From a virus: 64,000 nucleotides of DNA. Shown piece after piece: positions 1 to 64,000 of the stretch. Where the stretch lies: IMG/VR virus record IMGVR_UViG_3300020182_000010, positions 1-64,000 of that record; one strand, given 5' to 3'. The position numbers and the translations under genes are program-made. The notes beneath the pieces are model-generated. The model made no database searches. It was not told where the DNA came from and worked only from the letters and a program-made list of their open reading frames with translations. Positions within the stretch are counted from its first letter, which is position 1. The number at the start of each line of letters is the position of its first letter.

Positions 1-660
1 GAAGGCGAGAGATATGGATGTAACTTTATTTACTATGCCAGATGACCCTCCATCGGTTGCACTAAATGTGATACTAAACTCACCAGCGTCTCCTGAATTA
101 GTACTTGGAGTAATTGTAAAAACATTATCTGTTTGTGATATTGTAGCAGTTGATCCAAGTGAGCCACTCGTTACTGCATAACTCCATGTAAGTGGAAATC
201 CTTCTGGGTCAGTGGATACTGCAGTAATCACAGTCGGTGTCCCATCGATGGCAAGATTATATGTTGAATCAACATTTGTAATTGCAGTGGGTGAATTATT
301 AATCATCGTTGCGATTAAATACCATGCAGAACCGGTATACATAAACAGTTTGTTATTCTCCAGTACTAATCCTTGGTCTCCTGCACTCATTCCGGTTTTT
401 GCAATGATTGCTGCCATATCTGCAAAAATTTCAGTAGATGATGCAGATGCGATGGATGTAAATGAAAAATTATTATTGCCGTCGGTTGTTAATAATTGGC
501 CTGCCGTTCCATCACTAATACTTAAATCAGTTAATGTACTTGCACTAGCCCCTGGCACAGGAGGTTTCCAAGTGTTTGAACTTGCAGTGTATGTATATGT
601 TACTCCGCCAACGGTAGCGATATCGCCATCTGATGGATTATCTGGAAAATTTATTGCCAT
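1..660 (-). CDS. Virion structural/fibre protein, runs off the window edge
   Basis: Own translation from ATG at 660: MAINFPDNPSDGDIATVGGVTYTY...DGTAGQLLTTDG...STDPEGFPLTWSY; same DPEGFP module as 679..2064. Confidence 0.75.
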   Translation of the reverse strand, partial: MAINFPDNPSDGDIATVGGVTYTYTASSNTWKPPVPGASASTLTDLSISDGTAGQLLTTDGNNNFSFTSIASASSTEIFADMAAIIAKTGMSAGDQGLVLENNKLFMYTGSAWYLIATMINNSPTAITNVDSTYNLAIDGTPTVITAVSTDPEGFPLTWSYAVTSGSLGSTATISQTDNVFTITPSTNSGDAGEFSITFSATDGGSSGIVNKVTSISLAF

Positions 661-678
661 TATTTAATTCCTTTTTTA

Positions 679-2064
679 TTATCCTGCCCACGGTGCAGTT
701 AAACTAGTCCCTGACATTATGGTATGGGCTTTTTGTAATTCACTAGAAGTTAAAACTGTATCCCACATCATAAATCCTAAAACTTCATGTTCGCTTGACC
801 AATCACCAGCGAGATATGCATTATAATCCATTCCCACATTAGGAAGGAAATTATACCCAGTTATCATTAATGAATTAAATTTATTACCAGTCAAGTCCAA
901 TGCATGATATGCTGCTTGGGAGTTGGTTACTATTGTTCCGTTGACTCTTATTGCAGGTGTTTCGCCAGGCCATCCATTTGTGTCTTGTTGAATAACTCCC
1001 GAACTGTTATAAAAAACTGTATTATAATCACCGGTGCTATGTGCACCACCGAACATGATGTTTTTAAACCCAGTCAATGCTGAAAAAATAACTACAACAG
1101 TCTTTGTTTGTGTTTCCATCGGACTACTAAAATTTATAGAAGTTCTGCTAATAGGCACAAATTTAAATACTTTATTGCCAGTGGTTCCTGCTGACAGATA
1201 TGAACCACCGCCTGGATTAATTGTTTCTGATACTGATGCTGGTGTGCCTAGGGCTATATTTGTAAAAGTATTACCAGTACCTGGATAACTTGCTGAATTT
1301 GAAAAATCAAAAAATCCTATATTTGCCGCTTGCTGTGGTAGGAATGACAGGTTAACTTCAACAGTTTTAGAGAGAATACTTAGTCCGTCCGATGCTTTTA
1401 TTCTGAGTGCAAAAGATCCAGCATCACTCGTAGTTGTTGATGGGGTCATTGTAAATGTTCCATCATTATTATTTACAATTGATGTTATCTGACTTGGGTT
1501 TGTAGGATTTGTGTCATAATCATACTCAATAGGAAATCCCTCTGGATCAACCGCTGCAGTTGTTATGATTGTACTAGTACCATCTTCTTCCAATGAATAT
1601 ATAGGATCTGGTTCTGTAGTCCAATTCGGTGTCGTATTTTCATCGCTGTAAATTCTATCCCACTCATTGCCATCATAAACATAAAGTGATGTATCTGATG
1701 TGACCCATGCCATGTCACCTTCACTTACCGTTGCGGCATTACGTGCTGTGATATCAGCATATGATGTTACCCCACCGCCGCTACCTGCTGGACCAGTTGC
1801 ACCGGTTGCACCACTAATACCTACCCATTGTGAAGATGTGCCATCATCGTAATATACATACATTGTTCCATCAGTAGTATCAAACCATAAATCGCCGTCT
1901 ATAGGATTACTGGGCGATGTCGTAGATGTTTCAATACTTGCACTAGTACCACCGCCCCCGCCGCTACCTGTTTCATCTAATAATGTTGTTTCAACACCGT
2001 TACTATCAACCACAAATTGTTTCTTTTGAACATTATCCCACTTAAATCCTCTTGCTCTTGCCAT
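679..2064 (-). CDS. Virion structural/tail fibre protein
   Basis: 461 aa; GDLWFDTTDGTMYVYYDDG motif, short collagen-like GxxGxx, DPEGFP module, lectin/LamG-like C-terminus. Confidence 0.7.
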   Translation of the reverse strand: MARARGFKWDNVQKKQFVVDSNGVETTLLDETGSGGGGGTSASIETSTTSPSNPIDGDLWFDTTDGTMYVYYDDGTSSQWVGISGATGATGPAGSGGGVTSYADITARNAATVSEGDMAWVTSDTSLYVYDGNEWDRIYSDENTTPNWTTEPDPIYSLEEDGTSTIITTAAVDPEGFPIEYDYDTNPTNPSQITSIVNNNDGTFTMTPSTTTSDAGSFALRIKASDGLSILSKTVEVNLSFLPQQAANIGFFDFSNSASYPGTGNTFTNIALGTPASVSETINPGGGSYLSAGTTGNKVFKFVPISRTSINFSSPMETQTKTVVVIFSALTGFKNIMFGGAHSTGDYNTVFYNSSGVIQQDTNGWPGETPAIRVNGTIVTNSQAAYHALDLTGNKFNSLMITGYNFLPNVGMDYNAYLAGDWSSEHEVLGFMMWDTVLTSSELQKAHTIMSGTSLTAPWAG

Positions 2065-2075
2065 CTTCTAATCCT

Positions 2076-4214
2076 TTACTGTGCTACTTCTGTAGTTTTT
2101 ACTACCGCAGTCCATCTAAATGTTTTACTTGCTTCGCCGGTTACTGAAATTTTAATAGAATCATTAGTATCATCTGCAGATGCTTCAACTAATAAATTTG
2201 TATTATCACTCGCTACTAGAATTTCATATAGATCACCAACATCTGCAACCGTTCCTGCAAAATTGTCAACAACACCTTTAAGTTCAAATCCTGCACTTTC
2301 ACCAGTCGCATCTGTTCTACGTGCTACAAAAGAAATATCATAGAATATTGTTGTATCTGTTGCTACTGGTATTCTTTCGTTAGGTGCCCCACGAACAAAT
2401 AATTCAGTTTCAGTTGCATCAGTTGTCGTGCCAGATAATACATATTGTTTTGTGTAATGATCGGAACTTATTGCTTGGTGTGTTATTGTTCTAAAAATAG
2501 TGGGATTTTTTACAGTTAAATCATCTATTGATGCTGTTGTGACACTCAATTGAGAATCGTTATTGCCAGTACCAACTGTTAGTACCGGATTATTTGCTAC
2601 TGTGTCACCAACATCACCATATAGTGCTCCTGAAAGATGAGCATTATGTCCAGAAAAGGTATCTGCTCCAGTAGTGTTAATTATTGTTGCGCCGGCTACT
2701 CCACCGACGGTTGGTGCTTTTATTTTTTCAATTTCAGCATCGTGAATTGTTAATAGGTCTCTCGTTGTACCAGTGGTAATAATTGGTGTATTTTGAGTAG
2801 GTGAAAGTACATCGCCATATAAGTCGCCTGCTACATTACCTGTTAATGTGTAAATACCTCCAGAGGCGTTTACTACTGTTGCACCGGTAGTTGGATGTAA
2901 AATGTTACCTTTAACATCTCCTGTAAATACCGGAAGGGTTGTCATAACACCTGTATTTGAATCATATGAAAGATTGCCAGTTGCTGAAATTGCAGAACGT
3001 ACAGAACTATCAGTGTACAATAATCCAGTTCCATCAGTTAAATCAGAAATATCTAGTGTGCCAAAACTAAATGCTGCAGCTCCATTTGTTCGTAAAACTT
3101 GTCCAGAAGTGCCATCTGTAATAGTATTTAAATCAAGTAATGAAGATGGAATACTAGGTGTATTAGTTAATGATCCATAATCTCCATCAAATGCATCCGT
3201 AATTCCATATCCTGCAATTGTTGTTGGTGTTCCTGTAAGGTCACTCCATGTAACAACATAGCCACTTAAATCTGGTGGAATATATGTGAATACACCAGTT
3301 GTATTATTATATGTAATTCCACCTGTTCCAGTTGCCGAAGCAGGACTGCCAACACTGAGATCAGTAGTACTAAATTGATTGGTAGGTACAAATTTACTAT
3401 TCGCATTATCCCACGATAATATTTGTCCGTTTGTTGGTGCAGTTGTTGTTAAGTCTACATCTGCCAAATCATCAATAGATGCATTTGCTATTCGTGCATC
3501 TACTTTAGAATCATCATAAAATTCATTGGATGATCCTTCTGCTATATCATCACTATCTACGATTAAATTATAATATGTTGTTCCATCATTCGTAAATGTC
3601 CATCTATCGGTAGACTCATTCCATGCAATAGAAACATTTGTAGAAGTTCCTCTTTCAATTTCCAACCCCGCATCTTCTGTTGGTGTGCCAGTAACATCAT
3701 TATTCAAAACAATAATATTATCAGATATTGTTAAGTTTGTAGTATCAATTGTGGTAACTGAGCCACTGACAATTAAATCTCCGCTAACGGTTAAATTATC
3801 AATATTACCGGTTGATGCCCAAATATTATTCCAAACTTTGGTAGAACTTCCTATATCATATGTATTTGTTGTTGTTGGTACAATATTACTTGCAACTGAA
3901 GTAAGATCACTGAAATCTGCCGGTATAAATTTACTATTAGAATTATCCCATACTAGTGTTTGTCCATCAGTGGGAGCATTACTTGAAATATCTACATCTA
4001 TTAAATCATTTATAGAATCTTGTTGAATATGCCAACCAGACGGAGAACGAAACTTTACTTTGTTAATATTATTATCTATCCATATATCACCATTATTGAC
4101 ATAGTATGATTCCGCCACAGGATCGGTATTGCCCTGATATATAGTTGTTCCTCGTTTACCTATTTTAAAATAGGGAACGGTAGTTCCCCTTGCATTCAGT
4201 GTTACTGCCATCAT
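2076..4214 (-). CDS. Virion structural/fibre protein
   Basis: 712 aa; DLxDV...PTDGQxLxWD fibre repeats; ISDNIIVLN...AGLEIERG module. Confidence 0.7.
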   Translation of the reverse strand: MMAVTLNARGTTVPYFKIGKRGTTIYQGNTDPVAESYYVNNGDIWIDNNINKVKFRSPSGWHIQQDSINDLIDVDISSNAPTDGQTLVWDNSNSKFIPADFSDLTSVASNIVPTTTNTYDIGSSTKVWNNIWASTGNIDNLTVSGDLIVSGSVTTIDTTNLTISDNIIVLNNDVTGTPTEDAGLEIERGTSTNVSIAWNESTDRWTFTNDGTTYYNLIVDSDDIAEGSSNEFYDDSKVDARIANASIDDLADVDLTTTAPTNGQILSWDNANSKFVPTNQFSTTDLSVGSPASATGTGGITYNNTTGVFTYIPPDLSGYVVTWSDLTGTPTTIAGYGITDAFDGDYGSLTNTPSIPSSLLDLNTITDGTSGQVLRTNGAAAFSFGTLDISDLTDGTGLLYTDSSVRSAISATGNLSYDSNTGVMTTLPVFTGDVKGNILHPTTGATVVNASGGIYTLTGNVAGDLYGDVLSPTQNTPIITTGTTRDLLTIHDAEIEKIKAPTVGGVAGATIINTTGADTFSGHNAHLSGALYGDVGDTVANNPVLTVGTGNNDSQLSVTTASIDDLTVKNPTIFRTITHQAISSDHYTKQYVLSGTTTDATETELFVRGAPNERIPVATDTTIFYDISFVARRTDATGESAGFELKGVVDNFAGTVADVGDLYEILVASDNTNLLVEASADDTNDSIKISVTGEASKTFRWTAVVKTTEVAQ

Positions 4215-4283
4215 GTGTCCTCAACGTCTGCGTATTATAAGTCAGATAATTATATCTGTCGTTAAGTTGTGTTATTCTTAATC

Positions 4284-4290
4284 TATTTAT
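4284..4290 (-). promoter_or_regulatory. Late promoter (ATAAATA, T4 late-like)
   Basis: TAAATA recurs upstream of late genes (about 4284, 9400, 17844, 23405, 36668, 36784, 38208, 48378, 51802, 57693; + strand 59488). Confidence 0.6.
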
Positions 4291-4333
4291 CTTATTATAC
4301 TAATATATCATATTATAATTATAAAGTCAAGGT

Positions 4334-4365
4334 AAAAAAAGAGGGACCTCTTTCGAAGCCCCTCC
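4334..4365 (-). terminator. Intrinsic terminator
   Basis: Minus strand GGAGGGGCTTCGAAAGAGGTCCCTC followed by T7. Confidence 0.7.
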
Positions 4366-4398
4366 TAAATTTTAAGTATTAATTAAACTAGTTAAAGT

Positions 4399-7300
4399 TT
4401 AAGGAGTAACTGGTGTCGGGATTGCTTTGTACTCAACAGAAACAATTGCTCGACCGACAGTTGGTGATGCGGATGAACCACTATTGCCAAGTGTTGCTGT
4501 AATAGTTGCGCCTTTAAGCGATGAGTCTTCGTAGCCTTGTTCAATAATGTATAGACCAGTTTCTGACATATCAACATCCAAAGGCGAAACGAATGTATTT
4601 GCTCCGTCTGACACAGTGATTTCATCACATCCCTGAAATGCTGTTGTAATTTTGATTGTTACAGATTTAACATAAAAGTCTTTACCTGCTACATCTTTGA
4701 TGTTACCTACTGTGAATGATGAAGGGCCTGTTGCAGTGAAATCTTTGCGAATGAAGTTATCACCAACTTTGGCAATCTCATCATCGACATATTTCTTAGT
4801 AGATACAACCATATCATCTGAATTATCAAAATCAATTACTGTATTTGCTGGTAGCATAACCATACCGCCAGTGCCATTAGCACTCGTAGTTTTTGGAGCC
4901 AATACTAGATTAACTTCAGTGCCGCCGACTGCTGCTAGTTCGATACCACCAATGCCGTTTTTGATTTCTAATGAATCTGTTGCAGTGGCTGTTTCAACGA
5001 ATGTTGCGATTAGTGTATCAGTCGCGCCAAGAACTTGTGTCTTGCCTGCAGTTGCACCGCCGAGACCGCCTTTAATAATGACATCACCAGAAATACCTGC
5101 TGCACCGCCGTTACCGCCTTTAAGGATTAGATCTCCTGCGTTTGTCGCATCAGAATTACCACCTGAAACAGTTAAATCAGTATCATCGTCACCTTGAAGA
5201 ACAGCTTCGCCTGATTGACCTACTAGGAATACGTCACCGCCATTTTGACCTTGAATATAAAGATCAACTAGTCCGGTTCCTGTAGCATTTTTAGCAGTCA
5301 TTGTTACACGACCCGCTGTGTTAGCTAAATCCAAGTATTCAGCACCAGTAGTCATACCTGATGTGTCAATTGCAAGATTGCCATTTATGTCACGTAATGT
5401 ACCTTGGTATCCATATGCTAATGCACCTGATCCATTTGCTATTAGAACTGTATGTTCTGACCCGGCAGCATCTAAACCTGTACCACCATTTGAGATTGGC
5501 GTAATACCAGTAATATCGGTAGTTACATCAACTTTATCATAACCTAGAGTACCTGCACCATCGACTTTTAGTACTGTCGAGGGAAGACCTTTTACTAGTT
5601 CTGCAACACCTGAACCTGAACCTGACATCTTCATCAGAGAATCATCTGCAAAGGTTGATGTATCAGTACCAGTACCACCATCGGTTGTTGCGATTGTTCC
5701 ACTTAGACCGAAACTTGCCGCTTGAATTTCACCAACGCTGATGTTAGCCATAGTGCCGTTAGCATCCTTTGATGACCACACATCGTCTGTTTCATCCCAA
5801 TACCATTTTGCATTGTGATCTGAACCACGATTTACTTCAAGACCTGAATCTTCAGTTGGTGCAATGTTACTAGCAACGTTTGAATTCAATTCGATCATGT
5901 TATCTTCGATAGCAACTGTTTCTGATAGTGTAGTTGTTACTGCACCTGAAACTGTTAGATTACCGTGGATTACTGCGTCAGTAGTAACTTCTAGCGATGC
6001 TAGAGTTGAAGCGCCTGCTGCAAGTGTGTTTGCACCAAAATCACCAGCTACTGCGAATGTTGCCGCTGTATCTGTTAGTGTCATTTTAGTTGAATTTGCG
6101 TTATCATCGATACCTGTTGATGCGAAGTTTGAGATTGTACCGCCATCAATTTTATCACCATCGATTGAGTTGACTGCTAAATTCAATGTACCTGCTGAAA
6201 CATCTAATGTACGGTTTGCACCTACAGTAATGTCATAGCCACTCATTGTAGAACCGGCTGTAGCACCAGTTAGGTTTGCATCAGAGATTGTTCCGCCGTG
6301 AATTGCATTACCAGATACTGAATCGTTAGTCAATGTCAAAGTTTGACCTGACAAGTCAATAGAAGTACCTGAAATAGAACCACCAGTAATATCAACGTTA
6401 GTTGAGTTTAGGTTTGCCGCTGTTACTGTTGCAAGGTCTGCTGTACCACCTGTTAGAGTTACGTTGTTTGACTCAAGTGTTGAGAATTTACCAGCTGCTG
6501 AACCGCCAACGCCCATACCAACAGTAGTTGCATTAATTGAACCACCGGTTAAAGTGACATCATCTGATGTTAGACTTGGGCCGTTAATCGTCCCAGCTGT
6601 TAGATTTACGTTGTTTGATGTTAGTTGTGAGAAAGTACCTGCTGCTGATCCATCCGTACCACCACCAATAGCAGTACCAGAAATTGTACCACCCGTTAGA
6701 GTTACGTTGTTTGACTCAAGTGTTGAGAATTTACCAGCTGCTGAACCGCTATCGCCCATACCAACAGAAGTTGAATTAATTGTACCACCAGTGATTGCAG
6801 CACCATCTGTTGTCATTGTTAAGAAAGTACCTGCTGCTGATGTGCCTCCACCAATAGTTACAGCGTCCGCTGTGCCACCGTTGATAGTTGCTGTTGTTGC
6901 CACTAGTGATGTAATTGTGATTGCATCAATTGTGCCGCCATCAATTGAATCGCCACTAATTTGGTTTGCTGCAAATACTAGACTTGTTGCCGCTGATACA
7001 TCTACTACATCACCTGCTTCTGCAGTTAAACTACCATAAACGCCGCCGTCTTTCAATAGAACTCCATCTATTGTTACGCCATTATTTAAAACAGTTTCAC
7101 TAATTTTCGGTACAAACAATTCAGTTGCGAATGTAGCATTCGTTCCTACAATGTCATTTCCAAAGGTAATATCAGAATCTTGAGTTAATTCATAGATTGT
7201 ATTAACTGCGATTGAGTCCATTGCTTGTGAACCAATTTTTAGGTCTGCTAGTGCCGTGCCTACTTTGAATTCCCAAACGTCATCTGTCTCATTCCACTGT

Positions 7301-9261
7301 AGTGTTGCTGAGTCTTCTGAACCACGGTCGATTTCGATACCTGCTGTGCCTGCTGTTACGCCTGCCGCTTGTTCGCCTTTGTTAAGAACGATTGAGTTAT
7401 CTGCAATCTCTGTGTTTGTTGTGTTTACTGATGTTAGTGAACCTGATACTGTTAGATCGCCATTTACAATTAGATTTGCATCAAACCTTGCATTTGTATC
7501 TTCTAGTGTCAAGATTGTAGTTGTTGTTCTAGCATCACCCTCCACTGTACCTAGTGGTGTTACATTATCATCAATACCTTGTGATGCGAAATCTGAGATT
7601 ACCCCACCATCAATATGATTACCTGAGATTTGGTCATTATCTAGTAGAAGTGCCTGACCGGTCATATTTAAATCTGTACCGCCGATTGCACCACCAGTGA
7701 TTGCAGCACCATTTGTTGTCATTGTTGTGAATGTACCTGCTGCTGGTGTGCCTCCACCAATAGTTACAGCGTCCATTGTGCCACCATTGATTGTAGCTGT
7801 ACCGATTGTTGCAGTTGTTAGATTTGAAGTTCCTGTTGCTGTTACACCGTCGTCTTTTAGTAATACACCATCAACTGTAACGCCAGTGTTTAGTGTTTTT
7901 TCATCGATTGTGTCAGCCGTAATACCACCGGTACCAACTGAAGCACCGCCGAAGTCAATGCCTGCTTGGGCAATGATTTTACTAGTAAATGTAATGTCAC
8001 CGCCGCCTGTACTTGCTGTAACCTCGTTTGTTTTTAATAGTGTGGTTGCGTCAATTGTTGTACCTGTCATTGCTACTGGAGTTTGGCTACCAATAACTGT
8101 ATTATCAATAAAACCACCATCGATATCAACTGAGATTGATGCTAGTGTTGAGAATTTACCCGCTGCTGAGGTTGTTATACCAATTGGAACATTGTCAATT
8201 TGAGAACCGTCTGCGCCGTCTACGTCTAGTACGCCGTCTACGTCTAGTGTTTTGCCAGTGCCAACAGCGATATCAAAACCACCGATTGAAATGTTTTCAC
8301 CACCAATAAGATTGGCTGAGTCAATTGTACCACCTGAGATTACGTCACCTGATAGTTGGTCGTTGTTTAGATCTAGCGTACCACTTGTTAGGTTTATTGT
8401 ACCACCAGTGATATTAACAAGGTTTGAGTTTTGTAACGCCATTGAACCTAAGCCCAAGTTTGTACGTGCACCTGCTGGATCAGTCGCAACATTTACTCCT
8501 AGACCACCATTTGCTAGTGGAAGAATACCTGCTACTGAAGTTGCTAGGTTAACTGCGCCATATGTCACGCCGCCGCCGCCGTCTGATTGTAAAACTTCGC
8601 CAATTGTCCCTGTGCCTGTCATTGAAATTTTGTCATTAATTATTGTAATAAATTCACCATCAACTTCTGCACTTATTGTATTACCTACTTTTGATAAACC
8701 AGTACCTGCTGTGATTTGGCCTGTACCTGTAAATTGTGAGAACGTAATCTCAGTTGTACCAACTGTAACTGTTCCGTTTGTACTACATACAAAACCTTGG
8801 TCTGAATTTGCTGTTCCTTCTTCAACAAAGAAGAATGATCCGACGAATTCGCCTGGAGCATCCATATCTATAGCACGATCCATCTCTGCACCAGCTGCAC
8901 TGAATACATAGATACCGTTCTGTGATGCGGTTGTTTGTGCTTTTACCAAGACACGGTCGCCTTGTGTTAGTGTTACGCCATCAATTTGTCCTGGTGGACT
9001 GTCGATCGTAATATTTGCTGATGTAGCAACTCTTACAGATTCTTTTACGTCAAGACCTTGTGCAACCTGATCAACATAGTTTTTACTTGCTGCGTGCGAA
9101 TCTGCTGTTGGTTCTGCAACGCCCAAGTTAGTTAAAGCGGTACCGTCTGATGTTACTTTGAACAGTGATCCGCCAGTATCGTATACGACTTTACCGCCGC
9201 CTTTACCATACTGTACTGACTGACCAATACCAGCAATACCGAAATTTTTAATTAAAGCCAT
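4399..9261 (-). CDS. Large virion fibre/structural protein
   Basis: 1620 aa; LDVKESVRVAT...DGVTLTQGDRVLVKAQTTASQNGIY domain; many ITGGTI repeats. Confidence 0.75.
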   Translation of the reverse strand: MALIKNFGIAGIGQSVQYGKGGGKVVYDTGGSLFKVTSDGTALTNLGVAEPTADSHAASKNYVDQVAQGLDVKESVRVATSANITIDSPPGQIDGVTLTQGDRVLVKAQTTASQNGIYVFSAAGAEMDRAIDMDAPGEFVGSFFFVEEGTANSDQGFVCSTNGTVTVGTTEITFSQFTGTGQITAGTGLSKVGNTISAEVDGEFITIINDKISMTGTGTIGEVLQSDGGGGVTYGAVNLATSVAGILPLANGGLGVNVATDPAGARTNLGLGSMALQNSNLVNITGGTINLTSGTLDLNNDQLSGDVISGGTIDSANLIGGENISIGGFDIAVGTGKTLDVDGVLDVDGADGSQIDNVPIGITTSAAGKFSTLASISVDIDGGFIDNTVIGSQTPVAMTGTTIDATTLLKTNEVTASTGGGDITFTSKIIAQAGIDFGGASVGTGGITADTIDEKTLNTGVTVDGVLLKDDGVTATGTSNLTTATIGTATINGGTMDAVTIGGGTPAAGTFTTMTTNGAAITGGAIGGTDLNMTGQALLLDNDQISGNHIDGGVISDFASQGIDDNVTPLGTVEGDARTTTTILTLEDTNARFDANLIVNGDLTVSGSLTSVNTTNTEIADNSIVLNKGEQAAGVTAGTAGIEIDRGSEDSATLQWNETDDVWEFKVGTALADLKIGSQAMDSIAVNTIYELTQDSDITFGNDIVGTNATFATELFVPKISETVLNNGVTIDGVLLKDGGVYGSLTAEAGDVVDVSAATSLVFAANQISGDSIDGGTIDAITITSLVATTATINGGTADAVTIGGGTSAAGTFLTMTTDGAAITGGTINSTSVGMGDSGSAAGKFSTLESNNVTLTGGTISGTAIGGGTDGSAAGTFSQLTSNNVNLTAGTINGPSLTSDDVTLTGGSINATTVGMGVGGSAAGKFSTLESNNVTLTGGTADLATVTAANLNSTNVDITGGSISGTSIDLSGQTLTLTNDSVSGNAIHGGTISDANLTGATAGSTMSGYDITVGANRTLDVSAGTLNLAVNSIDGDKIDGGTISNFASTGIDDNANSTKMTLTDTAATFAVAGDFGANTLAAGASTLASLEVTTDAVIHGNLTVSGAVTTTLSETVAIEDNMIELNSNVASNIAPTEDSGLEVNRGSDHNAKWYWDETDDVWSSKDANGTMANISVGEIQAASFGLSGTIATTDGGTGTDTSTFADDSLMKMSGSGSGVAELVKGLPSTVLKVDGAGTLGYDKVDVTTDITGITPISNGGTGLDAAGSEHTVLIANGSGALAYGYQGTLRDINGNLAIDTSGMTTGAEYLDLANTAGRVTMTAKNATGTGLVDLYIQGQNGGDVFLVGQSGEAVLQGDDDTDLTVSGGNSDATNAGDLILKGGNGGAAGISGDVIIKGGLGGATAGKTQVLGATDTLIATFVETATATDSLEIKNGIGGIELAAVGGTEVNLVLAPKTTSANGTGGMVMLPANTVIDFDNSDDMVVSTKKYVDDEIAKVGDNFIRKDFTATGPSSFTVGNIKDVAGKDFYVKSVTIKITTAFQGCDEITVSDGANTFVSPLDVDMSETGLYIIEQGYEDSSLKGATITATLGNSGSSASPTVGRAIVSVEYKAIPTPVTP
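6445..6765. repeat. Intragenic duplication (VGMG..GSAAGKFSTLESNNVTLTGGT x2)
   Basis: Near-identical ~75 bp copies at about 6445 and 6688. Confidence 0.8.
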
Positions 9262-9436
9262 TAAAGTTCTCCTATTATATAGCTATTAAATAAGAACACG
9301 AATAGAATTCGAGTCTTAAATTGGTTAAAGTTTTCATGAAAAATTTATCCGGGAAGAACACATCAGATAAATTAAAGTAAGAGTGTTATCTTACAATTGT
9401 ATTTATACTTCCTAGATTGTGTATTTTATACTAATA

Positions 9437-11470
9437 TTAAACGTATGTGACAATTACTTTTATTTCGCCGGCAGTTGCATCAAAATGTGATAACTTTGCC
9501 TTTATTTCTATTTCAGTTTCGCCCTCATAGTGATAATCTGAATTAGTTTCATACGAACCAATAGATTCTACATCATTAGAGTCCGAACTCATAAGACGAT
9601 CTGATTCTGCTGTTGTGCCAATCACTAAAGATGGAATATTGGCTGGCGTATAACCAGTCATCGGAGAAATAACTTCAACTAATACACTAACAACTTTTGA
9701 ATTATTGGACATTCTGCCTAACACAACAGTATCAGATGTTCCAAATCCAGATATTGGACAAGTGAATGTATGTGATAATGTACTTGCATCTGTTGCAGCA
9801 CTATCTTGATCTGCTACCAATGACCAGGCTGTTCCATCCCAAATGAATAGTGCCCACTCACCTTCGCCGCTGTCAAGAACATATGCTGCATCGCCTACCA
9901 GAACACCAGTGAGTGCATTTCTTTCTGCAATTCCAGCAACAACAGTTGTACCTGCTTTACGGACACCTTGTTCAACATTAAGACCAATAGCATATGATCC
10001 ATTATGTCCAGACAATACTCCAAAATCAACAGTTGGTCTACCAATTTCATCGGTTATTATTATCTCGCCGCCATCATCTCTTCTAAGTTGTAATACAAAT
10101 GCGCTTGCTGCAGCAGCATATGATAGTCCCAAAGCAGAAACAGAATTAGTTCCTGCAAAATTGTTTCCATTTGAATCAGGTGACACATTTACGATTGTAA
10201 TACTTCCACCATTTGCTTCAAATATTATTAAATTTCCATTTGCATGGTCTGCGGTTATAGAATTAATTCCTGCAGCGTTAATATCGTTCGCCATGTCCTC
10301 TGCGATTGCGACTGGCATTCCGAATGAACTTTGCCCGGCTGTAGTAGTTGTGAAATTAACCGCCGCGCCATTGATAGTTGCTGAGAATGGTGCAAATCCC
10401 CCAACAAGTCCATATGCATTTCCATATGTTTCACTATCAGATTCAATTTCATTAGGTGCTGGACTTGCTTCTGCAATTACTTTATGTTGATCAGTAAGAG
10501 CATTAATATCATCTTTTGCATTTGTCACACTCACAACACCGTTATTGCTTGTTAAAAATTGAACATCAATTCCATTAATTCCCATCTTGTCGCCGGCAGT
10601 ACAAGAGCCATTTGTAATAGTTCCTCGGGATATACTTGGTATTTGATCTTTAATCTTTAAGAAAATAGCAACATTTTGTTTTTCGGTTGTTAGTTCTCCA
10701 GTTCCATCAATTGCCGGATATATAAAATCACCTGCTGAACCTGGTAGCCCAGGTACAAAATCAATAACCCCATTTGCAGGTCTTAGAAGAAAATTATTTG
10801 GACCAGGGCCAGGATGTGTCACTGTGCCGACTAATCTATCCATATTATCTTGTCCTGCAACTTCAAACTCACCAGTGTCAGAATTCATACATATTACATC
10901 ACCTTCATCAAATCCGTGTGCATCTTGATTTAAAAGATAATTATTAGATGGATTTAGATACTTAAATCGTGAGTTTACGTTAGGATAAAAATCACTAGAA
11001 ACTGAGCCGACTGGTAGTGGATCAATCATAGGATCACCATTTTCATTAAGTTGAAATACAATTGCACTACCTGGAATATTAAATATACCAGTACCAGCCG
11101 CACTTCGAAAAGTGTTATATCTGAGTCTATCTTCTACCTGACAAGTGACTGACAATGCGGTTTTTTCTATTATTGAAACAATTTGCAATGCTCTACCATC
11201 TGTTGCGCCAGCAATAAAATCTCCAACAGTTATGTCAAATCCATCAAATCTAAATGGAGTACGTGTTAAATGTGAGCCATGATTAACCTGTGTAACACCC
11301 ATTGTTATTTCCCAACGGTATGCTTTAGCATTACTTGCACCTGACCACCAATTGTCGCCTAGGCCATCATCATGAGGCCAGGATGCAATATTTTTAGCAC
11401 TTGTTACAGTACATGATATAACTTTTGCCGGAACATTTAAATCTATTGCACTTGTCTTATAATTAATCAT
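9437..11470 (-). CDS. Virion structural protein
   Basis: 677 aa within the structural cluster. Confidence 0.65.
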   Translation of the reverse strand: MINYKTSAIDLNVPAKVISCTVTSAKNIASWPHDDGLGDNWWSGASNAKAYRWEITMGVTQVNHGSHLTRTPFRFDGFDITVGDFIAGATDGRALQIVSIIEKTALSVTCQVEDRLRYNTFRSAAGTGIFNIPGSAIVFQLNENGDPMIDPLPVGSVSSDFYPNVNSRFKYLNPSNNYLLNQDAHGFDEGDVICMNSDTGEFEVAGQDNMDRLVGTVTHPGPGPNNFLLRPANGVIDFVPGLPGSAGDFIYPAIDGTGELTTEKQNVAIFLKIKDQIPSISRGTITNGSCTAGDKMGINGIDVQFLTSNNGVVSVTNAKDDINALTDQHKVIAEASPAPNEIESDSETYGNAYGLVGGFAPFSATINGAAVNFTTTTAGQSSFGMPVAIAEDMANDINAAGINSITADHANGNLIIFEANGGSITIVNVSPDSNGNNFAGTNSVSALGLSYAAAASAFVLQLRRDDGGEIIITDEIGRPTVDFGVLSGHNGSYAIGLNVEQGVRKAGTTVVAGIAERNALTGVLVGDAAYVLDSGEGEWALFIWDGTAWSLVADQDSAATDASTLSHTFTCPISGFGTSDTVVLGRMSNNSKVVSVLVEVISPMTGYTPANIPSLVIGTTAESDRLMSSDSNDVESIGSYETNSDYHYEGETEIEIKAKLSHFDATAGEIKVIVTYV

Positions 11471-11494
11471 TTTAATTATTCCTTAAATCAGTTA

Positions 11495-14400
11495 TTATAT
11501 CATTGAAACCACAATCCATGCGTGGGTGTCTGTCCCAAAACTTCTACCGGCACCAGTGTCTGCTTCTCGTAATACTAAGTTCATAGTAAGTGATCCTAGT
11601 GAACCAAATGCAATTGGTGACCCAGGCGTTCCACCTGCGTTTAGAGTACGAGTAGTCATATCTTTATTAAGTGGCATAATTATATACTGATTTGTAGTTC
11701 TAGAATATCCGTAAACAAGTACGTTTGACGGTGGGAATGAATACCCACTAAATGTTACAGCAACTTCACCTGAGTTTACATCAACGATATTTGCTGATAT
11801 TCCACTTGTTGAATTTGAAATGCTTGATAATGAACCATTTGTCGCATAATTTAGTTTGAAATATTCTACACTACTACCGCCGTCACCGCCGCCGCCGCTT
11901 GCTGGTGCTGCTGGTGCCCATTCGCTACTTGTAGCATTCCATGTAAGAACATCGCCATTTGTTGGAACAGTTGCATCAACATTGCCTAAATCACCGAGTG
12001 TTTCAGTTGATAAATCTACAGTTCCACCACTTGCTGGAACAAATTTACTACCATCCCATTCTAAGAATTGGCCTGTTTCTACACCAGTAATATCAACATT
12101 GTTCAGTTCGCCAATAGATGAACTTGATAGATTTGCTGCTGCTGGTGCAGTTGGCTGCCATTGCGTACCTGACCATGCGAGTAACTGTCCTAATGCAGGA
12201 GCACTAGAAGAAACATTGTTTAAATCACCTAAATTAGAGTCTATTGAAACAACAAGATTATTTACATTAATACCTGTTCCTCCGGTATAAACGTTATGAG
12301 CAAGAAGACTAGTACTATCCCCTAATTGAGAAATATCATTGGGAATCGTAGGCTTATCTGTTAAATCATTATATGATGTGACACCACCGCCGCCGCCTGT
12401 TACAGTTGAGAATGAGAAGTTACCTGAACCATCAGTTGTTAGAACTTGTCCTGATGTCCCATCGTTGATATCAAGATCAGTTAGTTCTAATCCGTTAATT
12501 GTATTACCAGTAAAATCAACTTTTCCACTAAATGTAGTTGTTTGTGAACCTGATAAATTTGTGAATGCAATGTGCGTTGCTTTATTACCAGTGCCATCGT
12601 CACTTTGAATTGCCATTGGTTGTGCAGCATTATCTGCACCCACCCAATAATTTGTTTTGATCTTACCACCGCCATTTGGACCAATAATTAGTGAGCCACC
12701 ACCGGATACATCATATGTAAAGCCAGCAGCCCCGCCTAAACTACCATTATCGTTATACTGAATTGAGCCATTGTCACCTTGTGGAGTAACTTCTGCACTT
12801 GCCATGTCGGCCGGTGCATATGTAAATACACCATCGCTTGAATTGAATGTCAGTGAACCGCCACCTGATTTAGTTACAGTGTTTACACTTACGGATGAAC
12901 GTGTTTCTGATGATATATCTGGTGGAATAAATGTGAATACACCTGTTTGTGCACTATATTGTAATGATCCAGATGCACTTCCTATTGCTTGATTTGAGAC
13001 ACTTAAATCAGATAGTGCGATCCCACCGCCACCGCCGCCGCCACCGCCTAGTAGTCCATCGGCATCTGTTAATTGATTCACATCAGCCGGTATAATTGGC
13101 TTATTTACTAGATCATCATACTCTCCTGAGAATGCAGGAGGATTTAACTGTAACCAAGCAGCAAAACCTAGACCAATATCATAGTTGATATAAAGACCTA
13201 GATTACTATCATCAAACCAAAGTTCGCCAGGAACTATATTTGTAGGTTCCGCGCTACCTATATAGACACCAGGTATATCTTTGTTTTCCCAATCACCACT
13301 TACATTATTATAAGTTAGAACCTGTCCTTCAGCAGTAGCCGATATAGAAACATCATCTAAATCATCAATTGTAGTTCTCGCTACTGCAGGTGTTAGTGTA
13401 AATGTACCAGTTACATTATTATATTCTAACTTTGTCAGATCGCCAGTTGCTGTTGCGTTTGATACACTTAGATCGGATAATGATATTCCAGAACCACCTG
13501 ATGATGTTGAATCAGATGCAGGCGCCCATGCATCGCCATTCCATTTTAGTACTTGGCCTGTGCTTGCTGCAGCCGAACTCACATTTGTCAAATCGCCCAA
13601 TAGAGATATGCCACCACCCAATAGACCACCTGTATCGGTTAAATCACTGATATCTGCTGGAGCATCAGTAATGCCATAACCTGCTAATGTAGTTGGTGTA
13701 TCAGTTAATTCATCCCAGGAACTTGCACCTCCATCAGTAATGCCATAACCTGCTAATGTAGTTGGTGTATCAGTTAATTCATCCCAGGAACTTGCGCCGC
13801 CATCAGTAATGCCATAACCTGCTAGTGTAGTTGGTGTGCCAGTTAATTCATCCCATGTACTTGCACCTGCTATACTTGATAAATCTATAGAATTACCACC
13901 AGATATTTGCAGATTTGAACCAACAAGTGTTAAACTTTGACTATCTGTACTCGCTGCTTGAATTATACCAGTACTATCTGTTAAGTCTGATATATCTGTC
14001 GGGATTGTTGGGGTATTAATTAAATTTGTATAATCTTTTATATCTTCATCGTTAAATAATAATGTAGTTCCAGAAGAACGTAAGGTGTTACCACTAGTTC
14101 CCATATAAATTGAATTATCGCTAATGTAAAGGTGACGAACCAATTTATCTGGACTACCAATATCAAACTGTGCTGTAGTTTTTGGAATTAAATTAAAGTC
14201 CCAATCCCCTGCATTATATGCTTCTGTAAATGTTGTAGTTGCACCACCACCCAGATCAGATAAATCTATTGAGTTTCCATTATCGATAGAAAGTGTAGTG
14301 CCATTTAATGTTAATTGCTGGTAATCTGGCGCTGCTGCCTGTGGATTTAACTCTATCCATATTGGAATGCCATCAAATTCGTAGTTAATGTTTAAACTTA

Positions 14401-17254
14401 GAGTTAATGCATCTAACCATAGTTCTCCAGGTTTAGGAGATGCTGGCGGACTATCTGTTATTGGTACTACCGATAATTCAGTTAAATCAACTGATTGTCC
14501 ATCTGAAACATCTAATAATCTTGTTGTATGATCGTATGTGAATGTTTGCGCAGCAGGAATATCAGATAATTTTGCTAATTTATTACCATTCCATACTAAA
14601 TCGCTATCGCCATCTGCTTCTAGTGTATTAGAACCTATATTAATTGTTGAATCATCAATAAAAATATCTGTCCAACGATTGGTTGCTGATCCCAAACTTT
14701 GTAATGCATCTGTTGCTGGAACAAAATTCCATCCCGCATCAAGTGTCAATGTGGATGTTTCGCTATTTGATGTTAGACCATCAATATTTGCATCACCGCC
14801 AATATTAACTAGATCAATAGTATTTCCACTTGAAATTGATAGTAGTGTGCCGTCCAATGCTAGAGATTGTGGCACACTCTCGCCACCACTGCCACCACTG
14901 CCGCCAGTTGGTGGCGAAGAAACCCATGCACTGCCATTGTATGTTAGCACATCACCAACATCACCATCTATTGTAAGATTATCTGCTAAAACAGCAGTGC
15001 CGTGAAATCTTTCACCATATATATCATTAAAGCGTAATTCTGCACTACCGATATCCCATTCGTTATCCACTGATGGTGCACTATGTCCATCTAATTTGAT
15101 ATAGTTATCAATGTCAGTAAATACTGGAACTGTGATACTATTGCCACCTGAGATGGTAATTTCATTGCCATCAATCGAAAGTGTCTGTGCATCTGCGCCA
15201 CCACTAAGACTTGATAAATCTACAGAATTACCGTTGGATATTAATAATTTGCCATCTATTACTGATAAATTTTGGTAGTCTGCGTCTAGTCTCGCTGCTA
15301 GTTTATCATCTACCCATTGTTCCGTAGCATATCCAGTTAAATCAGTTGCAGCATCTACAAGTGATACAAGATCAACTGAGTTACCATTACCTGATCCACT
15401 TGAAATTGATAGAATAGTTCCATCGAATGTAAGTTCTTGCCCATCACTATCGCCCAAAGCGTTGATAGTATTAACAACAAAATCTTGTGTTGCATATGAT
15501 GTCAAATCAACTGGATTAGATAGTGAAGCAAGATCAACAGTGTTACCTCCAGAAATAGTTAATTCAGTTCCATCTAAGGTTATCTGTTGTGCATCAACAT
15601 TTGCATACTCTGATAAATCTACAGAATTACCATTTGATATTGAAATTAAGTTATTTTCCAATGTTAACAATTGTGCATCTGTATTAAGTGCACCTAGCAT
15701 ATCATTTATATCAGTTAATTCTGATATATCTGCTGGAATTGTTGGTGTACCAGTTAATTCTTCCCATGTAGTAATACGATCTAATAAATTTAATGTGTCA
15801 TCTAAATCTTTTACATCAGTCGCAACTGTTGGTTTATCAGTTAGATCGTCATATGATCCACTAAATGGTTCTGGTATAATGGGCTTGTTTGTTAAGTCAT
15901 TATAATTGCCACTAAATGTTTCTGGTATAATGGGCTTGTTTGTTAAGTCATTATAATTGCCACTAAAGTTATTAGTCTCTAGTAGACCAGATTCATCAGT
16001 TAAATCAGAAATATCTGCAACTAGTGTTGGTTTATTTTGTAGTGTATTCCAGTCCGCATGCGGATGGTCAATGTTATCAATTGCTGTAGTTAAATCAGTT
16101 GTAGTAACATAATTTCCTAAATTTAGGCTTACACTATTACCGTCTGTAATAGTTAGAATATTTCCATCCCATGACAATTCTTGAAACGCTTTGGGACTAG
16201 CAACCCATGTTGCGCCATTGTGTGTTAGAACATCGCCAGACGCGCCACTGATTGATAGGTTTTCTGCAAGTACTGCTGTACCATGAAATGTTTCAGCATA
16301 GATATCACTGAATCGTAGGTCTGAACTACCAATATCCCAGTTATTATCTAAACTTGGCAATGAATGACCATCTGTTTTAATAAAGTTGTCTACGTCAACC
16401 GGTGATGGCAGTGTAACTGAATTGCCGCCGGAGATTGATAGGGTCTGTCCATTTATTACAAGAGATTGTGGAGTTGCATTAGATTCATTCTCTCCAGAAC
16501 TTGCTGGTGCTGCAGCTGGTGCTGCAACCCAGTTATTACCATTCCATGTTAGAACATCGCCATTGTTTGCCCCAACAACTGTTAAATTATCTGCAAGAAT
16601 TGCGGTTCCGTGAAATGTACTAGCGTATACATCATTATATTTGAAATCACTGCTACCTAAACTAAAAGTATTATCTACTGTAGGAATATTATTTGAATTA
16701 AGTCGCATATAGCGGGCATCACCATCTGCTTGACTTATTGCACCAATATTTGTTCTTGCCAGGGATTTATTTGGAAGGTCTGATAAGTTATTTGAATTTT
16801 CTAAAAACTGCGTAGTATCAATATTTGTAGATAATGTTATTGTGTCACCATCATCTGAAACAATTATTCCGTTTCCGCCTGCTACACTTTTAAAACTAAA
16901 TGTACCAGCATTATCAACTCCGGACAACAATGCACTGCCTGTTCCAAGATTGGTGCCACTTTGTAATGTAGTTGATAAATCTGCTGATATTACCAATCCA
17001 TTGCCACTATCAGTTATTGTTACATTAGTGCCTGCTGTTATCGTTTGTAATACAATAGAAGAACCTGTAACTGAACCTAGTTGATTTCCTGCACCAATAT
17101 GTGTTACAGAATCTATTCCACCGCCTCCGCCGGAACCTGCGCCGGCAGCATTAACAAATGCACCTTCTGAAGTGTCATATACAAGAACTTGGTCATCCTG
17201 TAAATTACCAACTAATTTAAATGTTGGATTAAAAGGTGTTGCGTTTATACTCAT
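11495..17254 (-). CDS. Long tail fibre-like protein
   Basis: 1919 aa; repeated QxLxLDGTxLSISxGNSVDL, FSGxYxDLTNKP, WDIGSxxLRFxDIY and DLxNV...GQVLxW units. Confidence 0.75.
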   Translation of the reverse strand: MSINATPFNPTFKLVGNLQDDQVLVYDTSEGAFVNAAGAGSGGGGGIDSVTHIGAGNQLGSVTGSSIVLQTITAGTNVTITDSGNGLVISADLSTTLQSGTNLGTGSALLSGVDNAGTFSFKSVAGGNGIIVSDDGDTITLSTNIDTTQFLENSNNLSDLPNKSLARTNIGAISQADGDARYMRLNSNNIPTVDNTFSLGSSDFKYNDVYASTFHGTAILADNLTVVGANNGDVLTWNGNNWVAAPAAAPASSGENESNATPQSLVINGQTLSISGGNSVTLPSPVDVDNFIKTDGHSLPSLDNNWDIGSSDLRFSDIYAETFHGTAVLAENLSISGASGDVLTHNGATWVASPKAFQELSWDGNILTITDGNSVSLNLGNYVTTTDLTTAIDNIDHPHADWNTLQNKPTLVADISDLTDESGLLETNNFSGNYNDLTNKPIIPETFSGNYNDLTNKPIIPEPFSGSYDDLTDKPTVATDVKDLDDTLNLLDRITTWEELTGTPTIPADISELTDINDMLGALNTDAQLLTLENNLISISNGNSVDLSEYANVDAQQITLDGTELTISGGNTVDLASLSNPVDLTSYATQDFVVNTINALGDSDGQELTFDGTILSISSGSGNGNSVDLVSLVDAATDLTGYATEQWVDDKLAARLDADYQNLSVIDGKLLISNGNSVDLSSLSGGADAQTLSIDGNEITISGGNSITVPVFTDIDNYIKLDGHSAPSVDNEWDIGSAELRFNDIYGERFHGTAVLADNLTIDGDVGDVLTYNGSAWVSSPPTGGSGGSGGESVPQSLALDGTLLSISSGNTIDLVNIGGDANIDGLTSNSETSTLTLDAGWNFVPATDALQSLGSATNRWTDIFIDDSTINIGSNTLEADGDSDLVWNGNKLAKLSDIPAAQTFTYDHTTRLLDVSDGQSVDLTELSVVPITDSPPASPKPGELWLDALTLSLNINYEFDGIPIWIELNPQAAAPDYQQLTLNGTTLSIDNGNSIDLSDLGGGATTTFTEAYNAGDWDFNLIPKTTAQFDIGSPDKLVRHLYISDNSIYMGTSGNTLRSSGTTLLFNDEDIKDYTNLINTPTIPTDISDLTDSTGIIQAASTDSQSLTLVGSNLQISGGNSIDLSSIAGASTWDELTGTPTTLAGYGITDGGASSWDELTDTPTTLAGYGITDGGASSWDELTDTPTTLAGYGITDAPADISDLTDTGGLLGGGISLLGDLTNVSSAAASTGQVLKWNGDAWAPASDSTSSGGSGISLSDLSVSNATATGDLTKLEYNNVTGTFTLTPAVARTTIDDLDDVSISATAEGQVLTYNNVSGDWENKDIPGVYIGSAEPTNIVPGELWFDDSNLGLYINYDIGLGFAAWLQLNPPAFSGEYDDLVNKPIIPADVNQLTDADGLLGGGGGGGGGIALSDLSVSNQAIGSASGSLQYSAQTGVFTFIPPDISSETRSSVSVNTVTKSGGGSLTFNSSDGVFTYAPADMASAEVTPQGDNGSIQYNDNGSLGGAAGFTYDVSGGGSLIIGPNGGGKIKTNYWVGADNAAQPMAIQSDDGTGNKATHIAFTNLSGSQTTTFSGKVDFTGNTINGLELTDLDINDGTSGQVLTTDGSGNFSFSTVTGGGGGVTSYNDLTDKPTIPNDISQLGDSTSLLAHNVYTGGTGINVNNLVVSIDSNLGDLNNVSSSAPALGQLLAWSGTQWQPTAPAAANLSSSSIGELNNVDITGVETGQFLEWDGSKFVPASGGTVDLSTETLGDLGNVDATVPTNGDVLTWNATSSEWAPAAPASGGGGDGGSSVEYFKLNYATNGSLSSISNSTSGISANIVDVNSGEVAVTFSGYSFPPSNVLVYGYSRTTNQYIIMPLNKDMTTRTLNAGGTPGSPIAFGSLGSLTMNLVLREADTGAGRSFGTDTHAWIVVSMI
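13663..13869. repeat. 3 x 69 bp intragenic tandem repeat
   Basis: Units start at 13663, 13732, 13801; encode (ASSWDELTDTPTTLAGYGITDGG)n. Confidence 0.9.
15870..15967. repeat. 2 x 51 bp intragenic tandem repeat
   Basis: Encodes FSGNYNDLTNKPIIPE twice, with a degenerate third copy. Confidence 0.85.
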
Positions 17255-17265
17255 TTCTATGCCCC

Positions 17266-17634
17266 TTAATAATTCAGATATATCTTGTCAATATATCCAA
17301 CTGTATTGATATCAGATTGTCCCAGTGATGTTCTATCTAATGTAGCTCTTAAATATACTAAATTTGCAGTAAATGTATATCCTTCGACACCTGTAAATTT
17401 ATTGTAATCTTTAAATGGCATACCGTTAATTAATATACTAAACCAATCATCTTCTGTTGGATTTGTTGCAAGTGTACCTTGAATGCGAACTCTTCCAATT
17501 AATCCTTGGCCATAGATAGCAACAGTGTGTAGTCCATCAGTATAGCCATAGTAACTGTCACCAGGCACTGCGTTACCCACAACATCAAGGTTTGTTCCTG
17601 AATTTTCTAGAAGAGTTATTGTTTTACGTGCCAT
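17266..17634 (-). CDS. Phage hypothetical protein (probably virion)
   Basis: 122 aa, AAGGA RBS, in the structural operon. Confidence 0.7.
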   Translation of the reverse strand: MARKTITLLENSGTNLDVVGNAVPGDSYYGYTDGLHTVAIYGQGLIGRVRIQGTLATNPTEDDWFSILINGMPFKDYNKFTGVEGYTFTANLVYLRATLDRTSLGQSDINTVGYIDKIYLNY

Positions 17635-17643
17635 TATTAATCC

Positions 17644-17814
17644 TTAGTCTGTTTGGGTCTCTACTTCTACTACTGCAGCGCCGCTAATAAGTTCAGCAAC
17701 AACTTGTTCAATAGTTAGTGAGACTTCTTCATTAATAAGATTTGATTTTTCTTCACCGCTTTTAGAAATCTGTGATATTCTGATTACTATAATTTCCTCT
17801 TTAATACTCGCCAT
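17644..17814 (-). CDS. Small hypothetical protein (56 aa)
   Basis: Own translation MASIKEEIIVIRISQISK...; AAGGA RBS and late promoter upstream. Confidence 0.7.
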   Translation of the reverse strand: MASIKEEIIVIRISQISKSGEEKSNLINEEVSLTIEQVVAELISGAAVVEVETQTD

Positions 17815-17856
17815 TTTATATCCTTTTAGTTTATATCAATGATATTTATCTATAAA

Positions 17857-18567
17857 CTATTTATCTGATTGGTGGATTTCATGTCTTAGTATTGCTTTTG
17901 TTATTTTAGTAATATTTTCACTTGCAACAAATGCCATAAGTTGCATATCAATATGCTCATTGCAATATATCGTATATGAATTATATGTGCTATGTCTATA
18001 TCTATAATTATAACGTGAGTTATTGGGAGTTATAATTATATTGTCCTTGGCGAATCTACGTAAATTAATATTTAAGAAATAATTGTCATTATTAGAATAA
18101 GATTCTACTAATAATGGTCCCAAATTTGTATGTAAATTATGATTATATTTCAGCATTATTTTATATCTGAATTTTTTATAATATAAATTATTCTTTATCT
18201 CAATATCATCCTCTTGCGCATCTAATGTTTCTAATAGATTATCTATAAACGGAATATGAATTTCTTGTTGTAATTCCCGATATCTTGTTGTTGCAAGTTC
18301 AAATACATCCTTATCTTCAAAATAAACATGTGTCATTGCACTATTTGTAAATTTAATACCTGGTTTACTTTTAAGAAATCTTATACAGTTTGATCTACTA
18401 TTAATATCCTCAGATGTTTCCGGATAATCGAACCACCATCCATAACCGGTTCCATTCTTATATGATTCAATAACTTCCTTAGAAGGAAAACCATACAGAC
18501 GTTTATATGATATTTTATAAGGATATTTCTTGTAAAATAGTTTAGTGGATTCGACATACTTAACCAT
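17857..18567 (-). CDS. Hypothetical protein
   Basis: 236 aa; two LF/YYKKY/FxYKI repeats; overlaps clpA stop. Confidence 0.7.
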   Translation of the reverse strand: MVKYVESTKLFYKKYPYKISYKRLYGFPSKEVIESYKNGTGYGWWFDYPETSEDINSRSNCIRFLKSKPGIKFTNSAMTHVYFEDKDVFELATTRYRELQQEIHIPFIDNLLETLDAQEDDIEIKNNLYYKKFRYKIMLKYNHNLHTNLGPLLVESYSNNDNYFLNINLRRFAKDNIIITPNNSRYNYRYRHSTYNSYTIYCNEHIDMQLMAFVASENITKITKAILRHEIHQSDK

Positions 18568-20806
18568 ATGAAAATACTAACTCATCATCTATGACTTTAA
18601 TAACTACTTTTCCACCATTCATTAGATTTCCAAATAAAACTTCTTTTGATAAAGGTTTCTTAATATGATCATTAATAACACGCTGTAAAGGTCTTGCTCC
18701 CATATCAGGTATGTACCCACGTTCACGCATCCATGCTTTTGCTCCAAGTGTTAATTCAATTACCACACCTTTTTCGGACAACATATCATTTAATTCATTA
18801 ATTGATTTATCAACAATCATATCAATATGTTCACGTTGTAGAGCAACAAATTCAACCATTGCATCTAGTCTATTTCTAAATTCAGGTGAAAAGAATTTTT
18901 TCACAGCCTGCATGCTTGCATCATTATTGTCATTATTAAATCCAATTGCCAACTTAGACTTTTGTGCAGCACCAAGATTACTAGTCATAATAAGAATAGC
19001 ATTACTAAAATCTGCCACTTTTCCAGTTGAACTTGTTAATCTACCATCATCCATAACTTGTAATAGCAAATTCATAACACTCGGATGTGCTTTTTCAACT
19101 TCATCTAATAAAATAATACAGTTTGGAGTTTCTTCTACATCATTAATAAGTTTGCCACTACCTGCGCCACCTTCAGCATGTCCCACATAACCTGGAGGTG
19201 CACCGATTAATTTAGATACACTATGCTGTTCCATATATTCACTCATATCATACTTACGAAGCGTTACATCTAAGTTGCTTGCAAGTTGGCGACATAGTTC
19301 TGTCTTCCCTGTCCCTGTTGGTCCAACAAATAAGAAACTGCCAATAGGTTTGTTGGTAGGACGCATACCTGACTTTGCAACTAAAATAGATTCTACTAAG
19401 GTACCAACTGCTTTATTTTGACCAAATAGTTTCTGCTTTATATTATGTTCTAAATTAGCATAATTGTTATTTTCTTTTGCATCTATCATATCCAATGGAA
19501 TACGAGTAATTTTTGATACTGCCTGTTCTACTGCCCCTCTGTCAATTTTATTAGTTTTATTATGTAACTTATTTCTAGCACCTGCGACATCAATAATATC
19601 GATAGCACGATCAGGATTATATTTACCATGCATATATCGTTCTGCTAAGTCAACTGCATAATCTAGTGCATCATCATCATATTCATTGCCATGAAATTCT
19701 TCATAATATTTTTTAAGACCCTTAACAATTAACTTGGTATTTTCTTTACTTGGTTGTTCTACTACAACTTTTTGGAATCTACGTTGTAACGCTCTATCCT
19801 TTTCAAAATTTTCTCTATATTCTTCACTAGTAGTGGCACCCATACAAAGTAGTTTGCCACCTGCTAATAATGGTTTTAACAAATTTGCAATATCAATATT
19901 TGAACCACCTGCAGAACCTGCTCCCATAATCATATGAATTTCATCAATGAATAGGATTACATTATCTTTTTCAGATAATTGTTCAAAAACTATTTTAGCA
20001 CGTTCTTCAAATTCTCCGCGATACTTTGTACCCGCAACCATTGCTGTTACATCCAATGAATAGACAATTTTATCTTTAAGCATATCAGGACAGTCATTAT
20101 TGACAATGTTTCTTGCCAGACCTTCAGCAATAGCAGTTTTACCAACACCTGGTTCACCTACAATTATAACATTGTTCTTTTTTCGTCTTGCTAATACTTC
20201 AGTTATTTCAAGAATTTCTTCTGTTCTGCCAATTACCGGATCAATCTTTCCTTCTGCCGCACTTTTATTTAAGTTATCACAAAAGTCTTCAAATTTTATT
20301 TGTCCTTGACTTTCTGGTCCACCCGACATTCCACGTTGTGCACTACGATGTATTGTATTTGTGAATGCATCATAAAAGTCCTTTTCAATAATACTAACTA
20401 CCTTGTCTCTACTTGCACCATGTTTCTTTAAAATATAAGAAGCATGCGAAGATGTTTCACTTAATAGAGATACTATAAGATCCTTAGGAAACATTTGCTT
20501 TCGTCCAGTGAAAATAACCTGTGTTACTGCACGATTAAAAACACGGTCAAGTGCTAAAGTTTGTCTAGGTCCCATATCATCTAGTTTTTCAACAGTAATA
20601 TCATCACGTTGTGCTAGGTTCTCTTCTAGGTCTCGAATGATATTACTATGACTGCAACTCATTTTACTCAATAATTCTAACACATCATTTTCATCCATTA
20701 GAACATACAATAAATGTTCTAAAGTTACATATTCATGTGAGAGTGACGCAGCCTTAATTATTGACTGGTCTAATGCCCAATTAACTCGATTATTATTCTT
20801 GTTCAT
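18560..20806 (-). CDS. clpA: ATP-dependent Clp protease ATP-binding subunit ClpA
   Basis: Clp N-domain (HEYVTLEHLL), Walker A GEPGVGKT and GPTGTGKT, IDEIH and LDEVEKAH, IGF loop. Confidence 0.95.
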   Translation of the reverse strand: MNKNNNRVNWALDQSIIKAASLSHEYVTLEHLLYVLMDENDVLELLSKMSCSHSNIIRDLEENLAQRDDITVEKLDDMGPRQTLALDRVFNRAVTQVIFTGRKQMFPKDLIVSLLSETSSHASYILKKHGASRDKVVSIIEKDFYDAFTNTIHRSAQRGMSGGPESQGQIKFEDFCDNLNKSAAEGKIDPVIGRTEEILEITEVLARRKKNNVIIVGEPGVGKTAIAEGLARNIVNNDCPDMLKDKIVYSLDVTAMVAGTKYRGEFEERAKIVFEQLSEKDNVILFIDEIHMIMGAGSAGGSNIDIANLLKPLLAGGKLLCMGATTSEEYRENFEKDRALQRRFQKVVVEQPSKENTKLIVKGLKKYYEEFHGNEYDDDALDYAVDLAERYMHGKYNPDRAIDIIDVAGARNKLHNKTNKIDRGAVEQAVSKITRIPLDMIDAKENNNYANLEHNIKQKLFGQNKAVGTLVESILVAKSGMRPTNKPIGSFLFVGPTGTGKTELCRQLASNLDVTLRKYDMSEYMEQHSVSKLIGAPPGYVGHAEGGAGSGKLINDVEETPNCIILLDEVEKAHPSVMNLLLQVMDDGRLTSSTGKVADFSNAILIMTSNLGAAQKSKLAIGFNNDNNDASMQAVKKFFSPEFRNRLDAMVEFVALQREHIDMIVDKSINELNDMLSEKGVVIELTLGAKAWMRERGYIPDMGARPLQRVINDHIKKPLSKEVLFGNLMNGGKVVIKVIDDELVFSYG

Positions 20807-21176
20807 TATATTCCTTAAATTTAATTCTCAGTATAGTATTTGGTAATATTTCTTTAATAATTACAGTGTCATTAAATTGTGTATTATCTGGGACAAATAC
20901 ATCAAATGTTATAATATCATCATATATAAATGATGATGTTTCCCCTTGACAATATTTTAACTCCAATGCATTTAATTTAACTGTCATATTTACGGTTAGC
21001 GATCTGTTCTCTACATATTTATTTTTTACCTTTATATACGCAAGACGAACTATATCAAACTCTTCTACTGACCCACCATGGTCTGGGTGTGCCTTGAGTA
21101 AGCATTTTCTATATGCTTGACGTATTGCTTTTTCACTAGAGTATTTATTGATTCCTAAAAGTTCATATGGTGTCAT
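20793..21176 (-). CDS. DnaJ (J-domain) protein
   Basis: PYELLG...IRQAYRK...HPDHGG. Confidence 0.85.
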   Translation of the reverse strand: MTPYELLGINKYSSEKAIRQAYRKCLLKAHPDHGGSVEEFDIVRLAYIKVKNKYVENRSLTVNMTVKLNALELKYCQGETSSFIYDDIITFDVFVPDNTQFNDTVIIKEILPNTILRIKFKEYNEQE

Positions 21177-21589
21177 TGATTTTCAGGAAAAACATTTGAA
21201 ATATCTGTTTCATCGCCATTTGAATAATAATCCTCATATGCAACGATGATTGCATTTTGTTCACTAAGTTTTTTAAGAATTTTTGCCATGTCTAATGCAA
21301 GTGCTTCATATCCAGAATTGTTTAATGCATATACGACAACAGGTTTTCCACTTGCTTTGATTTTATCAAATTCTTCTTCCGAATTTTCTGGAGTAATAAT
21401 TATCCAATCGATCTTCGAAAGTGTTAGTGCATCAGATTCTGGTAAGATTAGATTTGGCCTGGTAATAGGTTGTGAACTATATTCTAATTCTCTTGGTGTT
21501 CTACTACAAGCACTAAGGCTTATAGTTAGGGTTAGCAATATCAGAACACTCATTGTTGATTTGTGAAGGTTTTGTAGCATTGATTTCAT
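21173..21589 (-). CDS. Putative o-spanin (Rz1-like lipoprotein)
   Basis: Lipobox LSAC after a hydrophobic stretch; overlaps the 3' end of the i-spanin-like gene; true start may be 21553. Confidence 0.65.
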   Translation of the reverse strand: MKSMLQNLHKSTMSVLILLTLTISLSACSRTPRELEYSSQPITRPNLILPESDALTLSKIDWIIITPENSEEEFDKIKASGKPVVVYALNNSGYEALALDMAKILKKLSEQNAIIVAYEDYYSNGDETDISNVFPENQ

Positions 21590-21977
21590 CCTCTGTTAGT
21601 GGTGATCCACCTACTATCTCTAAACATCTTAACATATTATCACTTGCTTTGTCAATTATTTTTTGAACATCTTTTGGTCTACTTGCTGCTAGAAAATCCA
21701 ATTCGTGCTTTGCTAATTTGTTTTCTAAATTACGTACACGTTTGTCTGCGGCTTTGAATTTTGAATTCGCACGATCAAATTCTATTCTAACACGCTTTAA
21801 ATCTTCCTGCGTTTTATCCAATGCTGCCTGTGTTGCTTTTTGTGCCATTTCAGATTTAGCAGCATTCTCTGCATATATTCTTATTTGATTTTGTGTATAA
21901 GTGTAGTATTGCCATAGTGCAAAGCCTGCTGCTGTAATTACAGCCACAATAATTAGATATTTTTTTATCTTGAACAT
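21513..21977 (-). CDS. Putative i-spanin (Rz-like)
   Basis: N-terminal TM helix, coiled coil, C-terminal cysteines. Confidence 0.65.
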   Translation of the reverse strand: MFKIKKYLIIVAVITAAGFALWQYYTYTQNQIRIYAENAAKSEMAQKATQAALDKTQEDLKRVRIEFDRANSKFKAADKRVRNLENKLAKHELDFLAASRPKDVQKIIDKASDNMLRCLEIVGGSPLTEDEINATKPSQINNECSDIANPNYKP

Positions 21978-21980
21978 TAT

Positions 21981-22454
21981 TTATTCCTTGATATTAAACT
22001 CTAAATTTTCATGATCCGGATAACTTACAATTACTGGTCCTTCTGGACAATTATAATTAATACGTGCCAATAATGTTGCAGTGCCTGGGCTGATCATACT
22101 TCTATGATCACCATCAATAGTAAATGTGAATCCAAACTTATCAATCTTATCGCTGGCTGGTCCTGAGAATGTGGTCATACCTGGTGTTGCACCATGGACC
22201 ATAAACTTGTTATCTTTGATTTCAAGTGTAAATCCTTCAACACTACAATCGTCTCTGTGTTTTTCTCTTGCTACAATCACATCAAAGATTCCATCTACCG
22301 GCCCATCACTAATTTCAAAATATTCTGGTGCCCAGGTTAAAATATCTTTGTTTTCTAGTTTATCCCATAAAGTATATCCACCACCTAACATTGCCAGCGA
22401 TGCTGTTACTGCACCTATACCTTTGGTTATATTTTCTATATCAAAAATAATCAT
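21981..22454 (-). CDS. Hypothetical membrane-anchored protein
   Basis: 157 aa, N-terminal hydrophobic helix. Confidence 0.65.
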   Translation of the reverse strand: MIIFDIENITKGIGAVTASLAMLGGGYTLWDKLENKDILTWAPEYFEISDGPVDGIFDVIVAREKHRDDCSVEGFTLEIKDNKFMVHGATPGMTTFSGPASDKIDKFGFTFTIDGDHRSMISPGTATLLARINYNCPEGPVIVSYPDHENLEFNIKE

Positions 22455-22865
22455 TTACTTGGTGTCTTTTAGCCATGTTTTAACTTTGTCAGATTCAATG
22501 CTCAGTGATGGTCCATTATAAAAATCAATAGTCCATTCTTCGATATCTACCAAGCCAGTTATATCTTCTAGAATTTCAAATACTTTTCGCATTAAATCTT
22601 CATTTTTAATTTCTACAAATACTAGATACATTCCATTTTCATCAGCAGTTGGTGAAACCTCGGTATCAAGTATTTCATTTACTCCACGTTCTATAAAACG
22701 TGCTAAATCATCTGCAGGTTTTTCATCATTAACATAAAATGTAATAACTGTTACATCATCTGTTGTACCAACCTTAGGCTCAAAGTCTGCTATTGTAACC
22801 TGAGACTTTACTAGCGATTTTAGTTCATTATATTTAACGCCTTCGTTTATTTGTTTATATTTCAT
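22455..22865 (-). CDS. Hypothetical protein
   Basis: 136 aa, GGAG RBS. Confidence 0.7.
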   Translation of the reverse strand: MKYKQINEGVKYNELKSLVKSQVTIADFEPKVGTTDDVTVITFYVNDEKPADDLARFIERGVNEILDTEVSPTADENGMYLVFVEIKNEDLMRKVFEILEDITGLVDIEEWTIDFYNGPSLSIESDKVKTWLKDTK

Positions 22866-22867
22866 AA

Positions 22868-23380
22868 TTAAATCTCCTGAGCGTTGATGTTTGTATTATC
22901 ATCTAATCCAGATGTATATGCATCATTTAAATCTGTTACGTCAATATCTTCGCCGCCTACCTTAATTTTTTCGTCACTGAAATCATCAAGAAATTTTCTT
23001 GGCATCCAAATATCAACTGCCCAAATTGTATCACTTTTTAATTTAGGAAGTCCATCTTTGTCAAGATCATTTGGTGACCTGGGAATAATAGGAGTTTTTA
23101 ATATACCTTTAGTAAATTTTATTTCACAACCAATTTTTTCTAAACGTAGGCCGGCCTTAGGATCAGGCATGCCTTTATATGGATACATTAATTTCACATG
23201 CAGCCAATAGCGTGACAAATCTGGGCCTTCAACAATTTCGCCTAGATCCCAATTTTTATATGCGTACATACCAGTATCTTCTAGAATCTTTTCGAACTCT
23301 AGAAGAATATCTAATAGTGTGTTATTTTTATTAACATCACGTAGGTTATCTAATATATCATCTTGGTTTAATTCAGACAT
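22868..23380 (-). CDS. Hypothetical protein
   Basis: 170 aa, GGAG RBS, late promoter at about 23405. Confidence 0.7.
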   Translation of the reverse strand: MSELNQDDILDNLRDVNKNNTLLDILLEFEKILEDTGMYAYKNWDLGEIVEGPDLSRYWLHVKLMYPYKGMPDPKAGLRLEKIGCEIKFTKGILKTPIIPRSPNDLDKDGLPKLKSDTIWAVDIWMPRKFLDDFSDEKIKVGGEDIDVTDLNDAYTSGLDDNTNINAQEI

Positions 23381-23539
23381 TTGTAAAACTCCATTTGTTA
23401 ATAGTATTTATCACATAAAAACTTTTTTGTCAATATACAATCGTAACGCACTATTCAAAAAGATTATTGATAAGTATTATTATGGGAGCAATAATTATCT
23501 CATACCTTGAAATAACCTTTCACAAGGAGGAATCCAAAT

Positions 23540-24295
23540 ATGGCACGAAAGAAACGTGTTGAAAGTAAACCAAATAAAACTAGCCGTGACACTTATCATC
23601 CCGATGGCCAGCGTAGCGGTATCATACCATTAAGAAAAAAATCAATCCCCACAATTTTACCACGTAATATAGCACAAGAAGATTATCTATATCAACTGGC
23701 AGATCCAAAAAATAATATATGTTTTGCGATTGGTCCAGCAGGTACAGGTAAAACTTTATTGTGTACACTTATGGGCGTAAAAGCGTTTATGGAAAGAGAG
23801 GTGAAAAAAATTGTTATTACTCGTCCTGCAGTATCAGTGGACGAACAACATGGTTTCTTGCCAGGTGATCTAAATGAAAAAATGGCACCCTGGACAAGAC
23901 CTATATTTGATATATTCGAAAAGCATTTTTCGGTGGCTGAAATTGAATCGATGTTGGCAGAGAACATCATAGAAATCGCACCACTTGCATATATGCGTGG
24001 ACGAACGTTTGAGGACGCTTGGATCATTGCAGATGAAATGCAGAACGCTACAAAGTCACAAATGAAAATGCTATTGACCCGCATCGGTAACAACACTAAG
24101 ATGATTGTTACTGGGGACTTAAAACAACATGATCGAGGTTTTTCAGAGAACGGTCTTTCGGATTTTATGGAACTTACTAGACGTTATGAACTTGCAAATA
24201 TGAATCATATTGCTATCTCACGTTTTGATATGATGGATGTAGAAAGACATCCAGCAGTCGTAGAAGTTCTTAAAATCTACGGAGAGGATGACTAA
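23540..24295 (+). CDS. phoH: PhoH-family ATPase
   Basis: GPAGTGKT, ITRPAV, GFLPGDL, LAYMRGRTF, DEMQN, TGDLKQ. Confidence 0.95.
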   Translation: MARKKRVESKPNKTSRDTYHPDGQRSGIIPLRKKSIPTILPRNIAQEDYLYQLADPKNNICFAIGPAGTGKTLLCTLMGVKAFMEREVKKIVITRPAVSVDEQHGFLPGDLNEKMAPWTRPIFDIFEKHFSVAEIESMLAENIIEIAPLAYMRGRTFEDAWIIADEMQNATKSQMKMLLTRIGNNTKMIVTGDLKQHDRGFSENGLSDFMELTRRYELANMNHIAISRFDMMDVERHPAVVEVLKIYGEDD

Positions 24296-24302
24296 CTACA
24301 TT

Positions 24303-24335
24303 AAGGGAAGCAGAAATGCTTCCCTTTTACTTTTT
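24303..24335 (+). terminator. Intrinsic (probably bidirectional) terminator
   Basis: AAGGGAAGCA-GAAA-TGCTTCCCTT then T-rich, between convergent genes. Confidence 0.85.
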
Positions 24336-25759
24336 TATTTCTTTTTTAATTTTTTTCGTAGTTCTTCCACAGTGAGTACCTTAACCTCTCTGCCACTATA
24401 TACTTTAGCATTTTTATCTTTTCCATAAAATACGAATTTAGATGAAGGAACATATGTAATTGGATTTTGTTGATCCTCTTGCGGCAAATATTTGAAATTC
24501 ATATTCCCGTTATTTTGGATCATGGCCCCATTAACTTTATGTCTAAACCTACCAGTTTGAGAACCATTCGATGTAAATGTAATATCCTTATCTCCGTCAC
24601 CATCTACATCGTTAAAACGAATTCGATTAAAGTGATAGTTCCATTCGTTTCCTTCGTGTACCGGTTTAAATGTCTTGGGCGCTTTGATAATTTTAATTAG
24701 ATTAGATTTGAACTTACCATTGCCTTTATTTTCTAAAATATCTACCGCAACACCTACATATAAGTGTCCCGCTCTCGACAAAACAATATCCAAGTCTCCG
24801 TCAGAGTCTAAATCCCACATTGAAACTTCGGGAACTGTTCCCCATTTTTTTGTGCCGTCCTGTGGTAAACGATTGGTTCTTCCGAACTTACCATATCCAT
24901 TATTGTACATAATTCCAGTTGGAGTTGAGTAACCAAATTCATGACCTGAATGTACAATATCTAAATCGCCATCGCCATCCATATCTCCCAGTTCAATGAC
25001 ATATGCATGTACATTTCCACACCCTTTAACTGTCATAAACCCTTTGCCATTATTCATCCAACAAGATAATCTTGCTCCTCCATTCTTATCCTGCTGTGTC
25101 ATAACTACATCTAGATCACCATCATTATCGATATCACCAAACGAACCGCCGTGATTATATACTGCATAGTTTGGTTTGCTTAGATGTGTTGCCGAACTTT
25201 CATACCATTTACCATCTGAATTACTTAGGAAATAACTATCTCTGTACCCGTGATATGTTCCCATGCCAGTATCAGCAACCCAGTAGTCTAATATACCATC
25301 GTTATTAAAGTCAGCAACAAGTTCTTTAGATACTATCTGTTGGCCTGGCTTACTGCGGTTGTCTACAAAAAGCATCGAACGGTCTTTGAATTTACCATCT
25401 TTGGATCCAAATAGTACACTTGGACCAAACCCTTCACCTTCGCAACGGTCGCCACTGCATAGCCCACCAACCCCATCACCCGTCTTATTTAAATTGGTAG
25501 GATTCATAGACCCATTATACAACACATCAAGAATACCATCATTATTAAAATCTTGATATACATAAGATGGTGTCCACCAATATCGTGTTTTTATTCTACC
25601 TGGATTGGTATTTGGAAAGACATTGTAATCCACATTGTTTTTGATATGAATACCCGCAATAGCATCAGACACATCGGATGTAGAACTGTTACCACTAGTA
25701 GTACAACCAATTAATGCCACAACAGATGACATAAGGAGTAATTTTATAGAAGTAGTCAT
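24335..25759 (-). CDS. FG-GAP/VCBS repeat lipoprotein (beta-propeller)
   Basis: Lipobox LIGC; repeated DFNNDGILD / DIDNDGDLD / DMDGDGDLD motifs. Confidence 0.85.
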   Translation of the reverse strand: MTTSIKLLLMSSVVALIGCTTSGNSSTSDVSDAIAGIHIKNNVDYNVFPNTNPGRIKTRYWWTPSYVYQDFNNDGILDVLYNGSMNPTNLNKTGDGVGGLCSGDRCEGEGFGPSVLFGSKDGKFKDRSMLFVDNRSKPGQQIVSKELVADFNNDGILDYWVADTGMGTYHGYRDSYFLSNSDGKWYESSATHLSKPNYAVYNHGGSFGDIDNDGDLDVVMTQQDKNGGARLSCWMNNGKGFMTVKGCGNVHAYVIELGDMDGDGDLDIVHSGHEFGYSTPTGIMYNNGYGKFGRTNRLPQDGTKKWGTVPEVSMWDLDSDGDLDIVLSRAGHLYVGVAVDILENKGNGKFKSNLIKIIKAPKTFKPVHEGNEWNYHFNRIRFNDVDGDGDKDITFTSNGSQTGRFRHKVNGAMIQNNGNMNFKYLPQEDQQNPITYVPSSKFVFYGKDKNAKVYSGREVKVLTVEELRKKLKKK

Positions 25760-25779
25760 GATATTATATCCTTTTACTT

Positions 25780-26367
25780 TTACCCGATGATGTAATCTGC
25801 GATTGCATTCCAATCATCTAACTTCTTAATTGCTGGGTTATCACAATCTTCGTTGTGTCCATGTTTGATTAGTACACTGGTAAGACCAAACTGCAACCCA
25901 CACTCAGCATTCTCAGTTTTATCTTCTAACCAGAATTTTGCGGCAGGATACTTAGCCGTATATTCTGCAAGTGCGTCATCTTTGTCTGCCCCAGTATCAA
26001 GGCAAATAACTTCTTTACACACATTCATGCCGAACACGTTCTTCAAGTTTGAAATACGAAGCAACCGAGCCTTTTCATCAAGTGACAATGAAGTGATAAC
26101 AACGAACTGATATCCAGCTTCTACTAATTTAGCAACACCACTCCGGGCATCACGAAACGCTGGAAGAAATCCCATCCATGCACTCTCGTTAAACTCCTTG
26201 ACTAATCGCTTACCATCAGCCTTTTCAATGCCGTATGTAATGCTCATGTCATATACGTTTTCTACTTTTTTCGAATAACCTTTCTGAATCATCCACTCGG
26301 AGAACATACCCTCCCAGTTAAGCATAACACCATCACAGTCAGTAAAGATAATTTTTTCGTTTGTCAT
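25780..26367 (-). CDS. HAD-superfamily 5'-nucleotidase-like phosphatase
   Basis: DCDGV motif I, VITS, WLEDK motif. Confidence 0.8.
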   Translation of the reverse strand: MTNEKIIFTDCDGVMLNWEGMFSEWMIQKGYSKKVENVYDMSITYGIEKADGKRLVKEFNESAWMGFLPAFRDARSGVAKLVEAGYQFVVITSLSLDEKARLLRISNLKNVFGMNVCKEVICLDTGADKDDALAEYTAKYPAAKFWLEDKTENAECGLQFGLTSVLIKHGHNEDCDNPAIKKLDDWNAIADYIIG

Positions 26368-26395
26368 ATTGATACTTTCTTCTTATTACCATTAC

Positions 26396-26424
26396 TTTAT
26401 ATAGTGATTCGTCCAGAATGTCAA
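26396..26424 (-). promoter_or_regulatory. Sigma70-type early promoter with GANTC spacer
   Basis: TTGACA-ttctggaCGAATCActa-TATAAA. Confidence 0.8.
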
Positions 26425-26427
26425 GTG

Positions 26428-26613
26428 CTAATTTTGTTTTTTATGTCTACGAACACGTTCACGCCATACAACATAACTACGTTTTTTAAGATTATATTTC
26501 ATTATTTTCATAACATCATCTTCGGTTAAATCATACTGAGATTTAATATCAGCCCATGTTGTTTTATCACACCAGGCACTCGCAATAAGTTCAGATAAAT
26601 TATATTCAGTCAT
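26428..26613 (-). CDS. DUF2805/TIGR03643-like small protein
   Basis: AWCDKT...IK.QY.L.EDDV.KIM..NLK..SY..WRERV pattern. Confidence 0.7.
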   Translation of the reverse strand: MTEYNLSELIASAWCDKTTWADIKSQYDLTEDDVMKIMKYNLKKRSYVVWRERVRRHKKQN

Positions 26614-26819
26614 ATGATTATTACCGTAAATTTGTACGGACGCATCTTTATACCATCAGCCCACCAACTAGTAAATTGTTGTAGTCCGGCCATCAACACT
26701 AACACACTCCGCTGTGCGACAATACTCTGCATCGACATTTTTTGTATGAGAACAACCTCACTTCATTCATATGGGACCTTGTAACCCATACTAGCAAGTA
26801 GTAACTCTTGCGTGGCTTT

Positions 26820-26907
26820 TGGCAGACAGGGTGGGATTCGAACCCACGGAACCTCTCGGTTCGCCGGATTAGTAATCCGGTGCTTTCGGCCACTCAGCCA
26901 CCTGTCC
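26820..26907 (-). tRNA. tRNA-Ser, anticodon ACT (unusual)
   Basis: Anticodon arm CCGGA-TTACTAA-TCCGG, long variable arm, G73, encoded CCA. Confidence 0.9.
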
Positions 26908-26914
26908 ACATTCT

Positions 26915-26991
26915 TGGTCGGAGTATAAGGATTCGAACCTTAGACCTCTGCGTCCCAAACGCAGCGCACTACCAGACTGTGCTATACTCCG
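26915..26991 (-). tRNA. tRNA-Pro(TGG)
   Basis: CTGCG-TTTGGGA-CGCAG; CCA end. Confidence 0.95.
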
Positions 26992-26998
26992 AATTTAA

Positions 26999-27073
26999 TG
27001 GTATCCCGTAGGGGAATCGAACCCCTCTTTTCAGGTTGAAAACCTAACGTCCTAACCGATAGACGAACGGGAC
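26999..27073 (-). tRNA. tRNA-Glu(TTC)
   Basis: TTAGG-TTTTCAA-CCTGA; CCA end. Confidence 0.95.
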
Positions 27074-27164
27074 AAATAATCTCAAGCAGTTTATGGTCCT
27101 GCTTAGGACATTCTGGGCACCATTTGCTCAATTATTTTATAAGGGGAACAAAACCCTTTGACTA

Positions 27165-27241
27165 TGGCGCGGTTGACGGGACTCGAACCCGCGACCCTCG
27201 GCGTGACAGGCCGATACTCTAACCAACTGAGCTACAACCGC
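27165..27241 (-). tRNA. tRNA-Asp(GTC)
   Basis: TCGGC-CTGTCAC-GCCGA; CCA end. Confidence 0.95.
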
Positions 27242-27247
27242 TTGTTA

Positions 27248-27490
27248 TTATTCTCCAATGGCAAATGACAATTGACGTTCTGCATCTGCCTCTTCTTTGC
27301 GTTCTGCAATAATCATATCGACAATTTCATTAAATGAATCATAAAATTCTTCATCGTCTTTCCAGAATGAGCGACACGCAGCATATGCATCAGCATCTAC
27401 GAAATTCCAGTTGATTGAGTAATCATCATTGAGATTTTCTGATTTCTCAACTGCAGCACGGATTTCGATTTCAAGCATTGAATAGATCAT
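27248..27490 (-). CDS. Hypothetical protein
   Basis: 80 aa, GAGAG RBS, own promoter. Confidence 0.7.
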   Translation of the reverse strand: MIYSMLEIEIRAAVEKSENLNDDYSINWNFVDADAYAACRSFWKDDEEFYDSFNEIVDMIIAERKEEADAERQLSFAIGE

Positions 27491-27521
27491 TGTGATTCTC
27501 TCTCATTGTTTCTATACATAC

Positions 27522-27550
27522 TTTATAGCACTATTAAAATAGATTGTCAA
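27522..27550 (-). promoter_or_regulatory. Sigma70 promoter with extended -10
   Basis: TTGACA-17 bp (ending TGC)-TATAAA; no GANTC. Confidence 0.7.
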
Positions 27551-27566
27551 GCATTATTTTAAATTG

Positions 27567-27695
27567 TTATTCTAATCCCACGCACGGAATAATAATAGAT
27601 TGCTGGCAGTTATCTGGGTAGGCAATTGCAGCACCAAGAATAGGCAATCCTACCATAAAGAAAGTAATAATAATAAAAGATAACAATAGTTTCAT
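27567..27695 (-). CDS. Small membrane protein (42 aa)
   Basis: Own translation MKLLLSFIIITFFMVGLPILGAAIAYPDNCQQSIIIPCVGLE. Confidence 0.5.
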   Translation of the reverse strand: MKLLLSFIIITFFMVGLPILGAAIAYPDNCQQSIIIPCVGLE

Positions 27696-27712
27696 AAGTT
27701 ATAATCCTAGTT

Positions 27713-27796
27713 TGGTGGGCGACCCTGGAATCGAACCAGGCGTGCGTCTCCGCGAGGGAGTTACAGTCCCCTGCCACACCTTGCGGCCTGTCGCCC
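27713..27796 (-). tRNA. tRNA-Tyr(GTA)
   Basis: GGGGA-CTGTAAC-TCCCT, long variable arm, CCA. Confidence 0.9.
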
Positions 27797-27806
27797 ACTT
27801 TAAATT

Positions 27807-27897
27807 TGGTAGAAGTGGGTGGATTCGAACCACCTCAAAGGCGCTAATCTGGCGCAAAGAGCATATAAAACTCCTCTGACTACCAAGTCTCACTTCC
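27807..27897 (-). tRNA. Atypical tRNA, anticodon TAT (Ile), long variable arm
   Basis: Acceptor GGAAGTG/CACTTCT, T arm GGTGG-TTCGAAT-CCACC, anticodon arm GGAGT-TTTATAT-GCTCT, CCA. Confidence 0.75.
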
Positions 27898-27904
27898 GAT
27901 TTTT

Positions 27905-27981
27905 TGGTGCTCCCGGTAGGACTCGAACCTACGACCGACCCGTTATGAGCGGGTGGCTCTAACCAACTGAGCTACAGGAGC
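27905..27981 (-). tRNA. tRNA(CAT), probably Ile2 (lysidine type); elongator Met not excluded
   Basis: ACCCG-CTCATAA-CGGGT; paired 1:72, so not the initiator. Confidence 0.85.
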
Positions 27982-27989
27982 GTTATTTC

Positions 27990-28064
27990 TGGAGCGGGTA
28001 AGGAGAATCGAACTCCTGTCTAAAGGTTGGAAACCTACCGTAATAACCACTATACGATACCCGC
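27990..28064 (-). tRNA. tRNA-Gly(TCC)
   Basis: TTTCCAA loop, GCGGG start, U73, CCA. Confidence 0.95.
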
Positions 28065-28072
28065 GGTTTATT

Positions 28073-28252
28073 TTATCTTTCTACTAAAGGAGTAGCAGCC
28101 TGTGAATCATGATAGTCACCACTTGTATAGTAATCACGATACGCAACCTCTTTGACCATTATACCGTTCTTCATACGATATGTAACAATTTCTCTACGAA
28201 TGACACCAGTAGTATCAGCATCAAATGCGGCTTTAAATGGTCCATCTGCCAT
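28073..28252 (-). CDS. Small hypothetical protein (59 aa)
   Basis: Own translation MADGPFKAAFDADTTGVIRREIVTYRMKNG...; AAGGAG RBS. Confidence 0.7.
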   Translation of the reverse strand: MADGPFKAAFDADTTGVIRREIVTYRMKNGIMVKEVAYRDYYTSGDYHDSQAATPLVER

Positions 28253-28275
28253 ATTATATTCTCCTTAATAATATT

Positions 28276-28361
28276 TGGTACTCGTACCCGGACTTGAACC
28301 GGGACGCCTCAAGGGCAACAGATTTTAAGTCTGGCGCGTCTACCGATTCCGCCATACGAGC
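28276..28361 (-). tRNA. tRNA-Leu(TAA)
   Basis: CAGA-CTTAAAA-TCTG, variable arm, CCA. Confidence 0.95.
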
Positions 28362-28368
28362 ATATTAA

Positions 28369-28641
28369 TTAGATGATGTAATCATCGTGTTCATTTTCCC
28401 ATTGATTAATGGCATTTCTTAGTCCCATTGCTAACCAATCACCACCTGACATATCAAGCATTTCGCTCCATTGGTCAACAACTTCATCGATTTGTTCACG
28501 CTCTAATTCATCTGGTGAATCTACCCCAAAATGTTCCTGAATTAGTCCAAAGGCCCACTCGGTAACTTCACCTTCCAACCAATCAAGCATTTTGTGTGGA
28601 CGATGGATTTCAAATTTATCTTCACTCATGTTCGCCTCCAT
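28369..28641 (-). CDS. Hypothetical protein
   Basis: 90 aa, acidic, AGGAG RBS. Confidence 0.7.
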   Translation of the reverse strand: MEANMSEDKFEIHRPHKMLDWLEGEVTEWAFGLIQEHFGVDSPDELEREQIDEVVDQWSEMLDMSGGDWLAMGLRNAINQWENEHDDYII

Positions 28642-28654
28642 TTCTCCTTTAATT

Positions 28655-28731
28655 TGGCGATCCCTATAGGATTCGAACCTATGACCTAGTGCTTAGAAGG
28701 CACTTGCTCTATCCAGCTGAGCTAAGGAATC
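28655..28731 (-). tRNA. tRNA-Arg(TCT)
   Basis: AGTGC-CTTCTAA-GCACT; CCA. Confidence 0.95.
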
Positions 28732-28741
28732 ATTATTCTTT

Positions 28742-28957
28742 TTAGTAAATAAGTTGCATACCATCTACATTAGATTGTTTCCAGCCACGTGCCAATGCGT
28801 GTGCATCAATAATATCTTTACGTTTGGAATCTGGCGACATTTTTACTTTGTTCGCCCAATCTTGCATTTCCATTTCAACCATAATTGCTTGTTGTCCGCG
28901 TGACACACCAGCATTAACTTTGTTTACTTCATTCCAAATAATATTAGCATCTGACAT
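28742..28957 (-). CDS. Hypothetical protein
   Basis: 71 aa, AAGGA RBS; promoter at 28986-29014. Confidence 0.65.
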   Translation of the reverse strand: MSDANIIWNEVNKVNAGVSRGQQAIMVEMEMQDWANKVKMSPDSKRKDIIDAHALARGWKQSNVDGMQLIY

Positions 28958-29141
28958 AGTGTATTCCTTTTCATCTGTTATAATAGTTATAGCATATTGA
29001 TTCTAGATTGTCAACCGTTAATTTCCAAAATAACTAATTAAATTCCACCAAGTATATTCTTTACCTTGGCCAAAATTCATCCAACCCAATGCAAATACAC
29101 TGACTAATACATAGCAAATAATTTCATTAAGTTTTTCATGA

Positions 29142-29309
29142 TTAGTCATGTGGTGCATACTCCTCTTCAAATTCATTAAATGAATTTTTCTTTTCATCTA
29201 GCATACGTTCTAGTGTATGAATTGCCATACGCTTTTCATCGCTTGCACCTTCTGTCAAATTGATGATTGCATTTTGAAGTGTTTCGATATCTTGTAATAC
29301 TTCGTTCAT
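29142..29309 (-). CDS. Hypothetical protein
   Basis: Start MNEVLQ after GAGG RBS. Confidence 0.65.
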   Translation of the reverse strand: MNEVLQDIETLQNAIINLTEGASDEKRMAIHTLERMLDEKKNSFNEFEEEYAPHD

Positions 29310-29336
29310 AGTAATCCTCATTGTTATTACTATTAT

Positions 29337-29365
29337 GTTATACAATGATTCGTTCTAAATGTCAA
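29337..29365 (-). promoter_or_regulatory. Sigma70-type early promoter with GANTC spacer
   Basis: TTGACA-tttagaaCGAATCAttg-TATAAC. Confidence 0.75.
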
Positions 29366-30062
29366 GATATATTTTGTTTAACCAATCAAAATTATTAATT
29401 TTCTGTAAGTCATTAGGAGAATTACAATGTTTTTTGCCATAGTCTGCTCCCATTGTTGCACCAATAGAAATCAATTCATGATGTTCAATGGGCATCGGTG
29501 ATTTCCAACGGTCGAGTCTCTTTTCTATATCATCAGTTGCTACGCCACTTGCGAGTTTTGTACATTCTCTAAATGCACCTTTCCAAGCATTAAATGGTGT
29601 ATTTGCAAATCTAGTTTCATTTGCAGGTATATCTATACGATAATATGGAAAGCCAAGTTTTGCCACACCAGTAGTAACATCAACTATTTTTGTCGTGCTT
29701 TCAATAAAGAATGAATTACGATTAAATAATTTAACACCACCATATCCTGCTAGTTCACCAGTAGCAGGGTTTAATGCTCTCCAAACGTGAGTACATTGAG
29801 CCTGTGGTACACCTGGATATACATCTATTCTATTAGATGGTATATACGAAAAATCAAAATCATCGATTATCCAGGCATCACCATCCACCACATAAAAGTT
29901 TTCGGTTGCACTTTGTTCGGCACACGCACGATGTGCTTCATATACGCCATCAACATCAGCAGTATTAATAACTCGCTGATCCTCACCAACCTTAGATAAT
30001 ATTCTATTTAAATTGTTATCTGAATAATCATCCCGGTAAGTAAGATAGAATACATCTATCAC
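29355..30062 (-). CDS. Glycosyltransferase-like (GT-A) protein
   Basis: DVFYLTY, AHRACA, FYVVDGD (DxD), GYGGVKLF. Confidence 0.6.
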   Translation of the reverse strand: MIDVFYLTYRDDYSDNNLNRILSKVGEDQRVINTADVDGVYEAHRACAEQSATENFYVVDGDAWIIDDFDFSYIPSNRIDVYPGVPQAQCTHVWRALNPATGELAGYGGVKLFNRNSFFIESTTKIVDVTTGVAKLGFPYYRIDIPANETRFANTPFNAWKGAFRECTKLASGVATDDIEKRLDRWKSPMPIEHHELISIGATMGADYGKKHCNSPNDLQKINNFDWLNKIYLDI

Positions 30063-30394
30063 GCCACTTGAATCTCTGGCGGTTTACCATTGTCACTTAC
30101 GCCTAAAATTCCTTCTGGATCACCTAACCAAAAGCGAATAGATGTATCATCTGAAAGTCTCAAATCTTGTCCCTGTGACCATCTGCCGTGTTGCATTAGA
30201 ACCCAATCACCCACACGCACATCTTTCTGTTCTGGTCCTACTGCATAAACTTCTGCCCAGCGTGGTCTAATGCCTCTATCGCCTGATTCTGCTGTACTAT
30301 CATCCAAATGAATAATTCCATTTAGTTTTTTAAATCCTGTATCCATATTAGTAAGAATAATTTTATTTCCAATTGGGGATAACGTTTTCATCAT
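30059..30394 (-). CDS. groES: GroES-like co-chaperonin
   Basis: LSPIGNKII...GIIHLDD...AEVYAVGP...VRVGDWVL. Confidence 0.8.
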   Translation of the reverse strand: MMKTLSPIGNKIILTNMDTGFKKLNGIIHLDDSTAESGDRGIRPRWAEVYAVGPEQKDVRVGDWVLMQHGRWSQGQDLRLSDDTSIRFWLGDPEGILGVSDNGKPPEIQVA

Positions 30395-30401
30395 TGTTTC
30401 C

Positions 30402-30842
30402 TTATTTTGATTTTTTAGATTTATTTTTCTTTGTTTCATCTGCTTTTACAAAATTACCATCATCATCTTCTACCCATTCATCATCATTATATTCTTCTGG
30501 TATTGGTCCAGGGCTAACATCTTCAAATACTGGTTCTACTTTTGTTTCTTTTTGAGCAGGTTGTTCTGGCTCTTGCCAATCATCTTCCATTGGTTTATCT
30601 GGTGTTTTGGGTGCAGGCGTATCATCTAATTTAATACTTGCACTTTTTACTGCATTGGGGTTATTCCGGTTATAATGTTCTCTTGCTATTTCATCAGCAC
30701 TTTTCATAACTCTGCCTGCTCTACCAAGTTTATCACCTCTAGCATTGGATGCAGTATTACCTACTGTTATATTTTTATCTTGTTGAGCCAGTAATTTGCC
30801 AATATCAATATTAACACCTCGCATACTTTTATAATTTTTCAT
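30402..30842 (-). CDS. Hypothetical protein
   Basis: 146 aa, acidic/Pro-rich C-terminus. Confidence 0.7.
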   Translation of the reverse strand: MKNYKSMRGVNIDIGKLLAQQDKNITVGNTASNARGDKLGRAGRVMKSADEIAREHYNRNNPNAVKSASIKLDDTPAPKTPDKPMEDDWQEPEQPAQKETKVEPVFEDVSPGPIPEEYNDDEWVEDDDGNFVKADETKKNKSKKSK

Positions 30843-30855
30843 ATCTTCGCCTTTT

Positions 30856-31404
30856 CTATCTTAGGAATTCACGCCAATCTAGTTTATATTGAATACTATT
30901 TATCTTGTGAATCCCTATTAGGTATAACACATAACTTGCTACACTACTTCCACGACCTACGCCCCATACTATTTTATTTTCTTGCATAAAGTCTACTAGA
31001 TAAACCATATACTGCAGGAGTGGAAACATATCACGTTTTTTAAATTCTTCTAGTTCTTCAAGGCACCTGTCGTGATTTTCTCTAGGACTTAATCTTAATA
31101 CATAATCAATAATATTTAAGTTCTTATAACTATCTGGTATAAACCATTTTGATTGATTATCTTTATCAAATTCAGAGATTTCAGAAGTTACTAATTCATT
31201 TGGTAACACTGTATTAATTGTTAAATAATTACTTTGAATTGCATCATTATACTTTTCGAAATCATCATGCCATTCCACTCTTTTTATACATTCTATATTT
31301 TCGCCATTGTATAACATTTCATATAAATCATGTCGGTTATAGATGACACGGCCGTATTGATCTTTTAATGAATCAATCTTCAACGATTTTTGGCTGCCAA
31401 TCAT
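30856..31404 (-). CDS. Small DNA polymerase III alpha (DnaE)-like fragment
   Basis: RCLEEL...LVDFM..NKIVWGVGRGSSVASYVLYLIGI...YKLDWREFL. Confidence 0.8.
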   Translation of the reverse strand: MIGSQKSLKIDSLKDQYGRVIYNRHDLYEMLYNGENIECIKRVEWHDDFEKYNDAIQSNYLTINTVLPNELVTSEISEFDKDNQSKWFIPDSYKNLNIIDYVLRLSPRENHDRCLEELEEFKKRDMFPLLQYMVYLVDFMQENKIVWGVGRGSSVASYVLYLIGIHKINSIQYKLDWREFLR

Positions 31405-32041
31405 GTATTTTTATAACCTCACCTGGATCATCAACAAGTTTTAATTCACCCAAAACTACCTGTTGTATTTCTTCTAATACATTATCATATTCTGGCGGGG
31501 TTGTCAAGTCTGTTTCTTCATCTACTTCATAATCAATTGTTTCCGGAGACTGTCTAAACCACCAGGGGTCTTTATAATAATATTCCTTTTGTCCTATCCA
31601 TTTTTCCAGATTTGGTAATCCAGGATAATCTTCATCTGCATATGTATAACTCATTGTGGGATTTTCAAACTTGCTTGTAATCTTAACACTTAAAATATCT
31701 ATATAGCCATCTGCTATTGTATTGAGTTTAGCATGTAGTGTCATAGCAATAATATCACTAGTGGGAACATATGGAAACATAACTATCTTATTATTCAGTT
31801 CACTTAATTTAATTGTTGCATCCTTATGTGTGCAAATACTTTGATGTAATACTTCTTCTAAAAAGAATTTCACTTTTAAAAATGCCGCGTTACCCATTGC
31901 TATGTCGGCTGTGCACCAAACAAAATCAATTTCTGCATCAAAAATTTCTGAATATAATGATGCTTCGGCCTGTATTAATGTTGTACTAAACATTGTTTTA
32001 AATGTTGTGAAACTATTTGCGGTAACAACGGTATCGGTCAT
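31373..32041 (-). CDS. Hypothetical protein
   Basis: 222 aa ORF in operon. Confidence 0.7.
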   Translation of the reverse strand: MTDTVVTANSFTTFKTMFSTTLIQAEASLYSEIFDAEIDFVWCTADIAMGNAAFLKVKFFLEEVLHQSICTHKDATIKLSELNNKIVMFPYVPTSDIIAMTLHAKLNTIADGYIDILSVKITSKFENPTMSYTYADEDYPGLPNLEKWIGQKEYYYKDPWWFRQSPETIDYEVDEETDLTTPPEYDNVLEEIQQVVLGELKLVDDPGEVIKIHDWQPKIVED

Positions 32042-32418
32042 TTTTTATAACTCTCTTTAAATTCAGTTCTATTTGTATTTGCGGTGCCTTCATACAACCA
32101 ATAGACATTATCATTTATATCATTTATATCATGTACTTCAGTATAAAAATCATACATAAAAAATACCTTAGGAAATAATTTACTTAGTGGTGTAATAAAA
32201 TCAATTAAATTAATAAGTTGGCAATTTGTTGTAAATTTCAATACATCATTACCGTTATCCCAAGTCATATCTTCAAAATTAAGTGTTGATTTATGCATTT
32301 GTATCCACGTATTATCTATATGTTCATAAAATCTAGTGATTTCTAAATCGTCCCCATCTGCTGTAACACTATGATATACTTTAATAATATTTTCAATCTT
32401 CGTCTGGGTCATCTTCAT
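32038..32418 (-). CDS. Hypothetical protein
   Basis: 126 aa ORF in operon. Confidence 0.6.
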   Translation of the reverse strand: MKMTQTKIENIIKVYHSVTADGDDLEITRFYEHIDNTWIQMHKSTLNFEDMTWDNGNDVLKFTTNCQLINLIDFITPLSKLFPKVFFMYDFYTEVHDINDINDNVYWLYEGTANTNRTEFKESYKK

Positions 32419-32641
32419 CTTCTCCTACAACAAGGGATTCTGGCGTGCGATTGCTAATAATATCAAATCGCTGCCGTTCTAAACGCTCAGTCAATTCAAA
32501 TTGCAACATTTCTAATATATTTTGCAATTGATTAACCGCATCTTCTAGACCCATTGAATGAGCTACGTTTATTTTTTTCAAAATATCACTCATTTTTGTG
32601 TCTAGTTCCTCTTCGGAGAGACTCTTATACTCTTGAAACAT
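32393..32641 (-). CDS. Hypothetical protein
   Basis: 82 aa, AAGGA RBS. Confidence 0.65.
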   Translation of the reverse strand: MFQEYKSLSEEELDTKMSDILKKINVAHSMGLEDAVNQLQNILEMLQFELTERLERQRFDIISNRTPESLVVGEDEDDPDED

Positions 32642-32688
32642 TATATTATTCCTTATGCCTCTTTCTTATAGTTATTTAGTATAAGAAT

Positions 32689-33045
32689 TTATTTTATGAA
32701 TTGTTTTAATTCTGGTGCCTTCCAACCTTCTGGTTTTAATACCTTGCCGTCTTCACGTTTAATTACTTTGCCGGTATCTAGATTAATTTTAGCAAAGTTT
32801 GTGTTCATTACTTCCTTCCACGCCGATTCTGCATCCCAGCCAGCAGCACGAATAGCACCAATGGTAACAACCAAAATATCAACTAATGCATCAAGTTGTT
32901 CTACTTTGTCCTCAGCAACAACTGCATCTAATAATTCATTATACTCTTCATCAATTAATCCCAGATACATACGATAGTTTTCAGGTGATGATGGTTGGTC
33001 ACACGCTTCGGCAAATTTATTAATGTCTTCAAATACGTTTGTCAT
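32689..33045 (-). CDS. MazG/PRA-PH-like NTP pyrophosphohydrolase
   Basis: LIDEEYNEL...LDALVDILVV...EVMNTNFAK...REDGKVLKPEGW. Confidence 0.85.
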   Translation of the reverse strand: MTNVFEDINKFAEACDQPSSPENYRMYLGLIDEEYNELLDAVVAEDKVEQLDALVDILVVTIGAIRAAGWDAESAWKEVMNTNFAKINLDTGKVIKREDGKVLKPEGWKAPELKQFIK

Positions 33046-33279
33046 TTTCTGCTACTTTCTTTTTGTATAATTATTACATTATACATTATTTTAACGGAGT
33101 ATGCAACTACTATTTTTCATTTTATTATAATTCATTTTTTTAGAAATGATCTTGCTATAATTCCACTTTTTGTTATAATAACAATATTGTTATTTTCATC
33201 AAGTATTCGATAATATAATACTCTATGGCCTGTTTTTGTCCTATTTTCTTCTATTCGTTTCATCATATTATCTTCACCC

Positions 33280-36123
33280 TCATTTTGATAATAATACAGT
33301 ATTGCCTCCAATAGCAGTAGTATTAATACTCACGTGCTTCTCCCAAACATATGATTTTAAATAATTGGGGCCGCCAGCCTTGGGACCAGTGCCTGATAAT
33401 CCAATACCACCAAAAGGCTGTGTTTCTACAATTGCACCAATTTGATCTCTATTAATATAAATATTGCCAATATTAACATTGTTAATGATTTCTTCATAAA
33501 AAGATGCTATTCTGGAATGAATACTCATTGTTAACCCAAATTTTGTTGTATTGATATAGTCTATAATACTATCAAGTTCATCAACTTCATATTCATAAAC
33601 ATGTAGCAGAGGTCCAAATATTTCTTTATCAAAGTATTTTTTATAATCTGATACTAAATACGCACTTGGTGGAATTGTCAACGGCGGTAATTCAATACCA
33701 TTTCTTGATTTTGTTGCTATAAGTATTTCATTCTCTTCTAATACTGATATTCTATTTTGTATACTTCTAAAAGAATCACCGTCAATTACACGGGTGACAT
33801 CGGTATTTAAATCGTCACTGAATCCCATCTCTACAACACGAATAGCATTGGCCAACATTTTTAAAATATGATTAGAATTATCTTTTTGAACAAATAAAAA
33901 TCTTGTTGCACTACATCTTTGACCTGCACTATCAAATGCACCGAGTATAACATCCTTTACCAATTGTTCAGGTAAACATGTACTATCAGCAATCATACAA
34001 TTGATGCCGCCAGTCTCTGCAATAAACGGAATAATAGGTCCATCACGGTCAGCTAACACACGCTGAATACGCTTCGCAGTTTTATGTGAACCAGTAAATG
34101 TTATACCGTTAATTCGTTCATCTGCTACTGCAATCTCTGCATCTTCAGGATCACTAGGACATAATCTAATAGCATAGTCTGGTATTCCACATTCAAGCAT
34201 GCAACTGATTACAGTCTCGGCAACTCTAATTGTTTGTGGGGCAGATTTTGCTAGTACGGTATTACCAGTTAATAATGCTGCTATGATTGGTCCTACAAAA
34301 ATTGCAAGTGGAAAGTTCCACGGTGCAATAACCATCCACACTCCGTGTGGTTGATATGTAGTTGTATTACTTTCACCTGTATAACCTAATGTAATACCTT
34401 GATTATATAATGTTTCTGCTTGTTCTGCATAATATCTAATAAAATCTACGGCTTCACGAACTTCACTAATAGCATTAGAATATGTCTTATTTGCATTAAT
34501 AACTAGATTACTTGCGGCTTGTTCCATATGATCTTCTAAATGATTTGAATAATCAAGAACTAATTTCTTTCTTTCAGCAAACGTAGTTTTGCTCCATTCT
34601 TTTCTACCTTCGTCTAATATTGTAATACTATCATTCACTGATAATTGTGCAGGTACAATAAATTCGTAACTTTGTCTTCCTACTAGATTCTTAATCCACG
34701 CAGGATCAGTTAAATCATATCCACGACTATTTTTACGATCTGGATATAAATCTTTATATGTTGGTAGATTTTCTCGGTCTTTTTTCACTTCATTGAATGG
34801 ATCTACTAATTGTTGATTAAAAACAAAACTAGTGTTTGCTCCATTTTCTAATAATCTACGAACAAGATATGCAAGTAAATCTTTATATTCACCTACGGGC
34901 GCATACACTCTAACACTTGTATTGTATGTATTTCGTAGATATTCAAATAGTCCATTCCCCATACCATATAATTTTTGAAACTCAAATTCACCTCCTAGGG
35001 TTTCGTTGTAAAAGTATATGGCTGCCACGGTGAATGGATTATGTGTGGCATAAGCAGGTTTGATATACTTGGATAACATAATCTTTCTTGCACATGCTAG
35101 ATAACTTATGTCAGTATATTCCTTTCGTGTAAATACAGGATAGTGTAAGCCTTCTTGTTGTGCTATCTTTATTTCTGTATCCCAATATGCACCTTTGACT
35201 AAACGTATACATATTGATGTATTGAATTCTTCTGCAATATGTTCTAATGTTTCTATTGCCCAAAATGCACGTTTTTGATATGCTTGAACTGCGAATCCAA
35301 TTGTGTTATCTTTAAATTTATGTGTTGATAACAATTCTTCTAATACCATTATACTTATATCTAAACGCGATGCTTCCTCAGCATCAATAAACATTGTGGT
35401 GTTTTTATCTTCGCAAAGTCTGGCAATTGCCGCTAATTTTGGGACTAACTGATGTATTACATCAGCATGATTTCTTAACTCATATCTTGGATGAATAGCA
35501 CTTAGTTTAATACTAATGCTATCTTCAAAGTGTGCTGCAGCCTGTATATATTTTTCGTAGTATGCATTCGCATCTTCCCAATTTGTTGCTGCTTCGCCCA
35601 GCATATCAACTGAGTATGTGTATGATTTATCTACTGCAGTTTTTGCGGCTTCAATGGTTTCAGCCATTACAAATATATTACCCATTCTTTTAACAGATTC
35701 TTTAATAATCTTACGAACTGTGGGCCAACCCAATCTACTAATTAAATTATTATATGCTGCAAAACTCTGGGCATTAGTTAATACTTTGCCACACAAAGTT
35801 GCATAGAAACTATTTTGTGATAAAAGATTCCAATCAGCATTTGTTAGTTTTTCTTTAATTAATTTATCTTGTGTTTTTTTATCAGGTGTCCGTAGTAAAC
35901 ATTCACATAAAGTCATTAACGCAATGCCTTCATTGCCTGATAATTCATATGCAACCATAAGTTGATGTATCATACTAGATTCATTGAATGCAGAATTAAT
36001 TACATTTGATGTTTCTAATATTTCGGCACGGTCTTTTTTTGTAAGTCTTGCGGCAAGCATTAATTTTGGAATTAATTCTAGTTCATTCATTCTATAATAT
36101 ATATTGTGTTGATAAATTTTCAT
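33280..36123 (-). CDS. putA: Bifunctional proline dehydrogenase / P5C dehydrogenase
   Basis: SIKLSA, IDAEE, VQAYQKR, RLVKGAYWD, ATHN, YLVRRLLENGANTSF; PWNFP, FTGS, AETGG, SAGQRCSA, EIFGP, QPFGGIGLSGTGPKAGG. Confidence 0.97.
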   Translation of the reverse strand: MKIYQHNIYYRMNELELIPKLMLAARLTKKDRAEILETSNVINSAFNESSMIHQLMVAYELSGNEGIALMTLCECLLRTPDKKTQDKLIKEKLTNADWNLLSQNSFYATLCGKVLTNAQSFAAYNNLISRLGWPTVRKIIKESVKRMGNIFVMAETIEAAKTAVDKSYTYSVDMLGEAATNWEDANAYYEKYIQAAAHFEDSISIKLSAIHPRYELRNHADVIHQLVPKLAAIARLCEDKNTTMFIDAEEASRLDISIMVLEELLSTHKFKDNTIGFAVQAYQKRAFWAIETLEHIAEEFNTSICIRLVKGAYWDTEIKIAQQEGLHYPVFTRKEYTDISYLACARKIMLSKYIKPAYATHNPFTVAAIYFYNETLGGEFEFQKLYGMGNGLFEYLRNTYNTSVRVYAPVGEYKDLLAYLVRRLLENGANTSFVFNQQLVDPFNEVKKDRENLPTYKDLYPDRKNSRGYDLTDPAWIKNLVGRQSYEFIVPAQLSVNDSITILDEGRKEWSKTTFAERKKLVLDYSNHLEDHMEQAASNLVINANKTYSNAISEVREAVDFIRYYAEQAETLYNQGITLGYTGESNTTTYQPHGVWMVIAPWNFPLAIFVGPIIAALLTGNTVLAKSAPQTIRVAETVISCMLECGIPDYAIRLCPSDPEDAEIAVADERINGITFTGSHKTAKRIQRVLADRDGPIIPFIAETGGINCMIADSTCLPEQLVKDVILGAFDSAGQRCSATRFLFVQKDNSNHILKMLANAIRVVEMGFSDDLNTDVTRVIDGDSFRSIQNRISVLEENEILIATKSRNGIELPPLTIPPSAYLVSDYKKYFDKEIFGPLLHVYEYEVDELDSIIDYINTTKFGLTMSIHSRIASFYEEIINNVNIGNIYINRDQIGAIVETQPFGGIGLSGTGPKAGGPNYLKSYVWEKHVSINTTAIGGNTVLLSK

Positions 36124-36662
36124 AACCGTTTACTAGCCTTACTTCTTTTAAATAGTACCTTTTCAATATACCGATTATGGCGAAGTATGTCTAAATTTAT
36201 GTCAAACATCGCACGTATTTCGCCCATTGTTTTATTTTTATAAGGGTCAAAATCCACTTGATGTATATTCTTAGTTCGACGGGTCTTACCATAAATAATA
36301 CCCATATCAAACGCTATTAGTTCTCTTTCGCCAAATCGATATATTTTTGGAAATATATTCGATGCATAGTATTTATATAATGCAACATGCCAGTTTTTTA
36401 ATGACGTTGCGTTACCCATTGTGTAACCTATAACAAATGCTTCATCTTGATTTAATAATCCTCTGCCCAATAATGCGTGAATGCAATCGTGTGATTCTAA
36501 GCATATTGCGCCTGGTAAACTAAATGGTGATTTAGGATTTTCTATTATCTTTACATACCAACTTATGTCTATCGATTCACTACCCGGTAAAGTATTCAAT
36601 ACAGAAATGAGAGTGTCATTACCGTTTTCTATTCCAGGATTCCAATCACTGTAGTGTAACAT
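36120..36662 (-). CDS. Coq4-like protein (HDxxH...E motif)
   Basis: LESHDCIHALLGRGLLNQDEAFVIGY; ATGA overlap with putA. Confidence 0.55.
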   Translation of the reverse strand: MLHYSDWNPGIENGNDTLISVLNTLPGSESIDISWYVKIIENPKSPFSLPGAICLESHDCIHALLGRGLLNQDEAFVIGYTMGNATSLKNWHVALYKYYASNIFPKIYRFGERELIAFDMGIIYGKTRRTKNIHQVDFDPYKNKTMGEIRAMFDINLDILRHNRYIEKVLFKRSKASKRL

Positions 36663-36680
36663 AATAATATTTAGTCAGAA

Positions 36681-36783
36681 TAAAAAGAACCCGACTACCT
36701 AAGTAGCCGGGCCAAGTTTGCGAAGAGGACTATAGAGTGGATAATCCACCCTAAAGTACAGAGAAATCAATCTCTGCACTAGT
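36681..36783 (-). ncRNA. Candidate small RNA with own late promoter and terminator
   Basis: TAAATA, two hairpins, linker, CCCGGCTAC-TTAG-GTAGTCGGG plus T tract; no convincing ORF. Confidence 0.5.
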
Positions 36784-36814
36784 ATTTAAAATAAAATGAT
36801 ATAAAGATAACTAT

Positions 36815-37159
36815 CTATAAAACTTTTTCTTGCAATAATGAATATATACACTCAATTACCTGTGTTGAAAACCCACCAACATGCCAGTCATATTCGCCCA
36901 ATGGGGTTGAAGGACATTTCCAATCATAAATTGTTGCTACAACAAATTCACGCATAAAACTTCCAGGAGCATCTTGTAATTCAACTTCAAATTCTAATGT
37001 CCACTCAACACTGACTTTGCCATCACCGGAATGGTCAGCACGATATGTTGGTTCACCAAAAGCAGCAACTATATCAGCATAAGTTGTTCTGACATATCCG
37101 CGTAGTCCAGTGCCATTGACGTTTACACTTGTATCATTTGTAACATTAATAATTTTCAT
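36815..37159 (-). CDS. Hypothetical protein
   Basis: 114 aa, GGAG RBS; ATIYDWK...WHVGG. Confidence 0.7.
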   Translation of the reverse strand: MKIINVTNDTSVNVNGTGLRGYVRTTYADIVAAFGEPTYRADHSGDGKVSVEWTLEFEVELQDAPGSFMREFVVATIYDWKCPSTPLGEYDWHVGGFSTQVIECIYSLLQEKVL

Positions 37160-37302
37160 TGCACATCTCCTACGGTAAGATTTACTCGCTTTACACCGTT
37201 ACGCTTTCCAATATAAAAGAAAAACTTCTTTGCACTTTCATACGTTTTGAATTCTTTTGTCTTTTTAGGATAGTTGTAGTAGCCATATTCAACAGTAAAC
37301 AT
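37156..37302 (-). CDS. Small hypothetical protein (48 aa)
   Basis: Own translation MFTVEYGYYNYPKKTKEF...; GAGG RBS. Confidence 0.65.
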   Translation of the reverse strand: MFTVEYGYYNYPKKTKEFKTYESAKKFFFYIGKRNGVKRVNLTVGDVQ

Positions 37303-37329
37303 ATTTATTTCCTCTCAACTTATACACTC

Positions 37330-37358
37330 TTTATATAGTGATTCGTTTAAGATGTCAA
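37330..37358 (-). promoter_or_regulatory. Sigma70-type early promoter with GANTC spacer
   Basis: TTGACA-tcttaaaCGAATCActa-TATAAA. Confidence 0.8.
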
Positions 37359-37497
37359 GCACTAATTAAAATTTTATGACTTATAAATCATAGATAAATG
37401 AATAAGCAAAGAATTGGCATTGTAATCATTACACCTGTCAATGTAACATGTACAATCGACCAGAAAACCCTTTCCATTTCTAATCCTCTTCGAATTT

Positions 37498-38217
37498 TTA
37501 ATTGTTGTTGAAGTAATTTGCAGTATACTTCATTAACTGTTTTATTTGTTTTGAATCTTTAGGAAAGATATTTCTAAATCTCTGATATACAGGAAGTTCA
37601 TTTATAAACTTTTCTGGATTACGAATTGTTTCTTCTGGCGCATCTGTATCTCTAATTTCATCTGCTAAATCGTGCCCATATGCCATGAGTTCATGAGGAT
37701 CACGCAAATACATACGCATTAAATCTTGTTCTGTGCCGCCAGATTTTTTCTTCTCGACACCTTTCATATATCCACTACGATATGTCTTTAATACGTTTGG
37801 ATCAAATTTATCATATTGGTTCCAATGAATTGTTTCGTGAGCCAACATTTTCATAGCAATTTTTTTAAATGTTTCTGGTCCCCAACGGCCCTCTAAGTTT
37901 TTGGCGTGTAGAAATATTCTTACACTTTTGCCTTCTTTTGGATCCCAATCTGCTGCAGCACTAATCCATTCATCTGGATCTTTTCGTGGTGAATGGTCAG
38001 CAATAAAGTCGATAGGCAAATCATCGAAATTGTTAGCATTTAAAATCTCCTCAAGTTCATCAATATCATCACGGTCATCATTGTCAGCCAGATATTCTTG
38101 ATATTCTTTATTGGCTTCATCAATGATTTCTTCAACCTGAGAAAGAAAGTCTTCATCAGGTTGTAATCTGTTTTCTTGAATTATGATTTCATTTATTTTC
38201 ATGACAATATTTATCAT
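37498..38217 (-). CDS. Hypothetical HExxH (zincin-like) protein
   Basis: LAHETIHWNQ...YLRDPHELMAY; likely start MKINEII (38202) after late promoter. Confidence 0.65.
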   Translation of the reverse strand: MINIVMKINEIIIQENRLQPDEDFLSQVEEIIDEANKEYQEYLADNDDRDDIDELEEILNANNFDDLPIDFIADHSPRKDPDEWISAAADWDPKEGKSVRIFLHAKNLEGRWGPETFKKIAMKMLAHETIHWNQYDKFDPNVLKTYRSGYMKGVEKKKSGGTEQDLMRMYLRDPHELMAYGHDLADEIRDTDAPEETIRNPEKFINELPVYQRFRNIFPKDSKQIKQLMKYTANYFNNN

Positions 38218-38236
38218 TAATCCTAATAAATTATTA

Positions 38237-38575
38237 TTATTTCAAGTATAGTGGGCCAGTCCACTGAACTGTATAACCGCCATCAACGATATTTCCTCGA
38301 GCAGCATTACGTGCAGGAGCATTAAAACCTGCTGCTTTCAGAATATCACCACGCTTGAATTTCTTATCGTTGTCAGTGTTGACAATAAAACCCCAAACAC
38401 CATTATTGATAATCTTAATATATTTACTACCAGTCTTAACAGTAAGACGATTGTTAAACTCATTAATCATATTCTGAACATGTGTTTCAGCATCGGCAAA
38501 AGACTTACCACGAAGTAACCATTTAGCATAGTCTGCTTTGATTGTAGCGACAAGAGTATCAATTTGATTTTGCAT
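38237..38575 (-). CDS. Phage hypothetical protein
   Basis: 112 aa; KYIKI...VWGFIV...GDILKAAGFNAPARNAARGNI. Confidence 0.75.
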   Translation of the reverse strand: MQNQIDTLVATIKADYAKWLLRGKSFADAETHVQNMINEFNNRLTVKTGSKYIKIINNGVWGFIVNTDNDKKFKRGDILKAAGFNAPARNAARGNIVDGGYTVQWTGPLYLK

Positions 38576-38606
38576 TGTGTGATCCTTTGTTTCAATCTAT
38601 ACTTAC

Positions 38607-38635
38607 TTTATATAGTGATTCGTTTAGAATGTCAA
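38607..38635 (-). promoter_or_regulatory. Sigma70-type early promoter with GANTC spacer
   Basis: TTGACA-ttctaaaCGAATCActa-TATAAA. Confidence 0.8.
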
Positions 38636-38642
38636 CCTTTTT

Positions 38643-38900
38643 TTATGATACCTCATAACCTAGTACAGTTTCTACATATCCATTGCCATACTCACCAGCA
38701 ATAGCCAATACGATCTGCTCACGTGGTTCAGTATCCATATTGTCAATCTTTGCTGCAGCACCATCGATATCATTCGAATTGATCATCCACTGTACGGCTT
38801 GGAAATCAGATAGATCATCCTCATATAGATTTGCAAGTGATGTACCTTGTGCCTCTACGAAGTAGCTAAAAGTTTCATCGATAAGTTTCTGAATAGACAT
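38643..38900 (-). CDS. Hypothetical protein
   Basis: 85 aa between the two promoter repeats. Confidence 0.7.
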   Translation of the reverse strand: MSIQKLIDETFSYFVEAQGTSLANLYEDDLSDFQAVQWMINSNDIDGAAAKIDNMDTEPREQIVLAIAGEYGNGYVETVLGYEVS

Positions 38901-38936
38901 AGAGGTTCTCTTTCTGTTTAATCAATCTATACTTAC

Positions 38937-38965
38937 TTTATATAGTGATTCGTTTAGAATGTCAA
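38937..38965 (-). promoter_or_regulatory. Sigma70-type early promoter with GANTC spacer
   Basis: Identical to 38607-38635. Confidence 0.8.
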
Positions 38966-38967
38966 GT

Positions 38968-38999
38968 AAAAAGAGCGCCGAAGCGCCCTTTTATTTTTT
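38968..38999 (-). terminator. Intrinsic terminator
   Basis: Minus strand AAGGGCGC-TTCG-GCGCTCTTTTT. Confidence 0.85.
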
Positions 39000-39017
39000 A
39001 ATCAATTGCATTTTTAC

Positions 39018-39581
39018 TCATTGCACTTCGAACAGTGTATCAATAGTAGAATGTTTTGCTTTGCCAGATTTACGTATGATATCTTTTCTTATTCTATCTT
39101 GAGTAATACGTAATCTAGGATACTTTCCAGTTTCTACAATAACACCATCAATAGTTTTGCCTGGTCTATCTAATGCAGCTCGAATTTTTCTTTCGAATAC
39201 ATCAGCAAACTCGCTTCTAAGGATGACTATCATATCTACAATTTCAATTACACCATCATATGCATCGTATGTTACAAAAATGAAATCACTATTAGTTTTT
39301 TGCTTCTTCGCTTCACTCCAGTTATCATAACTTTTAAGATCAGACGGTGTTAATCCAGTTATTGTGATATTTGCATCAGTATGTGTACTTTGTGATTTGA
39401 TTTCAATACAATGTTCTCCATTGATAATATCAGGACCTTCACCAGTATTATAACTATCTAATCCTAATACATTAAATACTACCCATTTTTCAATTTCATT
39501 GCCATACTTTCCATCACCGACGCCTTCAGCTTCCAGTACTGTGCCGATGTAGTTCTCTAGTTTAATATCAGTCAGTCTCAT
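39018..39581 (-). CDS. PD-(D/E)XK restriction-endonuclease-like protein
   Basis: GNEIEKW...GPDIINGEHCIEIKSQ (E...PD...ExK). Confidence 0.6.
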   Translation of the reverse strand: MRLTDIKLENYIGTVLEAEGVGDGKYGNEIEKWVVFNVLGLDSYNTGEGPDIINGEHCIEIKSQSTHTDANITITGLTPSDLKSYDNWSEAKKQKTNSDFIFVTYDAYDGVIEIVDMIVILRSEFADVFERKIRAALDRPGKTIDGVIVETGKYPRLRITQDRIRKDIIRKSGKAKHSTIDTLFEVQ

Positions 39582-39667
39582 TTTATTCCATCCATTACTC
39601 GTTATAATTATATAATTACACTATAGCATATTGTACTTTATTTGTCAATGCATTATATAAATCAGTT

Positions 39668-40177
39668 TTATGCGTAATTGTCAAGCCACTCTTTTGCTAA
39701 TTGAACTAACAGTGTGTTGTCTTCTATATCATTTGCAAAATCCATAATCGTAGCAATTCTTTCTACATCAGAGTTTGTATTATTTTTGTTTTCATTTAAT
39801 CTACGTGACCTAATTCGGAAGTTGTAAGGTGAATTATCACCTCCCTGTTCACGTGGTAAAATATGGTCTAAATTAGGCTCATGCATCTTATCGATTGGTT
39901 TTTGTTTGTTCTCTCCTGAACCCCAATCGTATTGATAAAAGATATTACCTACATAATATCCACGTGATTCTTCTAAATGAGTTTCAATGAACACCCAAGC
40001 CTGTTCTCTTGTCCACTTATAATCTTTTGCATACTTTCCTAGAATTTTTAACTTAAAGTATACATCTGGATCATATACATTTTCTACAAAGAATGCATAC
40101 AATTCTTTAGTATAATACGTAGATTCATCAAATCCAGTATATGGAATACGAGAAGAAATCTGGGAGTTCATTGACAT
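39668..40177 (-). CDS. HNH-type nuclease
   Basis: LDHILPREQGGDNSPYNFRIRSRRLNENK. Confidence 0.75.
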   Translation of the reverse strand: MSMNSQISSRIPYTGFDESTYYTKELYAFFVENVYDPDVYFKLKILGKYAKDYKWTREQAWVFIETHLEESRGYYVGNIFYQYDWGSGENKQKPIDKMHEPNLDHILPREQGGDNSPYNFRIRSRRLNENKNNTNSDVERIATIMDFANDIEDNTLLVQLAKEWLDNYA

Positions 40178-40178
40178 C

Positions 40179-41435
40179 TTATGCTGCCTTCTGGTCTTTA
40201 AATATTGGCATTACTGTAAAACTAGGCATTGCCTGTTCTGCAATATCGACACCTTTTACCTTGATAGATTCCCATTCAAGATTTGGACTAGTCACCCGAA
40301 CCCATTTCAATACGCCTGCAGCCCAGCGAGTTTGCAGGTCGCACAATGCATCTGACATTAATGGTGTATCACTATCGTCATTGAATGGGCCGTTGATACA
40401 AGCACGATTTGCATCTTTATAAAAACCAGTCTTATCCTTTTTTGGACACCAACGCTCAAGTGCCTCTTCGATTGCCATATCCATTACAAATTCATCAATT
40501 GAACTTGCTTGTTGAGACTTTAAAAAGTGACATACCATTTCAATCATCTGCTGTGGAATACGGTTGCGAACATTTACTGTCTGTGACGCAACAATAGATA
40601 CTGCCCGTGTAAAGATTTCAGCACCATAGCGTTCATAGTCTCGCAATGCATTAGCAATACCAGTACAAGTACGAGGTAAATTTTCTCCACCCTTCTCTAC
40701 AAACGTAATACCATACGATACTTCAACAATCTGATGAACGGCATGCGCATTTTTTACTAACGGTCCAAGATTATCAATATCTAAGTCTTCTGATTGTCGT
40801 GTCAAGTACTGTTGTACTCGGTTGCGGTACTTGTCAAACTCACTTGCTACAAGGCTTCCAATGTTTACACAGCCGTACTGTTCAACATCAACACTCAGGC
40901 TTTCAGACTGTTCAAATTCAACTGGAATGTACCGAACCCCCAAAATAATAGACGCAACGTTACGATGCTGTGCATCATTCATATAGAAACGATCCTCTAC
41001 AACCGAATAACGTGCTAATCCATTAAGTACCTTCTTTGGTTCATATACGAACAGAATATCTTCTAACAAGTGGCGTAGCATAATACCACGCTGAACTGCG
41101 TTGTTCTTGTACATCTTATCAGTTGACTTATACATTTCACGAGGACGTTCAAGTCCCATCGTCATAAGAGCAGTTTCTTCCTGCCAATTCAAATCAATGC
41201 CTAACAGGGCCTTAGACTGCTTTAATACCTTCAATACTTTGTTAACAACATAATAAAGTGAAGGGAATGGTCCCAAGTCGTCGGTAGAGATATATTCTGG
41301 GACAGACTTAATAATTTTTTGCTTTTCATCATATGACACTTCTGAAATTGGACGGCGTTCGCCTACTGGTCCAAAAATCATCGCTAAATCATTTCCCCAG
41401 AGTTGCTTGGGATCTTGTGCAAATGGTACAGACAT
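40179..41435 (-). CDS. ParB/Srx-fold protein (DGQHR/DUF262-like)
   Basis: VQRG...FYMNDAQHRNVASIILG; likely start MSVPF after GAGG RBS. Confidence 0.6.
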   Translation of the reverse strand: MSVPFAQDPKQLWGNDLAMIFGPVGERRPISEVSYDEKQKIIKSVPEYISTDDLGPFPSLYYVVNKVLKVLKQSKALLGIDLNWQEETALMTMGLERPREMYKSTDKMYKNNAVQRGIMLRHLLEDILFVYEPKKVLNGLARYSVVEDRFYMNDAQHRNVASIILGVRYIPVEFEQSESLSVDVEQYGCVNIGSLVASEFDKYRNRVQQYLTRQSEDLDIDNLGPLVKNAHAVHQIVEVSYGITFVEKGGENLPRTCTGIANALRDYERYGAEIFTRAVSIVASQTVNVRNRIPQQMIEMVCHFLKSQQASSIDEFVMDMAIEEALERWCPKKDKTGFYKDANRACINGPFNDDSDTPLMSDALCDLQTRWAAGVLKWVRVTSPNLEWESIKVKGVDIAEQAMPSFTVMPIFKDQKAA

Positions 41436-41467
41436 AGTATTATTCCTCTTCTCTAACTTATACACTC

Positions 41468-41496
41468 TTTATATAGTGATTCGTATAGATTGTCAA
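41468..41496 (-). promoter_or_regulatory. Sigma70-type early promoter with GANTC spacer
   Basis: TTGACA-atctataCGAATCActa-TATAAA. Confidence 0.8.
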
Positions 41497-41513
41497 GTGC
41501 TAAATTTTAATAA

Positions 41514-41876
41514 TTAGTCCCACAAATTTTCATAAAATTCACCAAACAATTTAAAGGCATTGGTAAGCCGTTCTTGTGTTTCTTGCATACACTCCTTGCA
41601 TGCTGGATCAGAAAAGTTTGAACATTTATCAGCACAAATATCACCAGCGTCTATTTCTTTTGCCTTTTGTCCAAATGCCCAAATCATTTCATCTAGGATT
41701 TGGTTCCAACTTTCTTCAGTAAGACCGCTAGGATATCCATGTGTTGTTGCTTTGAGTTGTACAAGCATAGGATGAATAATCATAGCAAGTGTATGATCCA
41801 TACTCCAAGTATCGTGTGGTTCTATTTCAACTCTTGTGGCGCGATTTTTACGATATGGGCCTATTTTGACTCGCAT
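41514..41876 (-). CDS. Phage hypothetical protein
   Basis: 120 aa; DTWSMDHTLA...WNQILDEMIWAF...LFGEFYENLWD. Confidence 0.75.
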   Translation of the reverse strand: MRVKIGPYRKNRATRVEIEPHDTWSMDHTLAMIIHPMLVQLKATTHGYPSGLTEESWNQILDEMIWAFGQKAKEIDAGDICADKCSNFSDPACKECMQETQERLTNAFKLFGEFYENLWD

Positions 41877-41888
41877 AGTCTATACTTT

Positions 41889-42089
41889 CTAATTTATTTG
41901 TTTTGGTCCAGAAGAAGTGAATTCCATGCCATGTGCATTTCCAACATATATTTTTCCATTCCAATTCATTCTAATTCTATTAGTTGCAATATAAGCATCG
42001 AATGATTTACCCGGACGCATATTATCTGCCTCTACTTCAACACTATTGTTATTCATTGTGTTGGTAAGAATTGCTATTGTGTCATACAT
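41889..42089 (-). CDS. Hypothetical protein
   Basis: 66 aa, AAGGA RBS. Confidence 0.65.
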   Translation of the reverse strand: MYDTIAILTNTMNNNSVEVEADNMRPGKSFDAYIATNRIRMNWNGKIYVGNAHGMEFTSSGPKQIN

Positions 42090-42103
42090 TAATTATTCCT
42101 TGT

Positions 42104-42298
42104 TTAATCAAAAAAGTTACCTTCAATCCAATAAAATTCATCAGGGCCATCACTCCAAATGCCATCTTTTGATTTGGGATTACTCCATAACAATTGGCGA
42201 TTTGCTTGTTCCATAACTGAGATTGCTGTAGCACCTTCAAGTGTTACATTATTTCCATATGCAGTGAATGTATATTTTTTCATCGTTGTTACCTTCAA
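42104..42298 (-). CDS. Hypothetical protein
   Basis: ~60 aa ORF in operon. Confidence 0.6.
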   Translation of the reverse strand: MKVTTMKKYTFTAYGNNVTLEGATAISVMEQANRQLLWSNPKSKDGIWSDGPDEFYWIEGNFFD

Positions 42299-42537
42299 TT
42301 AAAATAAACGTGCAGATTATCATATATTGTATCGCCACCGTTCATTAACGCTGTCCCATCAATAAGATAAGTCATATGTTCTTGCTCAACTACAACCTGG
42401 ATATCACCGCCGTATTTGACCCGTGTACTAGTAATATTACCAATGAAAGGTGCACCTGCATAGTATCCACTAACTTCTGAACCTATAGCGTTATATAAGT
42501 TATCCATAAACGTTTTTTCTTCGTATGACACAATCAT
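42295..42537 (-). CDS. Hypothetical protein
   Basis: 80 aa, AAGGA RBS. Confidence 0.65.
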   Translation of the reverse strand: MIVSYEEKTFMDNLYNAIGSEVSGYYAGAPFIGNITSTRVKYGGDIQVVVEQEHMTYLIDGTALMNGGDTIYDNLHVYFN

Positions 42538-42565
42538 TTATTTTTCCTTTACAACATATAAGTTC

Positions 42566-42594
42566 TTTATAAAGTGATTCGGTTATAATGTCAA
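42566..42594 (-). promoter_or_regulatory. Sigma70-type early promoter with GANTC spacer
   Basis: TTGACA-ttataacCGAATCActt-TATAAA. Confidence 0.8.
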
Positions 42595-42606
42595 GAGAAA
42601 AATAAA

Positions 42607-43206
42607 TTATTTTACAAAGGCGCCAATTCTACCGTGTACATCTGGATAATCACGATATGTGTATCCTTTTGGTGGTTCTGTTGAGTCCCCCTTCCAGACT
42701 GGAATAAAATGATTTATATTGCCAGTGAAATCTTCATTTTTTCGAAAGTGAACTTCTATTAATTTATCACCTATAAATTCACAATTCATCCATGGATTCC
42801 TAGGCAAAAGTTCTATTAGGATTTCTGGAAATGGTATTCTGACATCATTTCTCCTCCAAGAACTCCATTTAACAAAAGTGTTTTCTGGTTTGACACCTTC
42901 AACGCATAAAAACTGTGTACCATTGTAGTAGTCAATACTAAAATGTCTACCCTCAAAGAACTCACACCAAAAGTGACCTATTGGTAGGTCCAGAGTTTCA
43001 CCTTCTATCCATGTCTTTTGAGCACCAAGACCAGGTCCCAGCATATTCACACAGGGTCTAACAATATAATTATCTGCTTTGGGGACATCGAGTCCAACTG
43101 GTCCACAGACATAACCTAGTTTGCGAGATAATATTAATTTATCAAGCGCCCAAATATCATTCGGGCTAATATTATGCCAAACAAAATCTTCTGCGCTATC
43201 TTCCAC
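42607..43206 (-). CDS. ATP-grasp-like hypothetical protein
   Basis: YIVRP..N..G.GLGA, FWCEFFEG.HFSIDY, MNCEFI...LIEVHFR. Confidence 0.55.
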   Translation of the reverse strand: MEDSAEDFVWHNISPNDIWALDKLILSRKLGYVCGPVGLDVPKADNYIVRPCVNMLGPGLGAQKTWIEGETLDLPIGHFWCEFFEGRHFSIDYYNGTQFLCVEGVKPENTFVKWSSWRRNDVRIPFPEILIELLPRNPWMNCEFIGDKLIEVHFRKNEDFTGNINHFIPVWKGDSTEPPKGYTYRDYPDVHGRIGAFVK

Positions 43207-43261
43207 TTTTATACTATCCTAAATTTTTTTACTCATACATATATTTATTTAATTTTAAATA

Positions 43262-43600
43262 TTACAGTAATTTTTGTAAATAATAGTATTCATCTACAGC
43301 AAAAGTTCTTCTAATATTTTTATTTCTATTTCTAGTAGGATTTATTGTGTTTCTAGTATATGCAACTATTTCATAATAATAATCTAACCATATAATATTA
43401 TTAGTACTTACAAATACTCTGTAATCATCAGGTATCATACTATGTACTACACTTTTACTATCTTCGAATTCCCATACAATTTGTGGAATTAGTGCATATC
43501 TCTTTTTTATTTCCCATTTATGCATTGGTTCATAATACGATATTGCATACGGCGTTGTTGGTATTCTGCTTGTGGAAGTTTTTGGAATTGATAATATCAT
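43262..43600 (-). CDS. Hypothetical protein
   Basis: 112 aa ORF. Confidence 0.55.
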   Translation of the reverse strand: MILSIPKTSTSRIPTTPYAISYYEPMHKWEIKKRYALIPQIVWEFEDSKSVVHSMIPDDYRVFVSTNNIIWLDYYYEIVAYTRNTINPTRNRNKNIRRTFAVDEYYYLQKLL

Positions 43601-43920
43601 TTATGAAACTTTTTGTATAGTCCAATTAAATTTAGTTTTTTATTTTCTTCTTTTTTAATTGACGATTTTTTTATAGTTACTCGCCACGCCCCAGTATTTG
43701 GGTCAAGTCTTTCACATTCTAAAGCATACGGATCAGAACTAACCCAGCCTTTAAACTCTGTTGCCATAATTCCATGACCAGTGATAACTGTTGTTTTTTT
43801 TATTTTATTTAAGTAACAAATCTGTGTATGGCTACGGTATAATTCCCAAGCACTATGAATTGTATTTCCATGTAAATCTAACTGCATTGTTTTTAATCTG
43901 CATGTATATTCACATCCCAT
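43597..43920 (-). CDS. Stand-alone Smr-domain protein
   Basis: LDLHG, VITGHG, NTGA; likely start MQLDLHG. Confidence 0.8.
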   Translation of the reverse strand: MGCEYTCRLKTMQLDLHGNTIHSAWELYRSHTQICYLNKIKKTTVITGHGIMATEFKGWVSSDPYALECERLDPNTGAWRVTIKKSSIKKEENKKLNLIGLYKKFHK

Positions 43921-44342
43921 ACAAATGTACCACGCATTAACATAGTTTTCATATTATTAGGTTGTGTGAGGTAATGCGGATCTCTATCGTTAATAAAAAC
44001 TACAGCATTCTTTCGTAAATTATATGAGTTTCCTAATAAATTATTAATTTCTGGAACAACTATTGGGGACACATTAATATAAAATATTGATGTAGTATCT
44101 AATATTGGTCTTACCACGCCTCGTTCGTCAAGTGATTCATCGTATTGATCCGCACTTAGGTTTGAAACTTCACTCTTTAATATACCAGCGATAGTTTTAC
44201 TAATATTAGGCATTAATGACATATCATTTGTTTGGATTAAACGTTTAATATCTTTAGAAGTATTATCAGGTATAGTTCCCATAATTTTATAAAATGGCAT
44301 TTTGAATTTCTTCGCTGTATATTTGTCTTGTATTTTACTCAT
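43893..44342 (-). CDS. Hypothetical protein
   Basis: 149 aa ORF. Confidence 0.6.
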   Translation of the reverse strand: MSKIQDKYTAKKFKMPFYKIMGTIPDNTSKDIKRLIQTNDMSLMPNISKTIAGILKSEVSNLSADQYDESLDERGVVRPILDTTSIFYINVSPIVVPEINNLLGNSYNLRKNAVVFINDRDPHYLTQPNNMKTMLMRGTFVWDVNIHAD

Positions 44343-44374
44343 AATTCTTCTACCACTAATAATTAAACTTAAAC

Positions 44375-44698
44375 TTATTTATCGCTACCTTTGTTAATAA
44401 CACCTTCTGTTTTACATTCTTTTATGAAGTTATTATAATGTTCTGGATATTTAATTTGAACATGCTGTACTATTGATTTATAATCACGAGTTTCTGCATT
44501 GTTTAAAACTACATTACCAGTTGAAATATCAATAATAGTAGTCGCGCTGGTCCACCATCTTTTTCTTATTCTAGTTACAAAAAACACTTCCTCAAACATT
44601 TCCCACTCGCCAATTGTCGCAAAGTTTTTAATTGAAGTATTCTGACCGGCAGCCGGTCTAAATTTATGTACTAATACTATATATGCTTTTTTTGCCAT
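44375..44698 (-). CDS. Hypothetical protein
   Basis: 107 aa ORF. Confidence 0.65.
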   Translation of the reverse strand: MAKKAYIVLVHKFRPAAGQNTSIKNFATIGEWEMFEEVFFVTRIRKRWWTSATTIIDISTGNVVLNNAETRDYKSIVQHVQIKYPEHYNNFIKECKTEGVINKGSDK

Positions 44699-44699
44699 A

Positions 44700-45116
44700 T
44701 TATTCTATTACTATCTTATTATCTTTAATAATTATATTATCTCTATTGTTTATATTTATCATACATATAATCCAGTCTTTATTTTTAATTATTTGCGTTT
44801 CTAATTTTATATCATCACACATATTTTCGAGTACATCACTACTATATCCAATAGTATTTGGATCGCCTATAATAACATATTCATACTCTTTTTCTATTAT
44901 TTTCCTTTCACAATATTTTAATGCCCAATGCAAATCATTGGTATCATTTACGAGGATACGAATGTTTCCTTCTTCTATATTACTACGGAAAGGGTTTGGT
45001 GGATCAAGATTAACTGCTATATTATACGAAACCTCACGATGTAACTGCAATAGATAATCATCATATAGTTCTTTACCAATAATAATCTTTGGTTCATAAT
45101 AGTCTTCATATTCCAT
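44700..45116 (-). CDS. Hypothetical protein
   Basis: 138 aa ORF. Confidence 0.6.
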   Translation of the reverse strand: MEYEDYYEPKIIIGKELYDDYLLQLHREVSYNIAVNLDPPNPFRSNIEEGNIRILVNDTNDLHWALKYCERKIIEKEYEYVIIGDPNTIGYSSDVLENMCDDIKLETQIIKNKDWIICMININNRDNIIIKDNKIVIE

Positions 45117-46070
45117 TTAGTTATTACCAATATGCTGTAGTTCAAGTAGTGTTGCGCTTAGATTAATTTCAGGATCTGCTACTAACGCATGATTTACTAG
45201 ACCATCACGAATACAAATGAGTGCGCGTCCTTGCGTAATATCATCTTCGCCAAACCAGATTAGATTTTCATACAACTTTCTATATACACTTTCATACTCT
45301 TGTGCTTGTGCTTTAGAAACAATTAGTTTACGTGCCTCTGCAATCTTACCAATCTGAAATAATGCAACATATTCTAGTACCCAATCGCTTTCACCATTCT
45401 CACCTTGTCCTGGCTGTTGTAGTTTATTATCAACGATTGATTGCTGTACCATATTAATACATTTACGTAAATCTGGATATGCTGATTTAACATAAACGTC
45501 AAGCGTATCAATATCTAAATCAATACCCTCACTGATAAGAATAGTTGCTACTCTTGCAGCAAATTCTTGTTCATCTAATTTCTCAATATGATATCCCTGA
45601 CACCGTGAATGAATTGCAGGAATTACTTTATTAGGATAGTTACATGTAAGAATAAACCTACAAGTCATAGAATATGTTTCCATCATATTACGCAAGATTG
45701 CTTGTGCACTTGGAGATAGATAGTCAGCTTCGTCTAATAATACATACTTGAAGTCGCCACCAAATGGCAGACTACTTGCAAATCCACTAATTTTGGTTCG
45801 CATTGTATCTACATTATTTTCATTTGATGCATTGATAATCATGATATCACCGCCATCAACACCTAATTCATTTAATAGAACCTTCGCAAGTGTGGTTTTT
45901 CCTGTACCGGCTGCACCACTGAATAATAGATGTGGAATTGCTCCACTATCTACCCAAGATTTAACTTGACGTTTTTGTTTCTCGTCCCGGAATACATAAT
46001 CTTTTGTCATGGTTGGACGATACTTTTCTACCCATAATTCTTTCAAGTTCTTCTCCGTATTGATCTTCAA
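45117..46070 (-). CDS. Clamp loader ATPase subunit (RFC small / T4 gp44-like)
   Basis: LWVEKYRP, GAAGTGKT, INASNE, LDEAD, SRC, DLRK. Confidence 0.92.
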   Translation of the reverse strand: MKINTEKNLKELWVEKYRPTMTKDYVFRDEKQKRQVKSWVDSGAIPHLLFSGAAGTGKTTLAKVLLNELGVDGGDIMIINASNENNVDTMRTKISGFASSLPFGGDFKYVLLDEADYLSPSAQAILRNMMETYSMTCRFILTCNYPNKVIPAIHSRCQGYHIEKLDEQEFAARVATILISEGIDLDIDTLDVYVKSAYPDLRKCINMVQQSIVDNKLQQPGQGENGESDWVLEYVALFQIGKIAEARKLIVSKAQAQEYESVYRKLYENLIWFGEDDITQGRALICIRDGLVNHALVADPEINLSATLLELQHIGNN

Positions 46071-46152
46071 ATTTTTGTTCTAGTTCTTTCATGTAGACGG
46101 AATTATCGTTTAACATGTCACTTAGTTTAACATTTTTTACAGTCATTGTCAA
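45961..46152 (-). CDS. Hypothetical protein
   Basis: 63 aa, overlaps the clamp loader 5' end; boundaries uncertain. Confidence 0.35.
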   Translation of the reverse strand: MTMTVKNVKLSDMLNDNSVYMKELEQKFEDQYGEELERIMGRKVSSNHDKRLCIPGRETKTSS

Positions 46153-46164
46153 GTTATACTTTCT

Positions 46165-46521
46165 TTATAATGCACTTTGAACTAAATTCATCATTACTGC
46201 GGTTCCACTAATACTACTGCCAATCATAATAGCACGGTCACTCCACGCCATTCCCACATATACCCATCCGATTGAACTAAGTACATATAAAAATTGTCCT
46301 AGAAATACCATATTTGCACTGATAAGAAATACACCAGTAACGGCTAAAATCATACTAAGCCATTTAACATACCAATCGATAGTACCTGTTGGTGTTGTTG
46401 GTGTAAGGTCCTCGACTTCTGTTTGTAGTTCTGATAGTTCTTGCTTTAATCTCTTGCGTTCTTGTGCATATTCAATCGCAAGTTTTTTAGCATTACTTTC
46501 TTTTAATTCTGTATCTACCAT
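46165..46521 (-). CDS. Hypothetical membrane protein
   Basis: Coiled coil plus three hydrophobic segments. Confidence 0.7.
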   Translation of the reverse strand: MVDTELKESNAKKLAIEYAQERKRLKQELSELQTEVEDLTPTTPTGTIDWYVKWLSMILAVTGVFLISANMVFLGQFLYVLSSIGWVYVGMAWSDRAIMIGSSISGTAVMMNLVQSAL

Positions 46522-46531
46522 TTTTAATCTC

Positions 46532-46849
46532 TTATGCTATTCGTTTTCTCACTGTTCCACTTTTAGTATAGTACGTTTTGCGTACACTATTAAGTCCACC
46601 CTGGACTCGCCCTGGATATTCACCAAGAAATGTTCCAGCACGTAGTTCATCAGGATTGATATATTCTTTATGAAAATGTTCGATTTCATCCCATACATCT
46701 AGCATTGTTTTTGACATTTCATCAAAGAATTGGTCTGAGAAAATAGGATTATCATCTTTGTAATACGCATATGCTGCCATTAAATACCATGGGACCATCA
46801 TATTAATATTGTTCGCAAAGATTTTTGCGGCGGGTGTATCTAGCATCAC
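46532..46849 (-). CDS. Stand-alone NAD-dependent DNA ligase subdomain Ia-like protein
   Basis: YLMAAYAYYKDDNPIFSDQFFD resembles LigA H...YY..D.P.ISD.EYD. Confidence 0.65.
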   Translation of the reverse strand: MMLDTPAAKIFANNINMMVPWYLMAAYAYYKDDNPIFSDQFFDEMSKTMLDVWDEIEHFHKEYINPDELRAGTFLGEYPGRVQGGLNSVRKTYYTKSGTVRKRIA

Positions 46850-46967
46850 TCTACCATTTTAAAAGTTACCGGAATATAGTGTGCATCTAATTCATCACGA
46901 TATTCCATTGCATCTAGTACACAATAAAATGTGCGAGTTACAAGTTTGCCTTTTACATTTCCAGTTA

Positions 46968-47198
46968 TTATATACATTTTACACCAATTTCAGTAAGCAT
47001 TATTTTTGCAAGAGATGTTTTGTCAAGTGTTTGCCTATCTACTGTATCTTCTAGTAACATTTGTACGAGTGTTTCAAACATTAATTGTTCACTATACAAT
47101 AATGCGTCTTTGAAATCTCTCATTTGTTCAGCAGTTTCTAATTGCCATATAGCATCCATCATTAGACATTGTTCTTCTGTTAAATTATAAAGAGTCAT
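46968..47198 (-). CDS. Hypothetical protein
   Basis: 76 aa ORF. Confidence 0.6.
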   Translation of the reverse strand: MTLYNLTEEQCLMMDAIWQLETAEQMRDFKDALLYSEQLMFETLVQMLLEDTVDRQTLDKTSLAKIMLTEIGVKCI

Positions 47199-47209
47199 AT
47201 TATTACCTA

Positions 47210-47464
47210 TTAGAGTAATGATTTAAAGAAATCAATAGAGTTATTCCATAACACTATTACCATATTAAATAGATCAGTTGAAATCCATGTGATAATATCT
47301 ATTGATAGGGTCGCTAACAGATTCGCTGCAAGTAAAATAATAATAATATTTAATTTAAATTTAAGACCTCGCCACATGCTTTTACGTTTTTTCAGTGCAA
47401 TTTTTAATTCAACAGGACTTGCATCATCAAGTCCATATACTACTGCTTGTGTTTTTTTATCCAT
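47210..47464 (-). CDS. Hypothetical membrane protein
   Basis: 84 aa with TM segment. Confidence 0.6.
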   Translation of the reverse strand: MDKKTQAVVYGLDDASPVELKIALKKRKSMWRGLKFKLNIIIILLAANLLATLSIDIITWISTDLFNMVIVLWNNSIDFFKSLL

Positions 47465-47471
47465 AATCTGT

Positions 47472-47666
47472 TTAGTCCATTCTATCTAAGCCGCTATCTT
47501 CACACGGCCATTTTTCAGCATTGTTAGGAAATAAATCATTTAGTATATCATTTACTTCATATACAGTAATCGTGTGCTGTTCATCAACGTGTTTTCGATC
47601 TTTTACTAACTTTAGTAAATAATCTGGAATTTCACTAAGACATTTATAATTAAAGTTATTCATCAA
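47472..47666 (-). CDS. Hypothetical protein
   Basis: 64 aa ORF. Confidence 0.55.
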   Translation of the reverse strand: MMNNFNYKCLSEIPDYLLKLVKDRKHVDEQHTITVYEVNDILNDLFPNNAEKWPCEDSGLDRMD

Positions 47667-47871
47667 ACTTCATATATTCTACTTGTTGGTCACCGTTTTC
47701 TAATGTTCTACGGCTTTTGACTCGGATGAATTTTAATTCTTCTAACTGTTGTAGTAGTACGTCAACGGCATTTGCCGAACCAATTTTACGTCCATGATGT
47801 CTTCCCATCATAAAGATAACACCTGCAATTAATACGGCCCACAATCCAGAAGGTTCTGTAAACATTTCCAT
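47656..47871 (-). CDS. Hypothetical membrane protein
   Basis: 71 aa, AGGAG RBS. Confidence 0.65.
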   Translation of the reverse strand: MEMFTEPSGLWAVLIAGVIFMMGRHHGRKIGSANAVDVLLQQLEELKFIRVKSRRTLENGDQQVEYMKFDE

Positions 47872-47893
47872 TTTTTATCTCCTATACATTAGT

Positions 47894-47922
47894 AATATAT
47901 AATGATTCTATTATAATGTCAA
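47894..47922 (-). promoter_or_regulatory. Sigma70-type early promoter with GANTC spacer (variant)
   Basis: TTGACA-ttataatAGAATCAtta-TATATT. Confidence 0.7.
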
Positions 47923-47926
47923 GTAG

Positions 47927-48355
47927 TTATTTTTTTAATCTATTAATTTCTTCTGCATTCCTTGCAATATTTTCATCTTGTGCCTGATCAATAATAGTTT
48001 TTAGTTTTTGTGCTTTTTCTTCATCACTATCGATATGTAGGTCTTTCTTTATAACTTTTTCTAATTTTAGCATGGGAATGCGTTCATTAGGAACATACCT
48101 CCATGTATATCCTCTATCTGAGTAGATGCCGAATACGGTTTCAGTCATTCCTATTTTAACTATCATGGCTAATTCGCCATCTAGTAATACCTCGTGACCT
48201 TCTTGGAATGCTGGATTCATTTTGAACTTTAGACCTTTAGCAAGGCCTGTTGCAAAGTCTTTAAACCATATTGCAACTACTAATGAAATTAGTACACCAA
48301 TCCACGGTAGTAATAAATCACTAAATTCCATACTCAAAGTATCCAAACTTGCCAT
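47927..48355 (-). CDS. MscS-like (mechanosensitive channel) fragment
   Basis: TM helix, then FKD..TGLAKGL...FQEG..V.LDG....IVKIG...T...VPN. Confidence 0.6.
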   Translation of the reverse strand: MASLDTLSMEFSDLLLPWIGVLISLVVAIWFKDFATGLAKGLKFKMNPAFQEGHEVLLDGELAMIVKIGMTETVFGIYSDRGYTWRYVPNERIPMLKLEKVIKKDLHIDSDEEKAQKLKTIIDQAQDENIARNAEEINRLKK

Positions 48356-48397
48356 ACTTATCCCCTATAATATAAGATATTTATATAAATTGACAAT

Positions 48398-48424
48398 AAA
48401 AAAGCGCCCAGAAGGACGCTTTTT
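48398..48424 (-). terminator. Intrinsic terminator
   Basis: Minus strand AAAAAGCGTCC-TTCT-GGGCGCTTTTTT. Confidence 0.8.
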
Positions 48425-48451
48425 AGTTTTTATAGAACTTTAATCTTGTTG

Positions 48452-51400
48452 TTATGCCAGCTTTCTTGCTGGCGGAGTAAAGCCTGGTGGTGTTTCAAGA
48501 AGGTCTGGATTATGAATTCCACCACCCGTATAAACTTCTATATCGGTCATCCATGAGTTTACGGTGTCAAAACGGGCGTTCGCCTTGTTTGTAAGACCGG
48601 ATATATCACTTGCATCTTCGTTTACAACTACTTCACCATTTATATAATGAACTATACGCCCATTTGATTGAAGTTCAATTGCAAAATGAATCCATCCCTG
48701 AGTATCCAATCTTGTATTACCATTAGCACTATGCGTATAATACTGGAACTCTCCATTGGAACCCCATCCAAGCGTATGAGGATAGCTGGTGCCAGCAATG
48801 AGCCATTGACTATAGGAATATGACGCGCTACTGCCCGCAGTAATCCCAGTCATACCTTCCCACATTGTGGGTTGAGCGGTTCTAAACTTTATGTAATATT
48901 GGTAGGTCATTCCTTCACTAAGATCATCAGTTGACCAAACGTGAACTGATCGGTTGGGCGAAGGGCCATCCAATGCGTTTGGATTGTTGAGCAAGGCATA
49001 TGAGCCGTCTTCAAGACCCCAACTATTTCCCCAACCTGTAGGATGGTGTAATGCAACATAATTTGTAGCATTTGTATCTAATTTAGCGGTCGTGACGGCT
49101 GCAAATGTAGCACTATCCCCACTCAATGACCACATCGGGGCAGGGCCTGCAGCAGGGACCTCTGCAGCGGTCTCTGCAGGGACCACATTCGAACCTAAAG
49201 ATTTAGTTGGTGGTGTAAAGTTTTCGGTGTATCTTGCAAGACCTTTAGTAATGCGGAAGTCTTGGATGTAGCCTTCAATTCGATTGCCGATTCCACCTCC
49301 GTCTCCTGCGTCAAATTCTCCCCCAATTGCAAGTATCAAATCATCCCAATTAATTGTAGATAACCCTGAGTATGTTTGAGACATAACTTCAGATCCATTT
49401 AAATAAGTTTTTAATGAAGTTCCTACAACAACTACGGCAACATGGCTCCATTCATTTTCAGGTACATTTGTACTGGTCGTCCAATAACTCGTTGATCCGT
49501 AATATATGGCTCCGCCTTCCATGCCTGTAAACACAATTACGTTATCTCCATTAGAAATTTTATTTAGACCAAATATCGCGCGATTGCCGCTGTATAATAC
49601 TGTTGGATTCACCCAAGTTTCGATGGTAAACCCTTCGTTTGTCACTAGTGGTCCAATTCCTAAATCTTCTACTCTAACATAACCAGTTCCATCAAAATAC
49701 ATTGACTTAGTATCAGCAAACTTTGGCTGAGCTGATGAACCGGTAGTATTTCCAAATAACGTTAGTTCATTACTACTTTGAGACTTATCTATAATAGAAG
49801 CGTCTGTTCCTTTGATGTGCAATGATGAACCAGAGGAAGATAGTGGAGCGGTAGGTGGTGTAAAGTCGGCGGTGTATCTTGCAACGTCTTTGGTAATTTG
49901 AAAATCGCTGATATTAAATGAACCAGGCCATTCCCCAGCATAAGAATTCAATCCAATAGCAAAATTACCTGAAATAAAGTTTGTACTATTTGATACTGAA
50001 CCTACACTTGTACCATCAATATATATATTGACGGTACCACTATTACGAACCCAAGCAACATGATGCCATTGATCTACGTTAATAGTTCCAACTAGGCCGC
50101 CCATCAGGTTATTGCCATCGGAATATAACTCAACTCCACCATCAGCGTGTATGCCGAGAGTGACATATGCTCCGGTTGTGTTAGTAGGTCTTGTATCAAC
50201 AAGTCTCAACCTTTCTGTGTTATTACGATAAATCCATGTTTCTATAGTAAAATCATTAGTTCCAAAATTTGTAATATTAGTATCATTTACTGTTAAATAA
50301 TCTCCACTACCATCAAAATACACAGACCCGCCGTGGATGCTTGGATTATATTCACTGTAGTCATATGGCGCCAATGGCATTGTGGAAACGTCACCAGTTA
50401 CTGTAATATCATGTGAGTTAGACGAACTATCTTTAATATATGGAAGAGAACTGCTAATTAATAATGCGGTATTAGCATCAGATTCGAATGCCTCTGTGGG
50501 TGGTGTAAATGCTACATCACTAAGTGATGTGCCACCCGTTCTTAAAACAGAGCCATTCGTTACAATGAGATCACTTATATATCCTCCGAAGAAATATTGT
50601 GTTCCTCCCGGTTCATAGCCTCCTATATATGGCCCATAAGCGTAAGAATTATAATTAGTGGAATTTGTGGTTGTAAGTACTAAAGAACCATTTACATATA
50701 ATTTTAGTGAATTACCGTTATTTGCATCTCTATTTAGACTTACATGGTTCCACTCATTTAGCTCGTAAGCATTAACTGTACTAAAATAATCAGCGCCCCC
50801 TGAGACATATTGTCCGAATATAAACTGATTAGTTCCAGTGAGGCCTAGGTAGTATCCATTCGCCGTACCAACTTTATGTGTATTAAAAATCGGGCCTTTT
50901 GCTCCTGTCGGGTACATCCAAAACTCAATACTAAATGAGTTAGTTCCGAAATTAAAATCTGAGAGTGCAGAGCCACCCAATTTCAGTTTATCGCCGGAAC
51001 CATCAAAGTAAGTTGAATATCCACCACTTCTATATGGACTAAAAGTACTAGCCGTCGCATCGCCATTTACTGTAATACTATGGTTATTAGTAGATGAATC
51101 AGTTATATTGTTATTATCAGAAGTTCCTGTTGCTGTTACAAGTAATGTTGTATTACTTGAATTTAAAACCGGAGAATTTTCTACTGGTGCTGCAGGTGCT
51201 GCGCCAACACTACCCATACCACTATGATTTTGGCAATAATAGTATAGTGTAGGTGCACCAACTTCTACAGTAATTTCTGTGTATGCACCTGTTTGCCCAG
51301 GTACGCCATTATAAGTAACACCTGTTGTATATTCACTGCCGCTATCATGTGTGCCGTTTGCAGTTGTGCTAAACTTTAATGGATGTCCAGCATTAGTACT

Positions 51401-51769
51401 ATCGCTTTGGTCAAATCTGTAAGTTTCACCTTCAGTTAATGTAACTGTTGGACTAGCGCCTATTTCATCAGTAATATAATATTTGTTACCAGTACTATAT
51501 GTGTTTGTACCACTGGCAACTGTGACTACATACGTTGTTCCGCTAAATGTTGCAGTAATAGCAGAATTAATATTACCGTCAACATCTGTTAGATCAGTTA
51601 AGTCTACCGGAACATCACTTAGTCTTGCCATTGGAATACCACCAGTTGTAACTCCATCATGTAGTATTATTCTGTTATTAGTGGTATCAAATGTAACTTC
51701 TGCCATTTCGCCTGTAAAGGATTCATGTTCTGTACTAGTGCCCTGGCGTAATTTTACTGATTTTGCCAT
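48452..51769 (-). CDS. Virion fibre/adhesin with Mtd-like N-terminus and tandem LamG (ConA-like) domains
   Basis: LRQGTSTEHESFTG..AEVTFDTT...HDGVTTGG; repeated YFDGSGD, FTIETW, WHHVA, ARYT..FTPP. Confidence 0.85.
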   Translation of the reverse strand: MAKSVKLRQGTSTEHESFTGEMAEVTFDTTNNRIILHDGVTTGGIPMARLSDVPVDLTDLTDVDGNINSAITATFSGTTYVVTVASGTNTYSTGNKYYITDEIGASPTVTLTEGETYRFDQSDSTNAGHPLKFSTTANGTHDSGSEYTTGVTYNGVPGQTGAYTEITVEVGAPTLYYYCQNHSGMGSVGAAPAAPVENSPVLNSSNTTLLVTATGTSDNNNITDSSTNNHSITVNGDATASTFSPYRSGGYSTYFDGSGDKLKLGGSALSDFNFGTNSFSIEFWMYPTGAKGPIFNTHKVGTANGYYLGLTGTNQFIFGQYVSGGADYFSTVNAYELNEWNHVSLNRDANNGNSLKLYVNGSLVLTTTNSTNYNSYAYGPYIGGYEPGGTQYFFGGYISDLIVTNGSVLRTGGTSLSDVAFTPPTEAFESDANTALLISSSLPYIKDSSSNSHDITVTGDVSTMPLAPYDYSEYNPSIHGGSVYFDGSGDYLTVNDTNITNFGTNDFTIETWIYRNNTERLRLVDTRPTNTTGAYVTLGIHADGGVELYSDGNNLMGGLVGTINVDQWHHVAWVRNSGTVNIYIDGTSVGSVSNSTNFISGNFAIGLNSYAGEWPGSFNISDFQITKDVARYTADFTPPTAPLSSSGSSLHIKGTDASIIDKSQSSNELTLFGNTTGSSAQPKFADTKSMYFDGTGYVRVEDLGIGPLVTNEGFTIETWVNPTVLYSGNRAIFGLNKISNGDNVIVFTGMEGGAIYYGSTSYWTTSTNVPENEWSHVAVVVVGTSLKTYLNGSEVMSQTYSGLSTINWDDLILAIGGEFDAGDGGGIGNRIEGYIQDFRITKGLARYTENFTPPTKSLGSNVVPAETAAEVPAAGPAPMWSLSGDSATFAAVTTAKLDTNATNYVALHHPTGWGNSWGLEDGSYALLNNPNALDGPSPNRSVHVWSTDDLSEGMTYQYYIKFRTAQPTMWEGMTGITAGSSASYSYSQWLIAGTSYPHTLGWGSNGEFQYYTHSANGNTRLDTQGWIHFAIELQSNGRIVHYINGEVVVNEDASDISGLTNKANARFDTVNSWMTDIEVYTGGGIHNPDLLETPPGFTPPARKLA

Positions 51770-51810
51770 TTAATAATCTCCTAAAAATATTGTCTAACTA
51801 TATTTATCTA

Positions 51811-52050
51811 TTAAACGGAGAAAAACAGTGATAGTTTATCATATCCTCCAATATATTTGTTGTTCAACCAAATTTGAGGAACAGTACGTGGTACTACGTT
51901 TTCAATAGCCGCTGCTTCCAAAAGTTCTTGTTTTTTATCTGGGTGACTTGATATATTATATTCGACAAAGCTAATGCCTTTTTGTTCTAATAATTTTTTT
52001 GCTGCAACACAAAATCCACATCCATCTTTACTATATATTACTGCATTCAT
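51811..52050 (-). CDS. Glutaredoxin
   Basis: CGFC, TVPQIW, IGGYD. Confidence 0.92.
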   Translation of the reverse strand: MNAVIYSKDGCGFCVAAKKLLEQKGISFVEYNISSHPDKKQELLEAAAIENVVPRTVPQIWLNNKYIGGYDKLSLFFSV

Positions 52051-52260
52051 TTAATTTTCCTTTTATTTTATTTTATGAATATACTTATACAGTTTAACAT
52101 AATATTCAAATGTTTTTGGATATGTTTCTGGATCAGGAAGTATACCTTTAAAATATTCTATAAAATCTTTTATTTGTTCATCTGACATAATAATTCAATT
52201 GTTTCATCTGTAATCAGTGTTTCTAAGTTAGACTTCATCTAACAGTTATTAATAATATTA

Positions 52261-53352
52261 TTACCAACCAATTCTTTCCCAAGGAACATCTTTGTTACCA
52301 AAGTGTCCATATACACAATTTTCACTGTATTTAGTATAGTTAAATAAATCAAATCTATCAATAATTCCTCTAGGAGTTAGATCAATACTTTCTTTAATAA
52401 ACTTTTGAATACTACGATTATGTCCGTTCGAATCAACATAGATACTTGTAGGTTCTTTAATACCGATAGCATAACTAAGTTGTATACTGCACCAATCTGC
52501 CATATTATCTGCCACAACATTCTTGGCAAGCCAACGAGCCATATATGCAGCGGAACGATCTACTTTAGTAGGATCTTTGCCACTAAAAGCACCACCACCG
52601 TGCGGAGCAAATCCGCCATAGGTATCAACAATAATTTTTCGTCCAGTAACACCGGCATCACCATCAGGACCACCTATAACAAAATTGCCAGTGGGATTAA
52701 TATGCCAGATTGTATCGTCATCGATCAAATCTCCCATGGCATGATGTGCGGCTTGTTTTGCAATTATTCTTGCTGCTTCTATTTCATTTTCTGTGTGTTG
52801 AGTACTAATAACAATTTGATCTGCGCGTTTTACTATACCACCTTCATATTGCATACTAACCTGTGATTTTGCATCTGGTCCTAATATACTGTCTAAATTT
52901 CTAACTTCTTTTAATTCTTTAAGAATTTTGTGAGCATAATAAATCGGGGCTGGCATATATGAATCATTATCATTACAAGCATAACCAAACATGATGCCTT
53001 GGTCACCAGCACCGAAGTTATCAGTACCTAAGGCAATATCTGAACTTTGTGAATGAATTTCATTATAGATTTTTAGTTTGTCCCAATGAAATCCCTTCTG
53101 TTCGTAACCGATATCACGAATTTTATTACGCACAATTTCCTTGACAGTATCTTTGCTTACGTTAAAGTTTTTCACTTCGCCAGCCAATGTCACATGATTC
53201 GTAGTCACAAGAGTTTCTACCGCAATACGAGTTGTTTCATCACCATTAGCAAGCCCCGCATCTACTAATGCATCTGAAATTTGATCTGCAACTTTATCTG
53301 GATGACCGTCACTAACACTTTCACTTGTAAAAATATAATTTCCTGGTTTCAT
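52261..53352 (-). CDS. metK: S-adenosylmethionine synthetase
   Basis: FTSESVSDGHPDK, GAGDQG, GGPDGDAGVTGRKIIVDTYGG, GGGAFSGKDPTKVDRS. Confidence 0.97.
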   Translation of the reverse strand: MKPGNYIFTSESVSDGHPDKVADQISDALVDAGLANGDETTRIAVETLVTTNHVTLAGEVKNFNVSKDTVKEIVRNKIRDIGYEQKGFHWDKLKIYNEIHSQSSDIALGTDNFGAGDQGIMFGYACNDNDSYMPAPIYYAHKILKELKEVRNLDSILGPDAKSQVSMQYEGGIVKRADQIVISTQHTENEIEAARIIAKQAAHHAMGDLIDDDTIWHINPTGNFVIGGPDGDAGVTGRKIIVDTYGGFAPHGGGAFSGKDPTKVDRSAAYMARWLAKNVVADNMADWCSIQLSYAIGIKEPTSIYVDSNGHNRSIQKFIKESIDLTPRGIIDRFDLFNYTKYSENCVYGHFGNKDVPWERIGW

Positions 53353-53368
53353 TATAATCTTTCTATTT

Positions 53369-53779
53369 TTATTTTTTTGCACTGCATACTAATTCACGCA
53401 GTTTACTTGAACTAAATCTATGATCCCGTTCATTGAAATATATTTCAATATCTCTTTTTTTACAAATATCTCTACCAGTAAAATCTTTATCACGATATTC
53501 TACTCCTAGAATGCGTATATCAATATGCATACCACTAAGAATATCTTCCAAATCTTTTTCGGTTGCATATGGAATAATTTCATCCACATACTTACACGCC
53601 CGTAATTGTAGATATCGTTCGACCACAGTTTGGACGGGTTTATTTTTTGTATCTCTGTCAATTGATGGATCTATTTGCAATCCCACAATTAAATAATCAC
53701 AATGTGATTTTGCTTCTTCTAACATAAGAGTATGTCCTGCATGTAGTAAGTCAAATGTTGATGCTGTGAAACCTATCAT
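53369..53779 (-). CDS. Cytidylyltransferase (TagD/RfaE-like)
   Basis: FDLLHAGH, YLIVGL, YVDEI, RDHRFSSSKLR. Confidence 0.88.
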   Translation of the reverse strand: MIGFTASTFDLLHAGHTLMLEEAKSHCDYLIVGLQIDPSIDRDTKNKPVQTVVERYLQLRACKYVDEIIPYATEKDLEDILSGMHIDIRILGVEYRDKDFTGRDICKKRDIEIYFNERDHRFSSSKLRELVCSAKK

Positions 53780-53781
53780 TA

Positions 53782-54006
53782 TTATAACCTCATTAAAAAA
53801 TCTGCTGCATCTATTTCATTTCTGAAATTAATAGTTGCTGTACTAATATATTTGTCTATATGACAAGAAAAGTCTCTAGATTCATACCGAGAGACTAAAT
53901 CATTTCTTAATTCTACATCACTTGTGCCATCATACATGACAACTACTGCATATGGCAGTTTTACATCTTTAATCATTAATGATTTTACTAGTTTCATTCC
54001 AGACAT
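53782..54006 (-). CDS. Hypothetical protein
   Basis: 74 aa ORF. Confidence 0.55.
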   Translation of the reverse strand: MSGMKLVKSLMIKDVKLPYAVVVMYDGTSDVELRNDLVSRYESRDFSCHIDKYISTATINFRNEIDAADFLMRL

Positions 54007-54248
54007 ATTTCATTCATACCAGTCATTACAGATAAGCAAGTACTATCTAGATTAAATTCCATAACTGTTGTCCACATTATTGGCAGAAACGCTGCTGTAA
54101 GTATAGTGATAATAATACCAGAAATAGTTAAAATCATATCATCTGGATTTTTAGGCAATGCTGTTACCATCATTATTGTTACTATAATCAACATTACTAA
54201 ACATATTGTTAATAACATTGTCAGCCATACAAAAAACGTTTCAGCCAT
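53994..54248 (-). CDS. Hypothetical membrane protein
   Basis: Two hydrophobic helices. Confidence 0.55.
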   Translation of the reverse strand: MAETFFVWLTMLLTICLVMLIIVTIMMVTALPKNPDDMILTISGIIITILTAAFLPIMWTTVMEFNLDSTCLSVMTGMNEICLE

Positions 54249-54258
54249 ATTTAATCAC

Positions 54259-55428
54259 CTATATTTTAGTAGTAGAATTTGCATATACTGAATTAAATTG
54301 ATTATTTACTCTAACAAATGTTGTACACTTTGTCAACTGTTTTAATTTTTGAGCGCCCGCATATGTACAAGTTGATCTAATACCTCCAAGAATATCTTGT
54401 AGTGTGCTTTCAACTTCTCCACGATATGGTACGAGAACTTCTCTGCCTTCACTACTTCTATAATTCTTTAGTCCACCAAAGTGCTTTGTGTTGGCTGCGT
54501 CACTGCTCATACCATAAAACTGTACAAATCGCTTTTCTTTATATACTGGTTCATAAAAATTATCATCGGTTTTGATAACTTCATCTGTTTCGTAAATCTT
54601 TGTTATTACTTCGCCACCGCCCTCAACATGTCCAGCAAGCATACCACCTAGCATCACAAAATCAGCACCAGCAGCAAATGCTTTAGCAATATCACCTGGA
54701 CAAGTACAACCGCCGTCAGCGATAATGTGACCACCAAGCCCGTGAGCAGCATCGGCACATTCAATGACCGCTGAGAGTTGCGGATATCCCACCCCAGTTT
54801 GAATACGTGTTGTACAAACACTTCCAGGGCCGATGCCCACTTTAACAATATCTGCACCATTTAAAATTAACTCTTGTGTTTGATCCGCAGTGACAACATT
54901 GCCAGCAATGATTACAATATTAGGATATAATAGTCTAAAGTCGGCAACAAAATTAGTAAATCGTTCACTGTAACCATTAGCCACATCAATGCATACATAT
55001 TTTAAATTAGAATTAACGTGTGTATGCACACTTTTAAATTTTTTTAAATCTTGTTCACCAATCCCAATACTCATTGCAATATGTTCTTTATATTTTGAAT
55101 TTGAATTGAAAAATTCAATTAATTCATCAGAACTATATGTTTTAACCAAGCAAGTAAAAACGCCTTGTTCTGCTAAAGTAGTTGCCATTGCAAATGTACC
55201 AACTCCATCCATATTTGCTGCCATAATTGGTATACCATCAAAATCGGATTCAACATATGGACCCGCTGGATATCCAGAAGGTAGAACATCAATGTTTAAT
55301 AACGGAGAATAGTTTCGAAAAATAAATTCTCTGTTTAAATCAACATCTTTTCGTGAACTAAGTATTGATCTTTTAGGCCGAATAAGAACATCACTATAAT
55401 CAAGTAATACTTCATTTTCGATACGCAT
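54259..55428 (-). CDS. guaC: GMP reductase
   Basis: [55 protein letters not shown]. Confidence 0.95.
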
Positions 55429-56039
55429 TATGTAGTTGCCTCCGATTCTACTTCTTCAACATGCCCATATTCATCACATTCAACAACAGTCACATTACAA
55501 TGAATTTCAAACTGATTATCAAGAAATTCCCAACCTAGTTCCTCGACTCCTTCTTCATATTCTTCATTATATGCTTCTTCGATTTCTTCCATCATCTCGT
55601 CAACGTCTGATAGTTTGGGTCCATTTGTTTTAATTGACCAATCTTCCCAGCAACCATCCCAACAGTCTAGCATTTCTGCATGTGGATAGTCTTCTGTTAA
55701 ATCAATCCATTCATCGTCAGTTGATGGAAGTAGAACATCTAAGATAGAAAAATCTTCTGGTAGTTTTTCTACATCATCTTCATAATAGGTGCACCCATGG
55801 TCACTTGCAAAATCGAATACACTATCATATCCTTGTTCTTTGATATATTCATCAATTTCTTCTTGTGTATCTGGGATAGAAAGCATAAACGATCCCCATC
55901 GCCATCCAAGTTCTTTATGAAGGAACGCAAACTTACCTTTATCTTCATCGTTGTTAGTTAATTCTTCAAGCGGTCTACGAAAGTATGTAAACTCTACTAC
56001 TGATTTTTTGCGAGTTGGTTCAATTCTAAAATGTTTCAT
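55428..56039 (-). CDS. Hypothetical acidic protein
   Basis: 203 aa ORF. Confidence 0.7.
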
Positions 56040-56125
56040 TATATACCTATTTCACTTATATTACAAATAAAAGCCTTCCCGGGCGAAGTCTAACCGGTTA
56101 GGATCTTCGCCCAGGATCATGAGAT

Positions 56126-56404
56126 TTATTGTTGAGAGTTTGATCCCATGATTTCTTTAAACTCAGTGATGATTTCACTATCCACAAGTTCGGAACGATA
56201 TAGTGCATATCGTTTTGTATTACCGTTATATACACCTACCTCGGTCACATCACCTCGGTCGTTTGTTGCCATCATGCCGTAAAGTTTATCACGGCCTCTC
56301 AAATTTTTCACCAAGCGAACTGCTTCCTCCATTGAAGGCGTCATTCGTCGTGATGGTCGTTTACCCTTATAATTATTTGTACGGGCATTTGGTTGATTTG
56401 TCAT
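56126..56404 (-). CDS. Hypothetical protein
   Basis: 92 aa, GAGG RBS. Confidence 0.65.
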   Translation of the reverse strand: MTNQPNARTNNYKGKRPSRRMTPSMEEAVRLVKNLRGRDKLYGMMATNDRGDVTEVGVYNGNTKRYALYRSELVDSEIITEFKEIMGSNSQQ

Positions 56405-56488
56405 TTATACATTCCTCTTATGACAAGTTACATTTAAGTTTAACATTTTAATTATTGCACATATTTGTGCGATTGTCAAGAATTATTT

Positions 56489-57118
56489 TTAATTCCAGCG
56501 ATAAAAGATATGTGATCCAATACGTCCGATCAGATCCATACCACGATCACTGCGCCAGTTTGGTTTAACATAGGTAGCATGATAGTGTGTAGCACCCTCC
56601 GTAATACCACGAAAACGTTCATCGTGCATCATTTCCCATGCAACCATTTGTGCACGGACCCAGTTTTCAGAACCTTCTGGTACTTTATCTGACTTGCCGT
56701 CACAATACCAAGAAAATTGGCACCTATTTCGACGCATATTGCCACGGCTATCTTTTTGTCCATCATACACTACTTCACATACCGTACTAGGATAATGCGA
56801 ATGTAATACTCGATTTAATACTACATCTGCAACTGCTGCCATGCCAGCATGATTATCTATTCCACTTTCAAAGAAAATATTCTGTGCCATACAAAATTCT
56901 TGCTTGTATTTTTTAGGCGAATATAGAAAGTATTCTTTATCTCTGCGTGATTTATAGTCAGATGCAGAGGCTAATACTACCATGTTTTCTACTGGTTGCA
57001 CGACATTTTGTAGAGTCGTAGTTTCATTTTTTACACTTGCCTGTGGGGTTGTTACACTAACTAGTGTGGTAAGAATTGCTGCATTCACTGAGTATGCTAT
57101 TACATTTTTCAGTTTCAT
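56489..57118 (-). CDS. Cell wall hydrolase (SleB/Hydrolase_2)
   Basis: CMAQNIFFES, VADVVLNRV, CQFSWYCDG, GATHYHA, IGSHIFY. Confidence 0.92.
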   Translation of the reverse strand: MKLKNVIAYSVNAAILTTLVSVTTPQASVKNETTTLQNVVQPVENMVVLASASDYKSRRDKEYFLYSPKKYKQEFCMAQNIFFESGIDNHAGMAAVADVVLNRVLHSHYPSTVCEVVYDGQKDSRGNMRRNRCQFSWYCDGKSDKVPEGSENWVRAQMVAWEMMHDERFRGITEGATHYHATYVKPNWRSDRGMDLIGRIGSHIFYRWN

Positions 57119-57152
57119 TTTATACCTGCACGATTGTTTCTGTTATATAACT

Positions 57153-57181
57153 TTTATACAGTGATTCGTTTTAAATGTCAA
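57153..57181 (-). promoter_or_regulatory. Sigma70-type early promoter with GANTC spacer
   Basis: TTGACA-tttaaaaCGAATCActg-TATAAA. Confidence 0.8.
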
Positions 57182-57184
57182 CCG

Positions 57185-57652
57185 TTATTTTACGTATATT
57201 TTTAAAACCTCATATTCAATAACATCATCTCCACGGATTAATTCGGCAACATCTCCCACACCCAGTCCCAATAATTCACGACCAAGTGGTGATTTAAAAC
57301 TAATACTACCGTTACTTGGATCACTTTCACTTTCGCCAAGGATCGTATATGTTACGATTTTATCAACGAAAAAGTTTTCTAATTGTACTGTTAATCCTGG
57401 TGCAACTTTATCATAGTTTCCAGGAGATGGAATTATAAGAAGTTTACTATTTTGAATAATTGCTTCGAGTCTAGCGATTTCTATATCAACACGATTCATT
57501 TCATCCAATGACATATGAAGTTCTTCATTCTCTTCAATGCCACCATTTTCACGTGCAGCAGATAGTTGTTCTGCAATAATGGGTTTCTTTTTATTTAAAA
57601 CTGTAATTTTATTTTCTAGATCAGTACGACCATTTTGCGTTATTAAGTCCAT
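57185..57652 (-). CDS. greA: GreA/GreB-family transcription elongation factor
   Basis: LIT.NG, ARENGGIEEN, YTILGESESDP..GSISFKSPLGRELLG..VGD. Confidence 0.88.
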   Translation of the reverse strand: MDLITQNGRTDLENKITVLNKKKPIIAEQLSAARENGGIEENEELHMSLDEMNRVDIEIARLEAIIQNSKLLIIPSPGNYDKVAPGLTVQLENFFVDKIVTYTILGESESDPSNGSISFKSPLGRELLGLGVGDVAELIRGDDVIEYEVLKIYVK

Positions 57653-57729
57653 ATCTTTATTATATTCCTGATCATTATTATTATTGTCGGTATATTTATC
57701 GTTTTGTAACGTTTTGAAGCCAGTAATAT

Positions 57730-58152
57730 TCATAATAGTTCCTCAAATTTAATAGTTTTTCTAATTTCATCAAAATGTCGGTAAAACGGGTTTAAATCTC
57801 CATTACTTTTTTTATAAGATTGTGTTTTACTTTCAAGTATAGCAGATTCATACAACATTGTAATAATAATCATATCATCTGAAAGTTCTTGTTCACTGGG
57901 ATCATTGCCGTCAGAATATAAATCGCTAATTACAAAATGAGCCATACGTGACGTAGGAGAATTATTTAGAATGTATTCAAGTTCATCAGGTTCGCATGAT
58001 GGCCAAGGAACATCTTTTACGCCTTTTTCACCAGTTGAATAATCCTGTGTTCCACGTATAATATCATCCAAAGTTTTCCAACAATCTTCCTCCAATTTTT
58101 CATCATTCTTTGCTTTAACAATGTCACTAAAATTAATAATATTATTAGTCAT
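57730..58152 (-). CDS. Hypothetical protein
   Basis: 140 aa ORF. Confidence 0.6.
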   Translation of the reverse strand: MTNNIINFSDIVKAKNDEKLEEDCWKTLDDIIRGTQDYSTGEKGVKDVPWPSCEPDELEYILNNSPTSRMAHFVISDLYSDGNDPSEQELSDDMIIITMLYESAILESKTQSYKKSNGDLNPFYRHFDEIRKTIKFEELL

Positions 58153-58331
58153 TTTGTTTCTCCATATTCTACTACTTTAGTATTTTTTGATTTCCATATA
58201 GATGCGAATTGTTTAGCATCTTTTATATTATCAAATGTCTTAACTGTCAAATCCCAACAGTTCTCACTATTATCCTCAGTTACATAAATCCAATCATCAT
58301 CGGCAAGTTCTAATTTAATTGCATATTTCAT
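58149..58331 (-). CDS. Hypothetical protein
   Basis: 60 aa, coupled overlaps. Confidence 0.6.
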   Translation of the reverse strand: MKYAIKLELADDDWIYVTEDNSENCWDLTVKTFDNIKDAKQFASIWKSKNTKVVEYGETK

Positions 58332-58519
58332 TGTTTATTCTTTGATTCTTGATTAATTCTAAAGTCAGTGTAACTGGTATTCCATAGATTTAGTATAAAG
58401 TATATACCAAATCCACCTACTGCTGACATAAGAATATTCCCAGTAAGTAATAGTCTAATGTTCATAAAAATAAAATCAGCAGCAAGAAATGCCACTGGAT
58501 AATCATACCATCTAATCAT
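58328..58519 (-). CDS. Hypothetical membrane protein
   Basis: 63 aa. Confidence 0.6.
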   Translation of the reverse strand: MIRWYDYPVAFLAADFIFMNIRLLLTGNILMSAVGGFGIYFILNLWNTSYTDFRINQESKNKQ

Positions 58520-58683
58520 CTAAACTTCCTATCTATCCATTTCTTTCCGACATATAATATAGCAACTACAAAGACAATAACACCAAGTAAAATGCTTTCT
58601 AATATTATATCACCCTGGCTACTATCTATTTCAATGCCGTCAGTTGTCACTGCAATTCGGCAATCTTCACATGAATTATTCAT
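58516..58683 (-). CDS. Small membrane protein (55 aa)
   Basis: Own translation MNNSCEDCRIAV...ILLGVIVFVVAILYVGKK; ATGA overlaps at both ends. Confidence 0.6.
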   Translation of the reverse strand: MNNSCEDCRIAVTTDGIEIDSSQGDIILESILLGVIVFVVAILYVGKKWIDRKFR

Positions 58684-59072
58684 CGGCGCATACTTGCAAT
58701 ATCTTTTGCATCTTCTTTTTTATCAGCAAAAATAGGAACCATATTTGATTTATGCATTGTGGCAATACCAAGTAGTTGCCGCTCACCACTATATGTATTT
58801 GCTTCTTTTGCTGGGCCATGCGATGAAATCTGATTACTCAGTTCAACATCGGGTTTATTCTCTGTATAATTAGGAATATTATTCACGTGCTTGCGTTTGC
58901 CATATTTGTCATACAGTTTGCCATCAAGTTGATCCTGACTTACACCCATCTTGCGCATAAACTTTTCATGTTCTGCTTCAGCCTTAATTAACTTTGCTGT
59001 TTTCTTACGTTTAGATTTCTTACTATTATACTTTGTTGTGGTCATGTGTGGACCAAGTAAGTGCATTGACAT
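58680..59072 (-). CDS. Phage hypothetical protein
   Basis: C-terminal GIATMHKSNMVPIF...AKDIASMRR. Confidence 0.75.
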   Translation of the reverse strand: MSMHLLGPHMTTTKYNSKKSKRKKTAKLIKAEAEHEKFMRKMGVSQDQLDGKLYDKYGKRKHVNNIPNYTENKPDVELSNQISSHGPAKEANTYSGERQLLGIATMHKSNMVPIFADKKEDAKDIASMRR

Positions 59073-59377
59073 TACGCTGCCTCCAAATGTTCTTTGATAG
59101 CAGTACACATTCTTGCATGTGTTTCGATAAAATCTGGACTTCCAAATAATTCTTGCAAGAAACCATGAGCCGCATACTCTGGAGATTGTACATAACTTGC
59201 TAGTAATTCATTATAACGATCTTCTGTATACGGTTCTACTAAGAATGGATGATCGTCAAACGGAAGACGATATTTTTCCATTTCTAGTGCGTACTCTTCT
59301 TCAGTAAGCAAGCATGATTGATAAAGTGGTGTGAGTCCTGGAAAGGTTACAATGTAGGCTGGCATCTTATTTGACAT
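59072..59377 (-). CDS. Hypothetical protein
   Basis: 101 aa, GGAG RBS. Confidence 0.65.
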   Translation of the reverse strand: MSNKMPAYIVTFPGLTPLYQSCLLTEEEYALEMEKYRLPFDDHPFLVEPYTEDRYNELLASYVQSPEYAAHGFLQELFGSPDFIETHARMCTAIKEHLEAA

Positions 59378-59543
59378 TTTTTACGCTCCGGAGCAAATTT
59401 CATTCTATGCCAATAACTTAACATAACAGATTGTTATTGTCAAGAGTTAATTTTGAAATACAAGTATTTAATTTGAATTAACTACCTATAAATACAATTG
59501 AGAGAATAGAAATGAGAAACTAGTAATTTACTAGGAGAGGGTA

Positions 59544-60005
59544 ATGATTGATCCGGTAACCGCCATTGGTTTGGCAACAACCGCCTTTAATGGAATTAAA
59601 AAAGCCATTGAGACAGGAAAAGAAATATCAGATATGGGAACTCAACTTGGACAATGGGCTAAAGCCAAATCCGATTTAGATTTCGCCCATCATAAAGCAA
59701 AAAATCCCCCACTATTTAAAAAGGTACTTAGTTCCAATATAGAACAAGATGCCTTGGAAGCCTGGGCACATAAGAAAAAGGCAGAGGAAATGCGTGAGGA
59801 ATTACGGCAGTATATTTCCCTATATTATGGTCCATCTGCTTGGGATGAAATAGTAACAATTGAATCTAAAATGCGTAAACAACGTAAAGAAATGGTTTAT
59901 GCTGCCGAAGAACGTAAAGAATTGATGATTGCATGGATTATTGGTGGTGGTATTTTTGTATTTGCTGCTATTATTTTTGCCATCGGTGTATCATACCTTA
60001 CCTGA
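59544..60005 (+). CDS. Hypothetical protein with C-terminal TM
   Basis: MIDPVTAIGLATTAF...; TATAAATA late promoter at 59487, GGAG RBS. Confidence 0.75.
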   Translation: MIDPVTAIGLATTAFNGIKKAIETGKEISDMGTQLGQWAKAKSDLDFAHHKAKNPPLFKKVLSSNIEQDALEAWAHKKKAEEMREELRQYISLYYGPSAWDEIVTIESKMRKQRKEMVYAAEERKELMIAWIIGGGIFVFAAIIFAIGVSYLT

Positions 60006-60010
60006 TAAAC

Positions 60011-60412
60011 TTAGGTACAAAGACCGGCTATCATTTGATAATGATTCCATGCTTGCTTTACCGATGGCAAGTTTTCTAAATCATCAACTGGTACCGCACA
60101 ATCAAGCCATACATATGGGACTATTGGAAAACTATCAATTGAACCAGACGCAAGTGGCATATGTAGTTTTCCCATATCATCTAATGTTATAACTAGTTTT
60201 CTAAATTCATTTTTTAGTGCGATATATTTGCCTGCCGTCGGACTTTTTAGATTATCTAAAAATGAATCCCATGCACGATTCCATTCGCTTGTCTTTCTCG
60301 GATCAAATCTATATATTCTAACCATTATAACTAAGACTTCATTAGGTGTTATATCTTTTTCATATAAATCTATTAAGCACTGTCCAAAATTCATACCAAT
60401 TTTCATTTGCAT
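60011..60412 (-). CDS. Hypothetical protein (paralogue A)
   Basis: Ends PSVKQAWNHYQMIAGLC. Confidence 0.7.
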   Translation of the reverse strand: MQMKIGMNFGQCLIDLYEKDITPNEVLVIMVRIYRFDPRKTSEWNRAWDSFLDNLKSPTAGKYIALKNEFRKLVITLDDMGKLHMPLASGSIDSFPIVPYVWLDCAVPVDDLENLPSVKQAWNHYQMIAGLCT

Positions 60413-60810
60413 AATCCTGCCAGCATTCTATAATGATCCCATGCAAGTTTTACAGCAGGTTCCATATCCTTCTCTCTTAGATTTATAGTATACCAATGTT
60501 CTTTTAATGACATAGATTGAAAATCCATTGCTCTTGTTGGAGATATAGTATCTCTATTTAAAATAGTTCCGTTCTCATGTAATTCAGTTATTAAATTTAC
60601 AACAGTATCATAGTCAAATAGATACAAACTATTTCTGCCCTGACTCCAATGTGCGGTCATGGGATCAATTTGCATCTTCCACCAATTATCAAGCGTTTCT
60701 GTATTTTTATGTATATCTTTATATGTAACAATACAATAGACAGTATCTAGGTCTACTTCTTCGTGTAATAAATCACTTATACAGAATTCTAAGTTGGTAC
60801 CAAAAATCAT
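60403..60810 (-). CDS. Hypothetical protein (paralogue B)
   Basis: Ends PAVKLAWDHYRMLAGLCK. Confidence 0.7.
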   Translation of the reverse strand: MIFGTNLEFCISDLLHEEVDLDTVYCIVTYKDIHKNTETLDNWWKMQIDPMTAHWSQGRNSLYLFDYDTVVNLITELHENGTILNRDTISPTRAMDFQSMSLKEHWYTINLREKDMEPAVKLAWDHYRMLAGLCK

Positions 60811-61343
60811 TGTGTTAATTGTAACTCATTATAAACTTCTTGGATACATATACTCTGCACTCTACAATCTTCTAACGCATTATGTGCCGCAAACTTAAAC
60901 TTTTTACGAGGATCTTCTGGCATCAAACCAAATAAGGTTCTACTATCCCTAATATTCCAAAAAACCCAATTAAAATGCTTATCATATTGTCTATATAAAT
61001 TTTCTAATATACATATATCAAAAACAGGTCCTTGACACCAAATTTTGTCTGCGCCTGTTAACCATTTATTTAACTCTTTTAATGTAGTTTCAACACTTGT
61101 ACGATTGTTGTCGCCCAGGGCTTCATCAACAATTTCATCAGGCTGTGTTCCCCACCACTGTAAAGTGTCAGATTCTATATCTCTACCTTTAGAAGTTTGG
61201 TCTTCTATCTCTAATCTATAGTAAAACTCACTATGCGGATCTACTTTTGTAAATGGATCAAACTTAATACCACCGATAGTTAATACAACCGCATTTGGTT
61301 TTGTACTTAGTGTTTCAATGTCAATCGTTGCGTGTGTTGTCAT
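60807..61343 (-). CDS. DEDDh 3'-5' exonuclease (Rv2179c/DexA-like)
   Basis: IDIETL, WCQGPVFD, RDSRT, HNALED. Confidence 0.88.
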   Translation of the reverse strand: MTTHATIDIETLSTKPNAVVLTIGGIKFDPFTKVDPHSEFYYRLEIEDQTSKGRDIESDTLQWWGTQPDEIVDEALGDNNRTSVETTLKELNKWLTGADKIWCQGPVFDICILENLYRQYDKHFNWVFWNIRDSRTLFGLMPEDPRKKFKFAAHNALEDCRVQSICIQEVYNELQLTQ

Positions 61344-62073
61344 TTATTCCTCGTAGTTTATTATTAGTTTTTATAACTTGTCTTATGATATCACTATCTG
61401 AAAATTCTAAAAATGCTTCTGTATCTTTGGGAAAACAATGTCCACTGTAACCCAATCCACCTTCATCATTTGGCGCTGACATATGTGATGGTCCTATGTT
61501 CTCAAATTTTCTAAGAATATCTATCATTGAGTTATGATTATAATCATTAGACATTTTACTATATATCTCATGGAAAAATGCAACTTTCATTGCTAACCAA
61601 TTATTATGGACATATTTAACCATACTAGAAGTTATTCTATCTGTATAAATGAATTCAGCATTGGGAAGATAATTAAATACCTGTTCCCATTTGTAACATT
61701 CTATCTGATATCCGCCTAGAATGAAATTAGTTTGTTCATTAAAATCTTTCTGGGCAGATTTCGCTTTTAGAAATTCTGGATTATAAGTTACATTTTTGCC
61801 ATATGTTTTTAATAAGTAGGGGTCTACAGTAGACTTGAGAAGAACTGAGAGGTCACCTAATTGATCCAATACTGACCTTATAATACTATCATCACATTTT
61901 CCATCAACAGAAGGTGTAGGAACACAAATGATAGCACTGGTAGCTTTATCCAAATAATCTTCTATTTTATTATCATTATACTTGGGATCAATTCGCACTA
62001 CATTCGTATTATTACTTTCTAAACTTTGTGCGACTGCTTCACCTACATAACCACATCCAATAATGAGTATCAT
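61321..62073 (-). CDS. UDP-glucose/GDP-mannose dehydrogenase-like protein, C-terminally short
   Basis: IIGCGYVG, ICVPTP, LKSTV, YNPEFL, K...N..LA.KVAF, GYSGHCFPKD. Confidence 0.85.
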   Translation of the reverse strand: MILIIGCGYVGEAVAQSLESNNTNVVRIDPKYNDNKIEDYLDKATSAIICVPTPSVDGKCDDSIIRSVLDQLGDLSVLLKSTVDPYLLKTYGKNVTYNPEFLKAKSAQKDFNEQTNFILGGYQIECYKWEQVFNYLPNAEFIYTDRITSSMVKYVHNNWLAMKVAFFHEIYSKMSNDYNHNSMIDILRKFENIGPSHMSAPNDEGGLGYSGHCFPKDTEAFLEFSDSDIIRQVIKTNNKLRGINDNTRND

Positions 62074-62284
62074 TCACTTCATCCTCTTTACTTTCATTTT
62101 CAATAATAAATTCTTTTAGTTTCATAATTTCATTACAATAGTAACTATATTTTCGTAATGCATCAATATTTTCAGTTTCAATGAATTCTCGGCTATACTT
62201 ATCTGCCTGTTTAGTTAGTTCAATGATCCTTAACTCATATCTTTTTCTTAATTTAAACTTATAACTACTCATTCTTATTTTCAT
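62039..62284 (-). CDS. Hypothetical protein
   Basis: 81 aa ORF. Confidence 0.5.
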   Translation of the reverse strand: MKIRMSSYKFKLRKRYELRIIELTKQADKYSREFIETENIDALRKYSYYCNEIMKLKEFIIENESKEDEVNDTHYWMWLCR

Positions 62285-62570
62285 TATTATTTTCTTCTTT
62301 TAATTCTGCAAGAGTTTTCTTTTCCCGTATTGCATCCTGTAAATCAAACACCTGTTCATTTTCTATCATCTTAATAATAGTATTTGTAGTTCCTATATCC
62401 TGCTGAATCATACCCAATTTAAACATTAATTTTTCTAATTCTTTTTGATAGAATTCTAATTCTCTTTCTTTTAGGGCACGTTTTTCATAAATGTCTGCTA
62501 GATTAATAATTAATTTTGGGGCAGTAGTAATATCTACTTCGATGTCTTCTGGCTTTATTATTTTCTTCAT
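62265..62570 (-). CDS. Hypothetical coiled-coil protein
   Basis: 101 aa, AGGAG RBS. Confidence 0.7.
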   Translation of the reverse strand: MKKIIKPEDIEVDITTAPKLIINLADIYEKRALKERELEFYQKELEKLMFKLGMIQQDIGTTNTIIKMIENEQVFDLQDAIREKKTLAELKEENNNENKNE

Positions 62571-62591
62571 AATAAATTACTCCTATTACTA

Positions 62592-62831
62592 TTAGTAATT
62601 ATCATTTTTTAAAATAGCCCACATTTCATCAATTCTATAGTTTTTAATATATTCATCCTCATTAGAATATTTGGAAGTTTTTTTTAATTTTTCTTCAATA
62701 TACCACAGAATTTGATATAAATCTTTTTTTGCATGCCAACAATTATATCCATCCATTGAATGGTTACTTTCTTGAAATGCGATCTTATCTATTTCATTTT
62801 TAATATTTTGTAAGTCCCAATCTTTAATCAT
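62592..62831 (-). CDS. Hypothetical protein
   Basis: 79 aa ORF. Confidence 0.65.
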   Translation of the reverse strand: MIKDWDLQNIKNEIDKIAFQESNHSMDGYNCWHAKKDLYQILWYIEEKLKKTSKYSNEDEYIKNYRIDEMWAILKNDNY

Positions 62832-63307
62832 AGTTTAGACCAAACATCAACATAGACTCCATCAGTAATACCACTATCTATTAACGTAAAATTCTCTTCA
62901 ATCAATGTACTGGGCAAAAAGGTATCACAATCATATGATCCACTAATACGACTTAAATGAAATTCATCAATAATTGGAAATAATCCCATAACTAATTTTG
63001 CGCCGCCAATGATCCAAACATTCTGTAGTTTACTCATATTAGTAATTTCAGTTATGGCATTGTCAAACTTAATATAATGATATCCACCCTTATCTTTGTC
63101 TAGTTCGCTGCTTGTAACGACAATATTATTACGATTGGGCAATGGCTTTACGGGCAAACTATCCCATGTACTTTTTCCCATTACTACAACGCAACCAGTT
63201 GTGGTATTTTTAAACCACTTCATATCAGCAGAATTATGTGGCCACGGAAGTCCACCATCTTTGCCGATACCCCAATTTTGATCACATGCTAGTATTACTC
63301 TAATCAA
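62828..63307 (-). CDS. folA: Dihydrofolate reductase
   Basis: GIGKDGGLPW, DMKWFK, VVMGKSTWDSLP..PLPNR.N, IIGG, CDTF. Confidence 0.95.
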   Translation of the reverse strand: MIRVILACDQNWGIGKDGGLPWPHNSADMKWFKNTTTGCVVVMGKSTWDSLPVKPLPNRNNIVVTSSELDKDKGGYHYIKFDNAITEITNMSKLQNVWIIGGAKLVMGLFPIIDEFHLSRISGSYDCDTFLPSTLIEENFTLIDSGITDGVYVDVWSKL

Positions 63308-63546
63308 TGATACGTTCTCCCTTTAATATTACTCAACTGGTTTTGTCTGTAATCTGTTACCAATTTTAATACAGCATCTATCTGATGTGGTAATTCTTCA
63401 TTGTCTTCTAAATGATATGGAAGTTGAATACATCTTATGTCACCATCAATATCAAATATAAATGCATAGTCAGTAGAATCTAAATCACTCTCTTCAGCCA
63501 GCCGTGTAATTTTATATTCCTTTAGCGTGTTTTTGTTTTTACTCAT
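63304..63546 (-). CDS. Hypothetical protein
   Basis: 80 aa ORF. Confidence 0.6.
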   Translation of the reverse strand: MSKNKNTLKEYKITRLAEESDLDSTDYAFIFDIDGDIRCIQLPYHLEDNEELPHQIDAVLKLVTDYRQNQLSNIKGRTYH

Positions 63547-63820
63547 TGATTAAACTGCTCCAGGTTTTTAACTTTTCTCTCTTAACTTTCATTCTAACAT
63601 TTAATTCTTCTTCTGCCAAGATACCTTGTTCTATCATTAGTTCAATCATACACATTACATCACCTGCTTCTTCAACAAGTTTATGTTTCCATTTATCCTG
63701 TATTTCTTCTTTATATCTATATTTACGTAGGTGTTTCATACAAACTTGTGTTAGTTCTCCACACTCTTCTGCGGTGATAGCCATTAACTGTTGATATGTA
63801 TTTATTGGGGTGTTATTCAT
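63539..63820 (-). CDS. MazG-like nucleotide pyrophosphohydrolase
   Basis: AEECGELTQ...LVEEAGDV. Confidence 0.8.
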   Translation of the reverse strand: MNNTPINTYQQLMAITAEECGELTQVCMKHLRKYRYKEEIQDKWKHKLVEEAGDVMCMIELMIEQGILAEEELNVRMKVKREKLKTWSSLINE

Positions 63821-63978
63821 CCTAACACCGTAAGTAATATTATAATTAATACAACCCATCCTAACCAATTAGAGCCGCCGCCAACAAGACCTTTGTTTTT
63901 TGCACAACCATAACAGTATCTATATTTCTTTGGTGTTTGATTACTACAAAAAAATGAATCACATGTTTTTTTACTCAT
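63817..63978 (-). CDS. Small Cys-rich membrane protein (53 aa)
   Basis: Own translation MSKKTCDSFFC...YCYGC...WVVLIIILLTVLG; GGAG RBS. Confidence 0.55.
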   Translation of the reverse strand: MSKKTCDSFFCSNQTPKKYRYCYGCAKNKGLVGGGSNWLGWVVLIIILLTVLG

Positions 63979-64000
63979 TCGTCAAAGAACTCCTGTAGTT

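Follow-up and report, generated by a model that had tools for sequence, protein, structure and literature searches.

A candidate GcrA box at a fixed place in the early promoters of a coastal marine jumbo phage, and the same layout in unrelated phages of the CRP-6 type

The question raised by this locus is what reads a seven-base word, CGAATCA, that recurs at one place in the promoter spacers of an uncultured virus. The window analysed here, a stretch of 64,000 nt, belongs to a record of 155,152 bp (G000) from a coastal marine jumbo phage. Its expected genome size is about 370 kb, the record is 42% complete, and the phage is distant kin of PA5oct (Pseudomonas) and Atu_ph07 (Agrobacterium). A gene identical to its terminase is present in the Helgoland and SOLA coastal metagenomes. 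The initial annotation had described nine minus-strand TTGACA-17 bp-TATA(A/T) promoters with TGATTC at a fixed spacing, and all nine were recovered exactly and at the same coordinates (Table 1). The + strand pattern TGATTC-N8-TGTCAA occurs exactly nine times in the window and is absent from all 100 dinucleotide-preserving shuffles, giving a chance expectation of 0; the box word is TGATTCG in eight of the nine and TGATTCT in the other (at 47903). Read on the minus strand, each site has the form TTGACA-N7-(C/A)GAATCA-N3-TATA(A/T). The window contains 12 TTGACA-N17-TATAW sites where 0.32 would be expected; every one is on the minus strand, and nine of the 12 have the box. The full record has 20 box promoters, on the minus strand throughout. 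These sites are real sigma70-type early promoters, with predicted transcription starts, of the general form TTGACA-N7-CGAATCA-N3-TATAA, in which the -35 hexamer is invariant and a fixed gap of 3 nt separates the box from the -10 hexamer downstream. With the start placed 7 nt beyond the -10, GAATC occupies about -21 to -17. For the starts called by script, 15-30 nt separate the predicted transcription start from the Shine-Dalgarno sequence and ATG of the downstream gene, and most of the genes behind box promoters are small and without recognised function.

Table 1. Box promoters of the window and two contrast promoters (window coordinates)
Feature	Position	Strand	Elements	Downstream gene or context
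Box promoter 1	26396..26424	-	-35 26424-26419; box CGAATCA 26411-26405; -10 TATAAA 26401-26396	195-aa ORF 25780-26367
Box promoter 2	29337..29365	-	CGAATCA; -10 TATAAC	55-aa ORF, start 29309
Box promoter 3	37330..37358	-		48-aa ORF, start 37302
Box promoter 4	38607..38635	-		112-aa ORF 38237-38575, weak DUF7717 match
Box promoter 5	38937..38965	-	preceded by GC-rich stretch and T run	85-aa ORF 38643-38900
Box promoter 6	41468..41496	-		418-aa ORF, ATG 41435, end 40179; no Pfam match
Box promoter 7	42566..42594	-		80-aa ORF 42295-42537
Box promoter 8	47894..47922	-	variant AGAATCA (= TGATTCT, within YGAKTCK); -10 TATATT	71-aa ORF 47656-47871
Box promoter 9	57153..57181	-		209-aa ORF 56489-57118, SleB-type cell-wall hydrolase domain (PF07486)
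Boxless contrast promoter	27523..27550	-	TTGACA-N17-TATAA; extended -10 (TGC TATAA)	within tRNA cluster
Second contrast promoter	28987..29014	-	extended -10 (TGC TATAA)	head of tRNA cluster

A scan of GANTC in promoter spacers against background, as the initial annotation had proposed, gave a sharp peak. In this phage GANTC starts at offset 8 after TTGACW in 21 cases, while the remaining offsets between 0 and 29 give 0-2. The same offset has 17 copies in G001 (92% complete) and 28 in G003, with a background of 0-4 except at two neighbouring offsets, and backwards-read controls gave 0 copies. G001 and G003 are diverged relatives of this phage, G001 being close kin (TerL 80%, 141 ORFs in common), and homologues of the 112-aa gene of box promoter 4 adjoin the motif in many related contigs. 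The 7 nt between the box and the -35 had been described as variable, which is fully so in the diverged relatives but only partly in this phage, where TTCTAAA is common. The position of the box relative to the predicted start moves by +/- 1 in the relatives, and in the nine promoters of G001 that have 16-bp spacers the box is still 3 nt from the -10, a spacing that a reader anchored on sigma domain 2 would require. Where the box is missing, an extended -10 TGn replaces it; the second contrast promoter does contain a GAATC, but 3 nt nearer the -35 and outside the fixed slot. T4 is likewise a large virulent phage that uses the host sigma70 polymerase for its early genes and has an extra word in one promoter class, its middle promoters relying on AsiA and on a MotA box at -30. 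We rejected a MotA-type middle promoter here, the TTGACA -35 being intact and invariant and the extra word lying at -20 rather than -30; the word also recurs in unrelated phages. The late genes of this phage, as in T4, sit behind TATAAATA.

The reverse complement of CGAATCA is TGATTCG, the top consensus of the site of GcrA, which has the variants YGAKTCK and whose upstream sites are narrowly centred at -20 (Haakonsen 2015, PMC4647560). GcrA contacts every one of the seven box bases (Wu 2018, PMC5887438), and its boxes in Caulobacter lie at -20 +/- 1, with the GAATC of PcsM at -22 to -18 on the sense strand (Wu 2023, PMC9976885). Boxes at -30 +/- 2 or at +2 to +30 also belong to this promoter type. 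The claim that the promoter GANTC is a GcrA-type YGAKTCG site was borne out at the level of word, position near -20 and variants. Outside the bases of our search pattern, the flanks are C in 85-100% and A in 73-100% of the copies in this phage and its relatives. Of the box variants, AGAATCA begins with A and CGAATCG ends with G, changes that fall on the K and the Y of YGAKTCK, and bar two single exceptions the only words in these genomes are TGATTCG, TGATTCT and CGATTCG. The sites thus combine a sigma70 -35/-10 pair ahead of a gene, YGAKTCG/K flanks and, from predicted starts, a box at -20 +/- 1. The Caulobacter GcrA promoters, such as that of PcsM, are alike in having TGATTCG on the template strand and GAATC on the sense strand, in the position in the spacer, in the tolerated variants and in having usually one box per promoter. 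They differ in belonging to host genes, whereas those described here are phage promoters with near-perfect -35 and -10 hexamers that use only the TGATTC form in a genome of 35% G+C. The permitted GAGTC form was never seen in our copies, the middle base of GANTC always being A on the sense strand, and this counts against GcrA.

The layout is widespread and not confined to the jumbo phages. An exact-pattern scan of IMG/VR found at least 115 stretches with it, and three consensus copies are present in G411, a complete 46.3-kb genome that is unrelated to the jumbo phages and syntenic with roseophage CRP-6 (TerL 64%, portal 65%, capsid 58%). Common to G411 and each of the three jumbo genomes are just PhoH, a glutaredoxin-like protein and a head-protein domain, none of which is a plausible DNA-binding protein. 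CRP-6 itself (MK613348), whose host is a Roseobacter RCA strain (Zhang 2019, PMC6918029), is a phage of 45 kb and not related to the jumbo phage. It has the same layout with weaker hexamers in two gene-proximal copies, TTGACG-N7-CGAATCA-N3-TATACA ahead of gp05 and TTGCAA-N7-CGAATCG-N3-TTAATG ahead of gp69, and ten of its 17 boxes fall in the last 2.9 kb, a terminal non-coding region (P 1.8e-8). Among the cultured phages tested it is the sole carrier, and it infects a Rhodobacteraceae. The layout is absent from PA5oct and Vibrio phage Va1 and from nine other cultured phages, all alphaproteobacterial, namely Caulobacter Cr30, Pelagibacter HTVC008M, Atu_ph07, Phosso and the five roseophages SIO1, CRP-1, CRP-3, CRP-4 and CRP-7; this last absence counts against GcrA.

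On balance, the sequence evidence points to CGAATCA being a docking site for a reader associated with the host RNA polymerase, for which GcrA is by far the best candidate, in an alphaproteobacterial host that is probably a marine Rhodobacteraceae. Which factor reads the box, which host the phage infects, that the effect is activation and not repression, and whether m6A plays a part are all matters of inference. A host-encoded reader is favoured over a phage-encoded one because the layout recurs in the unrelated, complete CRP-6-like phage without a common DNA-binding protein, and because no GcrA gene (PF07750) was matched at E <= 1 in nine uncultured records (G000-G005, G411, G415 and G416), of which that of this phage is 42% complete. 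Caulobacter phages of the phiCbK type, which encode GcrA homologues (Gill 2012, as cited in PMC3667746), also have a tie to the GcrA/CcrM circuit, but there through a protein and here through a DNA site without a GcrA gene. GcrA is carried on sigma70 domain 2 of the polymerase, and its small DNA-binding domain reads TGATTCG from the side of the spacer that faces away from the polymerase, a contact that adds binding energy and quickens open-complex formation. In any cell with GcrA-loaded polymerase, the first phage genes would then win out over host promoters. The G001 fibre has 49.5% identity to that of CRP-6 (E 1e-110), with nothing comparable among other deposited phages; this fibre and the G411/CRP-6 pair link the jumbo phage to Rhodobacteraceae indirectly. 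G001 and G002 have such a fibre, but the examined parts of G000, G005, G416 and G003 do not, which counts against GcrA, as does the finding of GcrA in no more than 36 of the 61 Alphaproteobacteria sampled (a sample including the unpublished genome G445). The tRNAs of this phage, like those of PA5oct, read A/U-ending codons, a hint that the G+C of the host is higher.

The box might instead be read by another host factor or by the polymerase itself, through the beta-prime zipper or sigma region 3, perhaps in a host that is not an alphaproteobacterium, the match to GcrA then being a coincidence. We consider this unlikely. The closest cultured relative in core genes infects Pseudomonas (54-55%), with Agrobacterium and Sinorhizobium phages just behind, and the cytidylyltransferase is 75% identical to Vibrio-phage genes; both observations weigh against GcrA. 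GcrA target promoters of Caulobacter are weak promoters. Those of this phage combine a consensus -35 with a 17-bp spacer and a -10 close to consensus, so that they appear strong and an activator seems unnecessary; one of the four YGAKTCG words also dominates. Coincidence would, however, have to account for a word, a position and tolerated variants that all fit GcrA, and for a layout lacking in PA5oct and Va1 and found in culture only in a phage of Rhodobacteraceae; we know of no polymerase-intrinsic spacer element with the sequence CGAATCA. Still less probable, in our view, is an operator of a phage-encoded protein, either an early activator, which the initial annotation had offered as its alternative, or more plausibly a spacer-bound repressor that ends early transcription. 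Operators in promoter spacers are a common means of silencing strong promoters, the small genes of obscure function behind the boxes and the incompleteness of the record leave room for such a protein, and a 51-aa early protein is common to G411 and G003. An identical box at the identical place in a complete genome that has so little else in common with the jumbo phages argues against it and makes a phage-encoded activator the less likely choice, as does the want of a GcrA-like gene in the nine records, and an asymmetric site of 7 bp is less than a typical dimeric repressor usually binds.

A mobile or recombining cassette of which the promoters would be copies, comparable to the promoter-early stem-loops of T4-type phages, with the box kept by descent and not by function, is highly improbable. 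Many copies in this phage do share the TTCTAAA and a start region GTATAG, and ahead of a few there is a terminator-like GC stretch and T run. The N7 and flanks vary freely in G001, G003 and G411 while the box is invariant, the register of box to -10 is kept in 16-bp spacers, and terminator-like hairpins are at chance (3 against 2.9 expected in the 6.5 kb of 36500-43000), so the stem-loop cassette was rejected. A different proposal concerns the state of the DNA, with m6A on GANTC gating the promoters and methylation that fades during replication turning the early genes off, and this we regard as doubtful. GcrA favours methylated sites (PMC3667746; PMC4647560), but for the full-length protein the preference is a modest 1.4-1.7-fold (PMC4647560). 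The search for GcrA- and CcrM-like genes suggested by the initial annotation, which found no GcrA gene, did find beta-class N6/N4 methylases in G000, G005 and G003. That of G000 (288 aa, record positions 123394-124260, PF01555) lies downstream of a box promoter and has CcrM as its best solved relative (6pbd, E 3e-21); it falls short of the matched CcrM chain and model by about 60-80 residues. Assignment to GANTC is not possible, because its CcrM score, 98 bits where the cut-off is 830, is the same as its YhdJ score, both far below cut-off, and its relatives in cultured phages have at most 32% identity. No such methylase was found in G001, G411 or CRP-6, which speaks against gating, and in the methylase-free genomes G001 and G411 GANTC is rarer than expected (O/E 0.28-0.76), which speaks for it. 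A phage methylase made from a box promoter would maintain methylation and not let it fade. Switch-off of early genes by dilution of methylation is speculation, and the proposed early/late switch fits poorly with this gene. Of the original proposal of GcrA-activated early promoters, the part supported here is the box, together with a favoured host-encoded reader.

To our knowledge, GcrA-box promoters are known solely from host cell-cycle genes. A full-text search of the literature found no paper linking GANTC or GcrA with phage promoters, and those of CRP-6 are undescribed. Our results raise the tentative possibility that at least two unrelated marine lineages, the PA5oct-like jumbo phages and the CRP-6-like 45-kb phages, have independently built a GcrA box into their early promoters, tying the start of infection to the cell-cycle and methylation state that GcrA and CcrM set in the host. 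CRP-6 on RCA strain FZCC0042 is a cultured system suited to testing this idea. If phages carry GcrA boxes, an epigenetic reader of the cell cycle would be a viral entry point, and there would be a concrete mechanism for growth-state-dependent infection at sea. The promoters would fire fully only in replicating cells with GcrA-loaded polymerase and idle elsewhere, which would add an unrecognised layer of control over the timing with which abundant coastal bacteria of the Roseobacter group are killed.

A search of the window for TGATTC-N8-TGTCAA on the plus strand returned exactly nine sites, each where the initial annotation had placed it, and its division into eight TGATTCG and one TGATTCT also holds; shuffled sequence gave 0 matches. 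On the minus strand all nine read TTGACA-N7-(C/A)GAATCA-N3-TATA(A/T), with GAATC at -21 to -17 if the -10 hexamer is taken as -12 to -7. The more general TTGACA-N17-TATAW occurs 12 times in the window against 0.32 expected, always on the minus strand, and the box (CGAATCA, in one case AGAATCA) is present in nine of these; two of the other three are at the tRNA cluster and have an extended -10 but no box in the slot. A promoter scan requiring T at the last -10 position misses the box promoters. The whole record (G000) has 20, all on the coding (minus) strand, and 14 TATAAATA late-type sites are found elsewhere on that strand. Where our script called the start, 15-30 nt separate the predicted transcription start from a Shine-Dalgarno sequence and ATG, mostly of small genes. 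In the window the genes directly downstream are small unknowns with two exceptions: one, at 56489-57118, encodes a protein with a SleB-type hydrolase domain, and the other an unknown protein of 418 aa.

The layout is widespread among uncultured viruses. Exact matches to TTGACA-N7-CGAATCA-N3-TATAA were found in at least 115 stretches of IMG/VR, and 80 among the 115 listed have proteins in common with G000; among deposited phages, neither megablast with 8 kb nor blastn with one promoter produced a match. Two diverged relatives were examined in full, G001 (342 kb, 92% complete, terminase 80% identical, 141 shared ORFs of mean identity 60%) and G003 (203 kb). GANTC starts at offset 8 after TTGACW 21 times in G000, 17 times in G001 and 28 times in G003, and other offsets hold 0-4 starts, the exceptions being G001 at offset 7 and G003 at offset 9. 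The box flanks, which the search did not force, are C in 85-100% and A in 73-100% of cases, with the variants AGAATCA and CGAATCG. In addition, G001 has nine TTGACA-N6-CGAATCA-TGC-TATATT promoters, and further box copies are displaced by one base. Because the 3-nt gap between box and -10 is kept in these 16-bp spacers and the other copies are off by a single base, the box takes its position from the -10 and the start, to within +/- 1. We conclude that both the promoters and the box in them are genuine and under strong selection.

The start region, some 10-20 nt downstream of each -10, is also conserved (for example 38916-38936 in the window), and TATAAAG-N3-GTATAG (or GTAAG, GTAATCA) recurs in G000, G001 and G003. 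The conserved module spans -36 to about +10, and its downstream part might serve as a favoured context for initiation or as an element of the 5' leader. Double boxes, TTGACA-CGAATCA-CGAATCA-TTA-TATA, occur at record positions 43917 and 53035 of another uncultured virus, G415, and at minus-strand index 303171 of the G001 record; the extra copy directly follows the -35, its centre some 7 nt upstream of that of the first.

GcrA, the alphaproteobacterial RNA-polymerase cofactor, has the consensus TGATTCG, more broadly YGAKTCK, and within the promoters it regulates its sites either are 'narrowly centered around -20' or fall between +2 and +30 (Haakonsen et al., PMC4647560). Its DNA-binding domain touches all seven bases of TGATTCG (Wu et al. 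2018, PMC5887438). Upstream GcrA boxes are found at -20 +/- 1 and -30 +/- 2, and PcsM has GAATC at -22 to -18 (Wu et al. 2023, PMC9976885). The phage box agrees with these sites in its word, its place, its GAATC on the sense strand and the variants it tolerates, with K at one end and Y at the other; for orientation, the comparison with PcsM is through the stated GAATC at -22 to -18 (PMC9976885). It differs in that the permitted GAGTC form is never seen in the phage promoters, and these promoters are already near consensus; neither point fits neatly with reading by GcrA. In full-text literature searches, no paper was found that deals with GANTC or GcrA boxes in the promoters of phages.

The layout is also found outside the jumbo clade. 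G411, whose complete genome of 46.3 kb carries terminal repeats, has three copies heading its replication module and is syntenic with the cultured Roseobacter phage CRP-6, with which it has about 40 proteins in common (terminase 64%, portal 65%, capsid 58% and ribonucleotide reductase 72% identical). What G411 has in common with every one of the three jumbo genomes is limited to PhoH, a glutaredoxin-like protein and a head-protein domain, which makes a shared phage-encoded reader unlikely. The initial annotation had offered a phage-encoded activator as its alternative; a reader encoded by the phage seems to us improbable. It is simpler to suppose a factor of the host. A search for GcrA genes (PF07750, E <= 1) gave no match in G000-G005, G411, G415 or G416, G000 being about 42% complete. 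That the box promoters are a passive cassette is the least credible reading, since the N7 bases between -35 and box vary freely in G001 and G003 while the box flanks stay. Some other feature of the host or of the polymerase is a lesser possibility, ranking ahead of a phage-encoded reader. On these sequence comparisons our best reading, towards which we lean, is that the box would be read by a GcrA-type reader of the host.

A protein of 51-65 aa, 48% identical between the two, is encoded in G411 (19266-19421, minus strand) and G003 (97727-97924, plus strand), in both within regions served by box promoters; its gene may have been exchanged between phages and act early in taking over the host.

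G000 is a linear IMG/VR record of 155,152 bp with 35% G+C, estimated to be 42% complete, and its first 64 kb make up the window. For its terminase and clamp loader, identity is 54-55% with Pseudomonas phage PA5oct, 53% and 44% with Agrobacterium phage Atu_ph07, and 51% and 45% with Sinorhizobium phage Phosso; a gene identical to its terminase is present in the Helgoland and SOLA coastal metagenomes. PutA, MetK and the IMPDH/GMP-reductase-family protein make up an unusual metabolic load for a phage. The ClpA/ClpB-like ATPase is conserved (73% in G001, 67% in G003), and the 1105-aa fibre-like protein is likely to be a receptor-binding protein.

Selected features of the phage record (positions are those of the window unless marked)
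Feature	Position	Strand	Remarks
ClpA/ClpB-like double AAA+ ATPase, 748 aa	18560-20806	-	phrog_4871, E 1e-255
Ten tRNA genes, clustered	26820-28731	-	all read A/U-ending codons, as in PA5oct
Box-less promoters serving the tRNA cluster	27550, 29014		extended -10 (TGC TATAA); second promoter class
PutA, full-length	33280-36123	-	proline dehydrogenase + aldehyde dehydrogenase; best cellular identity about 45%
Fibre-like protein, 1105 aa	48452-51769	-	Mtd_N domain and three laminin-G/ConA-like lectin domains
MetK S-adenosylmethionine synthetase	52261-53382	-	
IMPDH/GMP-reductase-family protein	54259-55428	-	
Beta-class N6/N4 DNA methylase, 288 aa	123394-124260 (record)	-	downstream of box promoter 124877

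The best solved relative of the methylase is CcrM (6pbd, E 3e-21), whose target is GANTC; with the CcrM model, where the cut-off is 830, the phage enzyme reaches 98 bits, and with YhdJ it reaches 97. Cultured phages have relatives of it at <=32% identity, too distant for its target to be deduced from them. The same gene is present in the close relative G005 and a different one in G003; none was found in G001 (92% complete) and none is annotated in CRP-6. GANTC has an observed/expected ratio of 0.85-0.88 in G000 (mildly under-represented), 0.60-0.76 in G001 and 0.28-0.54 in G411. If expressed early, a phage methylase would keep methylation up, not let it fade. G003 very strongly avoids GTAC (18 seen, about 1147 expected), GAATTC (12 against 77) and GATC (observed/expected 0.30), which looks like escape from the restriction enzymes of its host.

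Several lines bear on the host. Counting against an alphaproteobacterium, the cytidylyltransferase of G000 is 75% identical to Vibrio-phage genes versus 54% for CRP-6, and among cultured phages the layout has no match in Caulobacter phage Cr30, Pelagibacter phage HTVC008M or roseophages CRP-1, -3, -4, -7 and SIO1. PA5oct, Atu_ph07, Phosso, C48C1 and Vibrio phage Va1 also lack it. When 185,579 species genomes were scanned for the exact pattern, it occurred in 79 stretches, in 78 of these just once, and in tblastn against the G000 ORFs five of the 79 matched, with one weak match each, which yielded no host clue. PutA, with a best identity of 45% across 401 Pseudomonadota searched without taxonomy, was uninformative. 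The A/U-ending codons read by the tRNAs suggest a host of higher G+C, and GcrA turned up in 36 of the 61 Alphaproteobacteria sampled, among them one unpublished genome, G445, which enters no other result. CRP-6, whose host is RCA strain FZCC0042 (PMC6918029), carries the layout close to genes twice, at 918-945 and 44405-44377: TTGACG-N7-CGAATCA-N3-TATACA stands some 35 nt upstream of the gp05 ribosome site and TTGCAA-N7-CGAATCG-N3-TTAATG ahead of gp69, and 10 of its 17 boxes lie in the final 2.9 kb (P 1.8e-8). The 1209-aa fibre of G001, also present in G002, is 49.5% identical to CRP-6 fibre gp61 over 424 residues (E 1e-110), and no other deposited phage is comparably close. Such a fibre was not found in the examined parts of G000, G005, G416 and G003, and the G000 fibre protein at 2076-4214 has matches limited to short repeats of cyanophage fibres. 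We think it probable that the G000 phage infects a GcrA-bearing alphaproteobacterium.

Follow-up and report, generated by a model that had tools for sequence, protein, structure and literature searches.

An uncultured, T4-related jumbo phage of ~370 kb carries putA as an auxiliary metabolic gene, and this gene is old, diverse and strongly conserved in the phage lineage. Its product is predicted to be a full-length, bifunctional PutA without an RHH domain, and in the sub-lineage described here putA appears, from the junction between the two reading frames, to be translationally coupled to the gene for a remote member of the Coq4 superfamily, referred to as X in the following. The stretch of DNA analyzed (the window) comprises 64,000 nucleotides, positions 1 to 64,000 of the IMG/VR record IMGVR_UViG_3300020182_000010; the features discussed are listed in Table 1.

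Table 1. Features of the putA locus, in coordinates of the window.
Feature	Position	Strand	Remarks
putA	33280..36123	(-)	947 aa, minimalist type lacking RHH and C-terminal domains; predicted bifunctional proline dehydrogenase / P5C (glutamate-semialdehyde) dehydrogenase
X, predicted 180-aa Coq4-superfamily protein, unnamed family	36120..36662	(-)	invariant HDxxH-x11-E (H58, D59, H62, E74)
ATGA overlap: X stop / putA start	36120..36123	(-)	kept in L002-L006
ACTAAATA box, candidate late-type promoter	36668..36675	(-)	5 nt before X ATG, no Shine-Dalgarno
Structured RNA, three hairpins	36679..36785	(-)	covariation; upstream of putA clade-wide
Intrinsic terminator = last RNA hairpin	36713-36688	(-)	
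TTTAAATA box, candidate promoter	36783..36790	(-)	directly upstream of RNA hairpin 1
MazG-like pyrophosphohydrolase gene	32689..33045	(-)	downstream putA neighbor, conserved in clade

The whole record is a single contig of 155,152 bp with 35% GC, on which ~190 of 216 ORFs share one strand and genes for tail fibres, a clamp loader, a terminase, RNR, helicases and 10 tRNAs are found; its terminase shares 51-55% identity with those of PA5oct, Atu_ph07 and Phosso. CheckV estimates the record to be 42% complete and a 342-kb relative 92%. The lineage, with genomes of ~340-370 kb from marine, estuarine and lake water, is a long-standing carrier of putA. It is also abundant, with ~190x depth in one marine metagenome. 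The first-pass annotation, made from the letters of the window, had described putA as flanked by phage genes and as having phage-like, AT-rich codons; this is borne out by the terminase, tail-fibre and RNR genes of the record and by a GC content of 0.333 (GC3 0.185) for putA, compared with 0.352 for the genome. The MazG-like gene adjoins putA in L012 and L102 as well. putA is located inside a bona fide phage genome, is conserved in relatives, and is not a fragment of host DNA at a contig end.

The putA ORF has no internal stops, and its product matches the Pfam families Pro_dh (residues 159-434, E 2e-79) and Aldedh (residues 499-931, E 6e-85). With NCBIfam models it reached 998.4 bits for the bifunctional type (NF008869, cut-off 747) and 784.6 bits for the trifunctional, RHH-containing type (NF008772, cut-off 1750); as the latter score is below cut-off, the phage PutA is predicted to have no DNA-binding domain. 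Residues 10-946 align to residues 14-998 of BjPutA (PDB 3HAZ, E 1e-199), with the phage protein beginning where residue 14 of BjPutA lies. In an alignment of 43 viral and cellular PutA sequences, C737, E703 and N603 of the P5C dehydrogenase (P5CDH) and K206, D247, Y407, R422/R423 and E426 of the proline dehydrogenase (PRODH) are invariant, and the SAGQRCSA motif is present. dN/dS is 0.11-0.17. The enzyme is apparently functional, and the initial description of a 947-aa PutA with intact PRODH and P5CDH motifs and without a DNA-binding domain holds.

A PutA phylogeny, as the first-pass annotation had proposed, places 76 clusters of viral PutA with 63-93% identity on one branch (support 100, stem 0.67), beyond which identity falls to at most 44% for any cellular PutA found. 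The annotation had also held that PutA is not a usual phage AMG, and we found no true phage PutA among the 50,697 phage records of INPHARED and no report of one in the literature searched, where the nearest mention found concerned giant haptophyte viruses with a putative proline dehydrogenase (PMC11953307). A megablast search of INPHARED with the locus gave no match, and tblastn returned only two records with at least 80% PutA coverage, both labelled 'Acinetobacter phage MD-2021a', whose contigs also carry puuC, gabD and astD and which we read as bacterial.

Synteny around putA is conserved in nine IMG/VR loci and two ENA scaffolds, extending to contigs of up to 472 kb. Both borders of putA, where a chimeric join had initially been considered, are bridged with 0 differences by contigs of an independent DNA run (~190x), and the same junctions were seen in at least 16 runs from at least seven studies; since independent contigs bridge both junctions and synteny is kept in relatives, chimeric assembly was rejected. 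Contigs from three metatranscriptome studies likewise cover or bridge the putA borders; they leave some bins uncovered, start, end, strand and level are not readable from them, and they amount to a weak hint of expression only, because RNA libraries can contain DNA. A false join between phage DNA and a bacterial putA region, or a cellular origin of the contig, would be in keeping with the host DNA that IMG/VR records can contain and with our reading of the two INPHARED matches as bacterial, but is opposed by the identical junctions across runs and studies, the synteny in long contigs, the phage-like composition of putA and its low identity to cellular PutA. We regard such an artefact as exceedingly improbable.

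The partner protein X contains SHDCIHALLGRGLLNQDE, an HDxxH-x11-E motif of the form HDCIH-x11-E, as the first-pass annotation had noted. Among 47 members of the X family H58, H62 and E74 do not vary, and D59 is kept in at least 90%; further invariant residues form the motifs WNPG, ENPxSP, GRGLLxQDEAF and a C-terminal SxRL. For X itself, dN/dS is 0.03-0.06. No match to X was found among Pfam, NCBIfam or PHROG models; specifically, Pfam Coq4 (PF05019) matched neither X at E up to 0.1 nor the phage record at E up to 10, and a sequence-profile search of the PDB gave chance matches only (E at least 0.37). Ten longer proteins contain the X domain, one of them together with HATPase_c, and Pfam yielded nothing informative on their extra regions. 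Profile-profile alignment with hhalign, a check of this kind having been suggested at the outset, matched X to Coq4 with 94.7% at first and then 96.9% (E 1.5e-10), pairing H58, D59, H62 and E74 of X with the Coq4 invariants H105, D106, H109 and E121. An AF2 model of X (pLDDT 91.5) was superposed with VIA-align on 6E12 (Z 7.6, rmsd 4.6, 121 aligned) and 3MSQ (Z 7.0, rmsd 4.8, 122 aligned), although for an all-helical protein such as X a Z of 7-8 alone could reflect merely a common arrangement. Among 48,161 PDB chains these two were the only ones with Z of at least 5, the next best having 3.9, and with Foldseek the same two Coq4-family structures ranked at the top. According to profile and model, X is predicted to belong to the Coq4 superfamily as a remote member with a shorter N-terminus, i.e. 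a truncated Coq4-fold protein keeping the HDxxH-x11-E metal site, and not a Coq4 orthologue. Of the proposal that the partner is of Coq4 type, fold and motif at superfamily level were retained, but orthology was not, given the failure of the Pfam model. The lack of a Coq4 fold match and of co-occurrence with putA in relatives had been named as what would speak against the proposal; such a match and such co-occurrence were both found, and the proposal is not contradicted on these points.

At the junction of the two genes, TTATGA comprises the TGA stop of X and the overlapping ATG of putA; this ATGA overlap, already recognized in the first-pass annotation, is conserved at dS 0.34-2.2. Upstream of X, TAAATA at 36673-36668 is conserved in relatives, with the box reading AATAAATA in L004 and L006, and the bases flanking it vary, including those between the terminator and the box. 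The T4-type late promoter consensus is TATAAATA at about -10 and needs a phage sigma factor; ACTAAATA matches it at 6/8 positions, and its 5-nt distance to the ATG is atypical. Elsewhere in the phage, many genes, tail-fibre and virion genes among them, have a NATAAATA box 19-40 nt upstream. The proximity of the box to the ATG and the missing Shine-Dalgarno sequence would imply a leaderless mRNA, and the X-putA pair is probably served by a T4-late-like TAAATA candidate promoter of its own; the earlier assignment of a TAAATA late promoter is sustained by the conservation of the box and weakened by its partial match and atypical spacing.

The RNA element, found upstream of putA throughout the clade, folds into three hairpins with an invariant single-stranded UAGUCCUCUUCGCNAACU. 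In the alignment 94% of cells are paired, compared with ~42% in slid controls, and 18 of 30 pairs show changes in both partners; the TTTAAATA box is invariant in alignment A3, with GTAAATA in the corresponding position of L012 and L102. Rfam gave sub-threshold matches only (NmsRb 27.8 bits, mmgR 16.5 bits), and the complement of the seed occurs in the window in the RNA gene itself only, with no phage target. With a candidate promoter, an intrinsic terminator, covarying stems and the conserved single-stranded seed CCUCUUC, the element shows the features expected of a trans-acting sRNA and is accordingly treated as a candidate. In the sub-lineage of the window, X has been inserted between this conserved small-RNA gene and putA.

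What X does beside PutA can be read in several ways. As a true Coq4 orthologue, X would let the phage boost the synthesis of ubiquinone (C1 decarboxylation/hydroxylation), the acceptor for its PutA. Coq4 carries out oxidative C1 decarboxylation, for which the HDxxH-x11-E motif is needed, and this motif binds metal and adjoins a hydrophobic tunnel (PMC10680789). The residue-by-residue alignment of the motif and the specificity of the fold match for Coq4 structures are also in line with orthology. However, Pfam Coq4 matches X in none of six X-carrying genomes, even when E-values are computed per genome; in a search of five X-bearing genomes at E up to 0.01 it matched Anabaena only, in three places and never on the X contig. 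Moreover, X lacks a part matching about the first 80 residues in the solved structures of the Coq4 family: the alignment by structure spans residues 80-216 of the chain, that by hhalign template columns 109-221 of 257, and only ~40 residues of X precede the aligned core. The X neighbourhoods examined contain no ubi or coq genes, and the carriers, by record title, include Thermochlorobacter, Planctomycetes, Aquimarina, Dactylosporangium and Anabaena, lineages which we take to use menaquinone or plastoquinone instead of ubiquinone, so that a role in ubiquinone synthesis is unlikely. X as a Coq4 orthologue was rejected on account of the silent Pfam model, the absent N-terminal part and the missing ubi neighbours, and we give this reading very little credence.

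The alternative that X is unrelated to PutA and serves, for example, in membrane or redox stress, its coupling to putA reflecting tight packing at an insertion hot spot, has to be weighed against the genomic contexts of the family, as obtained in the neighbourhood survey that the first-pass annotation had recommended. X and PRODH are linked in at least four unrelated arrangements, with differing gene orders and very short spacers. In Cellvibrionaceae the gene order is opposite to that in the phage, with putA followed by X after 7-25 nt (12 loci), the two making up a unit of their own that is flanked by ruvA and ruvC on the other strand; in a Rickettsiales MAG putA and X are convergent neighbours; IMG/VR contig L109 has putA then X, and viral contig L117 a monofunctional PRODH, a 2OG oxygenase, an ORF and then X. 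PRODH is present in 46/50 (92%) of the X-bearing genomes and in 82/147 of the X-less genomes of an even class sample, with an odds ratio of 9 and a Fisher p of 1e-6 that are not corrected for phylogeny and are to be read against a background of 57% (86/151, a tally that includes G082, flagged unpublished). These linkages, the co-occurrence and the persistence of the ATGA overlap in diverged relatives argue against an unrelated X. In its favour, the X gene is not adjacent to putA in 67 of 80 bacterial loci, and some bacterial copies reside in an NMT1/OmpA-VWA-OmpA-X-XpaC-TelA cluster or beside a TPR gene; the TelA/XpaC/VWA/OmpA context recurs in Alphaproteobacteria and in two IMG/VR contigs, and another viral copy adjoins ThyX. 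Many PutA-carrying relatives are also without X: in L007, L008, L012 and L102 it is missing from the region before putA, and the record of the 92%-complete relative, which does have putA, contains no copy of X at all. X is dispensable for the phage PutA, and as deeper branches of the clade have putA without X, its role as an obligate partner was rejected; of the two-gene module proposed at first, the predicted coupling and the co-occurrence in relatives remain, but the pair is not obligate. That X has nothing to do with PutA we consider improbable, while granting it appreciable weight.

PutA is a textbook respiratory flavoenzyme. During infection, the phage PutA would oxidize host proline to glutamate, with electrons going from the PRODH flavin to the quinone pool of the membrane and NADH arising at the P5CDH step, and the phage may thereby gain energy as well as nitrogen and carbon, in the form of glutamate, to sustain a very large replication load. 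The weakest step of this scheme concerns X, which we infer to be an optional accessory of proline oxidation because its family is repeatedly linked to PRODH in unrelated genomes; our preferred guess is that it depends on metal, handles a lipid or quinone and assists at the PRODH/quinone step. Taken as a whole, an explanation by proline-to-glutamate conversion through the phage PutA, with a coupled, optional Coq4-fold accessory under its own TAAATA promoter, seems to us somewhat better than an even bet. Rather doubtful, and put forward tentatively, is the more far-reaching idea that the X family is an unrecognized optional PRODH accessory, a stripped-down Coq4-fold metalloprotein which couples PutA/PRODH to the quinone pool or processes a lipid or quinone by-product, is used by Cellvibrionaceae and some Rickettsiales and was captured by jumbo phages, with sRNA, X and putA forming a late module that redirects host proline. 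PutA might instead serve mainly to manipulate the host, by draining the osmolyte proline (turgor, lysis timing) or by producing flavin-derived ROS or redox signals. E. coli PutA drives peroxide signalling, compatible solutes matter in estuarine and marine habitats, and putA adjoins a putative regulatory sRNA, all of which would suit such a role; but PutA has kept both active sites, and with them the complete route to glutamate, and PRODH alone would suffice for a proline drain, which makes host manipulation as the main purpose unlikely.

Since an old and conserved putA is present in an abundant jumbo-phage lineage, viral infection in natural waters may divert proline, an osmolyte as well as an amino acid, towards energy and glutamate. 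For X, an unannotated family with hundreds of members gains a testable hypothesis, and the Coq4 fold would be extended beyond quinone biosynthesis; if X modulates PRODH-to-quinone coupling, it would be a new component in a well-studied enzyme system. Phage-encoded riboregulation could be approached through the conserved candidate sRNA next to putA.

The closest known counterpart of the phage enzyme is the type-A minimalist BjPutA of Bradyrhizobium japonicum (1001 aa), with which it shares the domain order of arm/alpha, PRODH barrel, linker and P5CDH, the lack of an RHH and of a C-terminal ALDH-like domain, and the FAD/proline-site and Cys/Glu/Asn catalytic residues; in contrast to BjPutA it is ~50 residues shorter and phage-encoded, its gene having extreme AT3 codon usage and a phage sRNA-like gene before it. 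With the Coq4 family (PF05019; eukaryotic COQ4, cyanobacterial Alr8543 / Npun02000094, PDB 6E12 and 3MSQ), X has the predicted all-helical fold and the metal motif in common, whereas with 180 aa it escapes the Coq4 HMM, is without the N-terminal ~80 residues, and is partnered by PRODH/putA or TelA/XpaC genes instead of CoQ genes. In comparison with T4-type late promoters, structural and other genes of this phage repeatedly have NATAAATA 19-40 nt before them, whereas the X box, ACTAAATA, differs in its 5-nt distance from the ATG and the absence of an SD. Phages are known to carry auxiliary metabolic genes for energy and nitrogen supply, such as the photosynthesis or carbon-metabolism genes of cyanophages; putA resembles these as a gene for a host-type metabolic enzyme amid phage genes, with lineage-wide conservation and purifying selection, and differs from them in being without precedent in the literature searched and in the 50,697 phage records.

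The window covers the opening 64 kb of its IMG/VR record, a single contig of 155,152 bp (35% GC) in which about 190 of 216 ORFs share one strand. Its phage genes specify tail fibres, a virion structural protein, terminase, RNR, a clamp loader, DnaB-like and other helicases and a Lon-like protease, and ten tRNA genes accompany them. For the terminase, identity to the enzymes of the jumbo myoviruses PA5oct, Atu_ph07 and Phosso is 51-55%. Completeness according to CheckV is 42% for this record and 92% for a 342-kb relative, and the full phage genome is therefore about 370 kb. Elsewhere in the record, genes for an exonuclease, a DnaB-like helicase, a primase and a UvsW-like helicase (starts at 112781, 123191, 126844 and 134824, respectively, all on the minus strand) carry TTGAC-type -35 and -10 boxes that stop 6 nt short of the ATG and, checked by eye, have no Shine-Dalgarno (SD) sequence, a leaderless design.

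In this abundant jumbo-phage lineage we find a complete PutA under selection, with a conserved RNA neighbour; in the sub-lineage of the window, putA is translationally coupled to X, a Coq4-fold protein with a metal motif. The GC content of putA (0.333; GC3 0.185) fits the phage composition and indicates no cellular donor, in line with the first-pass annotation, which had placed it among phage genes and described its codons as phage-like and AT-rich. Near-identical copies of the stretch turn up in 16 or more runs belonging to at least seven estuarine or marine studies, and contigs of an independent DNA run (~190x) bridge, with 0 differences, the 3' border of putA (32941-33364) as well as its junction with X (35854-36312); on these grounds a chimera or other assembly artefact was rejected. 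Contigs from three metatranscriptome studies cover putA, some of them spanning junctions; because RNA libraries can contain DNA, they give a weak hint of its expression.

Features of the window and of the compared X cluster
Feature	Position	Strand	Details
748-aa protein	18560-20806	-	PHROG 'ATP-dependent protease' phrog_4871, E 1e-255
Ten-tRNA cluster	26820-28731	-	Ser, Pro, Glu, Asp, Tyr, Ile, Met, Gly, Leu, Arg
putA	33280-36123	-	947 aa, no stops
X	36120-36662	-	180 aa, contains SHDCIHALLGRGLLNQDE, an exact HDxxH-x11-E
RNA element	36679-36790	-	~107 nt; hairpins 1-3 covary, and hairpin 3 is a terminator
Intrinsic terminator	36713-36688	-	third hairpin of the RNA element
SAM synthetase	52261-53382	-	complete, all three MetK domains; further host-type metabolic gene
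IMPDH/GMP-reductase-family protein	54259-55428	-	further host-type metabolic gene
TelA/XpaC-type X cluster	L108 1844-7387; L110; bacterial loci L039, L041, L050, L069, L073		

Pfam assigned residues 159-434 of the phage PutA to Pro_dh (E 2e-79), 499-931 to Aldedh (E 6e-85) and 52-151 to the alpha domain misleadingly named 'Pro_dh-DNA_bdg'. The protein scored 998 bits with the NCBIfam model of bifunctional PutA (cut-off 747) and 785 bits, far under the cut-off of 1750, with that of trifunctional, RHH-containing PutA. The closest solved structure, Bradyrhizobium PutA 3HAZ, was aligned over residues 10-946 versus 14-998 (E 1e-199), which makes the phage protein a minimalist type-A PutA without a DNA-binding domain. 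In an alignment of 43 viral and cellular sequences, the P5CDH residues C737 (in SAGQRCSA), E703 and N603 and the PRODH residues K206, D247, Y407, R422/R423 and E426 are invariant. The original reading of a full-length PutA with both motifs and the catalytic Cys intact, and devoid of a DNA-binding domain, agrees with these results.

This phage lineage has long carried putA. Nine IMG/VR loci encode PutA proteins 64-99% identical to that of the phage, and in a collection of 5.8 billion proteins about 70 clusters, each of ~947 aa, show 63-93% identity, below which cellular PutA reaches at most 44%. In a FastTree phylogeny of 129 rows, 76 putatively viral rows lie on one side of a single branch (support 100, stem 0.67), with the context-confirmed phage loci L004, L006, L007, L008 and L012 scattered through them; putA dN/dS versus relatives is 0.11-0.17. 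The order putA, MazG, ATE_C, DUF6614, PolIII-alpha fragment, Cpn10-like, interspersed with unannotated genes, is conserved in scaffolds of 338 kb and 472 kb. A sister PutA group (43% identity) is likewise located in a phage-like contig, from a lake (L101, 6595-10832), with an extra, separate gene for a 467-aa aldehyde dehydrogenase (ALDH) immediately upstream of putA and a MazG gene further upstream; neither X nor the RNA element is present there. That PutA is no usual phage AMG, as had been remarked at first pass, holds across 50,697 deposited phage records, none of which contains a true phage PutA, and a literature search found no report of one, the nearest published case concerning giant haptophyte viruses, for which a putative proline dehydrogenase is mentioned (PMC11953307).

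X matched no Pfam, NCBIfam or PHROG model. Its family comprises 173 clusters (90% identity) or 434 representatives (50% identity), every named member being called hypothetical; W7, P9, E41, P43, S45, H58, H62, G66-L69, Q72-F76, Y108, E167, R179 and L180 are among the invariant residues. An AlphaFold model based on 47 sequences is confident and all-helical (pLDDT 91.5), and its two best Foldseek matches are 6E12 and 3MSQ, the only two Coq4-family crystal structures. In an exhaustive VIA-align comparison with 48,161 chains, only these two gave Z scores of at least 5 (7.6, rmsd 4.6, 121 aligned; 7.0, rmsd 4.8, 122 aligned), and the next chain reached 3.9. Against a Coq4 profile built from three PF05019 proteins of one Anabaena genome and extended to 32 cyanobacterial Coq4 proteins, profile-profile probability was 94.7%, then 96.9% (E 1.5e-10), with H58, D59, H62 and E74 of X aligned gap-free to the Coq4 invariants H105, D106, H109 and E121. 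In Coq4, this motif binds metal beside a hydrophobic tunnel, and the oxidative C1 decarboxylation step of CoQ synthesis depends on it (PMC10680789).

The Coq4-specific fold match and the aligned residues identify X as a remote member of the Coq4 superfamily. Orthology to Coq4 was rejected: the Coq4 HMM misses X, including in genomes carrying it, X has nothing that corresponds to roughly residues 1-80 of the solved Coq4-family chains, and its carriers, by record title, comprise besides Proteobacteria also Chlorobi-like Thermochlorobacter, Planctomycetes, Bacteroidota, Actinomycetota and cyanobacteria, lineages that are not known to have ubiquinone. Of the first-pass assignment, the HDCIH-x11-E motif in the 180-aa gene thus stands, as does kinship to Coq4 by fold and profile; the orthology that it implied does not. 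Many proteins of 350-600 aa (P0248, P0253, P0254, P0268 and similar) carry the X domain C-terminally, with repetitive N-terminal regions free of Pfam matches, and one 707-aa protein fuses it to a HATPase_c domain.

The X family repeatedly associates with PRODH genes. In the phages, X (dN/dS 0.03-0.06) is located immediately upstream of putA, its TGA stop overlapping the putA ATG (TTATGA), and the ATGA overlap is kept in the relatives L002-L006. Among 80 bacterial X loci, putA is the commonest identifiable neighbour (13 loci); twelve belong to Cellvibrionaceae or related Gammaproteobacteria, in which the order is reversed (putA then X, spacer 7-25 nt) and the two genes stand as a separate unit flanked by opposite-strand ruvA and ruvC/yebC/aspS, and the thirteenth is a Rickettsiales MAG in which putA and X are neighbours and convergent. 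Distant X homologues in IMG/VR follow putA in L109 and, in L117 (2950-5546), a 277-aa monofunctional PRODH, a PF10014 2OG-Fe dioxygenase and an ORF. Of 50 X-bearing genomes, 46 encode PRODH; a sample drawn evenly from one class, including one unpublished genome (G082), has it in 86 of 151 genomes, among them all four X carriers. The comparison of 46/50 with 82/147 yields an odds ratio of 9 (Fisher p 1e-6, uncorrected for phylogeny). L006 combines a PutA of the window/L002 type (dN 0.063) with an X of the L004 type (dN 0.107), which suggests recombination inside the module between sub-lineages.

Our best guess, and the weakest step of the proposed scheme, is that X may assist where PRODH meets quinone, as an optional, metal-dependent factor handling a lipid or quinone. 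The main rival is a function unrelated to PutA, in membrane or redox stress: most X copies are not adjacent to putA, and a second recurrent context (NMT1/OmpA-like, VWA, OmpA-like, X, XpaC-like (PF10112), TelA), found in Alphaproteobacteria and two IMG/VR contigs, is a cluster of stress-response type; against it stands the recurrent PRODH linkage. A role as required PutA subunit was rejected, as the deeper phage branches L007, L008, L012 and L102 have no X and the 92%-complete 342-kb genome holds no copy anywhere. X is also rare (4 of 151 sampled genomes). Taken together, it is an accessory gained by one phage sub-lineage. The proposed two-gene module is therefore retained as a coupled and recurrent pairing, not as a fixed unit of the clade.

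The 150-nt spacer upstream of X retains 93% identity among relatives whose synonymous divergence is 0.34-2.2, and folds as three hairpins (-46.5 kcal/mol, z -6.5). A covariance model built from it located the RNA element ahead of putA in each of the clade members examined, X-less ones included. Over nine sequences, 94% of cells are paired, against ~42% in slid controls, and both partners vary in 18 of the 30 pairs; the single-stranded UAGUCCUCUUCGCNAACU is invariant. The element has its own TAAATA box, TTTAAATA or GTAAATA being located upstream, and probably encodes a phage sRNA whose seed is anti-Shine-Dalgarno-like; it matched no Rfam family at gathering score, and a search of the window found no seed target.

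ACTAAATA is located 5 nt ahead of the X start codon, which lacks an SD sequence; L004 and L006 have AATAAATA as this box, whereas the bases between terminator and box vary. NATAAATA occurs 19-40 nt upstream of many genes genome-wide, tail-fibre and virion genes among them, and together these features make a late-type, leaderless X-putA transcript plausible. In X-less loci, putA is preceded by a GATAAATA box of its own, which stands 27 nt ahead of the ATG in L102 and directly before the called TTG start in L012. X-less relatives carry ~300 nt of non-coding DNA between RNA element and putA (L102 5703-6000), which holds additional NATAAATA boxes.

Following established PutA biochemistry, the phage enzyme would oxidise proline of the host, with FAD electrons going to quinone and NADH and glutamate as products, and these products could fuel replication of the ~370-kb genome. 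Compared with known systems, the phage PutA matches Bradyrhizobium PutA 3HAZ end to end (residues 10-946 on 14-998), and X shares with Coq4 the all-helical fold and the HDxxH-x11-E residues, but is shorter at the N-terminus and escapes the Coq4 HMM.
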